Source: a virus
Taxonomy: Duplodnaviria; Caudoviricetes
Virus record (IMG/VR): IMGVR_UViG_3300005805_000099
Span: 1 to 59,185 of that record
Reading direction: 5' to 3' (one strand)
Length of the DNA: 59,185 nucleotides
The position numbers were made by a program, and so were the translations under genes. Position 1 is the first letter of the stretch; every line of letters begins with the position of its first letter. Below are positions 1-59,185 of this stretch, piece by piece. The notes beneath the pieces are model-generated. The model was not told the DNA's origin, did no database searches, and saw only the letters and a program-made list of their open reading frames with translations.

Positions 1-32
1 TGGTATATTGTAATTGTAACACCAACTAATAT

Positions 33-686
33 ATGAAGGAACCAAACAGAGAAAGGAAGAACGAGATTAAGTATAAGGTGGCTCTTAATGATGAGCAGAA
101 GGAGGTGAAGAGGCTTATTAGGGAGAATCAGATAGTGGTGATCACCGGGCGGGCCGGATGTGGTAAGTCTTTAGTGTCAGCCGTGACAGCCCTGGACTTC
201 CTGAATAAGAAGGAATGTGATAAGATATTTGTTACCCGGGCTACAGTGGAGGTGGGGCATTCTTTGGGATTTCTCCCAGGGGGACTAGATGAGAAGTTTA
301 ACCCTTATATAGAGGCACTAGTAGACAATCTTAATAAATGCCAGGACCCGGTCAAAACTACACAGCTTATTTCAGACGGCAAATTACTAGGATGCACTAT
401 ACAGTTTATCCGGGGTAAAACTATAGACGATGTCCTTATTGTAGAAGAAGCCCAGAATATGACTAAGCACCAGATGCTAGCCATCCTCACCCGTCTAGGT
501 AAAACCGGTAAGATTATTGTCAACGGGGACAATGAACAGAAGGATATTAAAGATGAATACAACGGGCTTTCTTATGCCATTGAATTAGCCAAGAAATTCC
601 CAGATGAGATCAAATGGGTGAAGCTTAACCAGAACCATAGGTCAGACCTAGTGGGTAAGATACTGGACTACGAGTATAAGAAATGA
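33..686 (+). CDS. phoH: PhoH family ATPase
   Basis: Walker A GRAGCGKS plus the PhoH-typical motifs LGFLPG, RGKT, EEAQN, LTRLG, GDxxQxD and terminal HRS. Confidence 0.93.
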   Translation: MKEPNRERKNEIKYKVALNDEQKEVKRLIRENQIVVITGRAGCGKSLVSAVTALDFLNKKECDKIFVTRATVEVGHSLGFLPGGLDEKFNPYIEALVDNLNKCQDPVKTTQLISDGKLLGCTIQFIRGKTIDDVLIVEEAQNMTKHQMLAILTRLGKTGKIIVNGDNEQKDIKDEYNGLSYAIELAKKFPDEIKWVKLNQNHRSDLVGKILDYEYKK

Positions 687-1300
687 CATTAAATCATGAT
701 ATAAAGAACATAAAGGCTCTGGTGAAGTTGTCTCATTTCACTAAGAACCCAGAGCATGACAATGAGTTCCACTCAGCCTATCTGTTTGCTGTACAATCAG
801 TGTCTGGTAAGATGCTGACATTCCATGTTATGACAGACTATGGGATGCTTAGGTCTAGGGTGCCCCTTAGTGAGGTGTATTTGAAAGCTCCCACTAAGGA
901 CATCCCGGCCCACTTCAAACAACTATGGGATTGCTTCTCTGAGAATGTGTCTGTCATCACCTACGACTACCTCAAAGAGAAGAGATGCCAGGTGGTGCTT
1001 AAAGACGGCAGCTTAATCTGGGCATCCTACCTATTTACCGTTGACTGGTACGACAATTCTTATTCAGACGAACCCACCGATTACAAGTGTGGGCATGTCC
1101 TAGTAGCAGATGACGGCTATCTTCTATGTCAGCCCAATAACCGAATCTACTGGAAAGACTCCAACTGGATTACAAGAGACTTTCCCCTTGATAAAAAGGA
1201 TATAAAGGTGGACACCACACTACCTAGTGTTGAATCCCAATCAGACAGATGGGTGAGTGAAGACGGATCCAGCTACTACTACGACATCAACTCTATATAG
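683..1300 (+). CDS. Conserved phage hypothetical protein
   Basis: 205-aa ORF overlapping the phoH stop (ATGA). QLWDCFS and KCGHVL...QPNNR motifs resemble a family seen in aquatic phages; function unknown. Confidence 0.6.
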   Translation: MTLNHDIKNIKALVKLSHFTKNPEHDNEFHSAYLFAVQSVSGKMLTFHVMTDYGMLRSRVPLSEVYLKAPTKDIPAHFKQLWDCFSENVSVITYDYLKEKRCQVVLKDGSLIWASYLFTVDWYDNSYSDEPTDYKCGHVLVADDGYLLCQPNNRIYWKDSNWITRDFPLDKKDIKVDTTLPSVESQSDRWVSEDGSSYYYDINSI

Positions 1301-1375
1301 CCATCTCTATTAAGGGGTTCCAAATTTCCCACAAAAGGTTAGTAACTTAGTAGCCACCAATTTGTATATTAAAAT

Positions 1376-1416
1376 TAAATTTGGTAGGTTTAAACTTTCT
1401 AAGTATATTATTAGTA
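1376..1416 (+). promoter_or_regulatory. Two tandem palindromic boxes (TAAAY-N7-GTWTA) overlapping a GTATATTATTAGTA promoter-like motif
   Basis: TAAATTTGGTAGGTTTA (1376-1392), TAAACTTTCTAAGTATA (1391-1407) and GTATATTATTAGTA (1403-1416); both motifs recur in other intergenic regions. Confidence 0.55.
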
Positions 1417-1436
1417 GGAACTATTAAAATCAACAG

Positions 1437-1739
1437 ATGATGAAGATACATGAATGCAGGGTATACTGCTACAACCAGCCACCAGACCTACTAGATCTTA
1501 TGGGTAAAGATGAGGCCGATGACGGTAAGTGGGTGCCATTTGCATTCACTATAGACATGGTGGATGCTATTAAGATGGCCTCAGATGATGATGCAAAGCA
1601 AACTTATAATAGGACAGCTTTGTTCATGCAGAATGGGGAGAACTACATTATAGACACTCCGTATAAGAAGTTTCTAAATATTTGGAAGGACTATCTTGGG
1701 GCAGAAGACTCCACTAGTTCTGATGATCTTGAACTTTAA
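1437..1739 (+). CDS. Hypothetical protein
   Basis: 100-aa ORF downstream of the promoter motif. Confidence 0.6.
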   Translation: MMKIHECRVYCYNQPPDLLDLMGKDEADDGKWVPFAFTIDMVDAIKMASDDDAKQTYNRTALFMQNGENYIIDTPYKKFLNIWKDYLGAEDSTSSDDLEL

Positions 1740-1762
1740 TTAATAACCAAAAACCAATACGT

Positions 1763-2098
1763 ATGTCAGAGACAACGCAGACAAACCCCCAGACACCTCC
1801 TAGTAAAGAAGAGGTGATGTCTTTTTTCCAAGAACAAATTGATGTTAAGAAGCTACAGCTTGAGCTACAAGAGCTTAACACAGGATTAGCTGTAGCTAGG
1901 GCAGAAGAGCTGAAGGCTCTTACAATGATAGCCCAGCTTACACAGCTTCCTGATAATTTTGAAACCGAGTCCCATATTGTTACAGAAGAAGATATGGAAT
2001 TGAACCCCGAGCTGGAACAAGCCGGTGTAAAGGTGGGAGATGAGGTGAAGATCCCAGCTCAGCCTAAGCGTAAATTAAAAAAAGAAACAGCTAGCTAA
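1763..2098 (+). CDS. Hypothetical acidic coiled-coil protein
   Basis: AAAAACCAA leader; heptad-like N-terminal half; TAATG coupling to the next gene. Confidence 0.65.
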   Translation: MSETTQTNPQTPPSKEEVMSFFQEQIDVKKLQLELQELNTGLAVARAEELKALTMIAQLTQLPDNFETESHIVTEEDMELNPELEQAGVKVGDEVKIPAQPKRKLKKETAS

Positions 2099-2484
2099 TG
2101 GCAGTAGTTAGTCAAGTAGAAAAGAAAGTGGTAATGACCAACTGGAATGTAGTTAGATTCCAGATAGTCACTTATTGCTACATCTACGATATTCAGATAA
2201 GTGAGGCAGACCTAAACTGCCTCACCTATTTGGCTTTAGAGGGGGAACAGGAGTTGACTACATTTTGTAGTAAGGTGTATTCTAAGAAGATTTTCTCATC
2301 GGCCCAGAGTGCTAGGAATAGCGTCACTAAAGCTGAGAAGAAAAAGCTTATTGTAAAAGAGGGCAGAAATAAAAAGAAAATATATCTGAATCCTGAGATG
2401 AAAATCGTGGCTTCAGGGAACATTCTTTTAAACTTTAAAGTGTTATCTCTTGCATCCCAAGAAAGCCAAACATCTAATACCTGA
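2098..2484 (+). CDS. Winged helix-turn-helix (RepL/MarR-like) DNA-binding protein
   Basis: ISEADLNCLTYL...ARNSVTKAEKKKLIVKEGRNKKKIYLNP pattern (recognition helix plus wing). RepL-like genes occur near TerL in crAss-like phages. Confidence 0.5.
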   Translation: MAVVSQVEKKVVMTNWNVVRFQIVTYCYIYDIQISEADLNCLTYLALEGEQELTTFCSKVYSKKIFSSAQSARNSVTKAEKKKLIVKEGRNKKKIYLNPEMKIVASGNILLNFKVLSLASQESQTSNT

Positions 2485-2881
2485 GGTAGCTAGTGAGACT
2501 GGTCTTACAGAAGACTGCATTTCAGATATTGTTAGTTTCTATTGGTCTGAAGTGAGGAAAAATCTGTCTTCTCTAACCACTGAAAGAGTGCATCTTACAA
2601 ATCTTGGAGATTTTGTAATCAAGCATTGGAAGATAGACCCTCTTATAGAAGGATTGCAGAAGTGGGAGGAGAATAATAGACTGAAAGGACTACAGAGAAT
2701 AACGGCTAGATTTAAAACGGCTGAAACTTTGTTTGGACTGAAGGCTATTAAGGAATCTATAGAGAAGGAGAACCAGAGAAAAGAATTTATTAAGAAGCAT
2801 AAAAATACCACCTATGTCGTTAAAAGACGGTTTAATAAAAATCTGGAAAAGCAAGGGCCAGATAGCAGAGGGGATAGCTAA
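2450..2881 (+). CDS. HU/IHF-like DNA-binding protein
   Basis: TTG start; LIPEVASETGLT...IVSFYWSEVRKNL...RVHLTNLGDFVIK follows the HU/IHF helix-helix-beta pattern. Confidence 0.6.
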   Translation: MHPKKAKHLIPEVASETGLTEDCISDIVSFYWSEVRKNLSSLTTERVHLTNLGDFVIKHWKIDPLIEGLQKWEENNRLKGLQRITARFKTAETLFGLKAIKESIEKENQRKEFIKKHKNTTYVVKRRFNKNLEKQGPDSRGDS

Positions 2882-3149
2882 CTCCATCTTTAAGAAAGAA
2901 CATGTTGAGGAGATTGCACAACAGAGGATGCAGATATGTAAACTATGTTCTGTCTATACAGAGGAGAATGAAGGTTGTTTAGTTCCAGGTACAACTCCTT
3001 GTTGTAATGAGAAGATGGGTGGATGCGGATGTTCTTTATCTATAAAAACTAGAAGCCTATCATCTTCTTGTCCTCTCACTCCTCCTAAATGGGAGGCTAT
3101 TTTATCTGAAGAGGAGGAAGATCTTCTGAATAAAAATTTACAAACATAA
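2814..3149 (+). CDS. Cys-rich zinc-finger-like protein
   Basis: RMQICKLC...CC...GCGCSLSIKTRSLSSSCP...KW motif. Confidence 0.6.
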   Translation: MSLKDGLIKIWKSKGQIAEGIANSIFKKEHVEEIAQQRMQICKLCSVYTEENEGCLVPGTTPCCNEKMGGCGCSLSIKTRSLSSSCPLTPPKWEAILSEEEEDLLNKNLQT

Positions 3150-3160
3150 AATCTACAAAC

Positions 3161-3988
3161 ATGAGTATTTTAAAATTCACCCCTGAAAACCACAAGTACA
3201 CCAGTGAAGACGGAACAGATTGGATGAGTGTAACAAGTCTCATCTCTAATTTTAAACCACCCTTTGAAGCTGATAAGATAGCTGAGAAATCAGCTAAGAA
3301 TAAAAAGTCAAAGTGGTATGGTATGAATCCTGAAGAAATTAAAGCGGCTTGGAAAGCTGAGGCTAAAAGAGCCACTGATCTGGGAACGTGGTATCACAAT
3401 CAAAGAGAGTCTGACATCTGTGGTATAAACACAATGGAACGTCACGGATCTACCGTGCCTGTGTTTAAACCAATAGAGGTTGAGGGAATTAAACATTCTC
3501 CTAATCAAAAGCTTACAGACGGTGTTTATCCAGAACATATGGTTTATCTCCGGTCTGCTGGTATATGTGGGCAGTCTGATCTAGTAGAAGTGGTTAATGG
3601 TGTTGTACACATCACTGACTACAAGACTAATAAGGAAATTAAAACAGGAGGCTTCACTAACTGGGAAGGCATTACACAAATGATGCTGCCTCCGTTCAAT
3701 CATTTAGAAGACTGCAATCTAAACCACTATGCTCTCCAGCTTAGCATATACATGTTCATTATTCTTAAGCATAATCCCAAGCTTAAGCCTGGAGTGTTAA
3801 CCCTCCATCATATATTGTTTGAAGAAGCTGGTAAAGATCAGTTTGGTAATCCTATTACAGCCGTTAACAGTAATGGGGAATACATTGTCAAGGATATAGT
3901 GCAGTATGATGTCCCTTATTTGAAACAAGAAGCTATAAGTATGATACATTGGCTTGAAGAAAACCGTCATAAAATTGTAAAGAAATGA
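3161..3988 (+). CDS. PD-(D/E)XK (Cas4/RecB-like) exonuclease
   Basis: SVTSLI, GTWYH, E...ICGQSDLV...ITDYKT and YALQLSIY motifs; a conserved crAss-like gene. Confidence 0.85.
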   Translation: MSILKFTPENHKYTSEDGTDWMSVTSLISNFKPPFEADKIAEKSAKNKKSKWYGMNPEEIKAAWKAEAKRATDLGTWYHNQRESDICGINTMERHGSTVPVFKPIEVEGIKHSPNQKLTDGVYPEHMVYLRSAGICGQSDLVEVVNGVVHITDYKTNKEIKTGGFTNWEGITQMMLPPFNHLEDCNLNHYALQLSIYMFIILKHNPKLKPGVLTLHHILFEEAGKDQFGNPITAVNSNGEYIVKDIVQYDVPYLKQEAISMIHWLEENRHKIVKK

Positions 3989-4359
3989 TTTGGCTAGAGA
4001 TTGTAGGTACATTATTTGATCTTGCTAATAAGAAGCAAGAGCTATCTGAAAAGAAAAGGGAAAGGCTTTCAGAACTATTTAGTAAGATATCAACTGTTAT
4101 TGATGATGTAGCAACTAAACTAGAGAATGATGAGTATCCTAGTAAGAGTTGTAGTATTATGCAGGATCTTTCTATAAACATTATGCTTCTTGTTAATAGT
4201 GAGCTTCCTGAAGATAAAGCAGAAGAGTTGGCTATTAAGCTTAATAAGGTTTGCTTCTTAGAAGAAGAATATGCTCAGAGAAAAAGCAATGATACCATTA
4301 AGAATCTTAGAATGATTTCTGGTAAGTTTGAAGCACTGTCAATGATGTATAGTTTATGA
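3985..4359 (+). CDS. Hypothetical helical protein
   Basis: 124-aa ORF translationally coupled to its neighbours. Confidence 0.55.
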   Translation: MIWLEIVGTLFDLANKKQELSEKKRERLSELFSKISTVIDDVATKLENDEYPSKSCSIMQDLSINIMLLVNSELPEDKAEELAIKLNKVCFLEEEYAQRKSNDTIKNLRMISGKFEALSMMYSL

Positions 4360-4601
4360 AAAAGCTAAAGAAACCTGAGGCACCTCCTCCAGATCCAAAG
4401 ACTGTTTATAATCTATTGGACCTATTACAAATGCTTAGAGAAGATAAGCTTCCTCCAAACCAAAAAGCATTTAGGTATAAGTCCACTAATAGTGTACAGT
4501 ATATTCATCTGGATGAGCTTAAGAAAGAACAGGCTATGATTGACACATTTGGAAAACAGTACGAAGACAGATTGATAGGAATAAAAACAAGCAGAGATTA
4601 A
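4356..4601 (+). CDS. Hypothetical protein
   Basis: 81-aa ORF with ATGA overlap. Confidence 0.5.
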   Translation: MKKLKKPEAPPPDPKTVYNLLDLLQMLREDKLPPNQKAFRYKSTNSVQYIHLDELKKEQAMIDTFGKQYEDRLIGIKTSRD

Positions 4602-4611
4602 AATAAAACTA

Positions 4612-5124
4612 ATGGTAAGATTATTTGATATACAGAATGGAAAGGTGGTGCCTTCAGAGCATTGTTATACCATTAAGTTTTTAAAAGACATTATGGATGA
4701 ATTTCCAAATGACCATTTGGCTATTTACTCCTATTTGTTTTATATGACCTGTCCTAGTCCAGATTTAAATCCTTTCTTTGATATGCCTGAGTCAGACAAA
4801 GAAGAGTTTATTTTACAAGAGGTGAATGCTGATTTTAGTGTGGATGAACCAACTATCACTCACGCATTGAACCAGTGTAAGAAGATGTATGAAACTCCTA
4901 CGTTTAGAGCCTATCAGGGTATTAAGATAGCTTTGGATAATATGGCTAAGTTTATGGCTACAGAGCAGGTGACATCCGGTAGAGATGGATCGGCTACAGC
5001 CATCCTTAGAATAGCAGAAAGATTTGATATGGTGAGACAAAGCTTTAAAGGAGTGTACAAAGATTTATTAGATGAACAACAATCCACAGTAAGAGGGGGA
5101 CAAAATTTAGCTTACGATCAATAA
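4612..5124 (+). CDS. Conserved crAss-like protein, candidate terminase small subunit
   Basis: 170 aa, helical, ends VRGGQNLAYDQ, lies just upstream of TerL. The TerS call rests on position only. Confidence 0.45.
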   Translation: MVRLFDIQNGKVVPSEHCYTIKFLKDIMDEFPNDHLAIYSYLFYMTCPSPDLNPFFDMPESDKEEFILQEVNADFSVDEPTITHALNQCKKMYETPTFRAYQGIKIALDNMAKFMATEQVTSGRDGSATAILRIAERFDMVRQSFKGVYKDLLDEQQSTVRGGQNLAYDQ

Positions 5125-5131
5125 CTATACT

Positions 5132-5398
5132 ATGGCAAAGAAAGACGTTTACCAAGACTACGAACCTGGTTATGACCCAGAAGATACAGACTATCTTTAT
5201 GATTGGGTGTTTCATTACAACATCTATACAGATACATGGGCAGCTATAACAAGAGATAGTTACACTGACTATTGGAGTGATTCTAATTTACCAGGGGTTA
5301 TTAAAAGCAGTTCTTTTACTACACTGATAGAAATACTCCATAGGATCAAAGGAGATGTTTCTCAGCTAGAAAAAAAACTTAATTTAAGGGATGAGTAA
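5132..5398 (+). CDS. Hypothetical protein
   Basis: 88-aa ORF overlapping the TerL start. Confidence 0.55.
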   Translation: MAKKDVYQDYEPGYDPEDTDYLYDWVFHYNIYTDTWAAITRDSYTDYWSDSNLPGVIKSSSFTTLIEILHRIKGDVSQLEKKLNLRDE

Positions 5399-7589
5399 TT
5401 ATATAGAAGTTCCTACATATAAAGATGGTCAATGGACCGTTACCTCTTTTTCTACAAGAGAAGAGTTTAGGGATTTTCTTGTCCCTCTTTTTAAAGAACC
5501 TGGTAAATACGAGTTTGATGAAGCCTCACTTATATTTAATGCAGAAGCTAGAAAGTTTCAGAAACAAAGGTTCTATTGTGCAGCTCCTGTCAAATCTAAA
5601 GACTTTATTACCTACTGGGATGACCAGAAGAATAAGTGTCGTGTGGGGATTATTGTACACAGTGGTAGTAACACTTGGTATCTTACTCGTGATTATTATA
5701 TGTGGCTTAATTTCCTTCCTATATACGATAAGGAAGAAAAGAAGTTTGACTTTGCCAAAGTGAGGGATGCTCAGTATCACATGGCTTTGTATGAGATATT
5801 AGCTGAGATGCATTATAAGCATGTAGTTATTCTAAAGAAACGTCAGATAGCCAGCTCTTATTTCCATATGGGAAAGCTTATAAACCAATGCTGGTTTGAA
5901 GAAGGGGCTGTGCTTAAGATAGGTGCTAGTTTAAAAGATTATATCAATGAGAAGGGATCCTGGAAGTTCTTAGATGAATACAAGAACTTCTTAAATGAGC
6001 ACACTGCTTGGTATAGACCCTTTAAACCAGATAAGGTGGGAGCTTGGCAGCAGCAAATTGAAGTGAGGATTAACAATAGAGCTACATACAAAGGACTAAA
6101 GTCCACTATTAATCTATATTCTTTTGAGAAAGACCCTACACATGGTGTGGGTGGACCTGTCACCTACTTCTTTCATGAAGAGGCCGGCATTGCTCCTAAG
6201 ATGAATGACACCTACGGATTTATGAAACCGGCCCTTAAATCTGGACACATAATTACAGGTCAGTTTATTGCTGCCGGATCAGTGGGTGATCTTGATCAGT
6301 GTGAACCATTGAAAGAATACATTCTTAATCCTGAAGAGAATGGTTTTTATGGAGTGGAAAGTAATCTAATAGATGCTGAAGGTACAATAGGAGTGACAGG
6401 ATTGTTTATTCCTGAGCAATGGTCTATGCCACCATACATAGATTCTTATGGTAATTCAAAAGTGGAGGAAGCTTTAGAGGCTTTACAAAAAGAGTTTGAG
6501 CTAGCTAAGAAGAATCTAGAACCGGCTGCCTACCAGCTCACCGTGTCTCAGCATCCTCGTACTATAGAAGAAGCTTTTGCTTCTAGAAAGCTCAGTGTGT
6601 TTCCTCCACATCTTGTGGCTAAACAGCTTCAGAGGATTTCTGATAAAGAATACCCCGTAGAATACTTAGATTTAAGCCGGAATGCTGACGGAAAAATAAT
6701 AGCTACAGCCTCAAACAAGATTCCTATAGCAGAATTTCCCATTTCTAAAAAGACGGACAATAAAGAAGGGGTGATATGTGTGTATGAAAGACCTCATAAG
6801 GATCCTACGTTTGGTATGTACTATGCATCAGTGGATCCGGTGGGAGAAGGTAAGACTACTACATCAGATTCTTTGTGTTCTATTTATATTCTAAAGAATC
6901 CTGTGGAGGTGATTGTTGATGATGGGGACGGCAGAGTGAAGAACTCAATAGAACGTGATCAGATAGTGGCTTCTTGGTGTGGTAGGTTTGATGATATCAA
7001 TAAGACCCACGAGAGACTGGAGCTTATGATTGAGTGGTACAATGCTTGGACAATAGTGGAGAATAACGTGGCTTTGTTTATACAGTATATGATATCTAAG
7101 AAGAAACAGAGATATCTGGTTCCGAAAGATATGATATTGTTTCTCAAGGACATAGGAGCCAACCGTAATGTGTTCCAAGAGTATGGATGGAAGAACGTAG
7201 GTACAATATTTAAAGGAACTATTCTTAGCTACGGCATTGAGTTTCTTAAAGAAGAGCTTGATTATGAGACATTGCCTGATGGAACCATAGTGAAGACTAT
7301 ATATGGGGTGGAGAGGATACCAGATCCTATGTTGTTAAAAGAAATGCAGGCATATAGAGATGGACTAAACGTGGATAGGATAGTAGCTTTTTCTGCTTTA
7401 ATAGCTTTTGCTAAAGTGCAGCAATCCAATAGGGGCCTTACTAAACGTATAGAAGTTAGGAAGGATAATTTGGATAACTCACAAAAATTTAGTAAATTAA
7501 ATTGGAGTCCATTTAGACACATGGGTGCTTCTAAGTCACCCCGTTCAGGGATGTCTAATCCCCGTAATGCTTTTAAAAATATTAGATGA
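5391..7589 (+). CDS. terL: Terminase large subunit
   Basis: Walker A-like LKKRQIASSY, Walker B FFHEEAG, RNase H-like nuclease acidic residues (SVDPV, ENN, NVDRIVA); lies upstream of the portal. Confidence 0.92.
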   Translation: MSNYIEVPTYKDGQWTVTSFSTREEFRDFLVPLFKEPGKYEFDEASLIFNAEARKFQKQRFYCAAPVKSKDFITYWDDQKNKCRVGIIVHSGSNTWYLTRDYYMWLNFLPIYDKEEKKFDFAKVRDAQYHMALYEILAEMHYKHVVILKKRQIASSYFHMGKLINQCWFEEGAVLKIGASLKDYINEKGSWKFLDEYKNFLNEHTAWYRPFKPDKVGAWQQQIEVRINNRATYKGLKSTINLYSFEKDPTHGVGGPVTYFFHEEAGIAPKMNDTYGFMKPALKSGHIITGQFIAAGSVGDLDQCEPLKEYILNPEENGFYGVESNLIDAEGTIGVTGLFIPEQWSMPPYIDSYGNSKVEEALEALQKEFELAKKNLEPAAYQLTVSQHPRTIEEAFASRKLSVFPPHLVAKQLQRISDKEYPVEYLDLSRNADGKIIATASNKIPIAEFPISKKTDNKEGVICVYERPHKDPTFGMYYASVDPVGEGKTTTSDSLCSIYILKNPVEVIVDDGDGRVKNSIERDQIVASWCGRFDDINKTHERLELMIEWYNAWTIVENNVALFIQYMISKKKQRYLVPKDMILFLKDIGANRNVFQEYGWKNVGTIFKGTILSYGIEFLKEELDYETLPDGTIVKTIYGVERIPDPMLLKEMQAYRDGLNVDRIVAFSALIAFAKVQQSNRGLTKRIEVRKDNLDNSQKFSKLNWSPFRHMGASKSPRSGMSNPRNAFKNIR

Positions 7590-7867
7590 TAATGAATACA
7601 GATCTCCACCAACAAAAGGTTAAAATTCTTTCCAGGCTTATAAAAGAGAGTTCTCTTACATTAGAGGAAGCTCTTGTTTTGCTTAGGGAAGAAGAACAAC
7701 TCATTGTAAATCAACCAGTTGTACAACCTATTGTATCACCCTATCCAATGCCAGGGACTTATTATTCAACCATGGCTGGGGATAGTATCAATTGTACAAA
7801 TGTAGATGGTTCCACGTGGAACAGTACTGTTTCACAAGTATTAGTAGATGAAACCCCAACCCTTTAA
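7586..7867 (+). CDS. Hypothetical protein
   Basis: 93-aa ORF between TerL and portal. Confidence 0.5.
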   Translation: MIMNTDLHQQKVKILSRLIKESSLTLEEALVLLREEEQLIVNQPVVQPIVSPYPMPGTYYSTMAGDSINCTNVDGSTWNSTVSQVLVDETPTL

Positions 7868-7872
7868 AGACC

Positions 7873-10623
7873 ATGCAAGTATATAACGCACTAGATTTAA
7901 AGAAAGGTAAAAAAGCTGAATATAATAAGATGGGTACTCTTACCCAGCCTATCCAGTTTTTACCTATGAAAGAGAAAGATGATGAATGGAGAGCATGGAA
8001 TCTTGACTGGTTAGAGTGGCAGGGAATGAGAATTCTTAGGAGAAATGCCCGTAGATTAAGTAAGAATTATAAGCTGGCCCGTGGAATTATAGACAAGTCA
8101 GACTATATCGTTGAGGAAAACAACGAGATGGTTGACTTAATAGAGACCCTCACTAAGGAAGACACTACAGCTTTTGAGCTTAAGTTCTATCCTATCATTC
8201 CTAATGTAATAAATGTTCTTACCAATGAGTTTGCTAAACGTAGTTCTAGGATTATGTTTAAAGCCGTTGATGACATTTCTTACAATGAGATGCTAGAGGA
8301 AAAGAGGAAGATGATTGAGGATGTACTTCTAAAAGATGCTAATGAGAAGATCTCAGCTATGCTGATGAACAGTGGGGCCGACTTAGAAAATGCAGAGGTA
8401 CAAGAACAGCTTAGTCCTGAGAATCTAAAGAAGCTTCCAGAGATTGAATCTTTCTTTAAAAAGGACTACCGGTCTATGATAGAAGAGTGGGCCACCCACC
8501 AGATGAAAGTGGATGAGGAAAGATTTAAAATGCAGGAGCTTGAGATTATGGCTTTTAGAGATTCTCTAATCACTGATAGGGAGTTTTGGCATTTTAGAAT
8601 GATGGAGGATGATTACGAAGTGGAACTTTGGAACCCTCTACTTACATTCTACCATAAGAGCCCAGATGTACGTTATATTTCCCAGGGTAACTGGGTGGGT
8701 AAGACGGATATGATGTCTGTATCAGACGTTATAGATAAGTTTGGATGGATGATGACTAAAGAGCAGTTGGAAGCTCTGGAGGTAATTTACCCAGTTAGGT
8801 CAGCTGGTTACACAATTCAAGGATATCAAAATGATGGAAGTTACTACGATCCTACAAGATCTCATGAATGGAACACCCAAATGCCTAGTTTGGCTTACAG
8901 GCAGTTTACTTCTCTTTATGATAGTAAGCTTGGAACTGGCGATATTGTGGAGTGGATTCTATCTGATACAGAAGATTTACAGGATTTTGGTAGGAGCTAT
9001 ATGCTTCGTGTATCAACAATTTACTGGAAGTCTCAAAGAATGGTGGGCCATCTTACTAAGATCACTGAGGAAGGGGAAGTAATCCAGGACATTGTATCTG
9101 AAAGCTACAAGGTAACGGACAAACCTTTGTATAACAATGCTGTGTATAAGAACAAAACTAAGGACAACCTTATTTTTGGTGAGCATATAGATTGGATTTG
9201 GATTAACGAAGTATGGGGTGGTATTAAGATTGGACCTAACCGTCCTACATTCTGGGGTATGAATAACCCTGGTGGCATCAACCCCATCTATTTAGGACTC
9301 AATGGTGGTAAGCCTGGTCCTATTCCTTTCCAGTTTAAAGGAGACAACACCGTTTACGGCTGTAAACTTCCTGTAGAAGGATGTGTGTTTGGGGATAGGA
9401 ACACCCGTTCAATATCTCTAGTAGACTTAATGAAGCCGTTCCAGATTGGCTACAATGTAGTTAATAACCAGATAGCTGACATCCTAGTAGATGAACTAGG
9501 TACCGTCATCATGCTAGACCAGAATGCCCTACCACGTCACTCTTTGGGTGAGGATTGGGGTAAGAACAATCTAGCTAAGGCTTATGTAGCTATGAAGAAC
9601 TTCCAGATGCTTCCTTTGGATACCACAATTACTAACACCGAGAATCCTCTGGCATTCCAACACTATCAAGTGTTGAACCTAGAACAGACACAGCGTTTGA
9701 TGTCTAGGATACAGTTGGCTACATACTTTAAGAATCAAGCCTTTGAGGTGATTGGTTTGAATCAGCAGAGAATGGGTCAACCTATAGCTCAGCAGCAGAC
9801 AGCCACCGGTATAGAACAAGCTATGAGTGCTAGTTATGCCCAGACAGAACAGTACTTTATTAACCACTCAGATAACTTGATGCCTAGAGTACACCAGATG
9901 AGAACTGATCTGGCTCAGTATTACCATTCTAAGAAGCCTAGTTTACGTCTTCAGTATATGACTACGGCAGATGAGAAGGTAAACTTTGAGATGACCGGTA
10001 CAGAGTTATTGATGAGAGAGCTTAATATTTTCTGCACTACTAAGACTAATTCTAGAGCTATTATGGAACAGCTTAGACAGCTGGCTATTAGTAATAACAC
10101 CACTGGAGCTTCCATATTTGACCTAGGAAACGTAATAAAAGCCGAATCTATTGCTGAACTCACTGGTGTTCTTAAAGCAGCTGAAGAGAAATCCATGGCT
10201 CAGAAACAACAAGAGCAACAACATCAGCAGCAGATGCAGCAGGAACAAATTGCTGCTCAGGAGAAACAGCTTCAGATGGCTCAGCAGTTTAAAGCTGATG
10301 AGGCTCAGAAGGATAGACAAGCTAGAATTATAGAAGCTGAGATTAGAGCTGCCGGTTATGGTGCCCAATCAGACATTAACCAGAACTTACGGTCTGATTA
10401 TCAAGATGCTATGGCTTCTATTAGAGAAGAGCAGAGATATCAGGATCAGATGAATCTGAAACGTGAGCAGTATCTTTTTAACAAAGACACTACTGGTGAG
10501 AAGATGAACATGGAGAGAGAAAAGCTTCAAACTCAGAAAGAAATTGCTAATAAACAACTTCAAATAGCTAAGGAAAACAAGAATAAGTATGACACTAAAT
10601 CACCTGGCAAGAAAAAAGAATAG
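7873..10623 (+). CDS. Portal protein (crAss-like, P22-type)
   Basis: 916 aa; FYPIIPNVINVL motif, SLVDLMKPFQIGYN, Q-rich C-terminal barrel; TerL-portal-scaffold-MCP synteny. Confidence 0.88.
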   Translation: MQVYNALDLKKGKKAEYNKMGTLTQPIQFLPMKEKDDEWRAWNLDWLEWQGMRILRRNARRLSKNYKLARGIIDKSDYIVEENNEMVDLIETLTKEDTTAFELKFYPIIPNVINVLTNEFAKRSSRIMFKAVDDISYNEMLEEKRKMIEDVLLKDANEKISAMLMNSGADLENAEVQEQLSPENLKKLPEIESFFKKDYRSMIEEWATHQMKVDEERFKMQELEIMAFRDSLITDREFWHFRMMEDDYEVELWNPLLTFYHKSPDVRYISQGNWVGKTDMMSVSDVIDKFGWMMTKEQLEALEVIYPVRSAGYTIQGYQNDGSYYDPTRSHEWNTQMPSLAYRQFTSLYDSKLGTGDIVEWILSDTEDLQDFGRSYMLRVSTIYWKSQRMVGHLTKITEEGEVIQDIVSESYKVTDKPLYNNAVYKNKTKDNLIFGEHIDWIWINEVWGGIKIGPNRPTFWGMNNPGGINPIYLGLNGGKPGPIPFQFKGDNTVYGCKLPVEGCVFGDRNTRSISLVDLMKPFQIGYNVVNNQIADILVDELGTVIMLDQNALPRHSLGEDWGKNNLAKAYVAMKNFQMLPLDTTITNTENPLAFQHYQVLNLEQTQRLMSRIQLATYFKNQAFEVIGLNQQRMGQPIAQQQTATGIEQAMSASYAQTEQYFINHSDNLMPRVHQMRTDLAQYYHSKKPSLRLQYMTTADEKVNFEMTGTELLMRELNIFCTTKTNSRAIMEQLRQLAISNNTTGASIFDLGNVIKAESIAELTGVLKAAEEKSMAQKQQEQQHQQQMQQEQIAAQEKQLQMAQQFKADEAQKDRQARIIEAEIRAAGYGAQSDINQNLRSDYQDAMASIREEQRYQDQMNLKREQYLFNKDTTGEKMNMEREKLQTQKEIANKQLQIAKENKNKYDTKSPGKKKE

Positions 10624-10674
10624 TGGTTATAGCTATATAATCCGCACCTTAGCTAGGTACTAAGAGGTCGTTTG

Positions 10675-10710
10675 TAAATTTTTAGAGTTTAAGTTGTATA
10701 TTATAATGTA
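10675..10710 (+). promoter_or_regulatory. Palindromic box plus late-promoter-like motif
   Basis: TAAATTTTTAGAGTTTA (10675-10691) followed by GTATATTATAATGTA (10696-10710). Confidence 0.6.
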
Positions 10711-10736
10711 GATACTTCATTAAAAACCAATAGTAT

Positions 10737-12005
10737 ATGCCAAGTAACGAACCAACAAACGTACAGACATCTGTACAGGAAGTAGATGTAGATATTGATA
10801 GCTGGTTAGGAGCCCCTGGAGCAGACAGTATAATCACAGGAGCCCCCAAAGCTGAGGAAGCAAAACCTTCTATCTTTAGTTCTAAAAGTAAAGATCTTGA
10901 CTTTTTAGATGAAATAGATGAGGAGTCAGATGATGAGGATGATGAGAAAGCAAAACCAGATCCTGCTAAAGGAGCACAACAAATTCTGGATGAGCTGGAT
11001 AAAGACCTGATTCCTGACGGAGATGACGATGAACCAGGAAAGAAAGTGGGTCGACCTAGGACAGAAAAGTCTGGACTAGTAGAGTTCTTAAAGAAAAGAA
11101 TAGAAGCAAATGAGATGTTTGCTTTTGATGACTACGATGAAACTAAACAGTCTTTAGATGACTATTTAGGTGGTCTTAGTGAAAAAGATGTAGAAGAGCT
11201 TTGGTCAGCCAACATTAACAACCTCAAACAAGAGGTGGCTTCCAAAACTCCAAGTCAGTTCTTTGAAAGTCTGCCGGAAGAATTACAATATGCTGCAAAG
11301 TATGTAATGGACGGTGGACAAGATTTGAAAGGTTTATTCCAAGCTTTGGCTGCTACGGAGGAAATCCGTGAGCTAGATCCCACTGACCAGAGTGACCAAG
11401 AGTATATAGTGAGATCCTATCTTCAAGCCACCAACTTTGGTAGCCCTGAAGAGATTGAGGAAGAAGTTAATACTTGGAGGGAAATCGGGGCATTGGAAAA
11501 GAAAGCTAAGCAGTTTAAGCCCAAGCTTGATGTAATGCAGGAAGAAGTAGTGAAGTATCAGGTTGCTCAACAAGAGCAAATGAAAGCTCAACAGGAACAT
11601 GCTGCTGAAGCTTATATGCAGAATGTTTTTGAAGCTCTTCGTCCAGCTGAAATCAATGGTCTAAAGCTTGACAAAAAAACCCAGGCTCAGTTATATAGTG
11701 GATTGGTTAACCCCCAGTATCCATCTATATCAGGAAAGCCTACAAATCTCTTAGGACATCTTCTTGAAAAATATCAGTTTGTAGAACCTAACTACTCTCT
11801 GATAGCAGAAGCTCTTTGGTTGTTATCAGATCCTGAAAACTACCGTTCAGCTCTTTCTAAGAAAGGAAAGAATGCTGCTGTTGAACAAACGGTACGTCAG
11901 TTAAAGACTGAACAAGCTAAAAAGAATCAGTCAACTTACTATGATGATGATGAACAACAGAAGCCAAGAAAGATATCAAGACCTCAAAATATTTTTAAAA
12001 GATAA
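10737..12005 (+). CDS. Putative capsid scaffolding protein (crAss gene-77-like)
   Basis: Highly acidic N-terminus, coiled-coil body, located between portal and MCP. Confidence 0.65.
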   Translation: MPSNEPTNVQTSVQEVDVDIDSWLGAPGADSIITGAPKAEEAKPSIFSSKSKDLDFLDEIDEESDDEDDEKAKPDPAKGAQQILDELDKDLIPDGDDDEPGKKVGRPRTEKSGLVEFLKKRIEANEMFAFDDYDETKQSLDDYLGGLSEKDVEELWSANINNLKQEVASKTPSQFFESLPEELQYAAKYVMDGGQDLKGLFQALAATEEIRELDPTDQSDQEYIVRSYLQATNFGSPEEIEEEVNTWREIGALEKKAKQFKPKLDVMQEEVVKYQVAQQEQMKAQQEHAAEAYMQNVFEALRPAEINGLKLDKKTQAQLYSGLVNPQYPSISGKPTNLLGHLLEKYQFVEPNYSLIAEALWLLSDPENYRSALSKKGKNAAVEQTVRQLKTEQAKKNQSTYYDDDEQQKPRKISRPQNIFKR

Positions 12006-12016
12006 TTTATTAATTG

Positions 12017-12043
12017 TTAACCCTTAAATTTTAAAGCCCTATG
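12017..12043 (+). repeat. Leader repeat shared with the 17242 gene
   Basis: TTAACCCTTAAATTTTAAAGCCCTATG, versus TTAACCCTTAAATTTTAAGCCCTATG at 17219-17244. Confidence 0.8.
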
Positions 12044-13648
12044 GCAACCCCAGTTTTAAACAATGGTATATTCCTGCGTGACAACCAGTACCATACTAGT
12101 TCACATGTGGATTCGTACCACCTATCTAATCTCCTGAAGTCAGCTGAACCCACAGATTTGGGTCCTGTTGATCTTTGGGCTATGGCACAAAAGGTAGAAA
12201 TGCCTTTGTACCAGATGTCTAGCTTTGGTGGTAAGAACGTGATCATGGTAGACAATGCACGTGGTGAATACAAATGGCAGATTCCTGTAGCACAGGATCT
12301 CCCCTACATCGTGGAAGACATTGATGAAGCTAACCAAACTAAAGGTGTGGATGGTCAAACCTTCCAGATTAAGCTTAACAAGCGTGCCTTTGGTCATGGT
12401 GACATCATCACTTATGACAAGTACAATGGACTTGAGATGTACATCACAGCTGCTGACATCGTTCCAGTTGGTGATAGCTTCATCTACACAGTTCAGCTTG
12501 TAAACAATGACAACAACGCATACTTGGATAACAAGTATCTGACTGTTGGAACTAAGATTTTCCGTAAAGGTTCTGCCCGTGGAGAATACGGTGAAAGGTT
12601 CTCTGATCTTGGATCAGTGAGTGCCGGTTTCCGTGAGTTCTACAACTACGTTGGTGGAGCTGAAGCTCACGTACACTACAGCATTTCTAGTCGTGCAGAC
12701 TTGATGTTGAAAGGTGGTATGAAAGCTGACGGAACTGTTCCTGTAGTTGAGTTGTGGAGAAGCTTTGACAAAGGTTTGGACCCTGCTATCACTAACCTGG
12801 AGCAAATGGGTAAAGACTACATCAAGCGTGCCTATGATTCTGGTCAATTGACCCGTTCATTCTTGACTACTTTGGAAGCAGCTCACCTGACCAAGATTGC
12901 TAATGACATTGAAACCTACCTCATGTGGGGACAGGGTGGACGTATCAAGCAGGACGGTCCAGATGATTTGCGTCTGTCTGTAGGTTTGTGGAAGCAGTTG
13001 GATAACTCTTACAAGAGGATCTACAACAAGGCTTCTTTCAACCTGGATCTATTTAAATCTGAAATTTTCAACTTCTTCAACGGTCGTGTGGAGTTCAAAG
13101 GACCTGATCCTCAGCGTTCTCTGATTGTACAAACCGGTATGGGAGGTATGAGATTGATTAATGAAGCTATTAAGAAAGAAGCTGTTAACTCAGGTTTGGT
13201 TCTTAATGCTCATGAGCTTGGAGCTGTATCTGGTAAGGGTATGGATCTGAACTTTGGATTTGCCTACACTAGCTACGTTATTCCATTCTTGGCTAACGTG
13301 AAGTTTGTGTTGAATCCAGCGTTTGATAACGTACACACCAATGACATTGAAAACCCAATCATTGATGGTTTCCCTCTGTCTAGCTACAACTTCATTATCT
13401 TTGATATCACAGATAACACCAATGACAACATCTACTTGTTGAAGTTGAGCTGGGATAATCAATTGAAATGGTTCTATCAGAACGGTACTATGGATTACAT
13501 GGGACGTACACAAGGCTTCCAGTCTTCTGGAAACTTCAATGGTTACCGTGTGTTCATGACTCAAACAATGCCGGCCATCTGGGTTAAAGACCCAACCAAG
13601 GTGCTGAAGATTGTTATGAGGAACCCAATCACTGGTGGATCATTCTAA
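12041..13648 (+). CDS. Major capsid protein (HK97 fold, crAss-like)
   Basis: 535 aa; synteny; C-ending codon bias typical of highly expressed genes; LMWGQGG and GLWKQL motifs, C-terminal IWVKDPTK; followed by a terminator. Confidence 0.88.
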   Translation: MATPVLNNGIFLRDNQYHTSSHVDSYHLSNLLKSAEPTDLGPVDLWAMAQKVEMPLYQMSSFGGKNVIMVDNARGEYKWQIPVAQDLPYIVEDIDEANQTKGVDGQTFQIKLNKRAFGHGDIITYDKYNGLEMYITAADIVPVGDSFIYTVQLVNNDNNAYLDNKYLTVGTKIFRKGSARGEYGERFSDLGSVSAGFREFYNYVGGAEAHVHYSISSRADLMLKGGMKADGTVPVVELWRSFDKGLDPAITNLEQMGKDYIKRAYDSGQLTRSFLTTLEAAHLTKIANDIETYLMWGQGGRIKQDGPDDLRLSVGLWKQLDNSYKRIYNKASFNLDLFKSEIFNFFNGRVEFKGPDPQRSLIVQTGMGGMRLINEAIKKEAVNSGLVLNAHELGAVSGKGMDLNFGFAYTSYVIPFLANVKFVLNPAFDNVHTNDIENPIIDGFPLSSYNFIIFDITDNTNDNIYLLKLSWDNQLKWFYQNGTMDYMGRTQGFQSSGNFNGYRVFMTQTMPAIWVKDPTKVLKIVMRNPITGGSF

Positions 13649-13659
13649 AATGTAACAGT

Positions 13660-13700
13660 ACCCGGGTGCTTCCCGTGAGATCAGCACCTGGGTCTTTTAT
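13660..13700 (+). terminator. Rho-independent terminator after MCP
   Basis: Stem ACCCGGGTGCT / AGCACCTGGGT (one G-U pair) followed by CTTTTAT. Confidence 0.7.
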
Positions 13701-13736
13701 ATATTTTTAACCAAAAACCAATAAACCTTAAGTAAA

Positions 13737-13874
13737 ATGAAAAAGACAACGGCTAACAAGTCAATGAATCAGAAGGCTATGGGAAACAACATTGTTGTTA
13801 AGAAGCCTACTTCTAAAGAAAGTGTTACTAAGTCTAAAGCTCCAGCTTGGGCTGCTCCTTCTAAGAAGAAATAA
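13737..13874 (+). CDS. Small Lys-rich protein (45 aa; not in ORF track)
   Basis: MKKTTANKSMNQKAMGNNIVVKKPTSKESVTKSKAPAWAAPSKKK, preceded by the AAAAACCAA leader motif. Confidence 0.6.
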   Translation: MKKTTANKSMNQKAMGNNIVVKKPTSKESVTKSKAPAWAAPSKKK

Positions 13875-13880
13875 CCCCTC

Positions 13881-14004
13881 CCTTAGAATAGTATTCTAAG
13901 GCCCAACCTATAGTATGCATACCACCAAGATCAGGTGTTGAGTTTGCAGCTCAAGATAGGTTCTATAAAAGATTAATCAGGAATTCTGATTAGCGTTTAT
14001 AAAC
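13881..14004 (+). ncRNA. Putative structured cis-regulatory RNA (hairpins plus cloverleaf-like four-way junction)
   Basis: Perfect palindrome 13881-13901; closing stem AACCTAT/ATAGGTT (13905-13911/13956-13962) enclosing three small hairpins; hairpin 13974-13992; palindrome 13995-14004. Confidence 0.45.
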
Positions 14005-14019
14005 TAAAAAAACCAACAA

Positions 14020-15036
14020 ATGAGTAGTGTAACAATGGTGGAGAAGTATCCACAGAACAAGAAGTCAACTATTGCAATTCGTCCCTACTTTGATCCCCAC
14101 ATTGATAACATGGGGTTACAGAAATACGGATTGAGTTTGTTTGACGGAGCTTTTCATGAAGAACAGCTGGCTTGTTTAGAAATCAACGGTATTAAAAGAT
14201 ACCTCACTGGTTTAAATGAGTTTGCTCCGGAAGTTAAAGAACTTCCTTTAGAAGAGCAGGAAGCTAAGGTGACTGAGATTAGACGAGTTGTTTCCTATTT
14301 GGAAAAAGCTCTTGCAGCTAATGTAGTTGAACCGGATGATGTTCAGTTTTGGAATAAGTTAACTCTTCTTAAACCAGACAACTCAGAGTTGTGGGATAAG
14401 ATTAAGATAAGAGTGGGAAATGAACCCATTTATTTAGAGCCTGATAAAGATCCATATGATCTCATTAAGCTCTACGCAATTGAAGCCGGTGGTTTTTCTA
14501 TGATAGCTAAATCTTTGGAAGAAGCTCGTAAGAAAACTAAGGCCCCGAAGTTCTACTTAGATAAGCTGGAAGAAAGTGCTTCCACTAAAACTGAGACAAA
14601 GAAGCTTAAGAATAAAGCTCTTTCAGAACTTCAAAAGCTCTTTGATAAGAACCAGAACAAATTGTTCTATGTAGCTAAGATTTTGGATCCAAGTGGAGCT
14701 CAATACAAAAAGTCTACTCCTAATGACATTATTTATGATAATATGGATAAGTTCATTAATGGGGAACTATCTGAAAAGAACTCCAAGAAAGCCTCGGAAA
14801 GATTCGTAGATACTACTAATCTTGACATGGAAACCTTGAAGATCAGAGCTCTTGTAAAAGAAGCTAACTATTATAAGTTCATTGCTACAAAGGCAGACGG
14901 TTTTATTTATCACATGTCTAGTAGTACTATGTTAGGAAGGACAGCTACTGATGTAGCAGAATACCTGAAGAATCCTTTGAATGAAGAGATTCTTATGGAC
15001 CTGACTAAGAAGGTAGAAAAATACTGGAATCAATAA
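14020..15036 (+). CDS. Conserved crAss-like protein following MCP (gene-75-like)
   Basis: 338 aa, directly after MCP; C-terminal LGRTATDVAEYLKNPLNEEI motif. Confidence 0.6.
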   Translation: MSSVTMVEKYPQNKKSTIAIRPYFDPHIDNMGLQKYGLSLFDGAFHEEQLACLEINGIKRYLTGLNEFAPEVKELPLEEQEAKVTEIRRVVSYLEKALAANVVEPDDVQFWNKLTLLKPDNSELWDKIKIRVGNEPIYLEPDKDPYDLIKLYAIEAGGFSMIAKSLEEARKKTKAPKFYLDKLEESASTKTETKKLKNKALSELQKLFDKNQNKLFYVAKILDPSGAQYKKSTPNDIIYDNMDKFINGELSEKNSKKASERFVDTTNLDMETLKIRALVKEANYYKFIATKADGFIYHMSSSTMLGRTATDVAEYLKNPLNEEILMDLTKKVEKYWNQ

Positions 15037-15048
15037 ACACTTAGTAAT

Positions 15049-15228
15049 ATGGCAAAGTCAAAAAGTAAAGTGAATGAAGCCGGAAACTATACAAAGCCCG
15101 GTATGAGAAAATCTTTATTTGAAAAGATTAAAGCTGGTGGAAAGGGTGGAGACCCTGGAGAATGGTCAGCTAGAAAAGCTCAGATGTTAGCTAGAGAGTA
15201 TAAATCAAAAGGAGGAGGGTACAAATAA
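15049..15228 (+). CDS. Small basic protein (59 aa; not in ORF track), DUF5872-like N-terminal half
   Basis: MAKSKSKVNEAGNYTKPGMRKSLFEKIKAGGKGGDPGEWSARKAQMLAREYKSKGGGYK; TAATG coupling to the next gene. Confidence 0.7.
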   Translation: MAKSKSKVNEAGNYTKPGMRKSLFEKIKAGGKGGDPGEWSARKAQMLAREYKSKGGGYK

Positions 15229-15497
15229 TGGGACTATCTAAATCTCAAAAAAGCTTGAAGGACTGGAGTTCTCAAAACTGGATGACCTCTGGTACACATG
15301 CCAATAAAAAGAAAGGGTCATCTAAAGAGGTTCCATCTAAAGGTTCTAAAAGATATCTTCCTGAAGCCGCTTGGTCATCTTTGTCAGCTGGTGAAAAAGC
15401 AGCTACAAATAAAGCTAAGGCTGAAGGAAATAGTAAGGGAAAGCAGTTTGTGTCTCAACCTAAATCTATTAAACAAAAAACTAAAAATTACAGATAA
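15228..15497 (+). CDS. Small basic protein, DUF5872-like
   Basis: QKSLKDWSSQNW...RYLPEAAWSSLSAGEKAATNKAK...KQFVSQPK. Confidence 0.65.
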   Translation: MGLSKSQKSLKDWSSQNWMTSGTHANKKKGSSKEVPSKGSKRYLPEAAWSSLSAGEKAATNKAKAEGNSKGKQFVSQPKSIKQKTKNYR

Positions 15498-15498
15498 T

Positions 15499-15672
15499 AT
15501 GAAATCAAGTTCTAAAAGCCGTGGTGCTTCAACTAAACAGCCTAACACCGGTAACGGTAATAGTGACAAAGGAATCACTTACTTTATGAGTGGTAAGGAT
15601 GCTGCTAAAGCTGCTTATGCAAGAACCACATCATTTAAACCTGCTTCAAATAAAAGTTCAAAAAAGAAATAA
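15499..15672 (+). CDS. Small Lys/Ser-rich protein (57 aa)
   Basis: The likely start is the ATG at 15499, just after the previous stop; the track ORF 15298..15672 is over-extended. Confidence 0.55.
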   Translation: MKSSSKSRGASTKQPNTGNGNSDKGITYFMSGKDAAKAAYARTTSFKPASNKSSKKK

Positions 15673-15676
15673 ACCT

Positions 15677-15865
15677 ATGAAAAAAGTTTTGATTATCACT
15701 GGAATTGTTGTTCTATTAGTTTTTATTACTTCAATCTTGCATTGGGGTAAGTCAGCCTCTTCTACAGAAGTAGCCACTGCTGATACAGCTGTAGTAGATA
15801 GTGTTAAAGTTGTTGATACCACCGTAGTTGTAGATACTGCTAAGGTTGTAGATACCGTTAAGTAA
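15677..15865 (+). CDS. Small exported/membrane-anchored protein with tandem D-[ST]-[AVT] motifs (62 aa)
   Basis: MKK plus hydrophobic segment VLIITGIVVLLVFITSIL, then ADTAVVDSVKVVDTTVVVDTAKVVDTVK. Confidence 0.65.
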   Translation: MKKVLIITGIVVLLVFITSILHWGKSASSTEVATADTAVVDSVKVVDTTVVVDTAKVVDTVK

Positions 15866-15869
15866 TCCT

Positions 15870-16574
15870 ATGAATAATAACCTGTTACAACTAAAGATTA
15901 AAGAGAGGCTGAATAAGCTAGCTTCTTTAGACTATGACAACATAGAATGTTGGCAGGTGCAGGAGGCTTTTAATAAAGCCCAACTGGAATACGTAAGACG
16001 AGCTCTTCAAGGATTAAATGTTAAAAAGGAGGGGTCTGAACAATCTACAGATGCTGTAGATAATGTTCAGATCCTTCTCACCCAAGTGACCATGCCAGGG
16101 ACAGCTCAGCCTATTTACTTTCAATCAAATCCCATTCCTGGTAACTATATGAGATTTGTAAGAGTAGACATAGAAGCTTCTAAAGATTGCTGTGAGTCTG
16201 GAAGTACCATGGTGGTATATCAAGCTGAGGAAGCTAATGTTTCTGAACTTTTAAGGGATGAACATAAGAAACCTAGTTTTGTTTGGAGAGAAACATTTTG
16301 TACTTTGATTGGAGATACTGTAAGAGTTTACACAAATGGAGAGTTTACTATTGATTCTGCTTTACTTACATATTATAGGAAACCACGAGATATAGCTTTT
16401 AATGGTTGTATCAATCCTAACACAGGTGTTTTCTTTACAGCTGATATAGAGAGTGAACTAAAGGATGATGTGGTTGAAATTATTGTAGATGAAGCTGTTT
16501 CTATACTGGCTGGAGATATTGATTATGCCGGTCAATATCAAAGAACTTTACAGAATTCTGTAAGGAATTCATAA
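15870..16574 (+). CDS. Head-tail ring/adaptor protein (crAss-like)
   Basis: FNKAQ N-terminal helix, LTYYRKP strand and ELxxxxxEIIVDEAV pattern typical of P22 gp4-like ring proteins. Confidence 0.65.
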   Translation: MNNNLLQLKIKERLNKLASLDYDNIECWQVQEAFNKAQLEYVRRALQGLNVKKEGSEQSTDAVDNVQILLTQVTMPGTAQPIYFQSNPIPGNYMRFVRVDIEASKDCCESGSTMVVYQAEEANVSELLRDEHKKPSFVWRETFCTLIGDTVRVYTNGEFTIDSALLTYYRKPRDIAFNGCINPNTGVFFTADIESELKDDVVEIIVDEAVSILAGDIDYAGQYQRTLQNSVRNS

Positions 16575-16581
16575 AAAATTT

Positions 16582-16596
16582 GTATATTATATTGTA
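16582..16596 (+). promoter_or_regulatory. Late-promoter-like motif abutting the ferritin ORF start
   Basis: GTATATTATATTGTA; the final A is the A of the ATG. Confidence 0.55.
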
Positions 16597-17201
16597 TGGA
16601 GAAGATTGCTCGTTCACCAATATTGAGTTCAACAGCCGGCATGGCTACTACCTCAATGAGTGTAAAGAAGATTTCTAGCCAAGCTGAACCTTCTTTAAGC
16701 AAAAAGAACATTCTTCTTTCTGATGATTGTGTTGAGTATTTGAATTATAGAATACAGCAAGAAGAATACTCAGCTAGAATATATCTCTCTATGTCAATGT
16801 GGTTGGATGACCACGGGTATGTTAACGGAGCTAAGCTTTGGAAAAAGTACTCAGATGAGGAGATGATACATGCTAATGATGCTAGAACTTATTTGTTAGC
16901 AATGGGGGTACAGCCAATTACACCTGTACTAGAGGAACCCACTCAAGTGTTTAGTGGACTTCCTGAAATCATTAGACAGTCTTATCAGCATGAAATTGAA
17001 GTGACTATGCAGATAAAAGATTTAGCTAGTGAAACAATGACCAAAGGTGATCATATGCTGTATCAATTAGCTTTAGCTTATTTGAAAGAGCAGGTGGAAG
17101 AACATGGTAAGATGCAAAACTGGATGGATCAGTTGGAATCTTTTGGAGAAGATAGGATAGCTATGAGACTTCTTGATCACGAAATGAAAGACTATTTATA
17201 A
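16596..17201 (+). CDS. ftnA: Non-heme ferritin
   Basis: Ferroxidase-centre pattern: QQEEYSARIYLSMS, DEEMIHA, HEIEVT, EQVEEH; N-terminal low-complexity extension. Confidence 0.85.
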   Translation: MEKIARSPILSSTAGMATTSMSVKKISSQAEPSLSKKNILLSDDCVEYLNYRIQQEEYSARIYLSMSMWLDDHGYVNGAKLWKKYSDEEMIHANDARTYLLAMGVQPITPVLEEPTQVFSGLPEIIRQSYQHEIEVTMQIKDLASETMTKGDHMLYQLALAYLKEQVEEHGKMQNWMDQLESFGEDRIAMRLLDHEMKDYL

Positions 17202-17241
17202 ACTTATTTATTTATTTTTTAACCCTTAAATTTTAAGCCCT

Positions 17242-18780
17242 ATGTATTTCAATCATGCGTACCGGAAAGCTTTCCTGGGTGTAGAGAACCAAGCTGGTGA
17301 TCTAACCGTAGCTACTACTGGTACAACAGCAGCCCTTACTGCTGGTCAACTTGGTCTTTTTGATGCAAAGACCTATGGTGTTTATACACCAAGTAACAAG
17401 CCTTTTATCATTGCCCAAGGTTCTTGGTATAAGAGCCCAGGTTATAGTGATAAAATCGGACCCTATCATGGTGGTTACCAAGAGTCTGTAAAGACTAAAG
17501 TGATTAACCCTAAGTATGTTACACGTGTATTTACTACATGTGCTACTCCGGCAATTAATCAGGTGATCTCTATTGGTTGGGATTTAGCTGATGGTGATGG
17601 ATTCCTTTTTGAGTGCGGCATGACTTACCGTCTCCGTATTGACCTAAAAGGTTCTCCTGCCCTCCGTTTCTTGTCTCACAATGTGTACAACACAGTAGAC
17701 TCCTATTCTGGATGTTGCACTGACGAATGTACAGCTACATGTACAGGAGATCCTGTAGATGCTGCTTGTGTTCTCTTGGGATGGAAAGATCAAATCTATC
17801 GTAATCCTTGGATGACTCAGTTCATTCTGCCTCAGGTTTACATTCAGAACGGAGCTGGTGATGCTGAAGAAGTTTATTCTGCAGCTGACGTAGAAGCTGG
17901 TAGAAATACTGCTTCTTTTACAGCCGATACTACCAATACAAATGACACACTTACTGTAACAGCAATGGGTACAGGAAGTTTTCCAATTGCTATTGGTATG
18001 GTGGTAACAGGTGCTGGTATCCCTGGTGGTACTACAATTGCTTCTTTTGGAACAGGTGAAGGTGGTGTAGGTACTTACACTTTGAGTGCTAATGCTACAG
18101 CCACTGCTACAGGTGTTTCTATGACTGCTGAAAAAGCAGTTTACACTTGTGAAACTGTTAATCCTGAAGATGTTGTAGCTGGTTTGAAACTGAGTGTTGC
18201 TTATCAGGACACTAAGTTTGGAATGTGTACATTCACTCCTACAGATCATTATGAGCTTGAGCCTTTGCTGATCTTTACATCTATCACTGATGAGTCTGGT
18301 GATCCTTGTTCAATCAAGCCAATTGCTAATAGCTCTACTGGTGAGTTTGTAACAGAAATCCAAGCTCCTGCTCAAACTCAGGGATCTGGTGAAACTGTTA
18401 TCCGTGATTTGATTCTTGATGCACGTTATCGTCAAGAGGCTTATCCTGACAGCATGAATGTTAATCATCTGAGGATGAGGGAAATTGAGTCTAACCCTGT
18501 GCTTTTGGGTAACAGTGGTCAGACAATTCGTACCTCTCTGTATGATTCAATTAACATCTTGCACAGTGTTCCCCGTTTCAACAACCCAACTGGAACCTTT
18601 GATAATGATCAGTATCTGATTACTATCTACGTTCCTACTGGTACAGATTGTGTAGACTTTTTGGATGATATCCAGACTGCTCTCAACTGTGCTGGAAATG
18701 GAATTACAGTTGAAAGCTGGGATGCTGGTAGAAGTTGTGCTACAATGGTACCAACCGTTGCTCCAGATGTCTGCATCTAA
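17242..18780 (+). CDS. Abundant virion structural protein, probable auxiliary capsid protein
   Basis: Shares its leader with MCP and is followed by a strong terminator. Synteny matches the crAss-like auxiliary capsid gene. Contains an inserted beta-rich domain (IGMVVTGAGIPGGTTI...YTLSANATAT). Confidence 0.6.
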   Translation: MYFNHAYRKAFLGVENQAGDLTVATTGTTAALTAGQLGLFDAKTYGVYTPSNKPFIIAQGSWYKSPGYSDKIGPYHGGYQESVKTKVINPKYVTRVFTTCATPAINQVISIGWDLADGDGFLFECGMTYRLRIDLKGSPALRFLSHNVYNTVDSYSGCCTDECTATCTGDPVDAACVLLGWKDQIYRNPWMTQFILPQVYIQNGAGDAEEVYSAADVEAGRNTASFTADTTNTNDTLTVTAMGTGSFPIAIGMVVTGAGIPGGTTIASFGTGEGGVGTYTLSANATATATGVSMTAEKAVYTCETVNPEDVVAGLKLSVAYQDTKFGMCTFTPTDHYELEPLLIFTSITDESGDPCSIKPIANSSTGEFVTEIQAPAQTQGSGETVIRDLILDARYRQEAYPDSMNVNHLRMREIESNPVLLGNSGQTIRTSLYDSINILHSVPRFNNPTGTFDNDQYLITIYVPTGTDCVDFLDDIQTALNCAGNGITVESWDAGRSCATMVPTVAPDVCI

Positions 18781-18805
18781 TAACTGATTTCCTATGAAAA
18801 TAATT

Positions 18806-18841
18806 AGGGTGGGAACTAAGGTTCCTGCCCTTTTATTTTTT
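18806..18841 (+). terminator. Rho-independent terminator
   Basis: AGGGTGGGAAC-TAAG-GTTCCTGCCCT followed by a T-tract. Confidence 0.8.
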
Positions 18842-18861
18842 GGGGAAATGGTCAAATTTTT

Positions 18862-18876
18862 GTATATTAATATTGA
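18862..18876 (+). promoter_or_regulatory. Late-promoter-like motif
   Basis: TTTT-GTATATTAATATTGA directly after the terminator. Confidence 0.5.
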
Positions 18877-18904
18877 GAAGTCTCATCCTTTTAAATAGAC
18901 ACAA

Positions 18905-19459
18905 ATGTCATTACAATATACCCATCAGTTAAGTTTAGAAATACCTTGTAGTAATAACCCTAGGGTTTTTAGAGTTGTTGATACCTCAAGGTATGCTTCA
19001 GAGTTACCGGTAAAATGTCCTCTTTTACAGATAACCCCTCCCGGTTTTAGGGATCCTACAAATCTAGATACTATTCAGCCGGAGTTCAATTTAGTGCTGA
19101 ATGCCTGCACTTTGGGTATTCAGTCTGTAGATTGTGAGTCTAATACTGCCATCTTACCAGATGGTATTTATCATATTAGATATTCAGTGTCTCCAAATGA
19201 ATCTGTATTTGTAGAGTATTATCACCTAAGAACTACCCAACTTATTAATAAATATAATCAAGTATTGTGTAATTTAGAGCTTGCTGCCTGTGAGCCTGCT
19301 CCTGATGTAAAAGATCAATTAGAAGAGTTAAGGCTTATAAAAAGTTTCATTGATGCTGCCAAGGTAAAAGTAGAGGATTGTCATGAGCTACAGCTTGGTA
19401 TGGAGTTATTGGTTTATGCCAATAAAAGATTAATGAAGCTTATCGGAGGAGACTGTTAA
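18905..19459 (+). CDS. Tail hub/fibre-docking protein (crAss-like)
   Basis: Ig-like N-terminal part with LPDGIYHIRYSV plus a helical C-terminal part; synteny. Confidence 0.45.
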   Translation: MSLQYTHQLSLEIPCSNNPRVFRVVDTSRYASELPVKCPLLQITPPGFRDPTNLDTIQPEFNLVLNACTLGIQSVDCESNTAILPDGIYHIRYSVSPNESVFVEYYHLRTTQLINKYNQVLCNLELAACEPAPDVKDQLEELRLIKSFIDAAKVKVEDCHELQLGMELLVYANKRLMKLIGGDC

Positions 19460-19477
19460 ACCTTAAAACCAACATAT

Positions 19478-19639
19478 ATGAACTGTACTAATTGCGGAAA
19501 CAAATTAAGTTGTGGCTGCCAAAAGAAAGTAGCCTCAGATGGAAAACAAGTATGTACTCAGTGTAAGGATGCCTATGAGAAAAAGCTACAACTGATGAAG
19601 TCTGACCCTAATAACATTAACCTTTATAAGACTCGGTAA
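19478..19639 (+). CDS. Small Cys-rich metal-binding protein (53 aa; not in ORF track)
   Basis: MNCTNCGNKLSCGCQKKVASDGKQVCTQCKDAYEKK...; AAAACCAAC leader; TAATG coupling. Confidence 0.65.
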   Translation: MNCTNCGNKLSCGCQKKVASDGKQVCTQCKDAYEKKLQLMKSDPNNINLYKTR

Positions 19640-20229
19640 TGAAAAACTTTTTAGCCAAGAGGGAAAAATACCTATCTGATTTTGCTCAAGCCATAACTAA
19701 AGAATATAAGAGAATGAGATATGGTATTAAATCTTGTATTCCTACTAAGGATTTAGACTTGGCTGAAATGAGGTTTGATCTTACCAAGTGGCAAGAATGT
19801 GGGGACAATTGTGCTTTAGATGAGGTGAATATTATGGCTGATGTTTGGCTTCCAATGTATTGGGATAAGAATTCTAAAAGATACTGTGGGGCTAATGGAT
19901 GTAGCTTTCAAGTTAAAGCTCCTAATACATGTGCTACAATTGATAGTAATCTGCCAAACATTATTGATGTTAATGCCGGAGGTTGTATAACTAGGATCAA
20001 TATTACTCCATCAATTACTATTAATAACAATACTGGATTTAAGTATACACAAGATTGCCTTGACCCTCAGTCTGTTTGGACAATCACCCATAATCTAGGA
20101 TATGTACCAAATGTTCTTATAGAAGACTGTGGAGGATGTGATATTGAAGGTGTTGTCACTGTTGTTAATGTAAATACCATTACTATAACCTTTAGTAATC
20201 CTGTAGCTGGAACAGCTTACCTGTCCTAA
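19639..20229 (+). CDS. Tail/fibre-associated structural protein
   Basis: C-terminal VWTITHNLGYVPNVLI...NTITITFSNPVAGTAYLS domain common in phage fibre-associated proteins. Confidence 0.55.
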   Translation: MKNFLAKREKYLSDFAQAITKEYKRMRYGIKSCIPTKDLDLAEMRFDLTKWQECGDNCALDEVNIMADVWLPMYWDKNSKRYCGANGCSFQVKAPNTCATIDSNLPNIIDVNAGGCITRINITPSITINNNTGFKYTQDCLDPQSVWTITHNLGYVPNVLIEDCGGCDIEGVVTVVNVNTITITFSNPVAGTAYLS

Positions 20230-20231
20230 TA

Positions 20232-21860
20232 ATGCCAGATTGTAAAAAATATTTACTTAATGTAAACCTTGTTGGTAATCAACTTCAAGAAGTAATCTTA
20301 AATCCGGTTACTACAGCTGAAAGAATTACCATTGGAGGAACCCTTGGCCCTACTGACCAGGGGTATATTGTATACGATACTGATGATGACTTTTTTTATT
20401 ATTGGGATGGCACCCAATGGGTAGCTATAAATCCTAGTGCAGGTACATCTGGTACCTCAGGAACTAGTGGAACTTCTGGCATAGATGGTACGTCTGGCTC
20501 TAGTGGAACATCAGGATCATCTGGCACTAGCGGAATTGATGGTACTAGTGGAACATCAGGAATTGATGGTACCAGTGGTACGTCAGGTATAGATGGAACT
20601 TCTGGTACAACCGGAACATCAGGAACGTCTGGAATAGATGGAACTAGTGGCACTTCAGGATCTTCAGGTAGTAGTGGAACTTCAGGTACAAGTGGTATTG
20701 ACGGAACTTCGGGGTCATCTGGCACTAGTGGGACATCAGGTATAGATGGCACAAGTGGATCGTCAGGAAGTAGTGGGTCATCTGGTACAAGTGGTATAGA
20801 TGGAACGTCTGGAACTTCAGGTAGTAGTGGTAGCTCAGGATCAAGTGGATCTTCAGGTACTTCTGGTATAGATGGTACTAGCGGTTCATCTGGAACAAGT
20901 GGGTCATCTGGAACTTCAGGGTCTTCTGGAACTAGTGGCATTGATGGGACTTCGGGTAGTTCAGGAACAAGTGGAACTGCAGGTACATCTGGAACTTCTG
21001 GAACTTCGGGAGTAAACGGAACTTCTGGTACAACAGGTACTTCGGGAACTAGCGGTGTTAATGGAACATCTGGAGTTAATGGAACTAGCGGGACAAGAGG
21101 AACGTCTGGTGTAAATGGTACTAGTGGCACATCAGGTGTTAATGGTACATCCGGTACTAGTGGAGCTAATGGTGCTCCTGGAGGAAATGGTACTAGTGGC
21201 ACAAGTGGTACTAGCAGTGGAGGTGGGGGAGGAACTAGTGGTACTAGTGGCACCAGTGGAACATCCCCTAGCATATCTGGAGTTTGTACTGATAAAACAA
21301 TAGTTATTGCTTCTCATTCACTTCAAGTTTTAGATGGTGGTAATTCTGGAATAAACCCCAATGCTCGTTTTTTTGGAAATCCAACTTGTGGATGGGATGG
21401 GTGTGACTTTAATAGATATTTTGATATAACATCAGGAGGAGGAGGAAGTGCACCAATTACTATTTCTAAACTTTATGCATCTTCACTTATATATCCTCCT
21501 GGTATTATTCCAATAGGAGCTAACTTTAGAATTTGCGGAATTGCTACAGTTTCTGATGATCCTAGTACCTCAGATTTATATGTAAATTTAAGATATGCTA
21601 CTTGTGCAGATCTTGAGGATGGGTCAGCTGATTTTAAAGTATATCCTACTGATAGTGTTCAGCCAGATGATCTTTTATTTTCATTTATTGGCACAGGAAC
21701 TGGTGGTGTTATAAAATGTTTTGAAGGAAATTGGATAAATGATGTTGAAATTGATTGCACAAAACCTTTAATGGTATCTTTTGGATTTTTTAGTCCGGCT
21801 GCCGTATCCCCAATTTCTATGAACGTAAGTTACACTTTATATGTAACATACTCTTGTTAA
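20232..21860 (+). CDS. Collagen-like fibre with Gly-Thr-Ser / Gly-Ser-Ser repeats
   Basis: N-terminal fibre-type domain (GYIVYDTDDDFFYYWDGTQW), roughly 90 Gly-X-Y triplets, globular C-terminal head. Confidence 0.75.
   Translation: MPDCKKYLLNVNLVGNQLQEVILNPVTTAERITIGGTLGPTDQGYIVYDTDDDFFYYWDGTQWVAINPSAGTSGTSGTSGTSGIDGTSGSSGTSGSSGTSGIDGTSGTSGIDGTSGTSGIDGTSGTTGTSGTSGIDGTSGTSGSSGSSGTSGTSGIDGTSGSSGTSGTSGIDGTSGSSGSSGSSGTSGIDGTSGTSGSSGSSGSSGSSGTSGIDGTSGSSGTSGSSGTSGSSGTSGIDGTSGSSGTSGTAGTSGTSGTSGVNGTSGTTGTSGTSGVNGTSGVNGTSGTRGTSGVNGTSGTSGVNGTSGTSGANGAPGGNGTSGTSGTSSGGGGGTSGTSGTSGTSPSISGVCTDKTIVIASHSLQVLDGGNSGINPNARFFGNPTCGWDGCDFNRYFDITSGGGGSAPITISKLYASSLIYPPGIIPIGANFRICGIATVSDDPSTSDLYVNLRYATCADLEDGSADFKVYPTDSVQPDDLLFSFIGTGTGGVIKCFEGNWINDVEIDCTKPLMVSFGFFSPAAVSPISMNVSYTLYVTYSC
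20442..21265 (+). repeat. Degenerate 9-nt tandem repeat encoding GTS/GSS/GID/GVN triplets
   Basis: Gly at every third codon; synonymous codons vary strongly between units. Confidence 0.9.
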
Positions 21861-21890
21861 AAATTATTTACTTTAGTATTAAAAACCAAC

Positions 21891-24599
21891 ATGAAAATAC
21901 TATACGTACTTCCCCATTGTAGTACAGGAGGGATGCCACAGTATGTACTGAAACTTATTCAAGAAAAAATTAAAGATTGTACAGTAGAAGTAGTAGAAGT
22001 TAATAATGTTTCTAATGACTACACTGTACAAAGAAATAAAATACAAGAGCTAGTAACCTTACACCAATTGAATGGTGATCAAAATAAGCTTTCTAGTCTA
22101 GTAGAAGGTTTTGATATTATTCATTTCCAAGAAATCCCAGAGTCTTTTATATCAATAAGTATATTAGGAGGGCTGTATAGGAAAGGTAGAAAGTATAAGA
22201 TATACGTTACCACCCATAGTTCTTTTACTGACCCCACTACTCTTAGATTTACTGCAGATAAGTTTATACTTGTATCCAACTGGAGCAGGAAAAGATTTGA
22301 ACAAGTTTTTCCTGGGGAGTGTGATATATGGGAATACCCAATAGAAGAGCAAGACTATAATAAGGAAACAGCTAAACAACTATTAGGATGGGAAGCTGAC
22401 TATAAACATGTTTTACATGTGGGGCTTTTTACTCCTGGAAAGAACCAGAAAGAGCTAATAGAAATAGCTGAGCTTTGCCGGTTAGATAAAATTAAATTTC
22501 ACTTTGTTGGTAATACTGCCCCAAACTTTCAAGACCATTGGGGGCCATTGATATCCTCTCTTCCAGACAATTGTGTTATACATGGAGAAGTTAGTAATCC
22601 AGAAGACTACTATAAAGCAGCAGACTTATTTTACTTTCCTTCTTTATTTGAGCTTAACCCATTAGCTGTAAAGGAGGCCCTATCCTATAAGCTTCCTGTA
22701 ATGCTAAGAAAGCTGGATACATATGAGAATACGTATGATGGGAAAGTTCAATACATTACCGATGAAGATAAAGCAGGTGCTTTAAAAAAAGCTCTTTCTA
22801 TAAAAGTTATAGATGATATGGCTGTAATTGTATTAGCTCATGCTGATACAGAATATAGAAAGCTTTTATTAAAGAATTGCTTAGGAACAATAATTCAGAA
22901 TACAATATTATCCACTAATTATTTGGTTGATGAAGAAACCCAACAGCTTTGTGATTATATCTTCTATACATATGAAAATCCTTTATTAAAGCAAGAAGAC
23001 TTTGCTAAGTATAATGTGTCTTATAATTATTGGTGGCTTGATGAGAATGGTACTAAACATTATAAGCCATTTGAATATGAACATGGGTATGCTGTTTATA
23101 AACTAATTCAGAATGGAATTAATCTAGCTTATTCTCTTGGTTATAAGTACGTTGCTATTGTTAATTATGATTATGAAATAGGTGACCTTAAACTTTTAGA
23201 TGACTATAGTAAATTAAAAGATAATGATATAGTTGCCTATAAACAAGACAGTACTGCTTATGAAGGTTTTACTTATTCAACAGGATATTTTTTAGCAGAG
23301 ATAGATTCTATAAAACCTTTTTTTAATAGGTATAAATCTTTACCTGAGTATTATTCAGATGGTGAAGGCTTTAACATTCTTGAAAAGAAGTTCTTTAACT
23401 ATTGTAGCAGTAGGTGGCTTAGAATATATTCAGATGATATTGAATCTCTAAAGAAGTTTGGAAAAGTTAATCAAGAAGGAGTATTACTTTTTTCAAAGTC
23501 AAATACAGATAAAGAAACAGAACCTTTATTTCTTATCCATTATGTAGATGGTCCTTATTTAGAGATAAAAAATGCTGGATCAAAAAGATTCTTTGTAGAA
23601 TTTATTGATTCTGATACAGGAAAAACAGAACATTCTGGACATATTGGTAACAACGAATGGATTAAAGCAACTAAAAGTTATTATGTTAACTGGCTTATAA
23701 GGATTAATGGTGTTCATTACCCAATGAGTCTAGAAAATGAAAGAGTTTTTATAAGTATTGAGTCTAGTGCTCTTGGGGATAATTTAGCTTGGATGCCGTA
23801 TGTAGAAGAGTTTAGAAAGAAACATAACTGTATTGTAATATGTTCCACCTTTAAAAATCATCTATTTAAAGACAGCTACCCTGAGATAGAATTTATAGAA
23901 CCAGGAGAAGTAGTCAATTATATTGTAGCTCAATATAAAATTGGTTGGTACTACACTGAAGGTGATCTTCCTAATCTTTTTAGAAATCCTAGTGAGTTTA
24001 AAACCATTCCTTTACAAAAGACTGCCGCTGATATCTTAGGTATTGACTATCAAGAAATTAGACCAAAGCTTACTTTACCAGAAAGAAATATAAAAAGACA
24101 GGTGGCTATTGCTATACACAGTACTGCTCAAGCTAAATACTGGAACAATCCTACAGGATGGCAAGAGGTAGTAACCCATTTAACTAATAAAGGCTACAAT
24201 GTTATTTTAGTTTCTAAAGAGAAAGATGGGTATATGGGGAACAACCATCCAAAAGGTGTCTTTTATTTAGCAGACTATTCTTTAGAAGAAGTGATTAAAA
24301 CCCTAAGAGAGTCTGAGTTTTTTATAGGGATAGGGTCTGGTCTTAGCTGGTTAGCCTGGACATGTGAGGTTCCTACCTACATCATATCTGGGTTTAGTGA
24401 GCCGTACACTGAAACAGTTTCTGGTACAGTACGTATTGAAGCTCCAGAAGGAGCTTGCCGGGGATGTTTTAATAGACTGAGGTTAAATGCTGGGGACTGG
24501 AACTGGTGCCCTGATCACAAGGGGACAGATCGTCAGTTTGAATGTTCTAGATTAATATCTGCCAGTGATGTGATTTCTAAGCTCCCCCTAGAAGATTAA
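21891..24599 (+). CDS. Multidomain glycosyltransferase: GT4 (GT-B), central domain, and TibC/AAH-like protein O-heptosyltransferase domain
   Basis: N-terminal STGGMPQY, VGLFTPGKNQ, FYFPSLFELNPLAVKEA (GT4). C-terminal SALGDNLAWMPY, STAQAKYWN, FIGIGSGLSWLAW, ISGFS, and CRGCFN...NWCP...FECS, matching the Cys cluster of the Fe-binding BAHT family. Confidence 0.8.
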   Translation: MKILYVLPHCSTGGMPQYVLKLIQEKIKDCTVEVVEVNNVSNDYTVQRNKIQELVTLHQLNGDQNKLSSLVEGFDIIHFQEIPESFISISILGGLYRKGRKYKIYVTTHSSFTDPTTLRFTADKFILVSNWSRKRFEQVFPGECDIWEYPIEEQDYNKETAKQLLGWEADYKHVLHVGLFTPGKNQKELIEIAELCRLDKIKFHFVGNTAPNFQDHWGPLISSLPDNCVIHGEVSNPEDYYKAADLFYFPSLFELNPLAVKEALSYKLPVMLRKLDTYENTYDGKVQYITDEDKAGALKKALSIKVIDDMAVIVLAHADTEYRKLLLKNCLGTIIQNTILSTNYLVDEETQQLCDYIFYTYENPLLKQEDFAKYNVSYNYWWLDENGTKHYKPFEYEHGYAVYKLIQNGINLAYSLGYKYVAIVNYDYEIGDLKLLDDYSKLKDNDIVAYKQDSTAYEGFTYSTGYFLAEIDSIKPFFNRYKSLPEYYSDGEGFNILEKKFFNYCSSRWLRIYSDDIESLKKFGKVNQEGVLLFSKSNTDKETEPLFLIHYVDGPYLEIKNAGSKRFFVEFIDSDTGKTEHSGHIGNNEWIKATKSYYVNWLIRINGVHYPMSLENERVFISIESSALGDNLAWMPYVEEFRKKHNCIVICSTFKNHLFKDSYPEIEFIEPGEVVNYIVAQYKIGWYYTEGDLPNLFRNPSEFKTIPLQKTAADILGIDYQEIRPKLTLPERNIKRQVAIAIHSTAQAKYWNNPTGWQEVVTHLTNKGYNVILVSKEKDGYMGNNHPKGVFYLADYSLEEVIKTLRESEFFIGIGSGLSWLAWTCEVPTYIISGFSEPYTETVSGTVRIEAPEGACRGCFNRLRLNAGDWNWCPDHKGTDRQFECSRLISASDVISKLPLED

Positions 24600-24622
24600 T
24601 TTTATTTTATTTGGGATTTTTT

Positions 24623-24658
24623 GTATATTATAATGTAGTGTAGTGAAGCTCTGCACTA
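24623..24658 (+). promoter_or_regulatory. Late-promoter-like motif followed by a 5' hairpin
   Basis: GTATATTATAATGTA (24623-24637), identical to 10696-10710; stem TAGTGTAG/CTGCACTA (24636-24658). Confidence 0.6.
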
Positions 24659-24695
24659 ATCCCAATTTTTATAAAGTATTAAAAACCAACCAATT

Positions 24696-24866
24696 ATGTT
24701 AAAACTTAGTGAAGAAGATTTGAAAAAACTTAATCAATTTATTCAGGAAATGCCTACAAAGTATGGGTTGCCCTTAATAAACTTTTTGAATGCTAAGCTT
24801 GCTGAGCAAAACAAAGAACCTAAGGTTGAACCTGAGGTGCCTAAAGAAGAACAATTAAACGATTAA
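24696..24866 (+). CDS. Small protein (56 aa; not in ORF track), possible fibre chaperone
   Basis: MLKLSEEDLKKLNQFIQEMPTKYGLPLINFLNAKLAEQ...; AAAAACCAAC leader. Confidence 0.6.
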   Translation: MLKLSEEDLKKLNQFIQEMPTKYGLPLINFLNAKLAEQNKEPKVEPEVPKEEQLND

Positions 24867-24872
24867 CATCCT

Positions 24873-26099
24873 ATGTTACCAGTAAATTCAAATGCCCCAA
24901 AAGACAACTGTCCTCCAGTATCATCCAATTGTGTGATCTGGGACGGCCCTAATATTAGTTGCATTAGTCTTTGTAAAGGAGACAGTGTTACAGAGGTAGT
25001 GTATAAGCTGGCTGAAGAAGTATGTGCCATTCAAGGAGAAGTGGGTATTAGTGAATTAGAGTTTGACTGCCTACTCCAAGTTTGTAATCAAACAATAGAT
25101 CCTCCCCCTAGTGTTACCCTTCCTATTATTCTTCAGCTTCTTATTGATGGGGTGTGCTGCATAAATGACATAGTAGAGAACCTTCCTACTCCAGCTACTC
25201 CCTATGTTGAGCCTATTTTGAATTTACCATTATGTCTACAATATGTAGATCCAATTAGTGGACTTCCTGTAACTTCTTTAAAGTTAAGTGATTATGCTGT
25301 AGCTACAGCTAACAAACTATGTGCTATTAACACTATAGTAAATAATCACACCACTCAGATTAACACATTGACCACTCAGGTTAATACGTTAATCAATACT
25401 CCTGCTGCTCCTCTTCCTACAGTGACACCTGTTTGTGTTCTGCCTTCTTCTCCTACGGCTATGAATACAGTGCTTGCTGCATTGGAATCACAATTCTGTG
25501 GTTTAGTGACAGCATTAGGATCTAACACTCAAATTTCTGCAGCTACTGCTTCTCAGTGTGCTAATCTAGGAGCGGCTAATGCATTAAGTACTACTGGTAC
25601 TATGGCCGGTTTACCCGGTTGGAATACTACGGTTACCAACTTTGCCCAAGCTATGCAGAATCTTTGGATTACAGTGTGTGATATGAGAGCTGTTGTAGCT
25701 AGTGTAGTAGACTGCTGTTCACAGGCAGATTGTAATAACTTTATTCTATCCTTTACAGCTAGTGCTGATATTACTAGAAACAATGTTACAGTGTACTTTG
25801 CTCCTGGTTCTGCACTTCCTTCTGGTTACAGTGATTGTAACCCATTAGGAGCCACTGTTACAATTAGTGATGGTTTAGGTCACACCTTTACTGGTGCAGC
25901 TATTCTTACTACTGAGGTTTCTAACTTAACTGGTATTACATATAACGTAAGTACTGCTAGTTTGAACACCTCTCAGGTTTATACCATCACTGTAAATGGT
26001 TGTGTAACTGATGGTGTAAACAGCTGTTCAAAAGTTGTAACTATTACTCTTGATCCTCCTTGTCCTGTAGTATCAGCAGTAACCGCAACCCTAACTTAA
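24873..26099 (+). CDS. Cys-rich tail fibre/structural protein
   Basis: N-terminal SSNCVIWDGPNISCISL..GDSVTEVVYKL domain, coiled coil, Fn3/Ig-like C-terminus. Confidence 0.6.
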   Translation: MLPVNSNAPKDNCPPVSSNCVIWDGPNISCISLCKGDSVTEVVYKLAEEVCAIQGEVGISELEFDCLLQVCNQTIDPPPSVTLPIILQLLIDGVCCINDIVENLPTPATPYVEPILNLPLCLQYVDPISGLPVTSLKLSDYAVATANKLCAINTIVNNHTTQINTLTTQVNTLINTPAAPLPTVTPVCVLPSSPTAMNTVLAALESQFCGLVTALGSNTQISAATASQCANLGAANALSTTGTMAGLPGWNTTVTNFAQAMQNLWITVCDMRAVVASVVDCCSQADCNNFILSFTASADITRNNVTVYFAPGSALPSGYSDCNPLGATVTISDGLGHTFTGAAILTTEVSNLTGITYNVSTASLNTSQVYTITVNGCVTDGVNSCSKVVTITLDPPCPVVSAVTATLT

Positions 26100-26125
26100 T
26101 TCATAATACCCTAAAATACTAGACC

Positions 26126-27958
26126 ATGTCTTGTGGCTGCAATACACCCTTAGAAACATGTAACGGTTGCACTCCATGTAACTGTTGCCCTCCTCCTGAT
26201 CCGGCACCACTACCCGTATGTCCTGATCCAGAACCCTGCGACACAGCACTTAACTCCCAATGTGTCATGTACACAGGAGGAGATTTACCTTGTCTTGGTC
26301 TTACAGCTTCAGGAAATCCAGAACTGATTAGACTAGAAGATATCATAGAGGCTATAGAAGAAGCTGTATGTAATTCAGATTTGTCTGTATTTATAACTGC
26401 TGATACAAACTGTATTAATTTAAGTGGTGCAGGAACATTAGCTAGTCCTTTAACTTCTACTTTAATTGTTGATCCTAATGATGATAATTTAACTGAATGT
26501 GGAGCTACAGGGGTAATTACACTTTTGTACACAGAATCAACAGATTCATGTGTTACTCTTGCTGGAGCCGGTACAGCGGCTGACCCATTAACAGCTGAAA
26601 TTAATCTTGGAACAGGGTTACTTTGTACAGATGGGGAGCTATCTGTAGATACAAGTATAATTCCTGTGTATATAGTTAGCAATGGTTTAACTGAATCTCT
26701 TTATGATATACAACTTGGAGGACCTTTAATTAAGGATACTACTATAACACTTGATACTTTTTATCTTTCATTAGAGAGTTCTCCTAATGATATATTTAGA
26801 GTGAGCCCTACTGTTTTTAGTTCAACATTTACTAATGGAAACAACGCTTCTAGTTTTGTAACAAGGGTATATGAAGACTATGACCAGTTTAATGTTTTTT
26901 CTCATGACAAGCTTTCTGAAATATCAGGTGCTTACTGGAGTAAAGGTTATTTAGGAATAACGGGAAGCGGTACTACTAATAACTCAGTATTAGGAGCATA
27001 CTACCCAACTAATGGTACTACATTTGAATCTCCATACACTTCCTATTTTAGAGCTGCCCAAGCTAATGTTCAAGCAAGATCTCATGATGTTACATTAAAT
27101 CTAGCTACAAACTTAATAGATGCTTCTACATCAATTTCTTACCAAACATTAGTTACAGGTAAGAAGTATATTATTACAACAGCTGGTGGAGTCTTTACAG
27201 CATCAGGTGCTAGCAGTAATGCGGCAGGTACTGTATTTACTTATAATAATGTACCTCCAACTTGGGGAACTGGAGCTGTTAGACCTTATGGAGCAATTGT
27301 TGAAAGGTCTTCACCTTATTTTAGATCGGAATTTGATAGACTTGATTGGGTTAAGATTGCTTATTTTGATGATGATTTAGGTACTCGTGTTCCTAGTGTT
27401 AATGATTACATGTCTATACAGACAGTTAATAACTATAGAATTGAGAATCAAATTATGTCATTTGAAGACAGGTTTGATGATTTTCAATACTATGCTAAAG
27501 GGATAATGAGTCTTAACAATAATAAAAATGACTTAACATCCTTACACTTTGCTGTTGTAGGGGTTGATTTTCCTACATGTACAGGTGCTGGATGTTCTTT
27601 ACCAGCTTTACCAGATGTGAATACATCTTCTTATACTGTCTGGAGAAGTGATGGAGATGGGGGTGTTCTTGGTGAAATGGATACTATTTCTCCATTTATT
27701 TATTTCCGTGGAGTAGCTGGAGTACTTGGAGGTTATGCATATGTAGGTATAAATAACTCAGCACCTACTACATTTTTGGATATAGATGGATCAAACGGGG
27801 CTGCTAACTTTAGAATTAGAGAAGACTATGCTCCAGCCACATCGGGTGATTCTGGGAATAAAGGAGACATTACCTGGGGAATAGATGGTGTTACATCATA
27901 CGTTTATGTATGTGTAGCCACTAATACTTGGAGAAGGGTAGCTATGAGTAGTTTCTAA
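26126..27958 (+). CDS. Tail fibre / receptor-binding protein
   Basis: Cys-rich N-terminus with NSQCVMYTGGDLPCLGL (paralogous to the 24873 gene), repeated GAGTxAxPLT motif, C-terminal GxKGDIxW...YVYVCVATNTWRRVA fibre domain. Confidence 0.65.
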   Translation: MSCGCNTPLETCNGCTPCNCCPPPDPAPLPVCPDPEPCDTALNSQCVMYTGGDLPCLGLTASGNPELIRLEDIIEAIEEAVCNSDLSVFITADTNCINLSGAGTLASPLTSTLIVDPNDDNLTECGATGVITLLYTESTDSCVTLAGAGTAADPLTAEINLGTGLLCTDGELSVDTSIIPVYIVSNGLTESLYDIQLGGPLIKDTTITLDTFYLSLESSPNDIFRVSPTVFSSTFTNGNNASSFVTRVYEDYDQFNVFSHDKLSEISGAYWSKGYLGITGSGTTNNSVLGAYYPTNGTTFESPYTSYFRAAQANVQARSHDVTLNLATNLIDASTSISYQTLVTGKKYIITTAGGVFTASGASSNAAGTVFTYNNVPPTWGTGAVRPYGAIVERSSPYFRSEFDRLDWVKIAYFDDDLGTRVPSVNDYMSIQTVNNYRIENQIMSFEDRFDDFQYYAKGIMSLNNNKNDLTSLHFAVVGVDFPTCTGAGCSLPALPDVNTSSYTVWRSDGDGGVLGEMDTISPFIYFRGVAGVLGGYAYVGINNSAPTTFLDIDGSNGAANFRIREDYAPATSGDSGNKGDITWGIDGVTSYVYVCVATNTWRRVAMSSF

Positions 27959-27976
27959 ACTTAAAATAAAACCAAT

Positions 27977-28402
27977 ATGGCTTGTGGTATTATAAGAACA
28001 TTAACGATTGCATTTGCTCCTCCTGCTGTAGCTCCAGCTAATGGATACACTGTAAAATGGAGAGCTGTAGGAGATACCACTTGGAATGTCCTTACTAACA
28101 TGATAGGTCCTCCTATTACTATTCCTGGTGTTCCAGGTTGTTTTAATCTTGAAGGAACTATTGAAGCTAATTGTGCAAATGGTATAACCGGCACTACTAC
28201 TACATTTGCTGTGGTTGGTAGCACTACCAATTGTAAACAAGTTGAATTTGTAGACACGGCTACTTATACATATGTTGAATGTGGAAACATAGGTACTGTT
28301 CCATCTTCAACTGTAAATAACAGTGGTAGTCCAACACAAAAATGTGTAGTGGACGGAACTGTAACTGGAGGTGCTTACACTGTAATATCTAACTGTACAT
28401 AA
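27977..28402 (+). CDS. Fn3-like virion protein
   Basis: LTIAFAPP..APANGYTVKWRAVG..W Fn3 signature. Confidence 0.55.
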   Translation: MACGIIRTLTIAFAPPAVAPANGYTVKWRAVGDTTWNVLTNMIGPPITIPGVPGCFNLEGTIEANCANGITGTTTTFAVVGSTTNCKQVEFVDTATYTYVECGNIGTVPSSTVNNSGSPTQKCVVDGTVTGGAYTVISNCT

Positions 28403-28403
28403 G

Positions 28404-30119
28404 ATGTCTCATACTTTAACCATATCATTTACACCAGTTAGCCCAGCTCCCCCAAATGGATATAGGGTAAAGTATTGGAAGTTGTCTAATCCTGCTTTAG
28501 TAACAACAATATTTCCTAACCCGACAACCTCTCCTATTAATATTACTGTTCCAAATTTTGAATCATATGCTGGAACCGTAGAGGCTAGTTGCACAGGTGG
28601 TACATATTCTACTATACAAAACTGGACTGCTAATGAACAGTTTGTAATGCAGGCTTATGCTATTACTAAAGCTCCAGATCCTGCATTAGGAGCTGGAATA
28701 TGGATTATAAATTCTTACACAGAACCTTTTACAATTATTTGGGGAGACGGTAATACGGACACTTATGGTCCAGGTAATATAAATGTTCCAAGCCATACAT
28801 ACTCTTCTCCGTATACTGGTCCTATCATTATTGAATGTGCTGATTTATCATCCATATGGAAAATGGATATTACTAATGGTGCATTTCCAGCATCTACTTC
28901 TCCAAGACCAATAACCATACAGACTACAGAACTTAGTAAACTAGATGGTTTACTAGAGTTTATAGCAATTGATGCTAGAGTTAGGATTGAAGGTATTATT
29001 TCAGATTTACCATCATCATTAACTAACTATACAAGTACAATTACTAATCTTTCTGGTAATTTAAATACAATGAACCTGCCTAACATAGTTAGGTTTTTAG
29101 TGACGGGTTCTAATACACTAACAGGGGATATAGGAAATTTCTCAAATACTTGTGACGATCTTACAATATTTGGAAACAATACAATTAGTGGAGTGGTAGC
29201 AGATTGGCCAACATCTTTAAAAAACATTTTTATTACTGGTGCAAATCAGTTAAGTGGACTAATCCAGAATGCTCCTCCTAATATGGAAGAGATTTATATT
29301 CTTGGAAATAACTTTATTGGAGGAACAATTCAATCTATGGCTTGTCCTAATATAGAGTTGATACAAGTTCAAGGAGCAACTACAATTGGAGGTAGTATAA
29401 ATACCTTTACTACTAATACTAATTTTGCCAATCTTAAGCGTTTAATACTAATAGGATCAAACACGGTAGGAGGAAACATAGCCAACTTTAACACAGGAAT
29501 TGAGTATATTCAGATGGAGGGAAATAACACATTATCAGGTAATATAGAAGATTTACCAGGTACTGTAGAATGGTTTAGAGCATGGGGAAATAACACCATT
29601 GCAGGAAATATTGATAATGGTCTTCCTACTGGTATCACAAATCTTTATGTTATAGGTGGTGGAGTGATTACAGGTGACACTGATAATTTAGCGGGATTCT
29701 ATCCTGCTATGACTCAGTTTTCTGTTATTGGACCTACAACTTTAACTGGAGACATGGCTAATCTTCCATCTACTCTTACAACATTTAGCATTGGGGGAAC
29801 TAGTCATACAATGACTGGAGATATAGCTGCTTGTCCTGCCATATTAAACTATTTATATTTAAGTGTAGGTAATTTAAACACAACTACATACACGGCATTT
29901 CCTAAAGTATGGGCTAGTATAATGGTAGAAATTTATTTAAGAAGAAGTCCAAGTTATACATCTACAGAACTTGATAATCTTTTCATTGATTGGGATAACA
30001 GCACTACTTCGTGGGGAGGTTCTAAATTTATTAATGTACAAGGAACAGTTACAGCAGCTAGTTTGGCTGCCCGTAATTCATTGATTACTAAAGGTGTAAC
30101 AATTAATATAATTCCATAA
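28404..30119 (+). CDS. Fn3 + PKD-like + LRR/beta-solenoid adhesin
   Basis: Fn3 N-terminus; IIWGDGNTDTY...HTYS PKD motif; about 22-24-aa repeats of GxNTLxGxIxxLPxxL. Confidence 0.65.
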   Translation: MSHTLTISFTPVSPAPPNGYRVKYWKLSNPALVTTIFPNPTTSPINITVPNFESYAGTVEASCTGGTYSTIQNWTANEQFVMQAYAITKAPDPALGAGIWIINSYTEPFTIIWGDGNTDTYGPGNINVPSHTYSSPYTGPIIIECADLSSIWKMDITNGAFPASTSPRPITIQTTELSKLDGLLEFIAIDARVRIEGIISDLPSSLTNYTSTITNLSGNLNTMNLPNIVRFLVTGSNTLTGDIGNFSNTCDDLTIFGNNTISGVVADWPTSLKNIFITGANQLSGLIQNAPPNMEEIYILGNNFIGGTIQSMACPNIELIQVQGATTIGGSINTFTTNTNFANLKRLILIGSNTVGGNIANFNTGIEYIQMEGNNTLSGNIEDLPGTVEWFRAWGNNTIAGNIDNGLPTGITNLYVIGGGVITGDTDNLAGFYPAMTQFSVIGPTTLTGDMANLPSTLTTFSIGGTSHTMTGDIAACPAILNYLYLSVGNLNTTTYTAFPKVWASIMVEIYLRRSPSYTSTELDNLFIDWDNSTTSWGGSKFINVQGTVTAASLAARNSLITKGVTINIIP

Positions 30120-30129
30120 CTCTATATAG

Positions 30130-30741
30130 ATGGCTTATACACTGAATATAAATTTTCCTCCTACTGTTCCAGCTCCGGCTTTGGGATACAGGGTGAGGTA
30201 TTGGCCTGTTAGTAATCCTGCAAGTATTAGTACGTTAGTTGTAGCAGCACCTCCTGCTGTAGTAATAGGTCTTACAGAATTCCAATATGCTGGGGATGTT
30301 TCGGTTATATGTGGTCTTAATAATTATGGACCTCTTGTTCCATTTAATGTTACAGCCACTGGTCCTTTAACGTCCACTCTTACATTTGTAGGATATGCTG
30401 CTGGTGAGTTTACATTCTCTTTAAGTAATACACTAACCGTACCTCTTACAATAGAGCAGGCTAGTGTTGATGGGTTTGATAATTTTTTCTGTGGAATAGG
30501 AGGTGGGGTATCACTTGATATACTTTTTTCTCCTAACTATTTAACTATTCCTGCTGGATTAAGTGTAGGATATCAAACCGGTGCTGGATTTGGATGTTCA
30601 ATACTAGCTTATAAAAGAGGCTCTCAGATTAAGATAGCTGGTAATCCTGCTATATTATCAAATGGTAGTACCTTTTCAATAGGAGGTACAACTGTAACAG
30701 TAGCTATTGATACAGCTAATTGTGACCCGTATGCATGTTAA
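30130..30741 (+). CDS. Fn3-like protein with variable C-terminal domain
   Basis: LNINFPP..PAPALGYRVRYWPVSNP, paralogous to the two preceding N-termini. Confidence 0.55.
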   Translation: MAYTLNINFPPTVPAPALGYRVRYWPVSNPASISTLVVAAPPAVVIGLTEFQYAGDVSVICGLNNYGPLVPFNVTATGPLTSTLTFVGYAAGEFTFSLSNTLTVPLTIEQASVDGFDNFFCGIGGGVSLDILFSPNYLTIPAGLSVGYQTGAGFGCSILAYKRGSQIKIAGNPAILSNGSTFSIGGTTVTVAIDTANCDPYAC

Positions 30742-30753
30742 CTTAATTAAAAC

Positions 30754-30774
30754 GGAGGTTTGTTGGTTCCCTCC
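30754..30774 (+). other. Hairpin with a loop antisense to the AACCAACAAA leader motif
   Basis: GGAGG-TTTGTTGGTTC-CCTCC. Confidence 0.4.
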
Positions 30775-30780
30775 AATACA

Positions 30781-30816
30781 AACCCCTGGTGTTTCTACAT
30801 CGGGGGTTGTTTTTAT
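30781..30816 (+). terminator. Rho-independent terminator
   Basis: AACCCCTGGTGT-TTCT-ACATCGGGGGTT followed by GTTTTTAT. Confidence 0.8.
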
Positions 30817-30863
30817 AAAAAAGAATAGTTACCTTTAACAGATGCTTACTAATCCTTTACAAT

Positions 30864-32069
30864 ATGAGTTTATTAAACCGTGTCCATTCTACGTTAAAAT
30901 GGAAAAAATCAGATGAGTATTGTGCAGAGAAACTGGGAATTGATATTAACAAGTATAAGAAACTAAAAGCAAAGGTTCTACATTTAGAAAGGGATGATGT
31001 GAATGATATCCCTGACCAAGAAAAAGTATTTGAGTATAAGCAGAACCTAGATGATGGTACTGCTGAAATTAAAGGGGTGGCTTTCTCAGAGCCCAAAAGC
31101 CCCGAAGAAATAATTAAACTATTAAAGATTGACACAAAGACCTGGCGGTTGTCTAACTACTGGAATAAAGAGACTGGTAGTGGCAAGTGGATAGTGTCTG
31201 CTTTAGTAACAAAGATTAAGAAAGAACCTGTAGATGTATTAGCCCAGGTACTAAAAGATTTCAAACCAAAGTACCAGCCTATTCATAAAGTGTTGATTAA
31301 CAATAAGTTCAATGAAAAGGTGGTGGGTGTCTTGTCTGTACAAGACTTACATTTTGGGAAAGAGAACAACACAGCTATTGTAGAAAACTTTAAAGCTGCT
31401 ATAGAAAACTTAATACACCGGTCTTATATGGTTCATAACCTTGATAAGATAGTGTATGTATTTGGTGGGGATCTTTTAAACATGGACACCTTTAATGGAA
31501 CTACTACATCAGGTACACCGGTGGATAACAGTCAGAGAGCTTACGAAGCTTATAAGGATGCTTTTGATGCTTTGTATTGGTCTATTAACTATATCAAACA
31601 GTTTTGTAATGAACTCACTGTAGTGTACGTTCCTGGTAACCATGACCGTCTAAGTTCTTACCACATGGCCCATGCTTTAGAAAAATGCTTTAGTAGAAAA
31701 GATGGTGTAATCTTTAAGGCTGATTACTCTGAAAGAAAGGTGATAACCTTTGGCTGTAACTTTTTTGCCTTTGAGCATGGGGATGTAACCAAAAAGAATA
31801 CACCTTTAGTATATGCTACAGAGTTTCCCACTCAATGGGGGAACACCACTTACAGAACTTGTTACACTGGGCATTTCCATAGTAAGAAGACAACAGAGTA
31901 TATCACTGAGAACGAACATAATGGTTTTAGTATTAAACATCTTCCCAGTCTTTGTTCTACAGATTATTGGCACTACCACAATAAGTACATTGGTGCTAAA
32001 CGTCAAGCTATTATAGAATGCCATAGTGAGAATTATGGTAAGGTATCTGAATTTATCTATACAGTATAA
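30864..32069 (+). CDS. Calcineurin-like metallophosphoesterase
   Basis: DLHFG, GGDLLN, PGNHD, EHGD and GHFH metal-binding motifs; N-terminal HTH-like segment. Confidence 0.85.
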   Translation: MSLLNRVHSTLKWKKSDEYCAEKLGIDINKYKKLKAKVLHLERDDVNDIPDQEKVFEYKQNLDDGTAEIKGVAFSEPKSPEEIIKLLKIDTKTWRLSNYWNKETGSGKWIVSALVTKIKKEPVDVLAQVLKDFKPKYQPIHKVLINNKFNEKVVGVLSVQDLHFGKENNTAIVENFKAAIENLIHRSYMVHNLDKIVYVFGGDLLNMDTFNGTTTSGTPVDNSQRAYEAYKDAFDALYWSINYIKQFCNELTVVYVPGNHDRLSSYHMAHALEKCFSRKDGVIFKADYSERKVITFGCNFFAFEHGDVTKKNTPLVYATEFPTQWGNTTYRTCYTGHFHSKKTTEYITENEHNGFSIKHLPSLCSTDYWHYHNKYIGAKRQAIIECHSENYGKVSEFIYTV

Positions 32070-32122
32070 ACTTTTAAAGTTTAAGCTTGAAACCTCAGAA
32101 ATTTTTTGTAAATTATAATGTA
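32067..32122 (+). promoter_or_regulatory. Perfect palindromic box plus late-promoter-like motif
   Basis: TAAACTTTTAAAGTTTA (32067-32083); GTAAATTATAATGTA (32108-32122). Confidence 0.65.
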
Positions 32123-32127
32123 GCAAA

Positions 32128-32715
32128 GTGTCAAAACAGTATAAGAAACCTGACCTAACTGCTCCTAGATTTAGGCCAAAAAAGCTAAGTCTTAACAATC
32201 TGGATTCCTATGGGAAGTTTATAAAGGAGAACCCTAAGCATGCCCATATTACTCCAGATCAGTTTAAGGAAGTGATTAAGAAGTTTAATGGTAAAATTTG
32301 GGAAACCGTAATAACTGATAGAGATGGGATTGAATTACCTGAGCAACTTGGATATATATTTATTGGGAGCTGCCCAAGGAAAGTATACGATAATACTGAC
32401 TACAAAAAATCCGAAGGTCTTGGGTTTAAAGTCCAAAACCAAAACTGGGAGAGTGATCAATTTGTAGCCAAGATTTTTTATACTAACTACGAGACTAAGT
32501 ATAGGTTTAAACATCATGAGCTTTGGGGGTTTTCAGGAGTGAGAGATTTTAAAAGGGCAGTGGCTAAAGCTTACCCAACAGATTGGAAGAAGTACGTTCA
32601 GATTGACAACCTTACTAAAATCTCAAAACTGTTTAGAAAAGAAAAACAGAAACAGCTTTATAAAGAGGAGTCGGATAAGATGTTAAAAGATTATGATGAA
32701 TTTAATTTAGATTAA
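32128..32715 (+). CDS. IHF/HU-like protein (crAss-like tail module)
   Basis: GTG start; FKEVIKKFNGKIWETV..DRDGIELPEQLGYIFI; synteny upstream of the tail ring genes. Confidence 0.55.
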   Translation: MSKQYKKPDLTAPRFRPKKLSLNNLDSYGKFIKENPKHAHITPDQFKEVIKKFNGKIWETVITDRDGIELPEQLGYIFIGSCPRKVYDNTDYKKSEGLGFKVQNQNWESDQFVAKIFYTNYETKYRFKHHELWGFSGVRDFKRAVAKAYPTDWKKYVQIDNLTKISKLFRKEKQKQLYKEESDKMLKDYDEFNLD

Positions 32716-32716
32716 A

Positions 32717-33397
32717 ATGCCTAGAACAACCACTATAGGAAACGTAGTCTCTAGACTTAGAGATATCATAAAAGCTACTAAACAGGATGCTTTTATTACT
32801 AATCGGTTTATATACAACTTAGTTTTAAAGTACGGGCATATGCTGATGAGAAGAGAAGATGGAAAGAATAAGCTTCTTTCTTTTTCTTCTGCTATACAAT
32901 CACTAGATGCTATAGAGTTAATTGAGGTGGACAAGATTGAAGCTTGCTGTGTAGGAGTAAAATCTGGGTGTACTATTAAACGTACTAAAGAAAAAGTTCC
33001 TTTATTTATGGAAGGATACTATGGGCCGTTGGTTAGAAGTATTACTTCTGTAGACGGATCAGAAGAACTCCAACCTACCATTCCTAGTTCTTATTTGCAG
33101 ATAACTAACTCAAGTACCTTTAAATATAACAAGAGTAAATACTTCTGGTATTTAAATGAATACTTATACTTTCCAGATTTAGAATGGGACTTTGTTAGAA
33201 TTGAAGGTATATTCCAAGATGACGTTGCTGGATTTACTTGTTCAAAAAAGGATGATTGCATAAGTCGTCTTGACCAATCTATAAGTATTCCAGACTATCT
33301 TTTATCAGATGTTGAGAATCTAGTTATGAAGGATTTAAGCTTGATGATTCAGATTCCTCCAGATACTACTAATGATAAACAAAGTACCCTTAGATAA
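32717..33397 (+). CDS. Tail ring/structural protein (crAss-like)
   Basis: Synteny; KYFWYLNEYLYFP...VRIEGIF motif. Confidence 0.55.
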   Translation: MPRTTTIGNVVSRLRDIIKATKQDAFITNRFIYNLVLKYGHMLMRREDGKNKLLSFSSAIQSLDAIELIEVDKIEACCVGVKSGCTIKRTKEKVPLFMEGYYGPLVRSITSVDGSEELQPTIPSSYLQITNSSTFKYNKSKYFWYLNEYLYFPDLEWDFVRIEGIFQDDVAGFTCSKKDDCISRLDQSISIPDYLLSDVENLVMKDLSLMIQIPPDTTNDKQSTLR

Positions 33398-34293
33398 TGA
33401 ATACCGAACTTAAATATAAAACATTTGACCAGCTTCTTTCAGAGGTGGCCGTTGACTTTACAATGTTCAACACTGAAGGTATGTTGGAACCTGCTCAGCT
33501 TATTAAGGTGGCCCAAAGAGTTACATATGATTTGGGTTTAAGAATTAATATGACTAAGGAGGTTGTGCTAGATATCTGTAACAGAAAGACAAAGCTGCCA
33601 GATGACTTTTACGTTTTGAACTATGCTTTCCTTTGTGGTAAGCATGTACGGTATGAACCTAGGATGAGTGGAAGGCACACTGAAAACATTATACTAGATA
33701 ATACCCAGTGTACTAAATGCGGAAGCCCTGATTTAACCTGTAGCTGTCAAGCTACGTACACTGTAGAATGTAAGACTGGTGAAAACATATTTGTACAGGT
33801 GGTAGAGAAGAGGTATCAAGATGTTACCGTTTACACAGACTTTTCTAGAATATACATAAAGCAGCCTAATTCAACAGGTCGTATTGATGCTACTGATAAT
33901 AGCTTTCCTTCTGGGTATATTAAGAATGGATTCTTGTACACAAACATGGAGAATGATGCTAAGCTGTTTCTTTCCTATCAAGGGGCTTTAGAAGATGATG
34001 AAGGCAACCTTCTTGTACTAGAGCATCCTATGATTAATGAATACTATGAGTATGCTCTTAAGCAACGTATACTTGAGAACATGTTGATGAATGGGGAAGA
34101 TGTAGGTCAACGTATCCAGATTATTGAACAAAGACTAAGAGCTGCTAGGAATAATGCATTAAGTATTGTAAACACTCCTAACTTCTCTGAGATGAAAGAG
34201 CTTTGGGAAATGAACAGAAAAGCTCAGTATTCTAAGTATTATGACATGTTTAAGAACTATGAATTTGTTAGCTGGGTGAGACCAATCCGTTAA
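33397..34293 (+). CDS. Tail tubular/ring protein (P22 gp4-like)
   Basis: KTKLPDDF, GYIKNGFLYTN, LSYQGALEDDEGNLLV; precedes the tail stabilisation gene. Confidence 0.65.
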   Translation: MNTELKYKTFDQLLSEVAVDFTMFNTEGMLEPAQLIKVAQRVTYDLGLRINMTKEVVLDICNRKTKLPDDFYVLNYAFLCGKHVRYEPRMSGRHTENIILDNTQCTKCGSPDLTCSCQATYTVECKTGENIFVQVVEKRYQDVTVYTDFSRIYIKQPNSTGRIDATDNSFPSGYIKNGFLYTNMENDAKLFLSYQGALEDDEGNLLVLEHPMINEYYEYALKQRILENMLMNGEDVGQRIQIIEQRLRAARNNALSIVNTPNFSEMKELWEMNRKAQYSKYYDMFKNYEFVSWVRPIR

Positions 34294-34295
34294 TT

Positions 34296-34979
34296 ATGTA
34301 TAAACTAGACCATAAGTTAAAAGTTAAGTCTGAAGATCTTATCTACCATATGCATGAGTTTGATGTAGATCTTGAGAGTAATCACATCTATCTTATGGGA
34401 GTGGATAGGGGATATGAGGTGGTGCCTGATGTACATGAACCGGGTATTGAATTTGTAGTTGCTAATAGGTTTATTAGGAATATCAATTTGTGTATGAGGG
34501 TAAACCCTGGTAAGCCAATTGTTATTCATATGAAGACGTGTGGTGGTATGTGGGAAGAAGGGATGGCTATCTATGATGCTATTAAAGCTTGTCCTTCCCA
34601 GGTGACTATTCTTAATTACACTCATGCCAGGTCTATGTCTAGTTTAATATTCCAGGCTGCTGATAAAAGAGTGATGATGCCTCATAGTATATTCATGTAT
34701 CATGATGGCACCTATGGTATAGAGGGTACTTATAAACAAGTTAAAGCCACCATAGATTTTGACAAACGTACAGAAGGAATAATGCTTGGTATATATGCTG
34801 AGAGAATGAACGAACAGGGATCTATGGCTGGTCAAGGGGCATCTAAGATTAAAAAGTTTCTTAGATATCAGATGGATAAAAAAGAGGATGTGTTTCTTAC
34901 AGCTGAGCAAACAGTAGAACTGGGGTTAGCTGATGAGATATTTAATTATGATTGGACAAGTTTAAGTAAATATAAGTAA
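34296..34979 (+). CDS. clpP: ClpP-family (S14) serine protease
   Basis: TCGGMWEEGMAIYDAI, catalytic Ser in ARSMSS, His in FMYH, Asp in EDVFLTAEQTVELGLADEI. Confidence 0.85.
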   Translation: MYKLDHKLKVKSEDLIYHMHEFDVDLESNHIYLMGVDRGYEVVPDVHEPGIEFVVANRFIRNINLCMRVNPGKPIVIHMKTCGGMWEEGMAIYDAIKACPSQVTILNYTHARSMSSLIFQAADKRVMMPHSIFMYHDGTYGIEGTYKQVKATIDFDKRTEGIMLGIYAERMNEQGSMAGQGASKIKKFLRYQMDKKEDVFLTAEQTVELGLADEIFNYDWTSLSKYK

Positions 34980-34981
34980 AC

Positions 34982-37900
34982 ATGGCTGAGAACGAATCAT
35001 CTGTTGGTGGGGCAGCCGGAGCTGTAACTAATACCTTTAATAAAGGATTATTCAAAGATTACAATGACACCTTTGTAGGAGATGGAATGTGGACTCATGC
35101 CCGTAACGGTGTGAATAACAATGATGAAGGACAGGTGGGAGTCATTGGTAATGAACCAGCTAACTTATTCTGTGTTGATCTTCCTTATACTATGATTGGT
35201 TATATCCATATGGATAAAGACCAATGGGCTATCTATACTACTGATGATACTAATTCTGAGATTGGAATATTTGATGAGTCTGATTGTACCTATACAAAGG
35301 TTATTAATGATCCGTGTTTAAACTTTAAACGTACCAATCTTATTACTGGAGCTTACAGAAAGAGATTTGATTGCAGACGTCAGCTTTATTGGGATGATGG
35401 GCTGAACCCTACAAGAATACTGAACATAGATGACATTCCCTACATATGTACTCCAGTTACACAAACAGTCACAATTGACTTTTATAACTATCTTATAGAA
35501 AGAAGAGCGGCTCCTATTCCTTGTGGACAGGGCTTTGGTGTAAACGGTGGAAACCAAGGCAACTTTACATACACTGTAGGATTAAGTGAAGAGATGGGAG
35601 TGGTAACATTAAATTTTAATGCTTATGATGTTCCAGATAGGTGTCAAGTAATATTTGATGGTGTCACTGTAATAGATACAGGTTTTAGAGGACAAAGTAG
35701 TTTTAATAGTGCATTAGCTGCTGCTGGTTATCCACCTGTTACAGGACCTGGAAGTGGAGTGTGGACATTTAATAAATTTACCACTACTAGTACGTGTACT
35801 GTAATTGTTACGGCTCCATTAAGTGGAACAGTATGGAATGCTAGTCTTAGCTGTCCTGTAAGAAATGGTAATACACCTCCCCAACCTCCGGCTCCAAGCA
35901 CTCCTCCTAGAGTTTACTATAATGACATTAACAATGCTCAGCAGTTTGTAGAATTAAACTTTGGACAAAGCACTACAGTTTGTGCTGATCCAGCTTCTAT
36001 AGTGGAAACTAATCCAGGGGAGTATATTATTACAAGACAAACTGCTTGTGGATCTGGTACTTTTATAGTGACCCCTCCAGGAGATTGTGGTACATTTAAT
36101 TGCGGTCCTTTAGATTGTGAAGCATTAAGAATAGCCCCATTAGTAAAGCAACCTTGTCTTCGTTTAGAAAAAGGTAGAGTGGGTGGGACACTTGCTAACG
36201 GTATATATCAAGTGGCTATAGCTTATTTGATAGATGGTATTAAGCTTACAGATTATATTGGACTAACTGAGGCTCAGCCGATATGGAGCCATGAAAATAC
36301 TAGTGGATCATTAGAACTTATAGTGGAAGATATTGATAGAGACTTTAGTGAGTTTGATTTAGTAGTTCTTTCAAATATAAATAATAATACTACAGCTAAA
36401 AGAATTGGTACCTATTCAACTTCTCAAGGAACAATTTATATAGATAGGATACCTAGTGGTGATGTTGGTACAGTTCCTATTGACCAATTATCAATTAGAA
36501 CAGAGCCTATTGAAAAGTCTGATTCAATGTGGCCTCTTAACCAGTATCTAACTAGAGTGGGTACTTATTCTAAGTATAAGTTTAACTACCAAATACAGGC
36601 TAATCAAATTGTTACTAGGTGGGTGGCTGTTGAATATCCAGCTGATTATTATAAGAAGGGTGGGAATAACACTGGGTATATGAGAGATGAAGTATATGCC
36701 TTTTTTATTAGATGGATATACAATACAGGATATAAATCTGAAAGCTATCATATACCGGGTAGAGCAGCTGATGCTATTGATACCACACTTGACTGGTCAG
36801 ATGATGCTTATGAAGCTACTACAACTGGTGCTATTATGCCTGCTTGGAAAGTTAGAAATACAGGCAGGGTGGAAAGTACAGCTACATCTACACTAAGAGA
36901 TGGAGGTAGAGTGATAGCTACTGGTAAGATGGCCTATTGGCAATCCACTGAATTATATCCTTCTGATAGGAATGATGTATGGGGAGACTTGTGCGGTACA
37001 CCCATTAGACATCATAAGATGCCTGATGAAACGGTAGAACCTTTTACTAATGCCCTTAATACTTACACTCAGAACGGAACTTATATTAGTTTATTAGGAG
37101 TACAGTTTAGTAATATCACTCATCCACTTGATGCTAATGGTAACCCTGATCCATCTATTGTAGGATTTGAAATACTTAGAGGTTCTCGTGAAGGAAACAA
37201 ATCTATTATTGCTAAGGGATTGTTTAATAACATGAGGGAGTATACTGTTCCTGGTAACTCTAGTGTAAAAGGATTATTCCAGAACTACCCTTATAATGAT
37301 TTGAATCCTGATCCATTTCTTACTCCTCAAGTTCAAGATGGTGATAATGGGCAAGCTAATCCAAGTAGTACTTTAATGGGAGGAGTATTAAAAAATACAT
37401 TTTCTTTTCATGGTCCTGATACAACTTTTGTTAATCCATATCTTTCTATTAATGAAATAAAGATATATGGTAACGCATATGGTAAATCTCAAGGAACATT
37501 TGAACTCCCTTATAAACATCCTAAGTTTAGACAGCTTACAGATGTAGTAAAAATAGTTACTGATATTTTAGGTTTAATTGATAAGATTGGTATAATTGGA
37601 AATATTTTAAATAGTGGTGGAAGCAGTGGTAAAAAAACAGTTTTTACTGGTACAGAAACTTTTCCAGCACAATTTGATTTTGCAGGACCAAGTGAATTTC
37701 CAAAATGGAGAGGAGGGGGAGATACATTTGGCTTAATAGCATCAACTGCTGCTTTTGCAGCCGAGGTACTTATATGGGCATCTCAAGCACTTGCTTATGG
37801 ATATTTTGAATTAGAAATGGCTAATGCTAGAAAACAAAAGATATTAGACATTTTTAAAGCTTTAGTGCCTTTTAGAAACTATGCTACACAATATATGTCT

Positions 37901-40900
37901 CATGGTTTTTATAATTTGTTTTTACCGGCTGGTTCTGGGGAAAGAAGAAGAGAAATTACTGATTGGACATATGTTAAACCATCCATACAAACATTTAATG
38001 CCAACTACACTATAAACAATTTATATAGAAGTCAGTATATAGCTGTTGGTATTGGTTTAGATTTACAAAATCCTGCAAATCCTGATAATAGTAGAGTGAC
38101 CGTTCGTCAGTCTGGTGTAGGGGTAGGTACAGGAACCAAGGTGATTAGAAATATTTCTTCTCATTACGGTGCCCTTAAGATTCCTATTCCTTCTCAATAT
38201 GGACAGCTTGATTCTATTAAGCAAATGCTTATCACTCCTTGTGTAACGTACACGGTTCCTGATTTAAATCAGACTTTTCAATCTGATGTATTATTCCAAG
38301 GGGATATTTACATTAACAGATTCACTGAGAAAAATACCTTTGTATTTTTTAATACATGGTTATTAGGTGAACCAGATGATGTAGAGTTTGACTATACTAA
38401 GTATATAAATATTCCATATCCTAGATATTGGTTAAATACCGGACCTGCTGATAATGCTGGTTTATTAGGTGGGTTGGGTAAAGTTAGTAGTGACTTTAGA
38501 TCTTTTGATGATAAAGATTCTTCATTATTTTTTGTAAAACAAGGGTGGTTCTATTTATTTAATTCTGGAGTGAGGGACTTTTTTGTAGAGTCAGAAATAA
38601 ATGTAGCCTGCCGTGATTGGGAAGATCCTGTACCTAGAAGATTCTATGACCCAGGTGAGTATGAAGATCTAATGTCTATGTTCAGATCTGATATCATTAC
38701 TTCTGGAAACTTCTATAAGTATGATTTTAGCATGAGCTTGAGTAAGCTTTATACTTCTCATATTACATGGGGAAATATTCTTCCAAGAGAATATGACCCT
38801 CAAGTGGCTTCTACTTGTTATACGTATCGTCCTAACCAATTAATATATTCACTACCTAGTGATACACTGTCTTCTACTAGTGCTAGAGCAGATGGTTGGA
38901 GGATGTTCTTGCCATTTAACTTTAGAGATTTCCCAAGTAAGATTACATCTATTAAGTCTATAAACTTAACGGGTGCTTTGTTCATGATGAGAGAAAGATC
39001 TCCATTTAAATTTAGTGGTACAGAGACTCTTAATCTTCAGGCTGGAGGGACAGCTGTAACTATTGGTACGGGCACTTTGTTTGGTAGCTCTGTAAATCCT
39101 ACAGCTCTTCAGTCTGTAATGAATACTGAAGCTTCATTTGAATATGGATCTAATCAGGGTAGATGGGCTGCTATATCAACCACTCATGGTTTATTTTATG
39201 TGAGTCAAGACCAAGGTAAGGTGTTTCAGTTCCAAGGTGGTGGACTAGATGAGATATCAAGAAACGGTATGAAGTGGTGGTTAGCTAAATATTTACCATC
39301 TCAATTACTAAAACGTTATCCAAACTATCCTCATTATGACAACCCAGTAATTGGTGTTGGAACATTGATTATGTATGATAACACCCATGAACTAGTTTAT
39401 ATTACTAAAAGAGACTATGTTCCTTTGAAGGATTTTGAGATGGATGAGGATGGTAATTTTTATACTAGTGGAGGAACTACACAAGTCGTATCATGTCCTC
39501 AGGGGTATACATTAGTAAATGATCAGTGTGAAAAAGATATTGCTGACTGCTGCCCAGCTGGTTTTACATTTGTAGATGGGGAATGTCAACAGTTACAAAC
39601 TGTTCCACCTATTCCTGTTGGAACCACTATTCAGCTGACAAGAACTCCATTCCATGGGTATGGATATACAACTAGACTTTATAATACCCCTGTAGTAGGC
39701 TCAAGTTATACAACACTAGATGGTAGTAATCCATTCTGGAATATTAACTTTGCAGCTCCTCAAAACCAAGCTGCCCAATTAAATAATGGCCCTGTTAATA
39801 GGTTAGCTATTTGGGGATTACAATTAGATGGTTCAGGTAATCCGTTTAATAACTATAATTTACCAGGAACTTCAGATATTCCTCCAGTTGGGCAATGGAC
39901 TGGTTTTACTACGTGTATTACTGTTACTAATACTCAAACATATCATATTGCAATTGCTGGTGATAACAGGTATAGAATTTCTATAGATGGAGTAATCATT
40001 CTTCAAAGTGATGATAGCTCTTTAGAAAATTTCCAAGCTCTTCATATTTACCCAGTTGAATTAACAGCTGGTACTCACACCATAACATTAGAAGGTTATA
40101 ATAATCAAGAGAAAGCATGTTTTGGTACAGAAATATATGATTTAAATAATTTACCGGGTGCTCAAACACCTATTGATTATTTAAATGCCCAGACAGATTA
40201 TAGTAGTTTGGAGGCACGTGTAGTATTTACTACTAGAAATCAAACACAGTTTACATCAGGAGACTTTACATGTCCTGCTGGTTATACAGCTAGCACTACA
40301 GGTAGCTGTAACATCCCAGGATGTAGTCGTGTAGTAGCTGTTCAGCCTGTTAACTGTACAGTACCCCCTACAATAACCAATATTGAGATAAAGGATTATT
40401 GTGAGCTGACAGACTCTGACTGCTTTAAAGATGCTAGTTTTACTATAAGCTATGACCCTAAAATCAAAGCTTGGTTAAGTTTTCATGACTGGCATCCTAC
40501 CTTTATGCTTCCTGGTAAGAACCATTTCCTTTCTATCCCTGGTGATTCTACATGGAAGCACAATGAAAGATGTGACTTGTACACTAACTACTATGGAGTT
40601 AACTATCCATTTGAAGTGGAGTTTGTATCTTCTACAGGACAGCAGGTAAACTCTCTTAGGAGCATAGAGTATATTCTAGAAACATATAAGTTCCACCAAG
40701 ATTGCCGGGCCAAGTTCCATGTATTAGATCAAAACTTTGACCAAGCTATTGTATATAACTCTGAGCAGATATCTGGACTGTTGTTCTTAGACGAGAAGTC
40801 AAAGACCAACCCATTGACAATGCTTAGTTATCCTCAGATTAATCCAAACTTTATTAGGATTAACTTTTCTAAAGAGGAGAATAAATATAGGTTTAACCAG

Positions 40901-41146
40901 TTCTGGGATATTACAAAAGACCGTGGAGAGTTTACGGGTGTAACCGGTCCAGCTATGTTTAACTTTGAACCTAATGGGTACATCTATAATGTCAACCCAG
41001 CTTATGTAGACTATAATAAGCCGGTGCTGCAACGTAAGAAATTTAGACATCATGTAGGAAGAGTGTTCATGAAGAAATCAATTAGTGGTGACCTGAAGTT
41101 CTTGTTGAAGATCTCTAATCAAAAAGTTCAAACATCATACAGATAA
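34982..41146 (+). CDS. Tail stabilisation / muzzle protein (P22 gp10-like) with inserted lectin-like and Cys-rich domains
   Basis: NTFNKGLFKD N-terminus, LYWDDGLNPTR, YMRDEVYAF, HHKMPD, TISYDPKIKAWLSFHDWHP; synteny. Confidence 0.75.
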   Translation: MAENESSVGGAAGAVTNTFNKGLFKDYNDTFVGDGMWTHARNGVNNNDEGQVGVIGNEPANLFCVDLPYTMIGYIHMDKDQWAIYTTDDTNSEIGIFDESDCTYTKVINDPCLNFKRTNLITGAYRKRFDCRRQLYWDDGLNPTRILNIDDIPYICTPVTQTVTIDFYNYLIERRAAPIPCGQGFGVNGGNQGNFTYTVGLSEEMGVVTLNFNAYDVPDRCQVIFDGVTVIDTGFRGQSSFNSALAAAGYPPVTGPGSGVWTFNKFTTTSTCTVIVTAPLSGTVWNASLSCPVRNGNTPPQPPAPSTPPRVYYNDINNAQQFVELNFGQSTTVCADPASIVETNPGEYIITRQTACGSGTFIVTPPGDCGTFNCGPLDCEALRIAPLVKQPCLRLEKGRVGGTLANGIYQVAIAYLIDGIKLTDYIGLTEAQPIWSHENTSGSLELIVEDIDRDFSEFDLVVLSNINNNTTAKRIGTYSTSQGTIYIDRIPSGDVGTVPIDQLSIRTEPIEKSDSMWPLNQYLTRVGTYSKYKFNYQIQANQIVTRWVAVEYPADYYKKGGNNTGYMRDEVYAFFIRWIYNTGYKSESYHIPGRAADAIDTTLDWSDDAYEATTTGAIMPAWKVRNTGRVESTATSTLRDGGRVIATGKMAYWQSTELYPSDRNDVWGDLCGTPIRHHKMPDETVEPFTNALNTYTQNGTYISLLGVQFSNITHPLDANGNPDPSIVGFEILRGSREGNKSIIAKGLFNNMREYTVPGNSSVKGLFQNYPYNDLNPDPFLTPQVQDGDNGQANPSSTLMGGVLKNTFSFHGPDTTFVNPYLSINEIKIYGNAYGKSQGTFELPYKHPKFRQLTDVVKIVTDILGLIDKIGIIGNILNSGGSSGKKTVFTGTETFPAQFDFAGPSEFPKWRGGGDTFGLIASTAAFAAEVLIWASQALAYGYFELEMANARKQKILDIFKALVPFRNYATQYMSHGFYNLFLPAGSGERRREITDWTYVKPSIQTFNANYTINNLYRSQYIAVGIGLDLQNPANPDNSRVTVRQSGVGVGTGTKVIRNISSHYGALKIPIPSQYGQLDSIKQMLITPCVTYTVPDLNQTFQSDVLFQGDIYINRFTEKNTFVFFNTWLLGEPDDVEFDYTKYINIPYPRYWLNTGPADNAGLLGGLGKVSSDFRSFDDKDSSLFFVKQGWFYLFNSGVRDFFVESEINVACRDWEDPVPRRFYDPGEYEDLMSMFRSDIITSGNFYKYDFSMSLSKLYTSHITWGNILPREYDPQVASTCYTYRPNQLIYSLPSDTLSSTSARADGWRMFLPFNFRDFPSKITSIKSINLTGALFMMRERSPFKFSGTETLNLQAGGTAVTIGTGTLFGSSVNPTALQSVMNTEASFEYGSNQGRWAAISTTHGLFYVSQDQGKVFQFQGGGLDEISRNGMKWWLAKYLPSQLLKRYPNYPHYDNPVIGVGTLIMYDNTHELVYITKRDYVPLKDFEMDEDGNFYTSGGTTQVVSCPQGYTLVNDQCEKDIADCCPAGFTFVDGECQQLQTVPPIPVGTTIQLTRTPFHGYGYTTRLYNTPVVGSSYTTLDGSNPFWNINFAAPQNQAAQLNNGPVNRLAIWGLQLDGSGNPFNNYNLPGTSDIPPVGQWTGFTTCITVTNTQTYHIAIAGDNRYRISIDGVIILQSDDSSLENFQALHIYPVELTAGTHTITLEGYNNQEKACFGTEIYDLNNLPGAQTPIDYLNAQTDYSSLEARVVFTTRNQTQFTSGDFTCPAGYTASTTGSCNIPGCSRVVAVQPVNCTVPPTITNIEIKDYCELTDSDCFKDASFTISYDPKIKAWLSFHDWHPTFMLPGKNHFLSIPGDSTWKHNERCDLYTNYYGVNYPFEVEFVSSTGQQVNSLRSIEYILETYKFHQDCRAKFHVLDQNFDQAIVYNSEQISGLLFLDEKSKTNPLTMLSYPQINPNFIRINFSKEENKYRFNQFWDITKDRGEFTGVTGPAMFNFEPNGYIYNVNPAYVDYNKPVLQRKKFRHHVGRVFMKKSISGDLKFLLKISNQKVQTSYR

Positions 41147-41147
41147 T

Positions 41148-44100
41148 ATGAGAAAAGATTCTATACTCCAGCAGTACTATTATACCAAGCTTCCTAAAAA
41201 GAAAAACGGTGGTCCTGAGGACCCGTATCACCCTATTACTAATCCTACTGGATATAAGTTATCTTTATCTGATATTGAAGCTATAGCTAAAAGAAAAGAG
41301 GAAGAAGCCCTTGCTGCACAAAGAGGTCCTCAGGTTGGGTCATACAATAAAGCATATGATGTACAGAGAAAGAGAGCAGCTCAAGAATATAGTAAAAATA
41401 AAGCCCAAAGAAATAGTGCTTTAGTTAAAACACTAGGTTCTTTTACACCTAGTGGAAACAACCAAGATGCTGGATTAACTGGAGCTGAATTATTTGTTAA
41501 TGCTAATCCGTTAGTTACTGGTCCTATAATGTCTACATCAAGACTGTATGCAGCTGGTAGAAGCATGTTTGATCCAAAAACACAAAATCCTTATTTTGAT
41601 AATAGCAATAGTGTAGTAGAAAATATACTTGGTGGAATTGGTTTATTAGGAGATATTGCCATGTTAAGAACTTCTTTAAGAAGCCCTAAGTATGTTCCTA
41701 ATACTCCATCTAGTTTAAAACCTACACCTACTTTAAGACCTAGTGGTGTAGATTTAGCACCTTATGTTGATTTATCTGATATAATAAATAAAAGAGGATT
41801 AGTTACCCCTGGTTATAGAAGTTCATTAGATGTAGGACCTTATTGGAATAATAGAAAATTTAGAAATCAATCATTAAGATTTCTACAGAAAGAATCTGCT
41901 GATGAAGCATCTGCTGCTAGACTTAAACTTATTAAAGATGCTGAAAAATTTAAAAGAAATGTAATAGATGTTGATGATGTAAGTCAGTCTCCAAGTATTT
42001 TATATCGTAATGTAGATCAGCTAGTTAAAGAAGCTAATATAAGAAATGCTTTTTCTAGTAAAACTTCCCGTGCTGATACAGGAAGTCCTATGGCAGATGC
42101 TATCATAGGATTTTTTAAAAATAATTTTGCATTAACTGATACAGAAGCAGCCGATTTATTACATGGATATAATCCAACAAATCCTTTTACTAATTGGAGT
42201 GATGCAAGAATAAACAGTGCTTTAGAAATTTTAAAAAGACAAAGGCTAGCTTCTGGATTAATGAGTCCAACTTCAGATCCAATGATAAATGTAGGGGCTA
42301 GCAAACTTCCTCGTTTTGGTTTTTATTCTTCTGCCGAAAAAGATCCTTTAAAAAGTTTATCACAGGAGGTTTCTAGAAATTTAAAAAATAGTGACAATGC
42401 TTTAATATTTAGAGAAGAGCCTTGGTGGGGAGATGATTGGAAACTACTAGCAGGTGAAATGCGATCTAGTATAAAGAAAAGAGGATTAGATCCAAATAAA
42501 AAAGATGATGTTTTAAAATTTGCAAAAGAATTTGAAAAGGAACAAATTGAAAGAAGTTTAAAAAATTACTCTGGTCAACCAGAAGTTGATAAGTTATTTG
42601 AGGGACTTAATCCAAATAAATATGGTGGATTAGTAAAAGCTCAAGATGGTCTAGAGTTTATGAAAGGTTGGGTTAGTCATCGTGGATTTAGTCAAAGATT
42701 AAAAACGATGGGTAGAACTAATCCAGAAGTTGAACAAGCTAATATGCTTAATCTTCTTTCTCAGTATAAAGATAAAAATTATAAAGATTTACTTAAAGAA
42801 CAAGGACTTGGTGAATGGCTTAGACAACATAGTTCAGACGGTGTATCTTATAGTTCTTATGTAAATGGTAAATTTGGAGCTCATCCTTCTAGAGTTTATG
42901 TAAGAGGAAACAAAAAAGATACAGAAAGTAATAGAGCTCATGAGTTAACTCATATGTTAGAAAATAATGGAGAATGGCTTACACCAGAGGACCAAAATAA
43001 ATTAACTGCTCCATTGGGAAAACCTAGTTTTCTTAAAAATATATTTAATAGTGGTAAGTCAGGACGTAAATATTATGGTGATCCAACTGAAATTCACGCA
43101 AGAATGAATCAAGCAAGAATGGAACTGGGTCTTACACCAGATGATAAGTTTACTCCTGAGATGTTTGATCAAATAAATAAAAAGAAAAAATGGTATGGAC
43201 TTAAACCATTTATAAAAGATAAACAATCTTTTATAAATCTTATGAACACATTTGCTGCAAATGATCAATTTACTTCTATAGACACAGCAAAATATGGTAG
43301 TATTATAGAAGATGATATGGGTCAATTGAAATACCCAGGTCTTCCTACTAGGATTAAATCACCTAGTATTACTATGCAGGGTGTACCCTATCCTGTAGAA
43401 GCACAAGCTAATACTGGTCAAAAAGTTATAATGCAACCTGGTCAAGACTATTACTTTCCAGGTGCTGAGTATGTAGATGAGTATCCTATGATAAAAAGAT
43501 ATCAGCCTGGAGGGCCTGTATTTAAAATAGAAGAAGAGGATACTAGTCCTTTTTTAAAAAGTTTTCAAGGTAAAAGTATACCATCGGTTACTGAAGATTA
43601 TTCAGCTATGAGTGATTTTTATAATGATCTTTACGCTGCAGGTAATAAATATACTAATAAGAATACGGGGTTAGTTAGTCCTTTTAATGCAGCTAGAGCT
43701 GTATTAAAAGCTACTATTAAAAATCCAGAGGTTATGTTTATGAAAAGATATCCTCTTAAAAATCCTCAGTCTAATCCATACGGTGTAGAAAGTTATACAA
43801 CAGAAGAATTTTCTGGAAAATTACATCCTTGGATGCCAACGGACTGGGCTAAACCTCGTAGAGAAAAACCAGCTAGATTTAATAGTAATAAAGAAAATAG
43901 AAGATTAGATCGTCAGATTAGGAAAGGAATTAAAAATCAAGGTGATTGCTGGGGGGCTAATTGTTACGAAGAAGAGATGCCAAATGTAGAGTACGGTGGG
44001 TCTATGATGCAGAGAGGAGGAACTCCTATATATGTTTCAGATGCAAATGATCCTAGGTATAAATCTTATTCAGACAGTCTATACAGTTATAATGTTGGTC

Positions 44101-47100
44101 AAAGATTAAATAATATACTTAGTGCAGATAAAAATTATGTAAGTGTAAGAGGTGGTTCTCCTTTAGATAGAAAGATACAAGAAGCAGCCAGAAGAACTAA
44201 TAGAGGATTAGTTGATAATACAGAAGGAGTGTCTAATAAGAAGGTTAAGGAAGTAATGAAAGAATACCAGCAAAAAGCTAATAAAGGTATTCTACCAGTT
44301 AGATATCAAGGATATATCCCAAATCCTGATAACTCTGTTACTGATTTAATGACAGGCAGGAGTTTCTTAGAAATGGTTGGTTTAACAGAACCAAGGGCTG
44401 CTGGTAATTGGTATTTGCCTCAATGGGAGAAACCACAGGTACAAGTAGTAGTTGATCCGAATAGAGCTCCTAAACCAAAGCCTTCTGTACGAGAAGAAAG
44501 ACATTTAATGACTCCAGAAGATTGGAAAGATGTTAATTCAAATGATTATGGGGAGGAAGAAAGAAAAATTAAAAATGCTGACCCAACCAAGTATGATATA
44601 TATAGACTACCTGGAAACAAATTTGAACTTGTTTTAAAAAAGAAACCTGCTAAAAAGCCAGTGGTAGTTACCAAGAAAACTACACCTGAACCAGTAAGAC
44701 AAGAACCTAAACCAGTTAATGTTTTACAAGTAACTCAACCTCCTGTAATGAACTATAATCAGGGCACACCTGTTTATGCTCCTACACCTTATGGTGGTAA
44801 TAGTGGGGCAGGAGCTTTTGTAGGGTTTAAAGATAAGTCAGGTAAGATAACATATGTTCAACCAGAAGATTATGAACGAATGGGTGTACCAGGCTATGGT
44901 AGGGAATATATAAAGTCTCAAACTAAACAAATGTATGGTGGTCATATAATGATGAATGGAGGACCTACTAAATCACATGTAAATACAGTTAATCGTAATT
45001 ATTCTAGCAATAAGACTGGCAATAGCTACCAAGACTATACCACTATTATAGATGAGTATCCTGGTAAAGGGAATGATACTTCTTACATATTTAATCAACA
45101 GACTCCAAGAGGTAATGAACAGTTCTTCTACTCTACAAACTTTGGTAAGCCTATGGTTAGTCTTAGAAGGAACGGTCAGTTTGTTACTCCTATTTCAGAG
45201 CAAACCGCAGACTATAGAAATATAGTACTAGGTGGAGCCGGTGGTTTTAGAAAGTATGGAGGAGCTATGATGCAAATTGGTGGAAACATTGATTTAACAT
45301 CTTATGGTTCTAGAGCTTTAGTTAATCAGAATGGAGGAAATATAGATTTAAATCCGTATGGATCTAGAGCTATTGTAAATAGAAATGGGGGAGATATATC
45401 TCTACCTAATGTATATCCTGGACCTTTTGTTTCTAAGTATAATTACGGAGGAACTCCAATAGAACAAACATGGGATGTTATTGATAAGAAGTACGGTGGA
45501 TTAATTAAAGCTCAGAATGGTATACAAACTTCAGGGCTAGCTTATCCGGCTTCTTCTTATATAGAAGATCCATATGCTAATTATGATTGGGAAGGAAGAA
45601 TGAATAAGAATGTAGCAGCGGCTACAGACTTCTGGAAAAACTGGTATGCTAAGAGAGCTACCCTTCCTCAGTTTAAAGATGTATCCGAAAGAAGATTAAA
45701 GCTTTTAGAAGAACCTATTAATATTGAATACCTACCTTCTTCTGAAATGCTTAAAGAAGGAATGGCTGGTAGATATGCAATCTTTGGTAAAAACAAGGGG
45801 ACTTTTAATTTTGTTAATCCTACAGAAAAGTTTCATCCTATTTCTCATGACCTTTCAGACTTTACATCTATAAGATCTCAAAGTACTAGCCTTCCTGTAA
45901 TTAGTCATGAGCTTTTTCATAAGTTACATTATGAAGCTCCTCAGGGAGAACGTAACTCTTACGTAGGTGGTTCGGATTTTTCCTCATGGAATATTCCTAA
46001 AAGTAAAAGATTTATTTCACCCAGAAAATCCAAAATGGATAGGGATGAATATTCTTATATGGCAGGTTATTCTTCAATACTTGGGAATAATTCTCGTCAA
46101 CCTAGCATACTTAAACCAAAATATCCAGCTCAAGAGAAAACCGTTTTTAATCCAGAGATGGAAACTAGCTTGTCTCATCTAAGGATATCTGAGAACTTAG
46201 ATCCTACAAAGACCTACACTGCTGAGGATGTCCAACCTTTAATTGACAAGTATAGAAATCTTGATGAAGAATACTATCTAAAAAAACTTGATACTTTAGG
46301 ACCTGCTGAAATTCAAGATGAAGAAGGAGCTGTTAATGCTAGACGTATTAATAGTATGTTTAAGATGCTTGGTAATGATCCTAAAAAGATTGCCAAGTTT
46401 ATGAACTCAGTGGCTGCTGTTGACCCCAAGCAAAGTAACCAAGCTAGGTATGGAGGGTTAACTAAAGCTCAAAAAGGTCTTAATATTCCTGGAGTAACAG
46501 ATTATAAACCTCAAAGAGCAGTAAGTGATAATACTAGAATAGTTCAACCGATTGATAATAGAAATGCAGGAGCCGTACAATCAGCCGATCAGTTTACGAG
46601 AGACTGGATGAACTCTCCAATGTATAATCAAATGCTACAAGCCAGTATAAAGGCTTCTCCTAAGGTGGATCCTCTTACAAAACTTCCAACAGCTGATATT
46701 CCAGCTTTAAGAGAAGTAGCTGCAAATCCTGAAAACAGAAGAGTAGAGTTTAAAGATCTTAATAATCCTTCTCTTGGTGGTACAACATCATTTGGACTTA
46801 ATAGAAAAGGAGATCCTAAAAATATTCTTAATGTTATTCGTTTAAATATAAACAGTGAAATTCCTATTGAACAATCAGCTGGTCATGAAATATCTGGTCA
46901 TCAAACAACTTTAGGAGGTAACTTGATACCTTATGCAGATGTACAAAAAATTAATAAATACTTTACTCCACGTAATAGTATTAAGATATTTGACCCAATA
47001 GCACGATGGGCTAAGCAAGGAAATATATCTTATGATGCTGCTAAGAAACAAATACAAGATCTTCGTAAAGATCCAAGCTTTAATAAAGAATGGACTGAAC

Positions 47101-48299
47101 TTGAGAACATAAGAGAAACTACTAATAGTGCTATAGAAAGTAGAGATCATTATATATCAGATCCTGATGAAACTAGATCACGATTGATGTCTGTACGTAA
47201 GACTGCTAAACAGAATAATGTATATAATCCATTCACTCAAAAAATGACAAAAGATAATTTAAGAAAACTTAAAGGTCTTAATAATGATGAGTTGAATTCA
47301 TTATATGAAAACTATACTGAAGATGAGATATTAGATATGTTCAATAGTATATCTAAGACTGACCAACCAGGAGCAAACCAAACTATGGCTAGGTATGGTG
47401 GATTATTTAAGGCTCAAGATGGGGGAGATAGTTCTGCTGAGCAAGAGTGGTTGAATCAACAGTTTGTAGATAATCTTACATCTGACCCTGCTTACTACCA
47501 ATGGCCTGGTAGAATACAAGATCCTAAGAGAAGAGATCAACAAGTTAGAGATTTGTTCTTTAGTCAGATAGATCAAACTAAAGACCCCTACTTAGCAGAG
47601 AGAGCATTAAAAGCTGCTAATCAAGGCTATGGATCTGATAGGACACCTAATCAAAAGCTTAAGAACTATTATGGGTTTGACTATGCTGACATAGACCAAG
47701 ACAAGCTTTACAAATGGTTTGATGAATATAAGCAAGAGGCTGAGCCTTTTATGGGTAAAAGATATGGAGGGGCTATGATGCAGAAAGGTGGAGGATTTGA
47801 TGAAGAAGCTTTTCAAAAGTTTCGTCAAACATTACCCTTGAATTTAAGAATGGAATCTCCTGATTATAATTTAAGAGGATACTGGGAAGCTCTTGGAAAA
47901 CCATTGGAGTTTGATTACTCTCAGCCAAAAGAAGAAGATGGGTATTATCATGCTTTTAGTAGAAATCCACAAACTGGAGAAATACTAAAGAGACCTCAGC
48001 ATCCAACTTTTAAAATGGCTATTGAGGAAGATAGGAAGTTTGGTGCTTTTCCTATAGTGACACCAGATGGAAAAATTAAAACTGTAAGTGGTAGGGATTA
48101 CAAAGCTTATGGTGGTCCATTAGTAGAATACTATAAAGGGAAGATGACCGGTCCTAATATCTTTAAGGATGGTGGTCAACAGAAGAATAAGTATTTCTAC
48201 AATAAAGGATATGGTGTACCACATTTCCAAAAGGGTGGTTCTAAGCAAACAGATCTTCAGCAATATTACCTTGGAAAGATTAGAACAACTAGATGGTAA
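41148..48299 (+). CDS. Giant modular virion cargo (polyvalent) protein with three zincin metallopeptidase modules
   Basis: 2383 aa; HELTH, HELFH and HEISGH motifs; modules delimited by YGG/KAQxG/MMQxGG linkers; follows the muzzle gene like crAss cargo proteins. Confidence 0.7.
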   Translation: MRKDSILQQYYYTKLPKKKNGGPEDPYHPITNPTGYKLSLSDIEAIAKRKEEEALAAQRGPQVGSYNKAYDVQRKRAAQEYSKNKAQRNSALVKTLGSFTPSGNNQDAGLTGAELFVNANPLVTGPIMSTSRLYAAGRSMFDPKTQNPYFDNSNSVVENILGGIGLLGDIAMLRTSLRSPKYVPNTPSSLKPTPTLRPSGVDLAPYVDLSDIINKRGLVTPGYRSSLDVGPYWNNRKFRNQSLRFLQKESADEASAARLKLIKDAEKFKRNVIDVDDVSQSPSILYRNVDQLVKEANIRNAFSSKTSRADTGSPMADAIIGFFKNNFALTDTEAADLLHGYNPTNPFTNWSDARINSALEILKRQRLASGLMSPTSDPMINVGASKLPRFGFYSSAEKDPLKSLSQEVSRNLKNSDNALIFREEPWWGDDWKLLAGEMRSSIKKRGLDPNKKDDVLKFAKEFEKEQIERSLKNYSGQPEVDKLFEGLNPNKYGGLVKAQDGLEFMKGWVSHRGFSQRLKTMGRTNPEVEQANMLNLLSQYKDKNYKDLLKEQGLGEWLRQHSSDGVSYSSYVNGKFGAHPSRVYVRGNKKDTESNRAHELTHMLENNGEWLTPEDQNKLTAPLGKPSFLKNIFNSGKSGRKYYGDPTEIHARMNQARMELGLTPDDKFTPEMFDQINKKKKWYGLKPFIKDKQSFINLMNTFAANDQFTSIDTAKYGSIIEDDMGQLKYPGLPTRIKSPSITMQGVPYPVEAQANTGQKVIMQPGQDYYFPGAEYVDEYPMIKRYQPGGPVFKIEEEDTSPFLKSFQGKSIPSVTEDYSAMSDFYNDLYAAGNKYTNKNTGLVSPFNAARAVLKATIKNPEVMFMKRYPLKNPQSNPYGVESYTTEEFSGKLHPWMPTDWAKPRREKPARFNSNKENRRLDRQIRKGIKNQGDCWGANCYEEEMPNVEYGGSMMQRGGTPIYVSDANDPRYKSYSDSLYSYNVGQRLNNILSADKNYVSVRGGSPLDRKIQEAARRTNRGLVDNTEGVSNKKVKEVMKEYQQKANKGILPVRYQGYIPNPDNSVTDLMTGRSFLEMVGLTEPRAAGNWYLPQWEKPQVQVVVDPNRAPKPKPSVREERHLMTPEDWKDVNSNDYGEEERKIKNADPTKYDIYRLPGNKFELVLKKKPAKKPVVVTKKTTPEPVRQEPKPVNVLQVTQPPVMNYNQGTPVYAPTPYGGNSGAGAFVGFKDKSGKITYVQPEDYERMGVPGYGREYIKSQTKQMYGGHIMMNGGPTKSHVNTVNRNYSSNKTGNSYQDYTTIIDEYPGKGNDTSYIFNQQTPRGNEQFFYSTNFGKPMVSLRRNGQFVTPISEQTADYRNIVLGGAGGFRKYGGAMMQIGGNIDLTSYGSRALVNQNGGNIDLNPYGSRAIVNRNGGDISLPNVYPGPFVSKYNYGGTPIEQTWDVIDKKYGGLIKAQNGIQTSGLAYPASSYIEDPYANYDWEGRMNKNVAAATDFWKNWYAKRATLPQFKDVSERRLKLLEEPINIEYLPSSEMLKEGMAGRYAIFGKNKGTFNFVNPTEKFHPISHDLSDFTSIRSQSTSLPVISHELFHKLHYEAPQGERNSYVGGSDFSSWNIPKSKRFISPRKSKMDRDEYSYMAGYSSILGNNSRQPSILKPKYPAQEKTVFNPEMETSLSHLRISENLDPTKTYTAEDVQPLIDKYRNLDEEYYLKKLDTLGPAEIQDEEGAVNARRINSMFKMLGNDPKKIAKFMNSVAAVDPKQSNQARYGGLTKAQKGLNIPGVTDYKPQRAVSDNTRIVQPIDNRNAGAVQSADQFTRDWMNSPMYNQMLQASIKASPKVDPLTKLPTADIPALREVAANPENRRVEFKDLNNPSLGGTTSFGLNRKGDPKNILNVIRLNINSEIPIEQSAGHEISGHQTTLGGNLIPYADVQKINKYFTPRNSIKIFDPIARWAKQGNISYDAAKKQIQDLRKDPSFNKEWTELENIRETTNSAIESRDHYISDPDETRSRLMSVRKTAKQNNVYNPFTQKMTKDNLRKLKGLNNDELNSLYENYTEDEILDMFNSISKTDQPGANQTMARYGGLFKAQDGGDSSAEQEWLNQQFVDNLTSDPAYYQWPGRIQDPKRRDQQVRDLFFSQIDQTKDPYLAERALKAANQGYGSDRTPNQKLKNYYGFDYADIDQDKLYKWFDEYKQEAEPFMGKRYGGAMMQKGGGFDEEAFQKFRQTLPLNLRMESPDYNLRGYWEALGKPLEFDYSQPKEEDGYYHAFSRNPQTGEILKRPQHPTFKMAIEEDRKFGAFPIVTPDGKIKTVSGRDYKAYGGPLVEYYKGKMTGPNIFKDGGQQKNKYFYNKGYGVPHFQKGGSKQTDLQQYYLGKIRTTRW
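45279..45392 (+). repeat. 54-nt tandem repeat encoding GGNIDLxxYGSRAxVNxN
   Basis: Two full copies plus the start of a third. Confidence 0.8.
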
Positions 48300-48313
48300 A
48301 CCTTTAAAGTTTA
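48297..48313. promoter_or_regulatory. Palindromic box
   Basis: TAAACCTTTAAAGTTTA, overlapping the upstream stop codon. Confidence 0.55.
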
Positions 48314-48361
48314 AACATTAAATACTTTGCCGTTTAACTAAAAAAGATTAAATTGTAATAT

Positions 48362-51300
48362 ATGGCTTTGTATCCTAAATATTCTAGGCTTCCTAAATAT
48401 CAAAAAGCCGGTAGTGTTAATGTAGACAAACGTGTACAGATGGCTGCTGAAGCAAGAGGCCCTGAATGCCGAGCTTTTGGTAGAGAAGAAGCCATGGGTG
48501 GTTATGGAGCAGTTAATCCATACTATGATATACCGGAACCTATTCCAGAATGGACATCTATGGTTGATGTTACTGGACTTAGAGGATATCCTGAGGGCGG
48601 TAAGAAGAAAGAACTAGAAGCTTTTAACAGCTCAGTGGATGCCCAGTACAAGCAGGCTAAGAGCATGTACCCTGATTTAACTCTTCCCCAGTTTGTAGCT
48701 GCTAGAAGAGATGCCGAAAGGTATTCTAATTTGAACTGGAGCAATGATATAAAAGCAGCCTTTGAACCAAGGACTGGTGCTTTGGTTAAAGGAAAAGATC
48801 CTAGAAACTACTCACCATATCAAAGATTTTATCAAAGTAAATTTCCTGGTAGATATTCTATTACTCCTAATGATGTATTAGGAGTTTGGAGTGGAATGCC
48901 GGGAAGGTTTAGTGATTATGAGAAGTGGGCCAATATAGGATATACCCAACCCACTGAAAAGAAAGAGGGTGGTGGTATCCCAGAAAGGTATAAGAACATG
49001 GGATTTAGTAGTACTGGTCAAAAGAAACAATCTAGTAGACCAGGTAAGAAGTGGATGGTGCTTGCTAAGAAAGGAGATGACTACAAGGTAGTACACGGTG
49101 GATACAAAGGAATGCAAGACTTTAGCCAACACGGTAGTCAACAACGTAAAGAAAACTTTTGGAATAGGATGGGTGGTAAAGACTCCGCTAAAGCTACCGA
49201 TCCTTTTAGTCCTTTATACTGGCATAAAAGATTTGGTACATGGCAGGACGGTGGAGCTGCCCCTATGAATAATTCAATAAACTCTGATATGATGCAACAA
49301 CCTACCCAAGAGCAGCAAATGATAATGTCTCAGATTATACAGGCATTACAATCTGGTGTACCTGCTGAAAAAATTCTTTCTGACTTGGTTCAGAATGGTA
49401 TTCCTGAAGAAATTGCTTTACAGTATATGGAAGCTGTAAACAGTATGATGGAACAGCAAGGTGGTCAAGAAGCTGCTCAACCTGAGCCAATGATGGCTAG
49501 AGGTGGAAACTATTCTGGAACCTATTACCAAGGTAGCTATTTTAATAGTGGTGGTAGTAAGCTAGGATCATACATGTATGACCCTTATGCTACATTTATG
49601 ACTGGTGGATTTATGCCTAAGGCTGCACTAGGAATGGGAGTTAATCAACCATACATGGGAGAAGGACTAGATCCTTTGGCTTACCCTGACTATCCATCTT
49701 ATGTAGAAGCTGATATGGATTACCAGAATGCTATGGATGATTCAGAGCCTTATAATAATCCTGTATTATCTGCTGCATCTGATATGGGATATCTTGACCC
49801 AGCATTTGATGTATTAACTGGTGAAGGTGATCAACAAAATCCTGATAGTAGCATGGCTAGAAGAAGACTTAAGGCTTACACTCAAACTTACTTACGTCTG
49901 CCGGCAGATGATGCTACACTAGCAGCATTGGCTACTAAGCTTGGTATATCTAATTATACAGGTACTCCTGAACAAGACACCAAAATTCTTGATAGCTTGT
50001 TAAGAGCTGCCGGAACTCAGGGTGGGGTAGACCAATATATAAAAGAAGCTGGTTTGACACAAGCTCCTTTACGTGTTATACAAAGAGGAAGTACACCGAC
50101 AGGTCGGCCAGCTCCTCGTGTAGTTATACCAAGACCTGGTAGTAGAGGTGGTGGAGGATTTGCTACTCCTGATACTATATTTATTACTAGAGATAGTATT
50201 AAGGGTGGGGGCATAGACAGTACTGGAGGTGGTGGTAGAGATAGTACTAATACTGATACACCATGTGGAGTTGGGTACACTAAAGATTTTTATACTGGTG
50301 ACTGTGTTCCTATTGGTGATGGTAGTGGTAATAAGAGAAATACTGATGATAGTGGTAACTGGTTTAATATGCCAGAGTGGGTTGAGAACTTAGGTCTTGT
50401 TGCTGCTGGTGCATCAGCTCGTCCTCTTTATAGAAGAGCTGGTAAAACATTTGATAATGCTGTTGGTAGAGTTCTAGATAGAATGATGACTCAGAGATAT
50501 GGTTTTACTCCTGAGCAAGTGACAGCTATGAAGCAAAAAACTTCTGGTCAACCTGCAGCACAACCTGCTACACAGCCTAAAGCTGAACCTAAAGCTAAAC
50601 CACAAGCTGCTCCTAAACCGGAACCAGCTCCAGATACTAGAGTGAGACCTTCATTTATGGAACCGGCTAAAAGACCTGTTCCTGCAGGATTTACTCCAGC
50701 TGTTTCTGATAAAGCTATTGTTGAAGGTATCATGGGCATGGATGCTGATATGGCTGACAAGATTGCTGAAGCTAGAAGCATGGGATGGTCAGATAGTGAA
50801 ATACTTAAACAGGGTCAAGGAATGCAAGAAGCTGCTGTTAAGTGGAATGAGGCTAGAAAAGCTTCTATGAAAGCTGCTCAGCAACCAGCTGCTCCTCAAA
50901 AGAAAGCTGGAACTTCTAAACAAAAAGCTGCTCCTGCAAAACAACCGGCTAAACCCAGAGGAAATGCAGCCAACTTAAGACCAGCTGTTGGTGATGCTGC
51001 TATATTTGATAGAATTTATAACAACTTACCACAAGCTGATAAAGCTTATATTGATTGGGAACTTGGTCAAAGAACTGCTGGTAATAAGATGAGCACTGAC
51101 CAAGCTAAAAAATCTTTGCTAAAAGAAGGTGTGATGTATGATGCTGTTCAAAGAGGATTAGGTGTAGCACCTGTTGCTCCAACGGCTCCTACAGTAGAAC
51201 CTACAGTAGAAGCTCCTAGTAGAGGCATGTTTGAAAGAGGAAAAGGATTTATTAGAGGACTAGTAGGACTAGGAGAGAAAGGTAGAAAAGCTTATGGAGG

Positions 51301-52093
51301 TCCTGTAGATTATATGAACTATGGTGGTGGATATATTCCTGATTATGGCATGGCTTATGGTGGTGCTTGTTATCAGTGTGGTGGTGCTTATGAAGATGGT
51401 GGAGGGTATGATAACCCAGGATTTAGAGCATTACCTGACTATGTACAAGAGAAGATTATGAGAGCTTCTGGTAAAGCTATGTATGGTATGGGGATGGCTT
51501 ATGGTGGAGTACCTAGAGCACAAATAGGATTGCAAAAAAATCCAGATAGTACATTTGGAGAGTACACTGTTCCTGCTCCAGATATAAACCCTGATAGCAT
51601 GTATGGAGAATATACTATCCCTGCTCCATATATGGGTTCTTCACAACCTTATGATTATCAAAATGAATTTAGACAACTTTTGAATAACTATAAACAACCT
51701 TATGATTATCAAAATGAATTTAGATCATTGATGAATCAACAGCGGTTGATGGAATTGAATAAAACAAATCCTCAATATATGGTTGACCCACAAACAGGCC
51801 GAGTCATAATGAAACAAAAGAAAGGTGGTATCTATATAAACCCTGCTAACAAAGGTAAGTTTACAGCTAAAGCTAAAGCTGCCGGTATGGGTGTACAAGA
51901 GTATGCTCGTAAAGTGATGAGTGCCCCAGAAGGAAGATATCCAGCTGCTACTAGAAGACAAGCTAACTTTGCTAAGAATGCTGCAGGATGGAGACATCAA
52001 ATGGGTGGTATGGTAGGACAAGAAATGAATGTTACTCCAGATCAGCTTCAAATGCTAAGAGATGGTGGTTATGAATTTGAAATCCTACGCTAA
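48362..52093 (+). CDS. Modular virion cargo protein with many xxGG linkers
   Basis: 1243 aa; small basic modules, a DUF3597-like segment, P/A/Q-rich linkers and dense YGG repeats. Confidence 0.65.
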   Translation: MALYPKYSRLPKYQKAGSVNVDKRVQMAAEARGPECRAFGREEAMGGYGAVNPYYDIPEPIPEWTSMVDVTGLRGYPEGGKKKELEAFNSSVDAQYKQAKSMYPDLTLPQFVAARRDAERYSNLNWSNDIKAAFEPRTGALVKGKDPRNYSPYQRFYQSKFPGRYSITPNDVLGVWSGMPGRFSDYEKWANIGYTQPTEKKEGGGIPERYKNMGFSSTGQKKQSSRPGKKWMVLAKKGDDYKVVHGGYKGMQDFSQHGSQQRKENFWNRMGGKDSAKATDPFSPLYWHKRFGTWQDGGAAPMNNSINSDMMQQPTQEQQMIMSQIIQALQSGVPAEKILSDLVQNGIPEEIALQYMEAVNSMMEQQGGQEAAQPEPMMARGGNYSGTYYQGSYFNSGGSKLGSYMYDPYATFMTGGFMPKAALGMGVNQPYMGEGLDPLAYPDYPSYVEADMDYQNAMDDSEPYNNPVLSAASDMGYLDPAFDVLTGEGDQQNPDSSMARRRLKAYTQTYLRLPADDATLAALATKLGISNYTGTPEQDTKILDSLLRAAGTQGGVDQYIKEAGLTQAPLRVIQRGSTPTGRPAPRVVIPRPGSRGGGGFATPDTIFITRDSIKGGGIDSTGGGGRDSTNTDTPCGVGYTKDFYTGDCVPIGDGSGNKRNTDDSGNWFNMPEWVENLGLVAAGASARPLYRRAGKTFDNAVGRVLDRMMTQRYGFTPEQVTAMKQKTSGQPAAQPATQPKAEPKAKPQAAPKPEPAPDTRVRPSFMEPAKRPVPAGFTPAVSDKAIVEGIMGMDADMADKIAEARSMGWSDSEILKQGQGMQEAAVKWNEARKASMKAAQQPAAPQKKAGTSKQKAAPAKQPAKPRGNAANLRPAVGDAAIFDRIYNNLPQADKAYIDWELGQRTAGNKMSTDQAKKSLLKEGVMYDAVQRGLGVAPVAPTAPTVEPTVEAPSRGMFERGKGFIRGLVGLGEKGRKAYGGPVDYMNYGGGYIPDYGMAYGGACYQCGGAYEDGGGYDNPGFRALPDYVQEKIMRASGKAMYGMGMAYGGVPRAQIGLQKNPDSTFGEYTVPAPDINPDSMYGEYTIPAPYMGSSQPYDYQNEFRQLLNNYKQPYDYQNEFRSLMNQQRLMELNKTNPQYMVDPQTGRVIMKQKKGGIYINPANKGKFTAKAKAAGMGVQEYARKVMSAPEGRYPAATRRQANFAKNAAGWRHQMGGMVGQEMNVTPDQLQMLRDGGYEFEILR
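51643..51724 (+). repeat. 31-nt exact direct repeat (51-nt period) encoding QPYDYQNEFR
   Basis: ACAACCTTATGATTATCAAAATGAATTTAGA at 51643 and 51694; preceded by a duplicated NPDSxxGEYTxPAP. Confidence 0.85.
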
Positions 52094-52102
52094 CAACTAA
52101 TC

Positions 52103-55100
52103 ATGCCTAAGATAAGAATAACAGGTAGGAAACTACCAGCAGCTCAAGATGGTGCAGACGTAGAAGGTCCTTTCTTTTTAGGACCAGAAGGGAAGCCTCA
52201 AGTAAAGATGCTACCTAATGTTACTGTTAGAAGTGCTTCTGCAGTAAATGGAAAATACTTTGTACCAGGCTTTGGCTACGTCACTCCAGAAGACCTACAA
52301 GATATTAAGTATCGTGTAGAGATGAGTCCTGGATATAATCCTGATATTTCTTGGAGAGAGCAGACTGGATTAGCTTTTGAGAATTCTTTATTAGATAGAC
52401 TGGGTAGAGGAGCCAATATGGTGTTTAGTGATGAGATGGCTGGTGTCAAACCTCTACAGTGGGCTAGGAATATTATGTTTGCTCCCGGTGCTGGAGCTGT
52501 TAGTTTAGCCAGAAGTTTATCTGGAGAAGACATGGTCTCTACTAAAGAAGCCATGGGTAAAGCTGCTCCTTGGGATGTTAGTGGTTTAGGTATGATTCCT
52601 CATGCTGCTAAAGCAGCAGAAGAGTTTGTACAGAATCCTGGTGTTCTTACTGGTATTGGGGCTGTAGCTAATACAGTAGCTGCATTGCCTGTTGTTGGAT
52701 CTGTAGAGTCTAGTCCTCTTAAAATTTCTGCAGCTAATAGTGTTTCACGTGGAACAGCTATTCTGCCAGAGATTGGCAGTAAACGTTACTGGTTTCCTAG
52801 TGGTAAGGTGACGGCAACAGGGGTGCTTAAAACTCCATTGAGAGTGTTGCCATTTGGTCAAACTACTAAAGCTGCTGTAAAAGAATTTGTTGCTCCTATC
52901 CCTAAAGGGGTGTCTTCTGAAATGGTAGGTGCTGCCGTAAGAGGTAAAGCTGCTAATTTAATTGGTCAAGCAACCCATCCTACGTTTTCTTTAGTGGAGA
53001 ATGTAGCAGCGGCTCCTTATAGAACTATGACATCTGCTGTTAACCCAGCTCTTAGAAAAGCTGGAGTAGAAATAACAGAAGCGGCATCTGTTCCTGTTCT
53101 TGGTCCTGTGTCTCCTTTTGTAAGAGGAGAAATGATAGGTGAACAAGAAATAGGTAGAAGACCCACTTCATATTTAGAAGAAGGTGCTGATGCATTGGAT
53201 GCTTTATATATGCCTACACAAGAACCCCCTGCTCGTCAAATGAAAACCTCACCCGGAACTACATATTATAGAGAGCCTAGTGCTTCTGGAAACATTGATA
53301 GTCTAGAAGCTCTTAAGAGAGAACTAGAAGCTGCCGGTCTTACTGGACAGAAAGCTTACGGTGGTATGACAGGAACTAAAGAACTTCCTCATCTTTTTAG
53401 ATATAGAGCTGGTATCCCTCTTCGTTGGGCCCAAGTTGGAATAGAAACAGAAGAAGAGGATAAAACACCAATTAACTGTGAGGATATCAATAAAGATTTA
53501 ATGCAGGATCCAAATGATCCTAATCGTTGTATACCTAAACCAAATGCTAGTTTAGTAACAAAACCAATAAAGAAACCTTTATCTAATACTCCACCACAAG
53601 GTTATGCAAAGGATTATGGTACAATGAAGTTCACTCCAATAATTGATAACAGTCAGTTATCAAATGGTACTGGTGGAGTAAACGTGTGGGATTCAAATCT
53701 TGGAAACACAGATATTCAGGGTAAACTAATTAATGATGCTTCTATAGCTATGCCTAAACAAACTGTTGTTAATACCGATGGTACAACAACAACTACTGGG
53801 TCTGTAGATATAGGGCAGCCTACACTATATCAAACAGATCCTAATCAAACAAAAGAAGTAGGACTGTTCAAACCTGTTAAACAAAAGTCAAAAGGAAACT
53901 TTTGGGACAAGCTAGAGAAATTTAATAGAGGTGTAGATAACTTTATTAATCCGGTGTCTGCCGTTGCTAATTACATAGATAACTATAAGCAGCAGAAGAA
54001 ATGGAATAAACAATGGAGAGAGAATGCTTTTGATTTATCTACAGCTAGTAGTACATTTAAAGGAAACTTTGATCCTAATACCGGTTACTTTCAACCAGAC
54101 AAGTTAGGCTTTAAGAATACAATGTATGGTAGATACGGGGGTTCTTTAAACGATAATACTATGGATACAATTAGAATAAGATTACTGGGTGGTCCTGTAG
54201 AAGATCAACCTGATGAGATGGCTTATGGTGGACAGCTAGGATATGGACTTGATTTAGGTCAAAGAAATACTTATACGTCTATGCCTAAGACAAAATCAGA
54301 AGAGGTTAGTAATACTATTAAGGAAGTTCCTCGTAGTCAAGCTAATATAGAAGCTGAGAAAGGAGAAACGGTATATGCTGATATGGATGGGGATGGAATG
54401 GAAGAGCACTTTAATATTGGTGGTCAAAGACACACCAATGGAGGAACCCCTCTTAATGTACCAGACGGAAGCTTTGTGTTCTCTGATACAAAGAAGATGA
54501 CTATTAAAGATCCTAAAATTCTAGAGAAGTTTGGACTGACTGCTAGAAAAGAAGGGTATACACCTGCAGAGATTGCTAAGAGATATGATGTAAACAAGTA
54601 CAAAGCTATAGCTGAAGATCCTGTTCAGGATGGTATGTCTAGGAACACGGCTATAATAATGATTAAGAACTATCAAAGAAAGCTAGCTGAGCTTGCTATT
54701 ATCCAGGAAAGAATGAAAGGATTTCCTCAAGGTATTCCAGAGATGGCTATGAAAGTTCTTTCTCCAGAAATGCTACAAGAAATTCAGGCTGAGATTCAAG
54801 AGCTTAAGGCTAATGAAGAAGCTGACCAAGGAGCCCAGTATGATCTTAACGGAGCCCCTATAGATACAGAACAGTTTATGGAAGATCTTCCTGAGATGGA
54901 AGAAGAGCCAGAGATGGGAGAATACCCTGAAGAAATGGAGTATGCTTATGGTGGAGATTATGATTTAGATTCTTACCAGAAAGGTGGTGAGCAAGACTGG
55001 AGAAGGAAAAGACGTATTCTTGAAAAGATGAATGCTTTAGGTACAAGTCTTGGAGCACAAATTGGATATTCTAAAAGATATGAAGAAGGTGACTTCATGA

Positions 55101-56338
55101 TTCCTGAAAAACAGGCCGCTCAATCTTCCGGCTTGTATGGTGATATAAATGCTGCTGATGTACAAGACTTTAAGAAAAGACATAAGTGGTACTTTAGTAG
55201 TATAGCTGACCCAGATAAATGGAATCCTGCTACAAAAGCTGATGTTGAAGATTTTCAAGCAGCTTATAATCAATATGCTAAGCAACTAGGATTTGATCAA
55301 GACTATTTTGTTAAAGACAGTGGTGAATTTGATGACCTTGATGGTTTGTTTGGTGAGTTTACATATAACACACCTTCACTAGATTTAGTTCCTACTACAC
55401 CAACAACTCCTGGGTCAGTCATAGGATGGCTTTGTAGTAATAATCAAGTGGTATCTAAGCAATATGCTTCAGAAGCTGAGAGGGATGCTGCTGGTGCTAA
55501 AGCTGATATGAAGGACCCTTCATTTGCTAATTGTAAAATCACACCTGGAAAGTCAGTTATTGAAGAAAAGCCAAAGACCCCCGTTCCGTTTAAATACATG
55601 ACTCCTGACATTTGGAAGATGTCTCAAGTGAGGGGTAGGAGGATTAATAAATATCTGCCTTTTATAGCAGATGTTCCTTATGAGCCTAATCAATTTACTC
55701 CAGAAGAGTGGAGGGCTAAAGCTGCTGAGCTTCAGTCTCAAACAGGAGATATGGCTAGGACACTTGGAGCTTATGGATCTACTAGTGCCTTAGGAGCTGG
55801 GCTTAGTGCTTTAGCTGGAGCTCAAGGTAGGAATCTAGTTTCAGCTATAGCTGATACAGATGCTAGGAATGTAGCTGGATGGAATGCTTTTACAGGAAGA
55901 GAGCAGGCTAGGAAGGATCAGTTTAATGCTCTTAGGGCAGCTAACCAAACTGAAAGGTGGAAGGGTAATGTAATAGCCAACCAACAATATGACAATGCTC
56001 TTAATAGACAAGCTGAAGATATTGTCAATGCTGACACCAATGCTTGGACTAATAGAATGGAGCTTGGTATGATGAATGAAACAAATAAATTCTACTACGT
56101 AGATCCACGTACAGGCAGAATGGTATGGAAAGGTGGTTATGGTCCACAAGACTTAGGTCAATCTACAGCTTCTGTGAACTACGATAACATGGCTCAAGAT
56201 TGGCAAAAAGCTCAGACTGCACTACCTGGTATAACTTATGACCAGTGGTTAAAAATGAGAGGTGCAAAATATGGTGGATCAACAAATAAACGTACCTTAG
56301 GTGAAATGTTGTTTCATGGGTACGGCTTCCCCTTTTAA
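52103..56338 (+). CDS. Virion cargo/ejection protein
   Basis: 1411 aa; ANIEAEKGE...GGQRHTNGGTPL...FVFSD domain; helical C-terminal region; YGG linkers. Confidence 0.6.
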   Translation: MPKIRITGRKLPAAQDGADVEGPFFLGPEGKPQVKMLPNVTVRSASAVNGKYFVPGFGYVTPEDLQDIKYRVEMSPGYNPDISWREQTGLAFENSLLDRLGRGANMVFSDEMAGVKPLQWARNIMFAPGAGAVSLARSLSGEDMVSTKEAMGKAAPWDVSGLGMIPHAAKAAEEFVQNPGVLTGIGAVANTVAALPVVGSVESSPLKISAANSVSRGTAILPEIGSKRYWFPSGKVTATGVLKTPLRVLPFGQTTKAAVKEFVAPIPKGVSSEMVGAAVRGKAANLIGQATHPTFSLVENVAAAPYRTMTSAVNPALRKAGVEITEAASVPVLGPVSPFVRGEMIGEQEIGRRPTSYLEEGADALDALYMPTQEPPARQMKTSPGTTYYREPSASGNIDSLEALKRELEAAGLTGQKAYGGMTGTKELPHLFRYRAGIPLRWAQVGIETEEEDKTPINCEDINKDLMQDPNDPNRCIPKPNASLVTKPIKKPLSNTPPQGYAKDYGTMKFTPIIDNSQLSNGTGGVNVWDSNLGNTDIQGKLINDASIAMPKQTVVNTDGTTTTTGSVDIGQPTLYQTDPNQTKEVGLFKPVKQKSKGNFWDKLEKFNRGVDNFINPVSAVANYIDNYKQQKKWNKQWRENAFDLSTASSTFKGNFDPNTGYFQPDKLGFKNTMYGRYGGSLNDNTMDTIRIRLLGGPVEDQPDEMAYGGQLGYGLDLGQRNTYTSMPKTKSEEVSNTIKEVPRSQANIEAEKGETVYADMDGDGMEEHFNIGGQRHTNGGTPLNVPDGSFVFSDTKKMTIKDPKILEKFGLTARKEGYTPAEIAKRYDVNKYKAIAEDPVQDGMSRNTAIIMIKNYQRKLAELAIIQERMKGFPQGIPEMAMKVLSPEMLQEIQAEIQELKANEEADQGAQYDLNGAPIDTEQFMEDLPEMEEEPEMGEYPEEMEYAYGGDYDLDSYQKGGEQDWRRKRRILEKMNALGTSLGAQIGYSKRYEEGDFMIPEKQAAQSSGLYGDINAADVQDFKKRHKWYFSSIADPDKWNPATKADVEDFQAAYNQYAKQLGFDQDYFVKDSGEFDDLDGLFGEFTYNTPSLDLVPTTPTTPGSVIGWLCSNNQVVSKQYASEAERDAAGAKADMKDPSFANCKITPGKSVIEEKPKTPVPFKYMTPDIWKMSQVRGRRINKYLPFIADVPYEPNQFTPEEWRAKAAELQSQTGDMARTLGAYGSTSALGAGLSALAGAQGRNLVSAIADTDARNVAGWNAFTGREQARKDQFNALRAANQTERWKGNVIANQQYDNALNRQAEDIVNADTNAWTNRMELGMMNETNKFYYVDPRTGRMVWKGGYGPQDLGQSTASVNYDNMAQDWQKAQTALPGITYDQWLKMRGAKYGGSTNKRTLGEMLFHGYGFPF

Positions 56339-56392
56339 ACTTTAAAAGTTTATTGTTAAACTTTACAGATTTTTTAGTATATTATTAATGTA
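56336..56392 (+). promoter_or_regulatory. Two palindromic boxes plus late-promoter-like motif
   Basis: TAAACTTTAAAAGTTTA (56336-56352), TAAACTTTACAGATTTT (56357-56373), GTATATTATTAATGTA (56377-56392). Confidence 0.65.
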
Positions 56393-56395
56393 CAT

Positions 56396-58684
56396 ATGGC
56401 AACCTTCATACCCAATATAACTGACATATTTCCTGAGCCAAAGTATTTTACTCCGGACTTTGGATATATAGACAAGATGCTTAAGCGGAAGGAGGCTATG
56501 TATCTTGAAGGATTCTCCAAGCTTAATAACGAGTACAACTTTATTAACAGGAAACTAACTCATACAGCTAACATAGAATCTAGAGATAAGTTTTTGAATG
56601 AGGCTAAGGAGAATCTTAAGAACCTGTCTGCTATGGACTTATCTGATATGTCCAATGTAAAAGCAGCTGGAGAAGTATTCAAACCGTTTTATGGTAATAA
56701 GGTTATACTAGGAGACCAAGCTTTTACAAGTTTTGTAGATGGTCAGGAAGCTATGGGTAATTCTCTTAGACTTAAAGATGGAGGTAAAGAGTTCAGTGAG
56801 AACAACTTGAAATATGTTCAAATGCAGAGGGAGCAGTTTGCTAAAGACACCCCTGATAGTGTGTTTGAATATATGCAGAATAAGAAATCCTTTACTCCTT
56901 GGTATGATTGGCATAAGGAAGTCCAAGAGAAAATGAAGGACTTTAAACCCACTCATACAAAGTATGACAAGCTCAATGGTTTGTATAAAGTAACTATTGA
57001 GAATGAGTCATGGACTAATGAAGAAATAGCTAAGTATTTGAATGCCACACTATCTGACAAGGCTAAGCAGCAGATGAGGATAGATGGTTATGTTACATAT
57101 GGGAACAACCCAGAAGCTCTTAAAACTCAATACATTGAGAAGCAAAGAGCCGCTCTACCAGAGATTAATAATTACATAAATAACATAGATCAGCAGTTGA
57201 AGGTTGAAAAGGATCCTCAAAAAAGGGCCCAGCTATCTGAAACTAAAGAGTATCTGTCTAATAAAAGAGCTGAGACTACTAACATTATTAGGAATATTGA
57301 ACAGGCTGATCCAAAATTTATTCAAAGAAATGCAGAGTCTTTAGCTTATCAGCTTCATTATTCAGACATGATTGAAAAGACAGCTAATGGATATGCTCAT
57401 AAAGATGTTAGTCAAACCATTGGTGCAGATGATGTTGCCTTAGCTATATGGAAAGACCAGCAAGATTGGGCTCGTGAAAGATATAGAGCATCTAAGGAAG
57501 ATCAAAGATTGCTTTCTATTTTAGGACCAACTCTTAATAATGTAGTATCTGTACAGGGTAAGACAGAAGATATGGATGTTAATCAACTCTTGTCTAATGT
57601 TTCTGCACAGAAAGATAATTATACTAGAGCTTATGATGATGTGTTAACAATGGTTTCTCAATACTATGATGTAGATAAGAGCAAGGTTACCCAAGCTATG
57701 TTTTCTAAATACATTAGTACTAATAAGAATAGTCCTGTTGTATTACAGATGTTTGAAGCTAATACTAATTATGAGACTGCTGTTGAAAGTCAAAAGTCTT
57801 ATGAGAAACAAAGAGAGGTTTATGCTAGAGATAAGATTGGTAGAACGGCTTATGATAATTTAGGCAAGTTTACCAAAGCATTTGATTATTACAAAAACAT
57901 AATGGCTGGTGGCAGAACTGTTTCTATCGGTGGTGTAAGATATAATACTCCAGAGGAAGCGGCTTCTGCTTCTATTGGTTATTCTTATAGCACAATTAAG
58001 GAAGCACTCAGCAACCTTAATAGTTTCCGTGAATATTACAGTAGAGAAGGAAAGGTTAAAGTGACCACCTCAAGACCTGGGTTTGTTATGTCTACAGAAA
58101 GTGATGACGCTAAGAATACAATGAGTCTTATTGGAGGTAATTTTATAGATAAAGAAAACTTATCGGGAGGTCTGATGTATTATCCTAATGCTGATCAGTC
58201 TAAGTATGACATAGGTATTCCTCTTAAAGATAAACTAAGAGGCAAGTCTACTGAAATTGAAGCTATTGTAAATACACTTAAAGCTAACAAACCGGAAATT
58301 AAATGGCAGTACAATGAGGCTACCCATAGTATTCTTGCTCCAGGACTTGGTTCACAAGTGGCTCCACAACTTGATCCATTTAGGAATATACCACCTGCTG
58401 ATAGATTTAGATTAAGTGTTATAGAGAATGCCGTTCTTGATCCTGGAGAAACTAGCCCTGATATTCTATTTCATAAGCTTGATAAGACCGGTAATATTCA
58501 TAACTTCTCTATTAGAAAGTATATGGCTCATAGTGGCAAAACTTACTACCAAATATTAGTAGATAATAATATTATTCCTAGTGTTGAAATACCTACAAGC
58601 CATGGGGCTTATCGTAGTATAATGGATGTGTTTAGTAATAATGATATCAAATCATTGATTGACGCTGAAATAAACAAAAAATAA
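56396..58684 (+). CDS. Virion cargo/ejection protein
   Basis: 762 aa, helical; located among the crAss-like cargo genes; no YGG linkers. Confidence 0.55.
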   Translation: MATFIPNITDIFPEPKYFTPDFGYIDKMLKRKEAMYLEGFSKLNNEYNFINRKLTHTANIESRDKFLNEAKENLKNLSAMDLSDMSNVKAAGEVFKPFYGNKVILGDQAFTSFVDGQEAMGNSLRLKDGGKEFSENNLKYVQMQREQFAKDTPDSVFEYMQNKKSFTPWYDWHKEVQEKMKDFKPTHTKYDKLNGLYKVTIENESWTNEEIAKYLNATLSDKAKQQMRIDGYVTYGNNPEALKTQYIEKQRAALPEINNYINNIDQQLKVEKDPQKRAQLSETKEYLSNKRAETTNIIRNIEQADPKFIQRNAESLAYQLHYSDMIEKTANGYAHKDVSQTIGADDVALAIWKDQQDWARERYRASKEDQRLLSILGPTLNNVVSVQGKTEDMDVNQLLSNVSAQKDNYTRAYDDVLTMVSQYYDVDKSKVTQAMFSKYISTNKNSPVVLQMFEANTNYETAVESQKSYEKQREVYARDKIGRTAYDNLGKFTKAFDYYKNIMAGGRTVSIGGVRYNTPEEAASASIGYSYSTIKEALSNLNSFREYYSREGKVKVTTSRPGFVMSTESDDAKNTMSLIGGNFIDKENLSGGLMYYPNADQSKYDIGIPLKDKLRGKSTEIEAIVNTLKANKPEIKWQYNEATHSILAPGLGSQVAPQLDPFRNIPPADRFRLSVIENAVLDPGETSPDILFHKLDKTGNIHNFSIRKYMAHSGKTYYQILVDNNIIPSVEIPTSHGAYRSIMDVFSNNDIKSLIDAEINKK

Positions 58685-58698
58685 ATAGCTAAAGTGTT

Positions 58699-59185
58699 AT
58701 GGCTGAAGAACAATATAACTCCCCGCTTACAAATGCACTCATGTCATCTTTGTCTAATGAGGAAGAATCCTTACAGGAAACCCCTGGAGAGGGTGAAGGT
58801 GTTGATGGAGGTCCTCAGCAACAATTACCATCAAAAGCTACTTCTACACAACTTCAGCTTCAGCAGGCTCCTGAACAGAGCCCTATCACTCCTATAGTTC
58901 AACAAGCCTACCAAAGAGAAAAAGGTAAGTTCTCTGCTTCAGCTAGAGGTAAGAGATCTCTCACTCCCTATAATTACTTTGAGTCAGCTATTAATTCTGT
59001 TGCTCCTAGTGATCCTCCAGATTTATCAACGGCTATCACTGGTTCATTTAACAAACTTAGAACTGTAGATCAGTTTGCAAATCTTGAATTTCTTAATCCT
59101 AGTTTTGTTCCACAGGCTGTCACTAGAAAATATAAAGACAAGCCTAGTGGGTATATCTATGGACTGGATAATGATGATTATTATT
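58699..59185 (+). CDS. Large protein, 5' fragment (runs off the window end)
   Basis: ATG at 58699, MAEEQYNSPLTNALMSSLSNEEESLQETPG..., open to the end of the window. The track ORF 58694..58897 is an alternative frame. Confidence 0.7.
   Translation, partial: MAEEQYNSPLTNALMSSLSNEEESLQETPGEGEGVDGGPQQQLPSKATSTQLQLQQAPEQSPITPIVQQAYQREKGKFSASARGKRSLTPYNYFESAINSVAPSDPPDLSTAITGSFNKLRTVDQFANLEFLNPSFVPQAVTRKYKDKPSGYIYGLDNDDYY

Follow-up and report, generated by a model that had tools for sequence, protein, structure and literature searches.

The virion cargo (ejection) proteins of an uncultured, distant crAss-like phage, part of which is represented by the window analysed here (59,185 nucleotides), are the products of three ORFs 3' of the muzzle gene and are of the polyvalent type, in which unrelated modules are chained together. 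Our comparisons suggest that each module boundary in these proteins carries a short Gly-Gly-flanked peptide from a small vocabulary, where [KRA]YGG would close a module, (W)L.K[AYF]Q.G(G) or MMQ.GG would open the next one and ..VTPEQL..L..GGY.FEI would act as a longer closing tag. The reading we tentatively favor is that the polyvalent cargo is built from tagged units and that the tags are docking or positioning signals as well as hinges. The genes concerned are given below, with P0001, P0002 and P0003 denoting the slot-1, slot-2 and slot-3 cargo proteins of the window.

34982–41146, plus strand: muzzle-like tail protein (phrog_37948, E 5.4e-72), motif absent
41148–48299, plus strand: slot-1 cargo protein P0001, 2383 aa, a linker-separated mosaic of at least nine homology blocks
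48362–52093, plus strand: slot-2 cargo protein P0002, 1243 aa
52103–56338, plus strand: slot-3 cargo protein P0003, 1411 aa

Using tblastn, the muzzle ORF was matched to muzzle or structural proteins of Lbo-JY46, Cellulophaga phi17:2 and csAssE-Sib. The view of the initial annotation that the cargo ORFs are strings of unrelated modules was borne out. P0001 blocks recur separately in relatives, which share them in differing orders. No internal repeats were detected in P0001, P0002 or P0003 (BLASTP, E<=0.01), so the recurring linkers are not left over from tandem duplication of whole units. Pfam yielded no family for whole P0001 or for ten excised P0001 modules.

The three post-muzzle ORFs contain 20 copies of YGG (P0001: 11, P0002: 4, P0003: 5) compared with none in the other 41 of the 44 ORFs examined; the muzzle and 56396 ORFs, already described as lacking the pattern, both have a count of 0. 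Shuffling each protein 1000 times gave mean counts of 0.78, 0.95 and 0.44 for P0001, P0002 and P0003, with 0, 19 and 0 shuffles, respectively, reaching the observed number. The bipartite pattern YGG.{1,3}[KM][AM][QM].G was found seven times in P0001 (0 of 1000 shuffles). Plain GG is likewise enriched in P0001 (30 vs. 14.1 expected) and P0002 (31 vs. 16.1 expected; 0 of 1000 shuffles each) while it is not enriched in P0003 (11 vs. 12.1, with 693 of 1000 shuffles reaching 11). All eight linkers quoted in the initial annotation are in frame where it had placed them and encode the peptides as quoted, and the N-terminal half-linkers it named are present at aa 14–22 (P0001), 9–17 (P0002) and 10–17 (P0003). 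Synonymous variation of linker codons was confirmed by codon comparison, where the KAQ linkers (n=4) showed codon identity in 30 of 48 pairs vs. 22.9 predicted by codon usage within the gene and the MMQ linkers (n=3) in 8 of 18 vs. 8.4 expected. The motif described initially is real but only part of the vocabulary, and its reach to crAss001 and a cultured cyanophage had been missed.

The features of P0001 are as follows.

41160–41213, plus strand: N-terminal tag SILQQYYYTKLPKKKNGG, N-terminus type ..SIL.N[YF]YY.KLPKAQ.G
42618–42650, plus strand: linker KYGGLVKAQDG; block with P0005 homology begins at aa 497
42939–42953, plus strand: HELTH (HExxH) in the module at aa 497–717; homologous P0005 module likewise with HELTH
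43296–43514, plus strand: small beta domain, aa 717–789, ending ..VDEYPMIKRYQPGG
43989–44021, plus strand: linker EYGGSMMQRGG; block end at aa 939, block start at aa 960
44931–44963, plus strand: linker MYGGHIMMNGG; block common to P0004 starts at aa 1260
45252–45284, plus strand: linker KYGGAMMQIGG; P0004-shared block ends at aa 1374
45489–45521, plus strand: linker KYGGLIKAQNG; no homology boundary within 12 aa, next block starts at aa 1481
45906–45920, plus strand: HELFH (HExxH) in the module at aa 1472–1767
46446–46478, plus strand: linker RYGGLTKAQKG; blocks end or start at aa 1767–1787
46884–46901, plus strand: HEISGH, same place as HE.SH of homologues (alignment A4)
47391–47423, plus strand: linker RYGGLFKAQDG; 16 HSPs end at aa 2084–2099
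47760–47792, plus strand: linker RYGGAMMQKGG; 10 HSPs start at aa 2204–2222
48105–48140, plus strand: linker AYGGPLVEYYKG; motif again in P0006, P0007, P0008 and P0010
48252–48296, plus strand: C-terminal tag DLQQYYLGKIRTTRW, resembling P0001's own N-terminal ILQQYYY

The N-terminus type of P0001 was also found in P0004, P0006, P0007, P0010 and loci L012, L016 and L024, and relatives that carry it end in ..PLLQFYY.. or ..GGLLRDYY... The small beta domain is matched by 2138 cluster representatives (E<=0.001) and was modeled by AlphaFold2 with pLDDT values of at least 94 at residues 11–70 of the 83-residue query, while its GG-bearing flank has pLDDT values below 50 and is predicted to be disordered. 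A PDB fold search with this domain gave no match at E<=0.001, and its BFVD matches include a Cellulophaga phi4:1 structural protein. For the HEISGH module, an Atlas lead pointed to LPD23 (PF18838), which a Pfam search did not confirm. Linker RYGGLFKAQDG is aligned to ..NGGWLQKFQDG of L001 (alignment A4), and the module after linker RYGGAMMQKGG (linker 2206) corresponds to the N-terminus of the stand-alone proteins P0014–P0016.

The features of P0002 and P0003 are listed next.

48386–48412, plus strand: N-terminal tag RLPKYQKAG of P0002
aa 223–270 of P0002: DUF5754 module
51290–51508, plus strand: AYGG cluster of P0002
51824–52090, plus strand: C-terminal unit of P0002 (KGKFTA..ANFAKNA module, GG, C-terminal tag)
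52031–52090, plus strand: C-terminal tag VTPDQLQMLRDGGYEFEILR of P0002, kept at relatives' C-termini
52109–52153, plus strand: N-terminal tag KIRITGRKLPAAQDG of P0003
plus strand: insertion of ~450 aa in P0003, ending in AYGG (53354), then LRWAQVG (53420–53440)
P0003: four further [ARK]YGG copies
56300–56335, plus strand: C-terminal GEMLFHGYGFPF of P0003

Linkers coincide with the points at which homology begins and ends. Among the 11 YGG sites of P0001, seven have a homology block starting or stopping no more than 12 aa away and an eighth has one within 19 aa, while three sites (aa 1215, 1433 and 1449) have no homology boundary nearby. Block boundaries lie at linkers in P0002 and P0003 as well: the P0002 blocks 192–298 and 1150–1242 have both ends at GG, and P0003, whose residues 524–1356 align to slot-3 ORFs of relatives (e.g. 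L016_12573, residues 73–859), has block bounds at aa 699–730 and 945. A linker lies no more than 20 aa from 25.9% of HSP ends compared with 10.9% under random placement, and 0 of 500 random placements reach the observed value. At the 8448 homology breakpoints, GG is the most enriched of the 373 dipeptides (1.78-fold). This clustering upholds the earlier claim that linkers are module boundaries. Module gain and loss at linkers, for which an alignment of orthologues had been proposed, was seen as indels, fusions and fissions. For example, a GG-bounded insertion relative to P0004, containing two 18-aa GGNIDL repeats, lies 3' of linker KYGGAMMQIGG, where P0004 runs from ..YGG straight into DISVPP and the window has the insertion ahead of NGGDISLPNV. 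Further, ..SSERINYQHRRKQDGG..MANKPNNP.. is one continuous chain in P0025 while in loci L061, L066, L084, L087, L090 and L091 a stop codon interrupts the chain at this join and a new gene begins.

Across the clade, tags were counted in 626 distinct proteins (528,796 aa); relatives were collected via the small beta domain, ORF starts were set to the first ATG, and related sequences are not independent. L.KAQ.G occurs 101 times compared with 0–1 in shuffles. Of these copies, 33 fall within the N-terminal 30 aa and 68 are internal, 45 of the latter with GG within 8 aa upstream. WL[DNKSE][KNRQ][YFH] was found 53 times (8 N-terminal, 18 C-terminal, 27 internal) vs. 1–3 in shuffles and MMQ.GG 34 times vs. 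0. The C-tag ..VTPEQL..L..GGY.FEI stands at the C-termini of stand-alone cargo proteins 88 times and inside longer proteins 107 times, compared with one copy in a shuffle, and L.[KQ][AYF]Q..G comes within ~30 aa after 41 of these internal copies, yielding composite junctions (C-tag, then N-tag) of which ..ELTDDEIEEYRKGGYIVEDISVPELNQAQKG.. is typical. By slot, counted in the 71 of 81 cargo loci with a recognizable muzzle ORF, the N-tag was present in 5/61 slot-1, 25/47 slot-2 and 21/39 slot-3 proteins vs. 2/129 upstream control ORFs, and the C-tag in 14/61, 28/47 and 6/39 vs. 0/129. The tags are specific to cargo slots, with slot-1 proteins mostly using a different N-terminus. Lbo-JY46, a cultured cyanophage with a portal of 33% identity, retains the terminal tags, and cargo relatives carry the peptidoglycan hydrolase domains PF01832, PF01551 and PF00877. 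No description of the junction or terminal tags was found in the literature.

One unit connects the window to a particle of known structure. The C-terminal unit of P0002 matches residues 373–474 of gp45, cargo protein 1 of Bacteroides phage crAss001 (hhalign probability 92.6%, E 4.6e-7), a match that extends into the portal-bound domain of gp45. Homology of the KGKFTA module to gp45 373–426 is firm while homology of the C-terminal tag itself is tentative. According to the parts of the structure report used here, gp45 residues 425–552 lie on the portal and residues 214–245 in the tail barrel (Bayfield 2023, PMC10172136; PDB 7QOG, 7QOI, 7QOJ, 7QOL, 8CKB), and the same parts mention no linkers, tags or protease. 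Like the window genes, the gp45 gene directly follows the muzzle gene, and AYGG and GGWL motifs sit at the edges of its ordered segments: AYGG (207–210) precedes the first, GGWLNTQGG (427–435) opens the second and AYGG (560–563) follows it. GGWL is present twice in gp45, a count reached in 0 of 2000 shuffles. In contrast to the window proteins, which have up to 2383 aa and 11 junctions, gp45 has 842 aa and lacks any L.K[AYF]Q..G copy. Neither P0001 nor the C-terminal block of P0003 showed similarity to gp45.

Encapsulin cargo-loading peptides are short, sit on Gly-rich flexible linkers and direct cargo into the interior of an HK97-fold shell; the window tags have no sequence relation to them, and capsid-protein binding by the window tags would be hypothetical. 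The T4 capsid targeting peptide is removed by the prohead protease whereas no conserved protease was found with the window tags. T4 internal proteins are diverse and, in the portion of the source used, have only this targeting sequence in common (PMC3012670). It resembles the window tags as a short conserved terminal peptide on otherwise diverse packaged proteins and offers a precedent for reading them as tags, although it is N-terminal only and single-copy while the window tags occur internally and at C-termini as well. Polyvalent proteins of phages and conjugative elements likewise combine many unrelated domains in one polypeptide that is delivered with the DNA (PMC5512222, in part), contain HExxH modules and include the proteins on which LPD23 was defined; the peptidoglycan hydrolase domains of the window's relatives are a further likeness. 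They differ in that no common junction or terminal peptide is described for them in that paper, whose text contains 'linker' and 'glycine' 0 times, and in that P0001 modules fall below the Pfam threshold.

Chance or low-complexity composition as the source of the motifs can practically be dismissed. G, A, P and Q are abundant in P0002 and the P0003 GG count is not raised; however, YGG in P0001 and P0003 and the bipartite motif exceed every shuffle, and the motifs recur across hundreds of relatives. We are more doubtful than not about passive hinges or recombination junctions, whose peptides would have no reader: Gly-Gly spacers would tolerate fusions, indels and swaps or be favored by short DNA homology, and internal tags would be recent scars of gene fusion. 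This would fit the extensive mosaicism, with modules 50–80% identical in differing orders, GG-bounded indels such as the insertion between ..KYGG and DISLP.., the slightly raised codon identity of KAQ linkers and the location of linkers in low-confidence, probably disordered stretches. Yet a seven-residue pattern present 101 times, where chance gives 0–1 copies, cannot act as a spacer alone, N-terminal copies keep a fixed place across phages with portals only 33% identical, tags are confined to cargo slots and MMQ linkers lack excess codon identity.

Another explanation, which we consider unlikely and weaker than the docking reading, is that the junctions are cleavage sites. Giant proteins would be split there to release single tagged units, either ahead of injection or following it, by an adjacent ClpP-like enzyme, the cargo's own HExxH modules or a host protease, with N-terminal copies as leader-removal sites as in the T4 capsid targeting sequence. 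In phiKZ-like phages the prohead protease processes inner-body and head proteins, and adenovirus and ASFV proteases process at Gly-Gly; these systems share with the window a recurring short site in packaged proteins and, for the eukaryotic viruses, Gly-Gly within it. The adenovirus consensus is (M/L/I)XGG-X, which presumably fits only the MNGG linker site, and a scan of 32 of the 44 window ORFs revealed no protease family of the phiKZ-like, adenovirus or ASFV type. The candidate protease in the window is the following.

34296–34979, plus strand: ClpP-like serine protease gene (PF00574, E 5.6e-21; several PHROG 'head maturation protease' families)

This gene, inserted between ring-1 and muzzle in the same orientation, encodes a protein in which Ser, His and Asp seem by eye to be in place, but it is not conserved with the linker system. 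It is absent from all eight related records (complete genomes of Lbo-JY46 and phi17:2, L001 and five more, three of these at least 98% complete) and from all 81 cargo loci; a tblastn search of 91 loci with ClpP matched only the six loci fetched with ClpP itself, and its closest relatives (58–64% identity) belong to other large phages, where their gene neighborhoods are non-structural. HExxH is enriched 46-fold in the family (0.37 vs. 0.008 per 1000 aa) but limited to 63 of 217 relatives. Cleavage would explain C-tag-then-N-tag junctions, which look as expected of a precursor of separately tagged proteins, the existence of the same modules both fused and split, and the predicted disorder of linker flanks; zincin-like peptidases have also been proposed, in the part of Iyer et al. 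2017 drawn on here, to autoprocess polyvalent proteins (PMC5512222). On the other hand, cutting at extreme C-terminal copies (..GGWLDKYK*) would free only a few residues, and the gel bands from crAss001 virions given in the methods of PMC6235969 reach 270 and >300 kDa, by size alone compatible with uncut giant cargo.

Docking or positioning tags thus remain our preferred, if tentative, reading. The earlier idea of a loading tag gains indirectly from the terminal position of the tags on stand-alone cargo and from the gp45 homology. The three P0001 YGG sites lacking a boundary, the GG level of P0003, the low slot-1 N-tag count and the way in which the set of relatives was assembled were counted against it. 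A portal offers 12 sites, too few for all tags of a multi-module protein, so internal copies may be idle, and given frequent module shuffling, internal tags might be scars of recent fusions on which no selection acts. Inside the particle, tags would be recognized at the portal, in the tail conduit or by capsid and scaffold, and the glycines would act as hinges, allowing each module to unfold and thread independently during ejection. Because the same peptides stand at the termini of single-module cargo in relatives, the giant ORFs appear to be end-to-end fusions of tagged units, and the junction peptides, which also cap these single-module proteins, look like a previously undescribed address-and-junction code.

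All large open reading frames (ORFs) of the 59,185-base window are encoded on the plus strand, and the contig represents an incomplete genome. Genes for ring protein 2, ring protein 1 and a muzzle-like protein are followed, in this order and on the same strand, by three putative cargo ORFs located directly downstream of the muzzle gene and encoding P0001, P0002 and P0003 (slots 1, 2 and 3). The cargo proteins gp45 and gp46 of crAss001 occupy the same gene position, and in 71 of 81 related loci a recognisable muzzle ORF likewise precedes three such slots. Portal identity was 33% to Leptolyngbya phage Lbo-JY46 and ca. 25% to Cellulophaga phages phi17:2/phi4:1 and to csAssE-Sib, which places the phage among the crAss-like viruses as a distant, uncultured member.

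Genes of the window (position, strand, product, basis of assignment)
Window, plus strand: PhoH-like protein (Pfam)
Window, plus strand: large terminase (PHROG)
Window, plus strand: portal (PHROG)
10737-12005, plus strand: acidic scaffold-like protein (sequence only)
Window, plus strand: crassvirus-type major capsid protein (PF23898)
Window, plus strand: collagen-like fibre (PHROG)
Window, plus strand: crassvirus ring proteins 2 and 1 (PF25702, PF24228)
34296-34979, plus strand: ClpP-like protease (PF00574)
Window, plus strand: muzzle-like protein, 2054 aa (phrog_37948)
41148-48299, plus strand: putative cargo protein P0001, 2383 aa
48362-52093, plus strand: putative cargo protein P0002, 1243 aa
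52103-56338, plus strand: putative cargo protein P0003, 1411 aa

Within the otherwise structural gene block, a DNA repair exonuclease is encoded at 30864-32069 (phrog_704, E 1.4e-53). The ORF at 10737-12005 (422 residues) lies between the genes for the portal and the capsid protein; its first 110 residues are very acidic, the protein appears helical by eye, and no Pfam or PHROG family matches it. This ORF probably encodes the scaffold, of which the available text of the crAss001 structure paper makes no mention (Bayfield et al. 2023, PMC10172136). A protease assignment for this ORF was rejected given its acidic character, its helical, scaffold-like appearance by eye and the lack of a family match.

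The three cargo proteins contain recurring Gly-Gly-flanked junction peptides (linkers). Eight examples which the initial annotation had read from P0001, at 42618, 43989, 44931, 45252, 45489, 46446, 47391 and 47760, are all in frame (8/8), and its statement that the muzzle gene and the ORF at 56396 lack the pattern was borne out, since YGG is missing from all 41 other ORFs of the 44 examined. YGG occurs 11 times in P0001, four times in P0002 and five times in P0003, with shuffle means below 1 for each protein, and the extended pattern YGG.{1,3}[KM][AM][QM].G is found in seven copies in P0001 and was present in none of 1000 shuffles. Plain GG is enriched over shuffles in P0001 and P0002 but not in P0003. 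The proposed half-linkers at the N-termini could also be located, as [KR]LP..[QKN]..G lies inside the first 22 residues of all three cargo proteins (3/3). Linker codons had been described as varying synonymously, and their identity (30/48 against 22.9 expected, and 8/18 against 8.4 expected) is indeed near the expectation from the gene's own codon usage, so that constraint acts on the peptide. No internal repeats were detected in P0001, P0002 or P0003 at E<=0.01, and the linkers are therefore not remnants of unit duplication.

Several local features of these ORFs were recorded alongside. At 45285-45392 (P0001 residues 1380-1415), two tandem 18-residue copies of NIDL[TN][SP]YGSRA[LI]VN[QR]NGG are flanked by a linker on either side and have no counterpart in the corresponding block of the related protein P0004, which is otherwise 80% identical. 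An extra module of ca. 450 residues follows the N-terminal tag of P0003 (52154-53365, residues 18-421) and is missing from slot-3 relatives. It closes with AYGG, after which comes a second tag-like peptide, LRWAQVG, an arrangement resembling unit insertion with tag duplication. P0002 carries a DUF5754 module at 49028-49171 (residues 223-270; PF19058, E 2e-7), copies of which, 72-79% identical, lie between GG junctions in the related proteins P0025, P0043, P0104 and P0114. Downstream of slot 3, the 762-residue ORF at 56396-58684 starts with MATFIPNITD, and relatives that begin with MATYL or MATFI occur after slot 3 in several loci (L012, L016 and L024/L026). This ORF has neither YGG nor tags, and tagging is thus not universal among the genes of the block.

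We then compared the cargo proteins with a pool of 695 sequences, 626 of them distinct, made up of 165 proteins and 530 ORFs of at least 200 residues from the 81 related loci. At least nine homology blocks, each separate and with partners of its own, make up P0001. Its relatives (8 of 5785 similar-length candidates and 7 of 7999 shorter ones) are mosaics that have single blocks in common with it, in varying order. Block ends in P0001 cluster at residues 497, 939/960, 1260-1268, 1374, 1767-1787, 2088 (16 high-scoring segment pairs, HSPs) and 2216 (10 HSPs), with a further cluster at residue 2302. The claim that linkers mark module boundaries held for most YGG sites of P0001: seven of the 11 lie within 12 residues of a block end, and one more is 19 residues from the cluster at 2302. 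Near the sites at residues 1215, 1433 and 1449, no block ends were seen. In case of P0002 and P0003, homology blocks start and stop at GG. Of 348 HSP ends in an initial set of 18 proteins, 25.9% fell within 20 residues of a linker compared with 10.9% at random, and none of 500 random trials reached 25.9%. When 373 dipeptides were ranked by their enrichment at 8448 breakpoints of homology (548 proteins), GG came first with 1.78-fold, and linker tripeptides such as QDG, YQG, KYQ and MMK were among the 25 most enriched. Neither test was tuned to the motif. As BLAST alignments stop on matched residues, any conserved pair is favoured at breakpoints, and the ranking over all dipeptides served as the control.

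Comparison with relatives gave the same picture for individual events. As had been suggested for indels, an insertion in the window protein relative to P0004 lies between ..KYGG and DISLP.., with GG on both sides. Gene fusion and fission likewise occur at linkers: P0025 is one chain corresponding to two genes in six loci, where the stop and start codons fall at a QDGG junction. Further, the module following the linker at residue 2206 of P0001 forms the N-terminus of the related proteins P0014-P0016.

The motifs recur throughout the clade, both inside proteins and at their termini. MMQ.GG is the usual C-terminal edge of a small beta domain (P0001 residues 717-789) among relatives. In an alignment of the third HE-motif module of P0001, locus L001 shows ..GGWLQKFQDG opposite ..YGGLFKAQDG of the window, and the WL and KAQ forms therefore represent one motif. 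A position matrix derived from LP-anchored tags at N-termini gave only 14 internal matches in 217 proteins (shuffles, 0-2) and overlooked the linkers of P0001, in which the proline is missing; L.KAQ.G was counted in its place.

Motif positions in 626 distinct proteins (relatives were collected via the small domain, ORF starts are the first ATG, and counts are inflated by related sequences)
L.KAQ.G: total 101, shuffles 0-1; N-terminal (first 30 aa) 33, C-terminal 0, internal 68, of which 45 have GG within 8 aa upstream
WL[DNKSE][KNRQ][YFH]: total 53, shuffles 1-3; N-terminal 8, C-terminal 18, internal 27
MMQ.GG: total 34, shuffles 0; N-terminal 0, C-terminal 1, internal 33

Opening tags, of the (W)L.K[AYF]Q.G type, and closing tags, of the ..VTPEQL..L..GGY.FEI type, are specific to the cargo slots. 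Slot-1 tag counts are minimum figures because locus ends cut many of the slot-1 ORFs.

Terminal tags and YGG density by gene position
Slot 1 ORFs: N-tag 5/61, C-tag 14/61, YGG 0.50 per 1000 aa
Slot 2 ORFs: N-tag 25/47, C-tag 28/47, YGG 2.66 per 1000 aa
Slot 3 ORFs: N-tag 21/39, C-tag 6/39, YGG 1.34 per 1000 aa
Upstream control ORFs: N-tag 2/129, C-tag 0/129, YGG 0.26 per 1000 aa
Muzzle ORFs: tags not counted, YGG 0.28 per 1000 aa

The closing tag, searched as ..[LV]T.EE[IL]..[YFL]...G[GY].[VF]E.., is C-terminal in 88 proteins and internal in 107, compared with one occurrence in a shuffle. For 41 of the 107 internal copies, L.[KQ][AYF]Q..G follows within ca. 30 residues, a typical composite junction being ..ELTDDEIEEYRKGGYIVEDISVPELNQAQKG.., and such a junction thus consists of a closing tag with an opening tag attached to it. 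The cultured phage Lbo-JY46 carries the small domain on cargo gene 1, the closing tag on gene 2 and MKIRIIGLPKAQIG.. on gene 3. Linkers were not found in Cellulophaga phi17:2, Flavobacterium FPSV-S29 or csAssE-Sib. Searching P0001 and P0003 against 50,697 phage records (megablast, tblastn) returned one short match, in cr56_1; in IMG/VR, one relative was found for P0001 and none for P0003.

The small domain used to collect relatives (43296-43514, 70 residues) is matched by 2138 cluster representatives (E<=0.001). In IMG/VR, 489 stretches match a search pattern and 380 encode a relative, the best 80 of which were kept. It is characterized by the motif ..DPMGQW..ITMQGV.YPV..PG.DY.FPGA.YVDEYP and usually occupies residues 21-91 of phage proteins 86-3014 residues long. 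AlphaFold2 predicted residues 11-70 with pLDDT of 94-97 and the GG-bearing tail with less than 50, and Foldseek against the PDB returned no fold at E<=0.001, only weak cupin-like rows. In Cellulophaga phi4:1/phi17:2, a protein annotated as structural carries this small domain at its N-terminus, the fold being present in phi4:1, which hints indirectly that the window proteins may be virion components. Among 185,579 species genomes, only seven matches were seen (L094-L100), all on contigs of metagenome-assembled genomes, which are probably binned phage; five of these carry a Bacteroidota or Kapaibacterium label and single ones the labels Micavibrio and Dojkabacteria, a weak hint at the host.

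A probable link to the crAss001 virion structure is provided by P0002. Its last 90 residues (a KGKFTA..ANFAKNA module, GG and the closing tag), together with seven relatives, align to gp45 residues 373-474 (hhalign 92.6%, E 4.6e-7), most strongly at 373-426 and again at 447-474 past an insertion in gp45. P0001 gave no match, gp46 gave none either, and P0003 was rejected as a gp45 homologue (C-terminal block probability 0.02). According to the available part of the structure paper, gp45 residues 425-552 form a domain bound to the portal wing and residues 214-245 are bound within the tail barrel (Bayfield et al. 2023, PMC10172136). Of these two ordered segments, the first is preceded at a distance of four residues by AYGG (207-210); the second opens with GGWLNTQGG (427-435) and is followed, eight residues on, by a further AYGG (560-563). 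GGWL is present in two copies in gp45 compared with none in 2000 shuffles, while the two copies of [AF]YGG are reached by three of 2000. The same vocabulary therefore brackets the sole cargo segments yet seen in a crassvirus structure; the same part of the structure paper mentions neither this bracketing nor a protease. The gp45 N-terminus (crAss001, L093, 7988-10516), MAKKKIKRRGKMPPNIFDTGG, additionally resembles the basic [KR]I[KR]I..G.[KR][LM]P start of slot-3 proteins, and a 14-residue density without assignment at the crAss001 muzzle may be of interest in this light.

Cleavage at the linkers would offer a different explanation for Gly-Gly at the junctions. The adenovirus protease recognizes the consensus (M/L/I)XGG-X, and among the P0001 junctions only MNGG (residues 1268-1271) fits. 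Scanning 32 of the 44 window ORFs against Pfam, PHROGs or both revealed no cysteine protease of the adenain/ASFV type, the genome being incomplete. The ClpP-like gene at 34296-34979, wedged between the ring-1 and muzzle genes, encodes a plausible enzyme judging from its match to PF00574 (E 5.6e-21) and from Ser, His and Asp residues apparently present by eye. PF00574 was detected in none of eight related records, among them the complete genomes of two cultured phages and three records from metagenomes with at least 98% completeness, and relatives of the window enzyme in none of the 81 cargo loci. Its nearest kin, with 58-64% identity, lie among non-structural genes on 44-371 kb viral contigs of other large phages, and no linker-rich ORFs were seen near them. 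The ClpP-like enzyme is apparently no partner of the linker system. A complex prediction in which P0001 residues 2065-2105 were paired with the capsid and ClpP-like proteins and with the scaffold-like protein's C-terminal half scored 0.00, which is evidence neither way.

Metallopeptidase-like motifs within the cargo were considered as well, a zincin-like metallopeptidase domain being a feature of polyvalent proteins. HExxH is strongly enriched in the family, although only 63 of 217 proteins have it, and P0001 contains HELTH at residue 598, HELFH at 1587 and HEISGH at 1913. The last (46884-46901) belongs to the third HE-motif module, six homologues of which have HE.SH; the extra residue could indicate an inactive or altered metal site. 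The P0001 HE modules had no match in Pfam or among PDB sequences, the third had no PDB profile match, and a Pfam search with the whole cargo proteins and ten excised P0001 modules returned only DUF5754 in P0002. An Atlas pointer to LPD23, a polyvalent-protein domain, serves as a lead only. The AlphaFold2 model of P0001 residues 1760-2110 (the third HE module with both linkers, six homologues) had a mean pLDDT of 48, too poor for a fold search; its linker flanks scored 25-37, which is weakly compatible with disorder, half of the core also being low. We found no proteomics paper on this phage or clade in the literature. Cleavage at linkers is thus possible, but no conserved enzyme that would perform it was found.

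The best-supported reading is that P0001-P0003 are polyvalent cargo proteins built from tagged units. Polyvalent proteins combine two to 15 distinct domains in one phage or plasmid polypeptide according to the available part of the paper describing them, in which the word 'linker' does not occur (Iyer et al. 2017, PMC5512222); P0001 is likewise multi-domain, with its blocks lacking internal repeats. The tags themselves would best be explained as functional peptides, given their conservation at termini over deep divergence, their restriction to cargo slots and their relationship to a portal-docked region. They may be compared with the T4 capsid targeting sequence, a short terminal peptide on unrelated packaged proteins, as cargo of the window and its relatives shares such terminal peptides. 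Literature searches on the motifs, polyvalent crAss-like proteins, Crassvirales processing and Lbo-JY46 returned no description of these peptides. The glycines at the junctions may act as hinges, and the junctions may be allowed sites for fusion, fission and exchange.

A more far-reaching proposal, which we put forward tentatively and regard as somewhat doubtful, is that a large uncultured crAss-like clade, extending to a cultured cyanophage and more weakly to crAss001, relies on a portable address code made of peptides. The words of this code would be (W)L.K[AYF]Q.G, [KRA]YGG and ..VTPEQL..L..GGY.FEI, each delimited by Gly-Gly. Opening and closing tags on every unit would dock it to the portal, tail conduit or capsid, fix the order and register of threading at ejection, and define the only sites of fusion, splitting and exchange.

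Crassviruses are among the most abundant phages, and how they load and eject megadaltons of protein is a standing question. To our knowledge, one crassvirus virion has been solved, with most of its cargo unresolved. The tag vocabulary marks cargo units, recurs in thousands of proteins from metagenomes and flanks the ordered gp45 segments, and it provides concrete peptides for mutation, reporter fusion and searches of cryo-EM maps. It accounts for the assembly and reshuffling of very large effector proteins. If tags suffice for loading, they would provide a handle for packaging chosen proteins in phage particles, and if the address code is real, any effector flanked by tags would be loaded and injected, making this a natural plug-and-play payload system.
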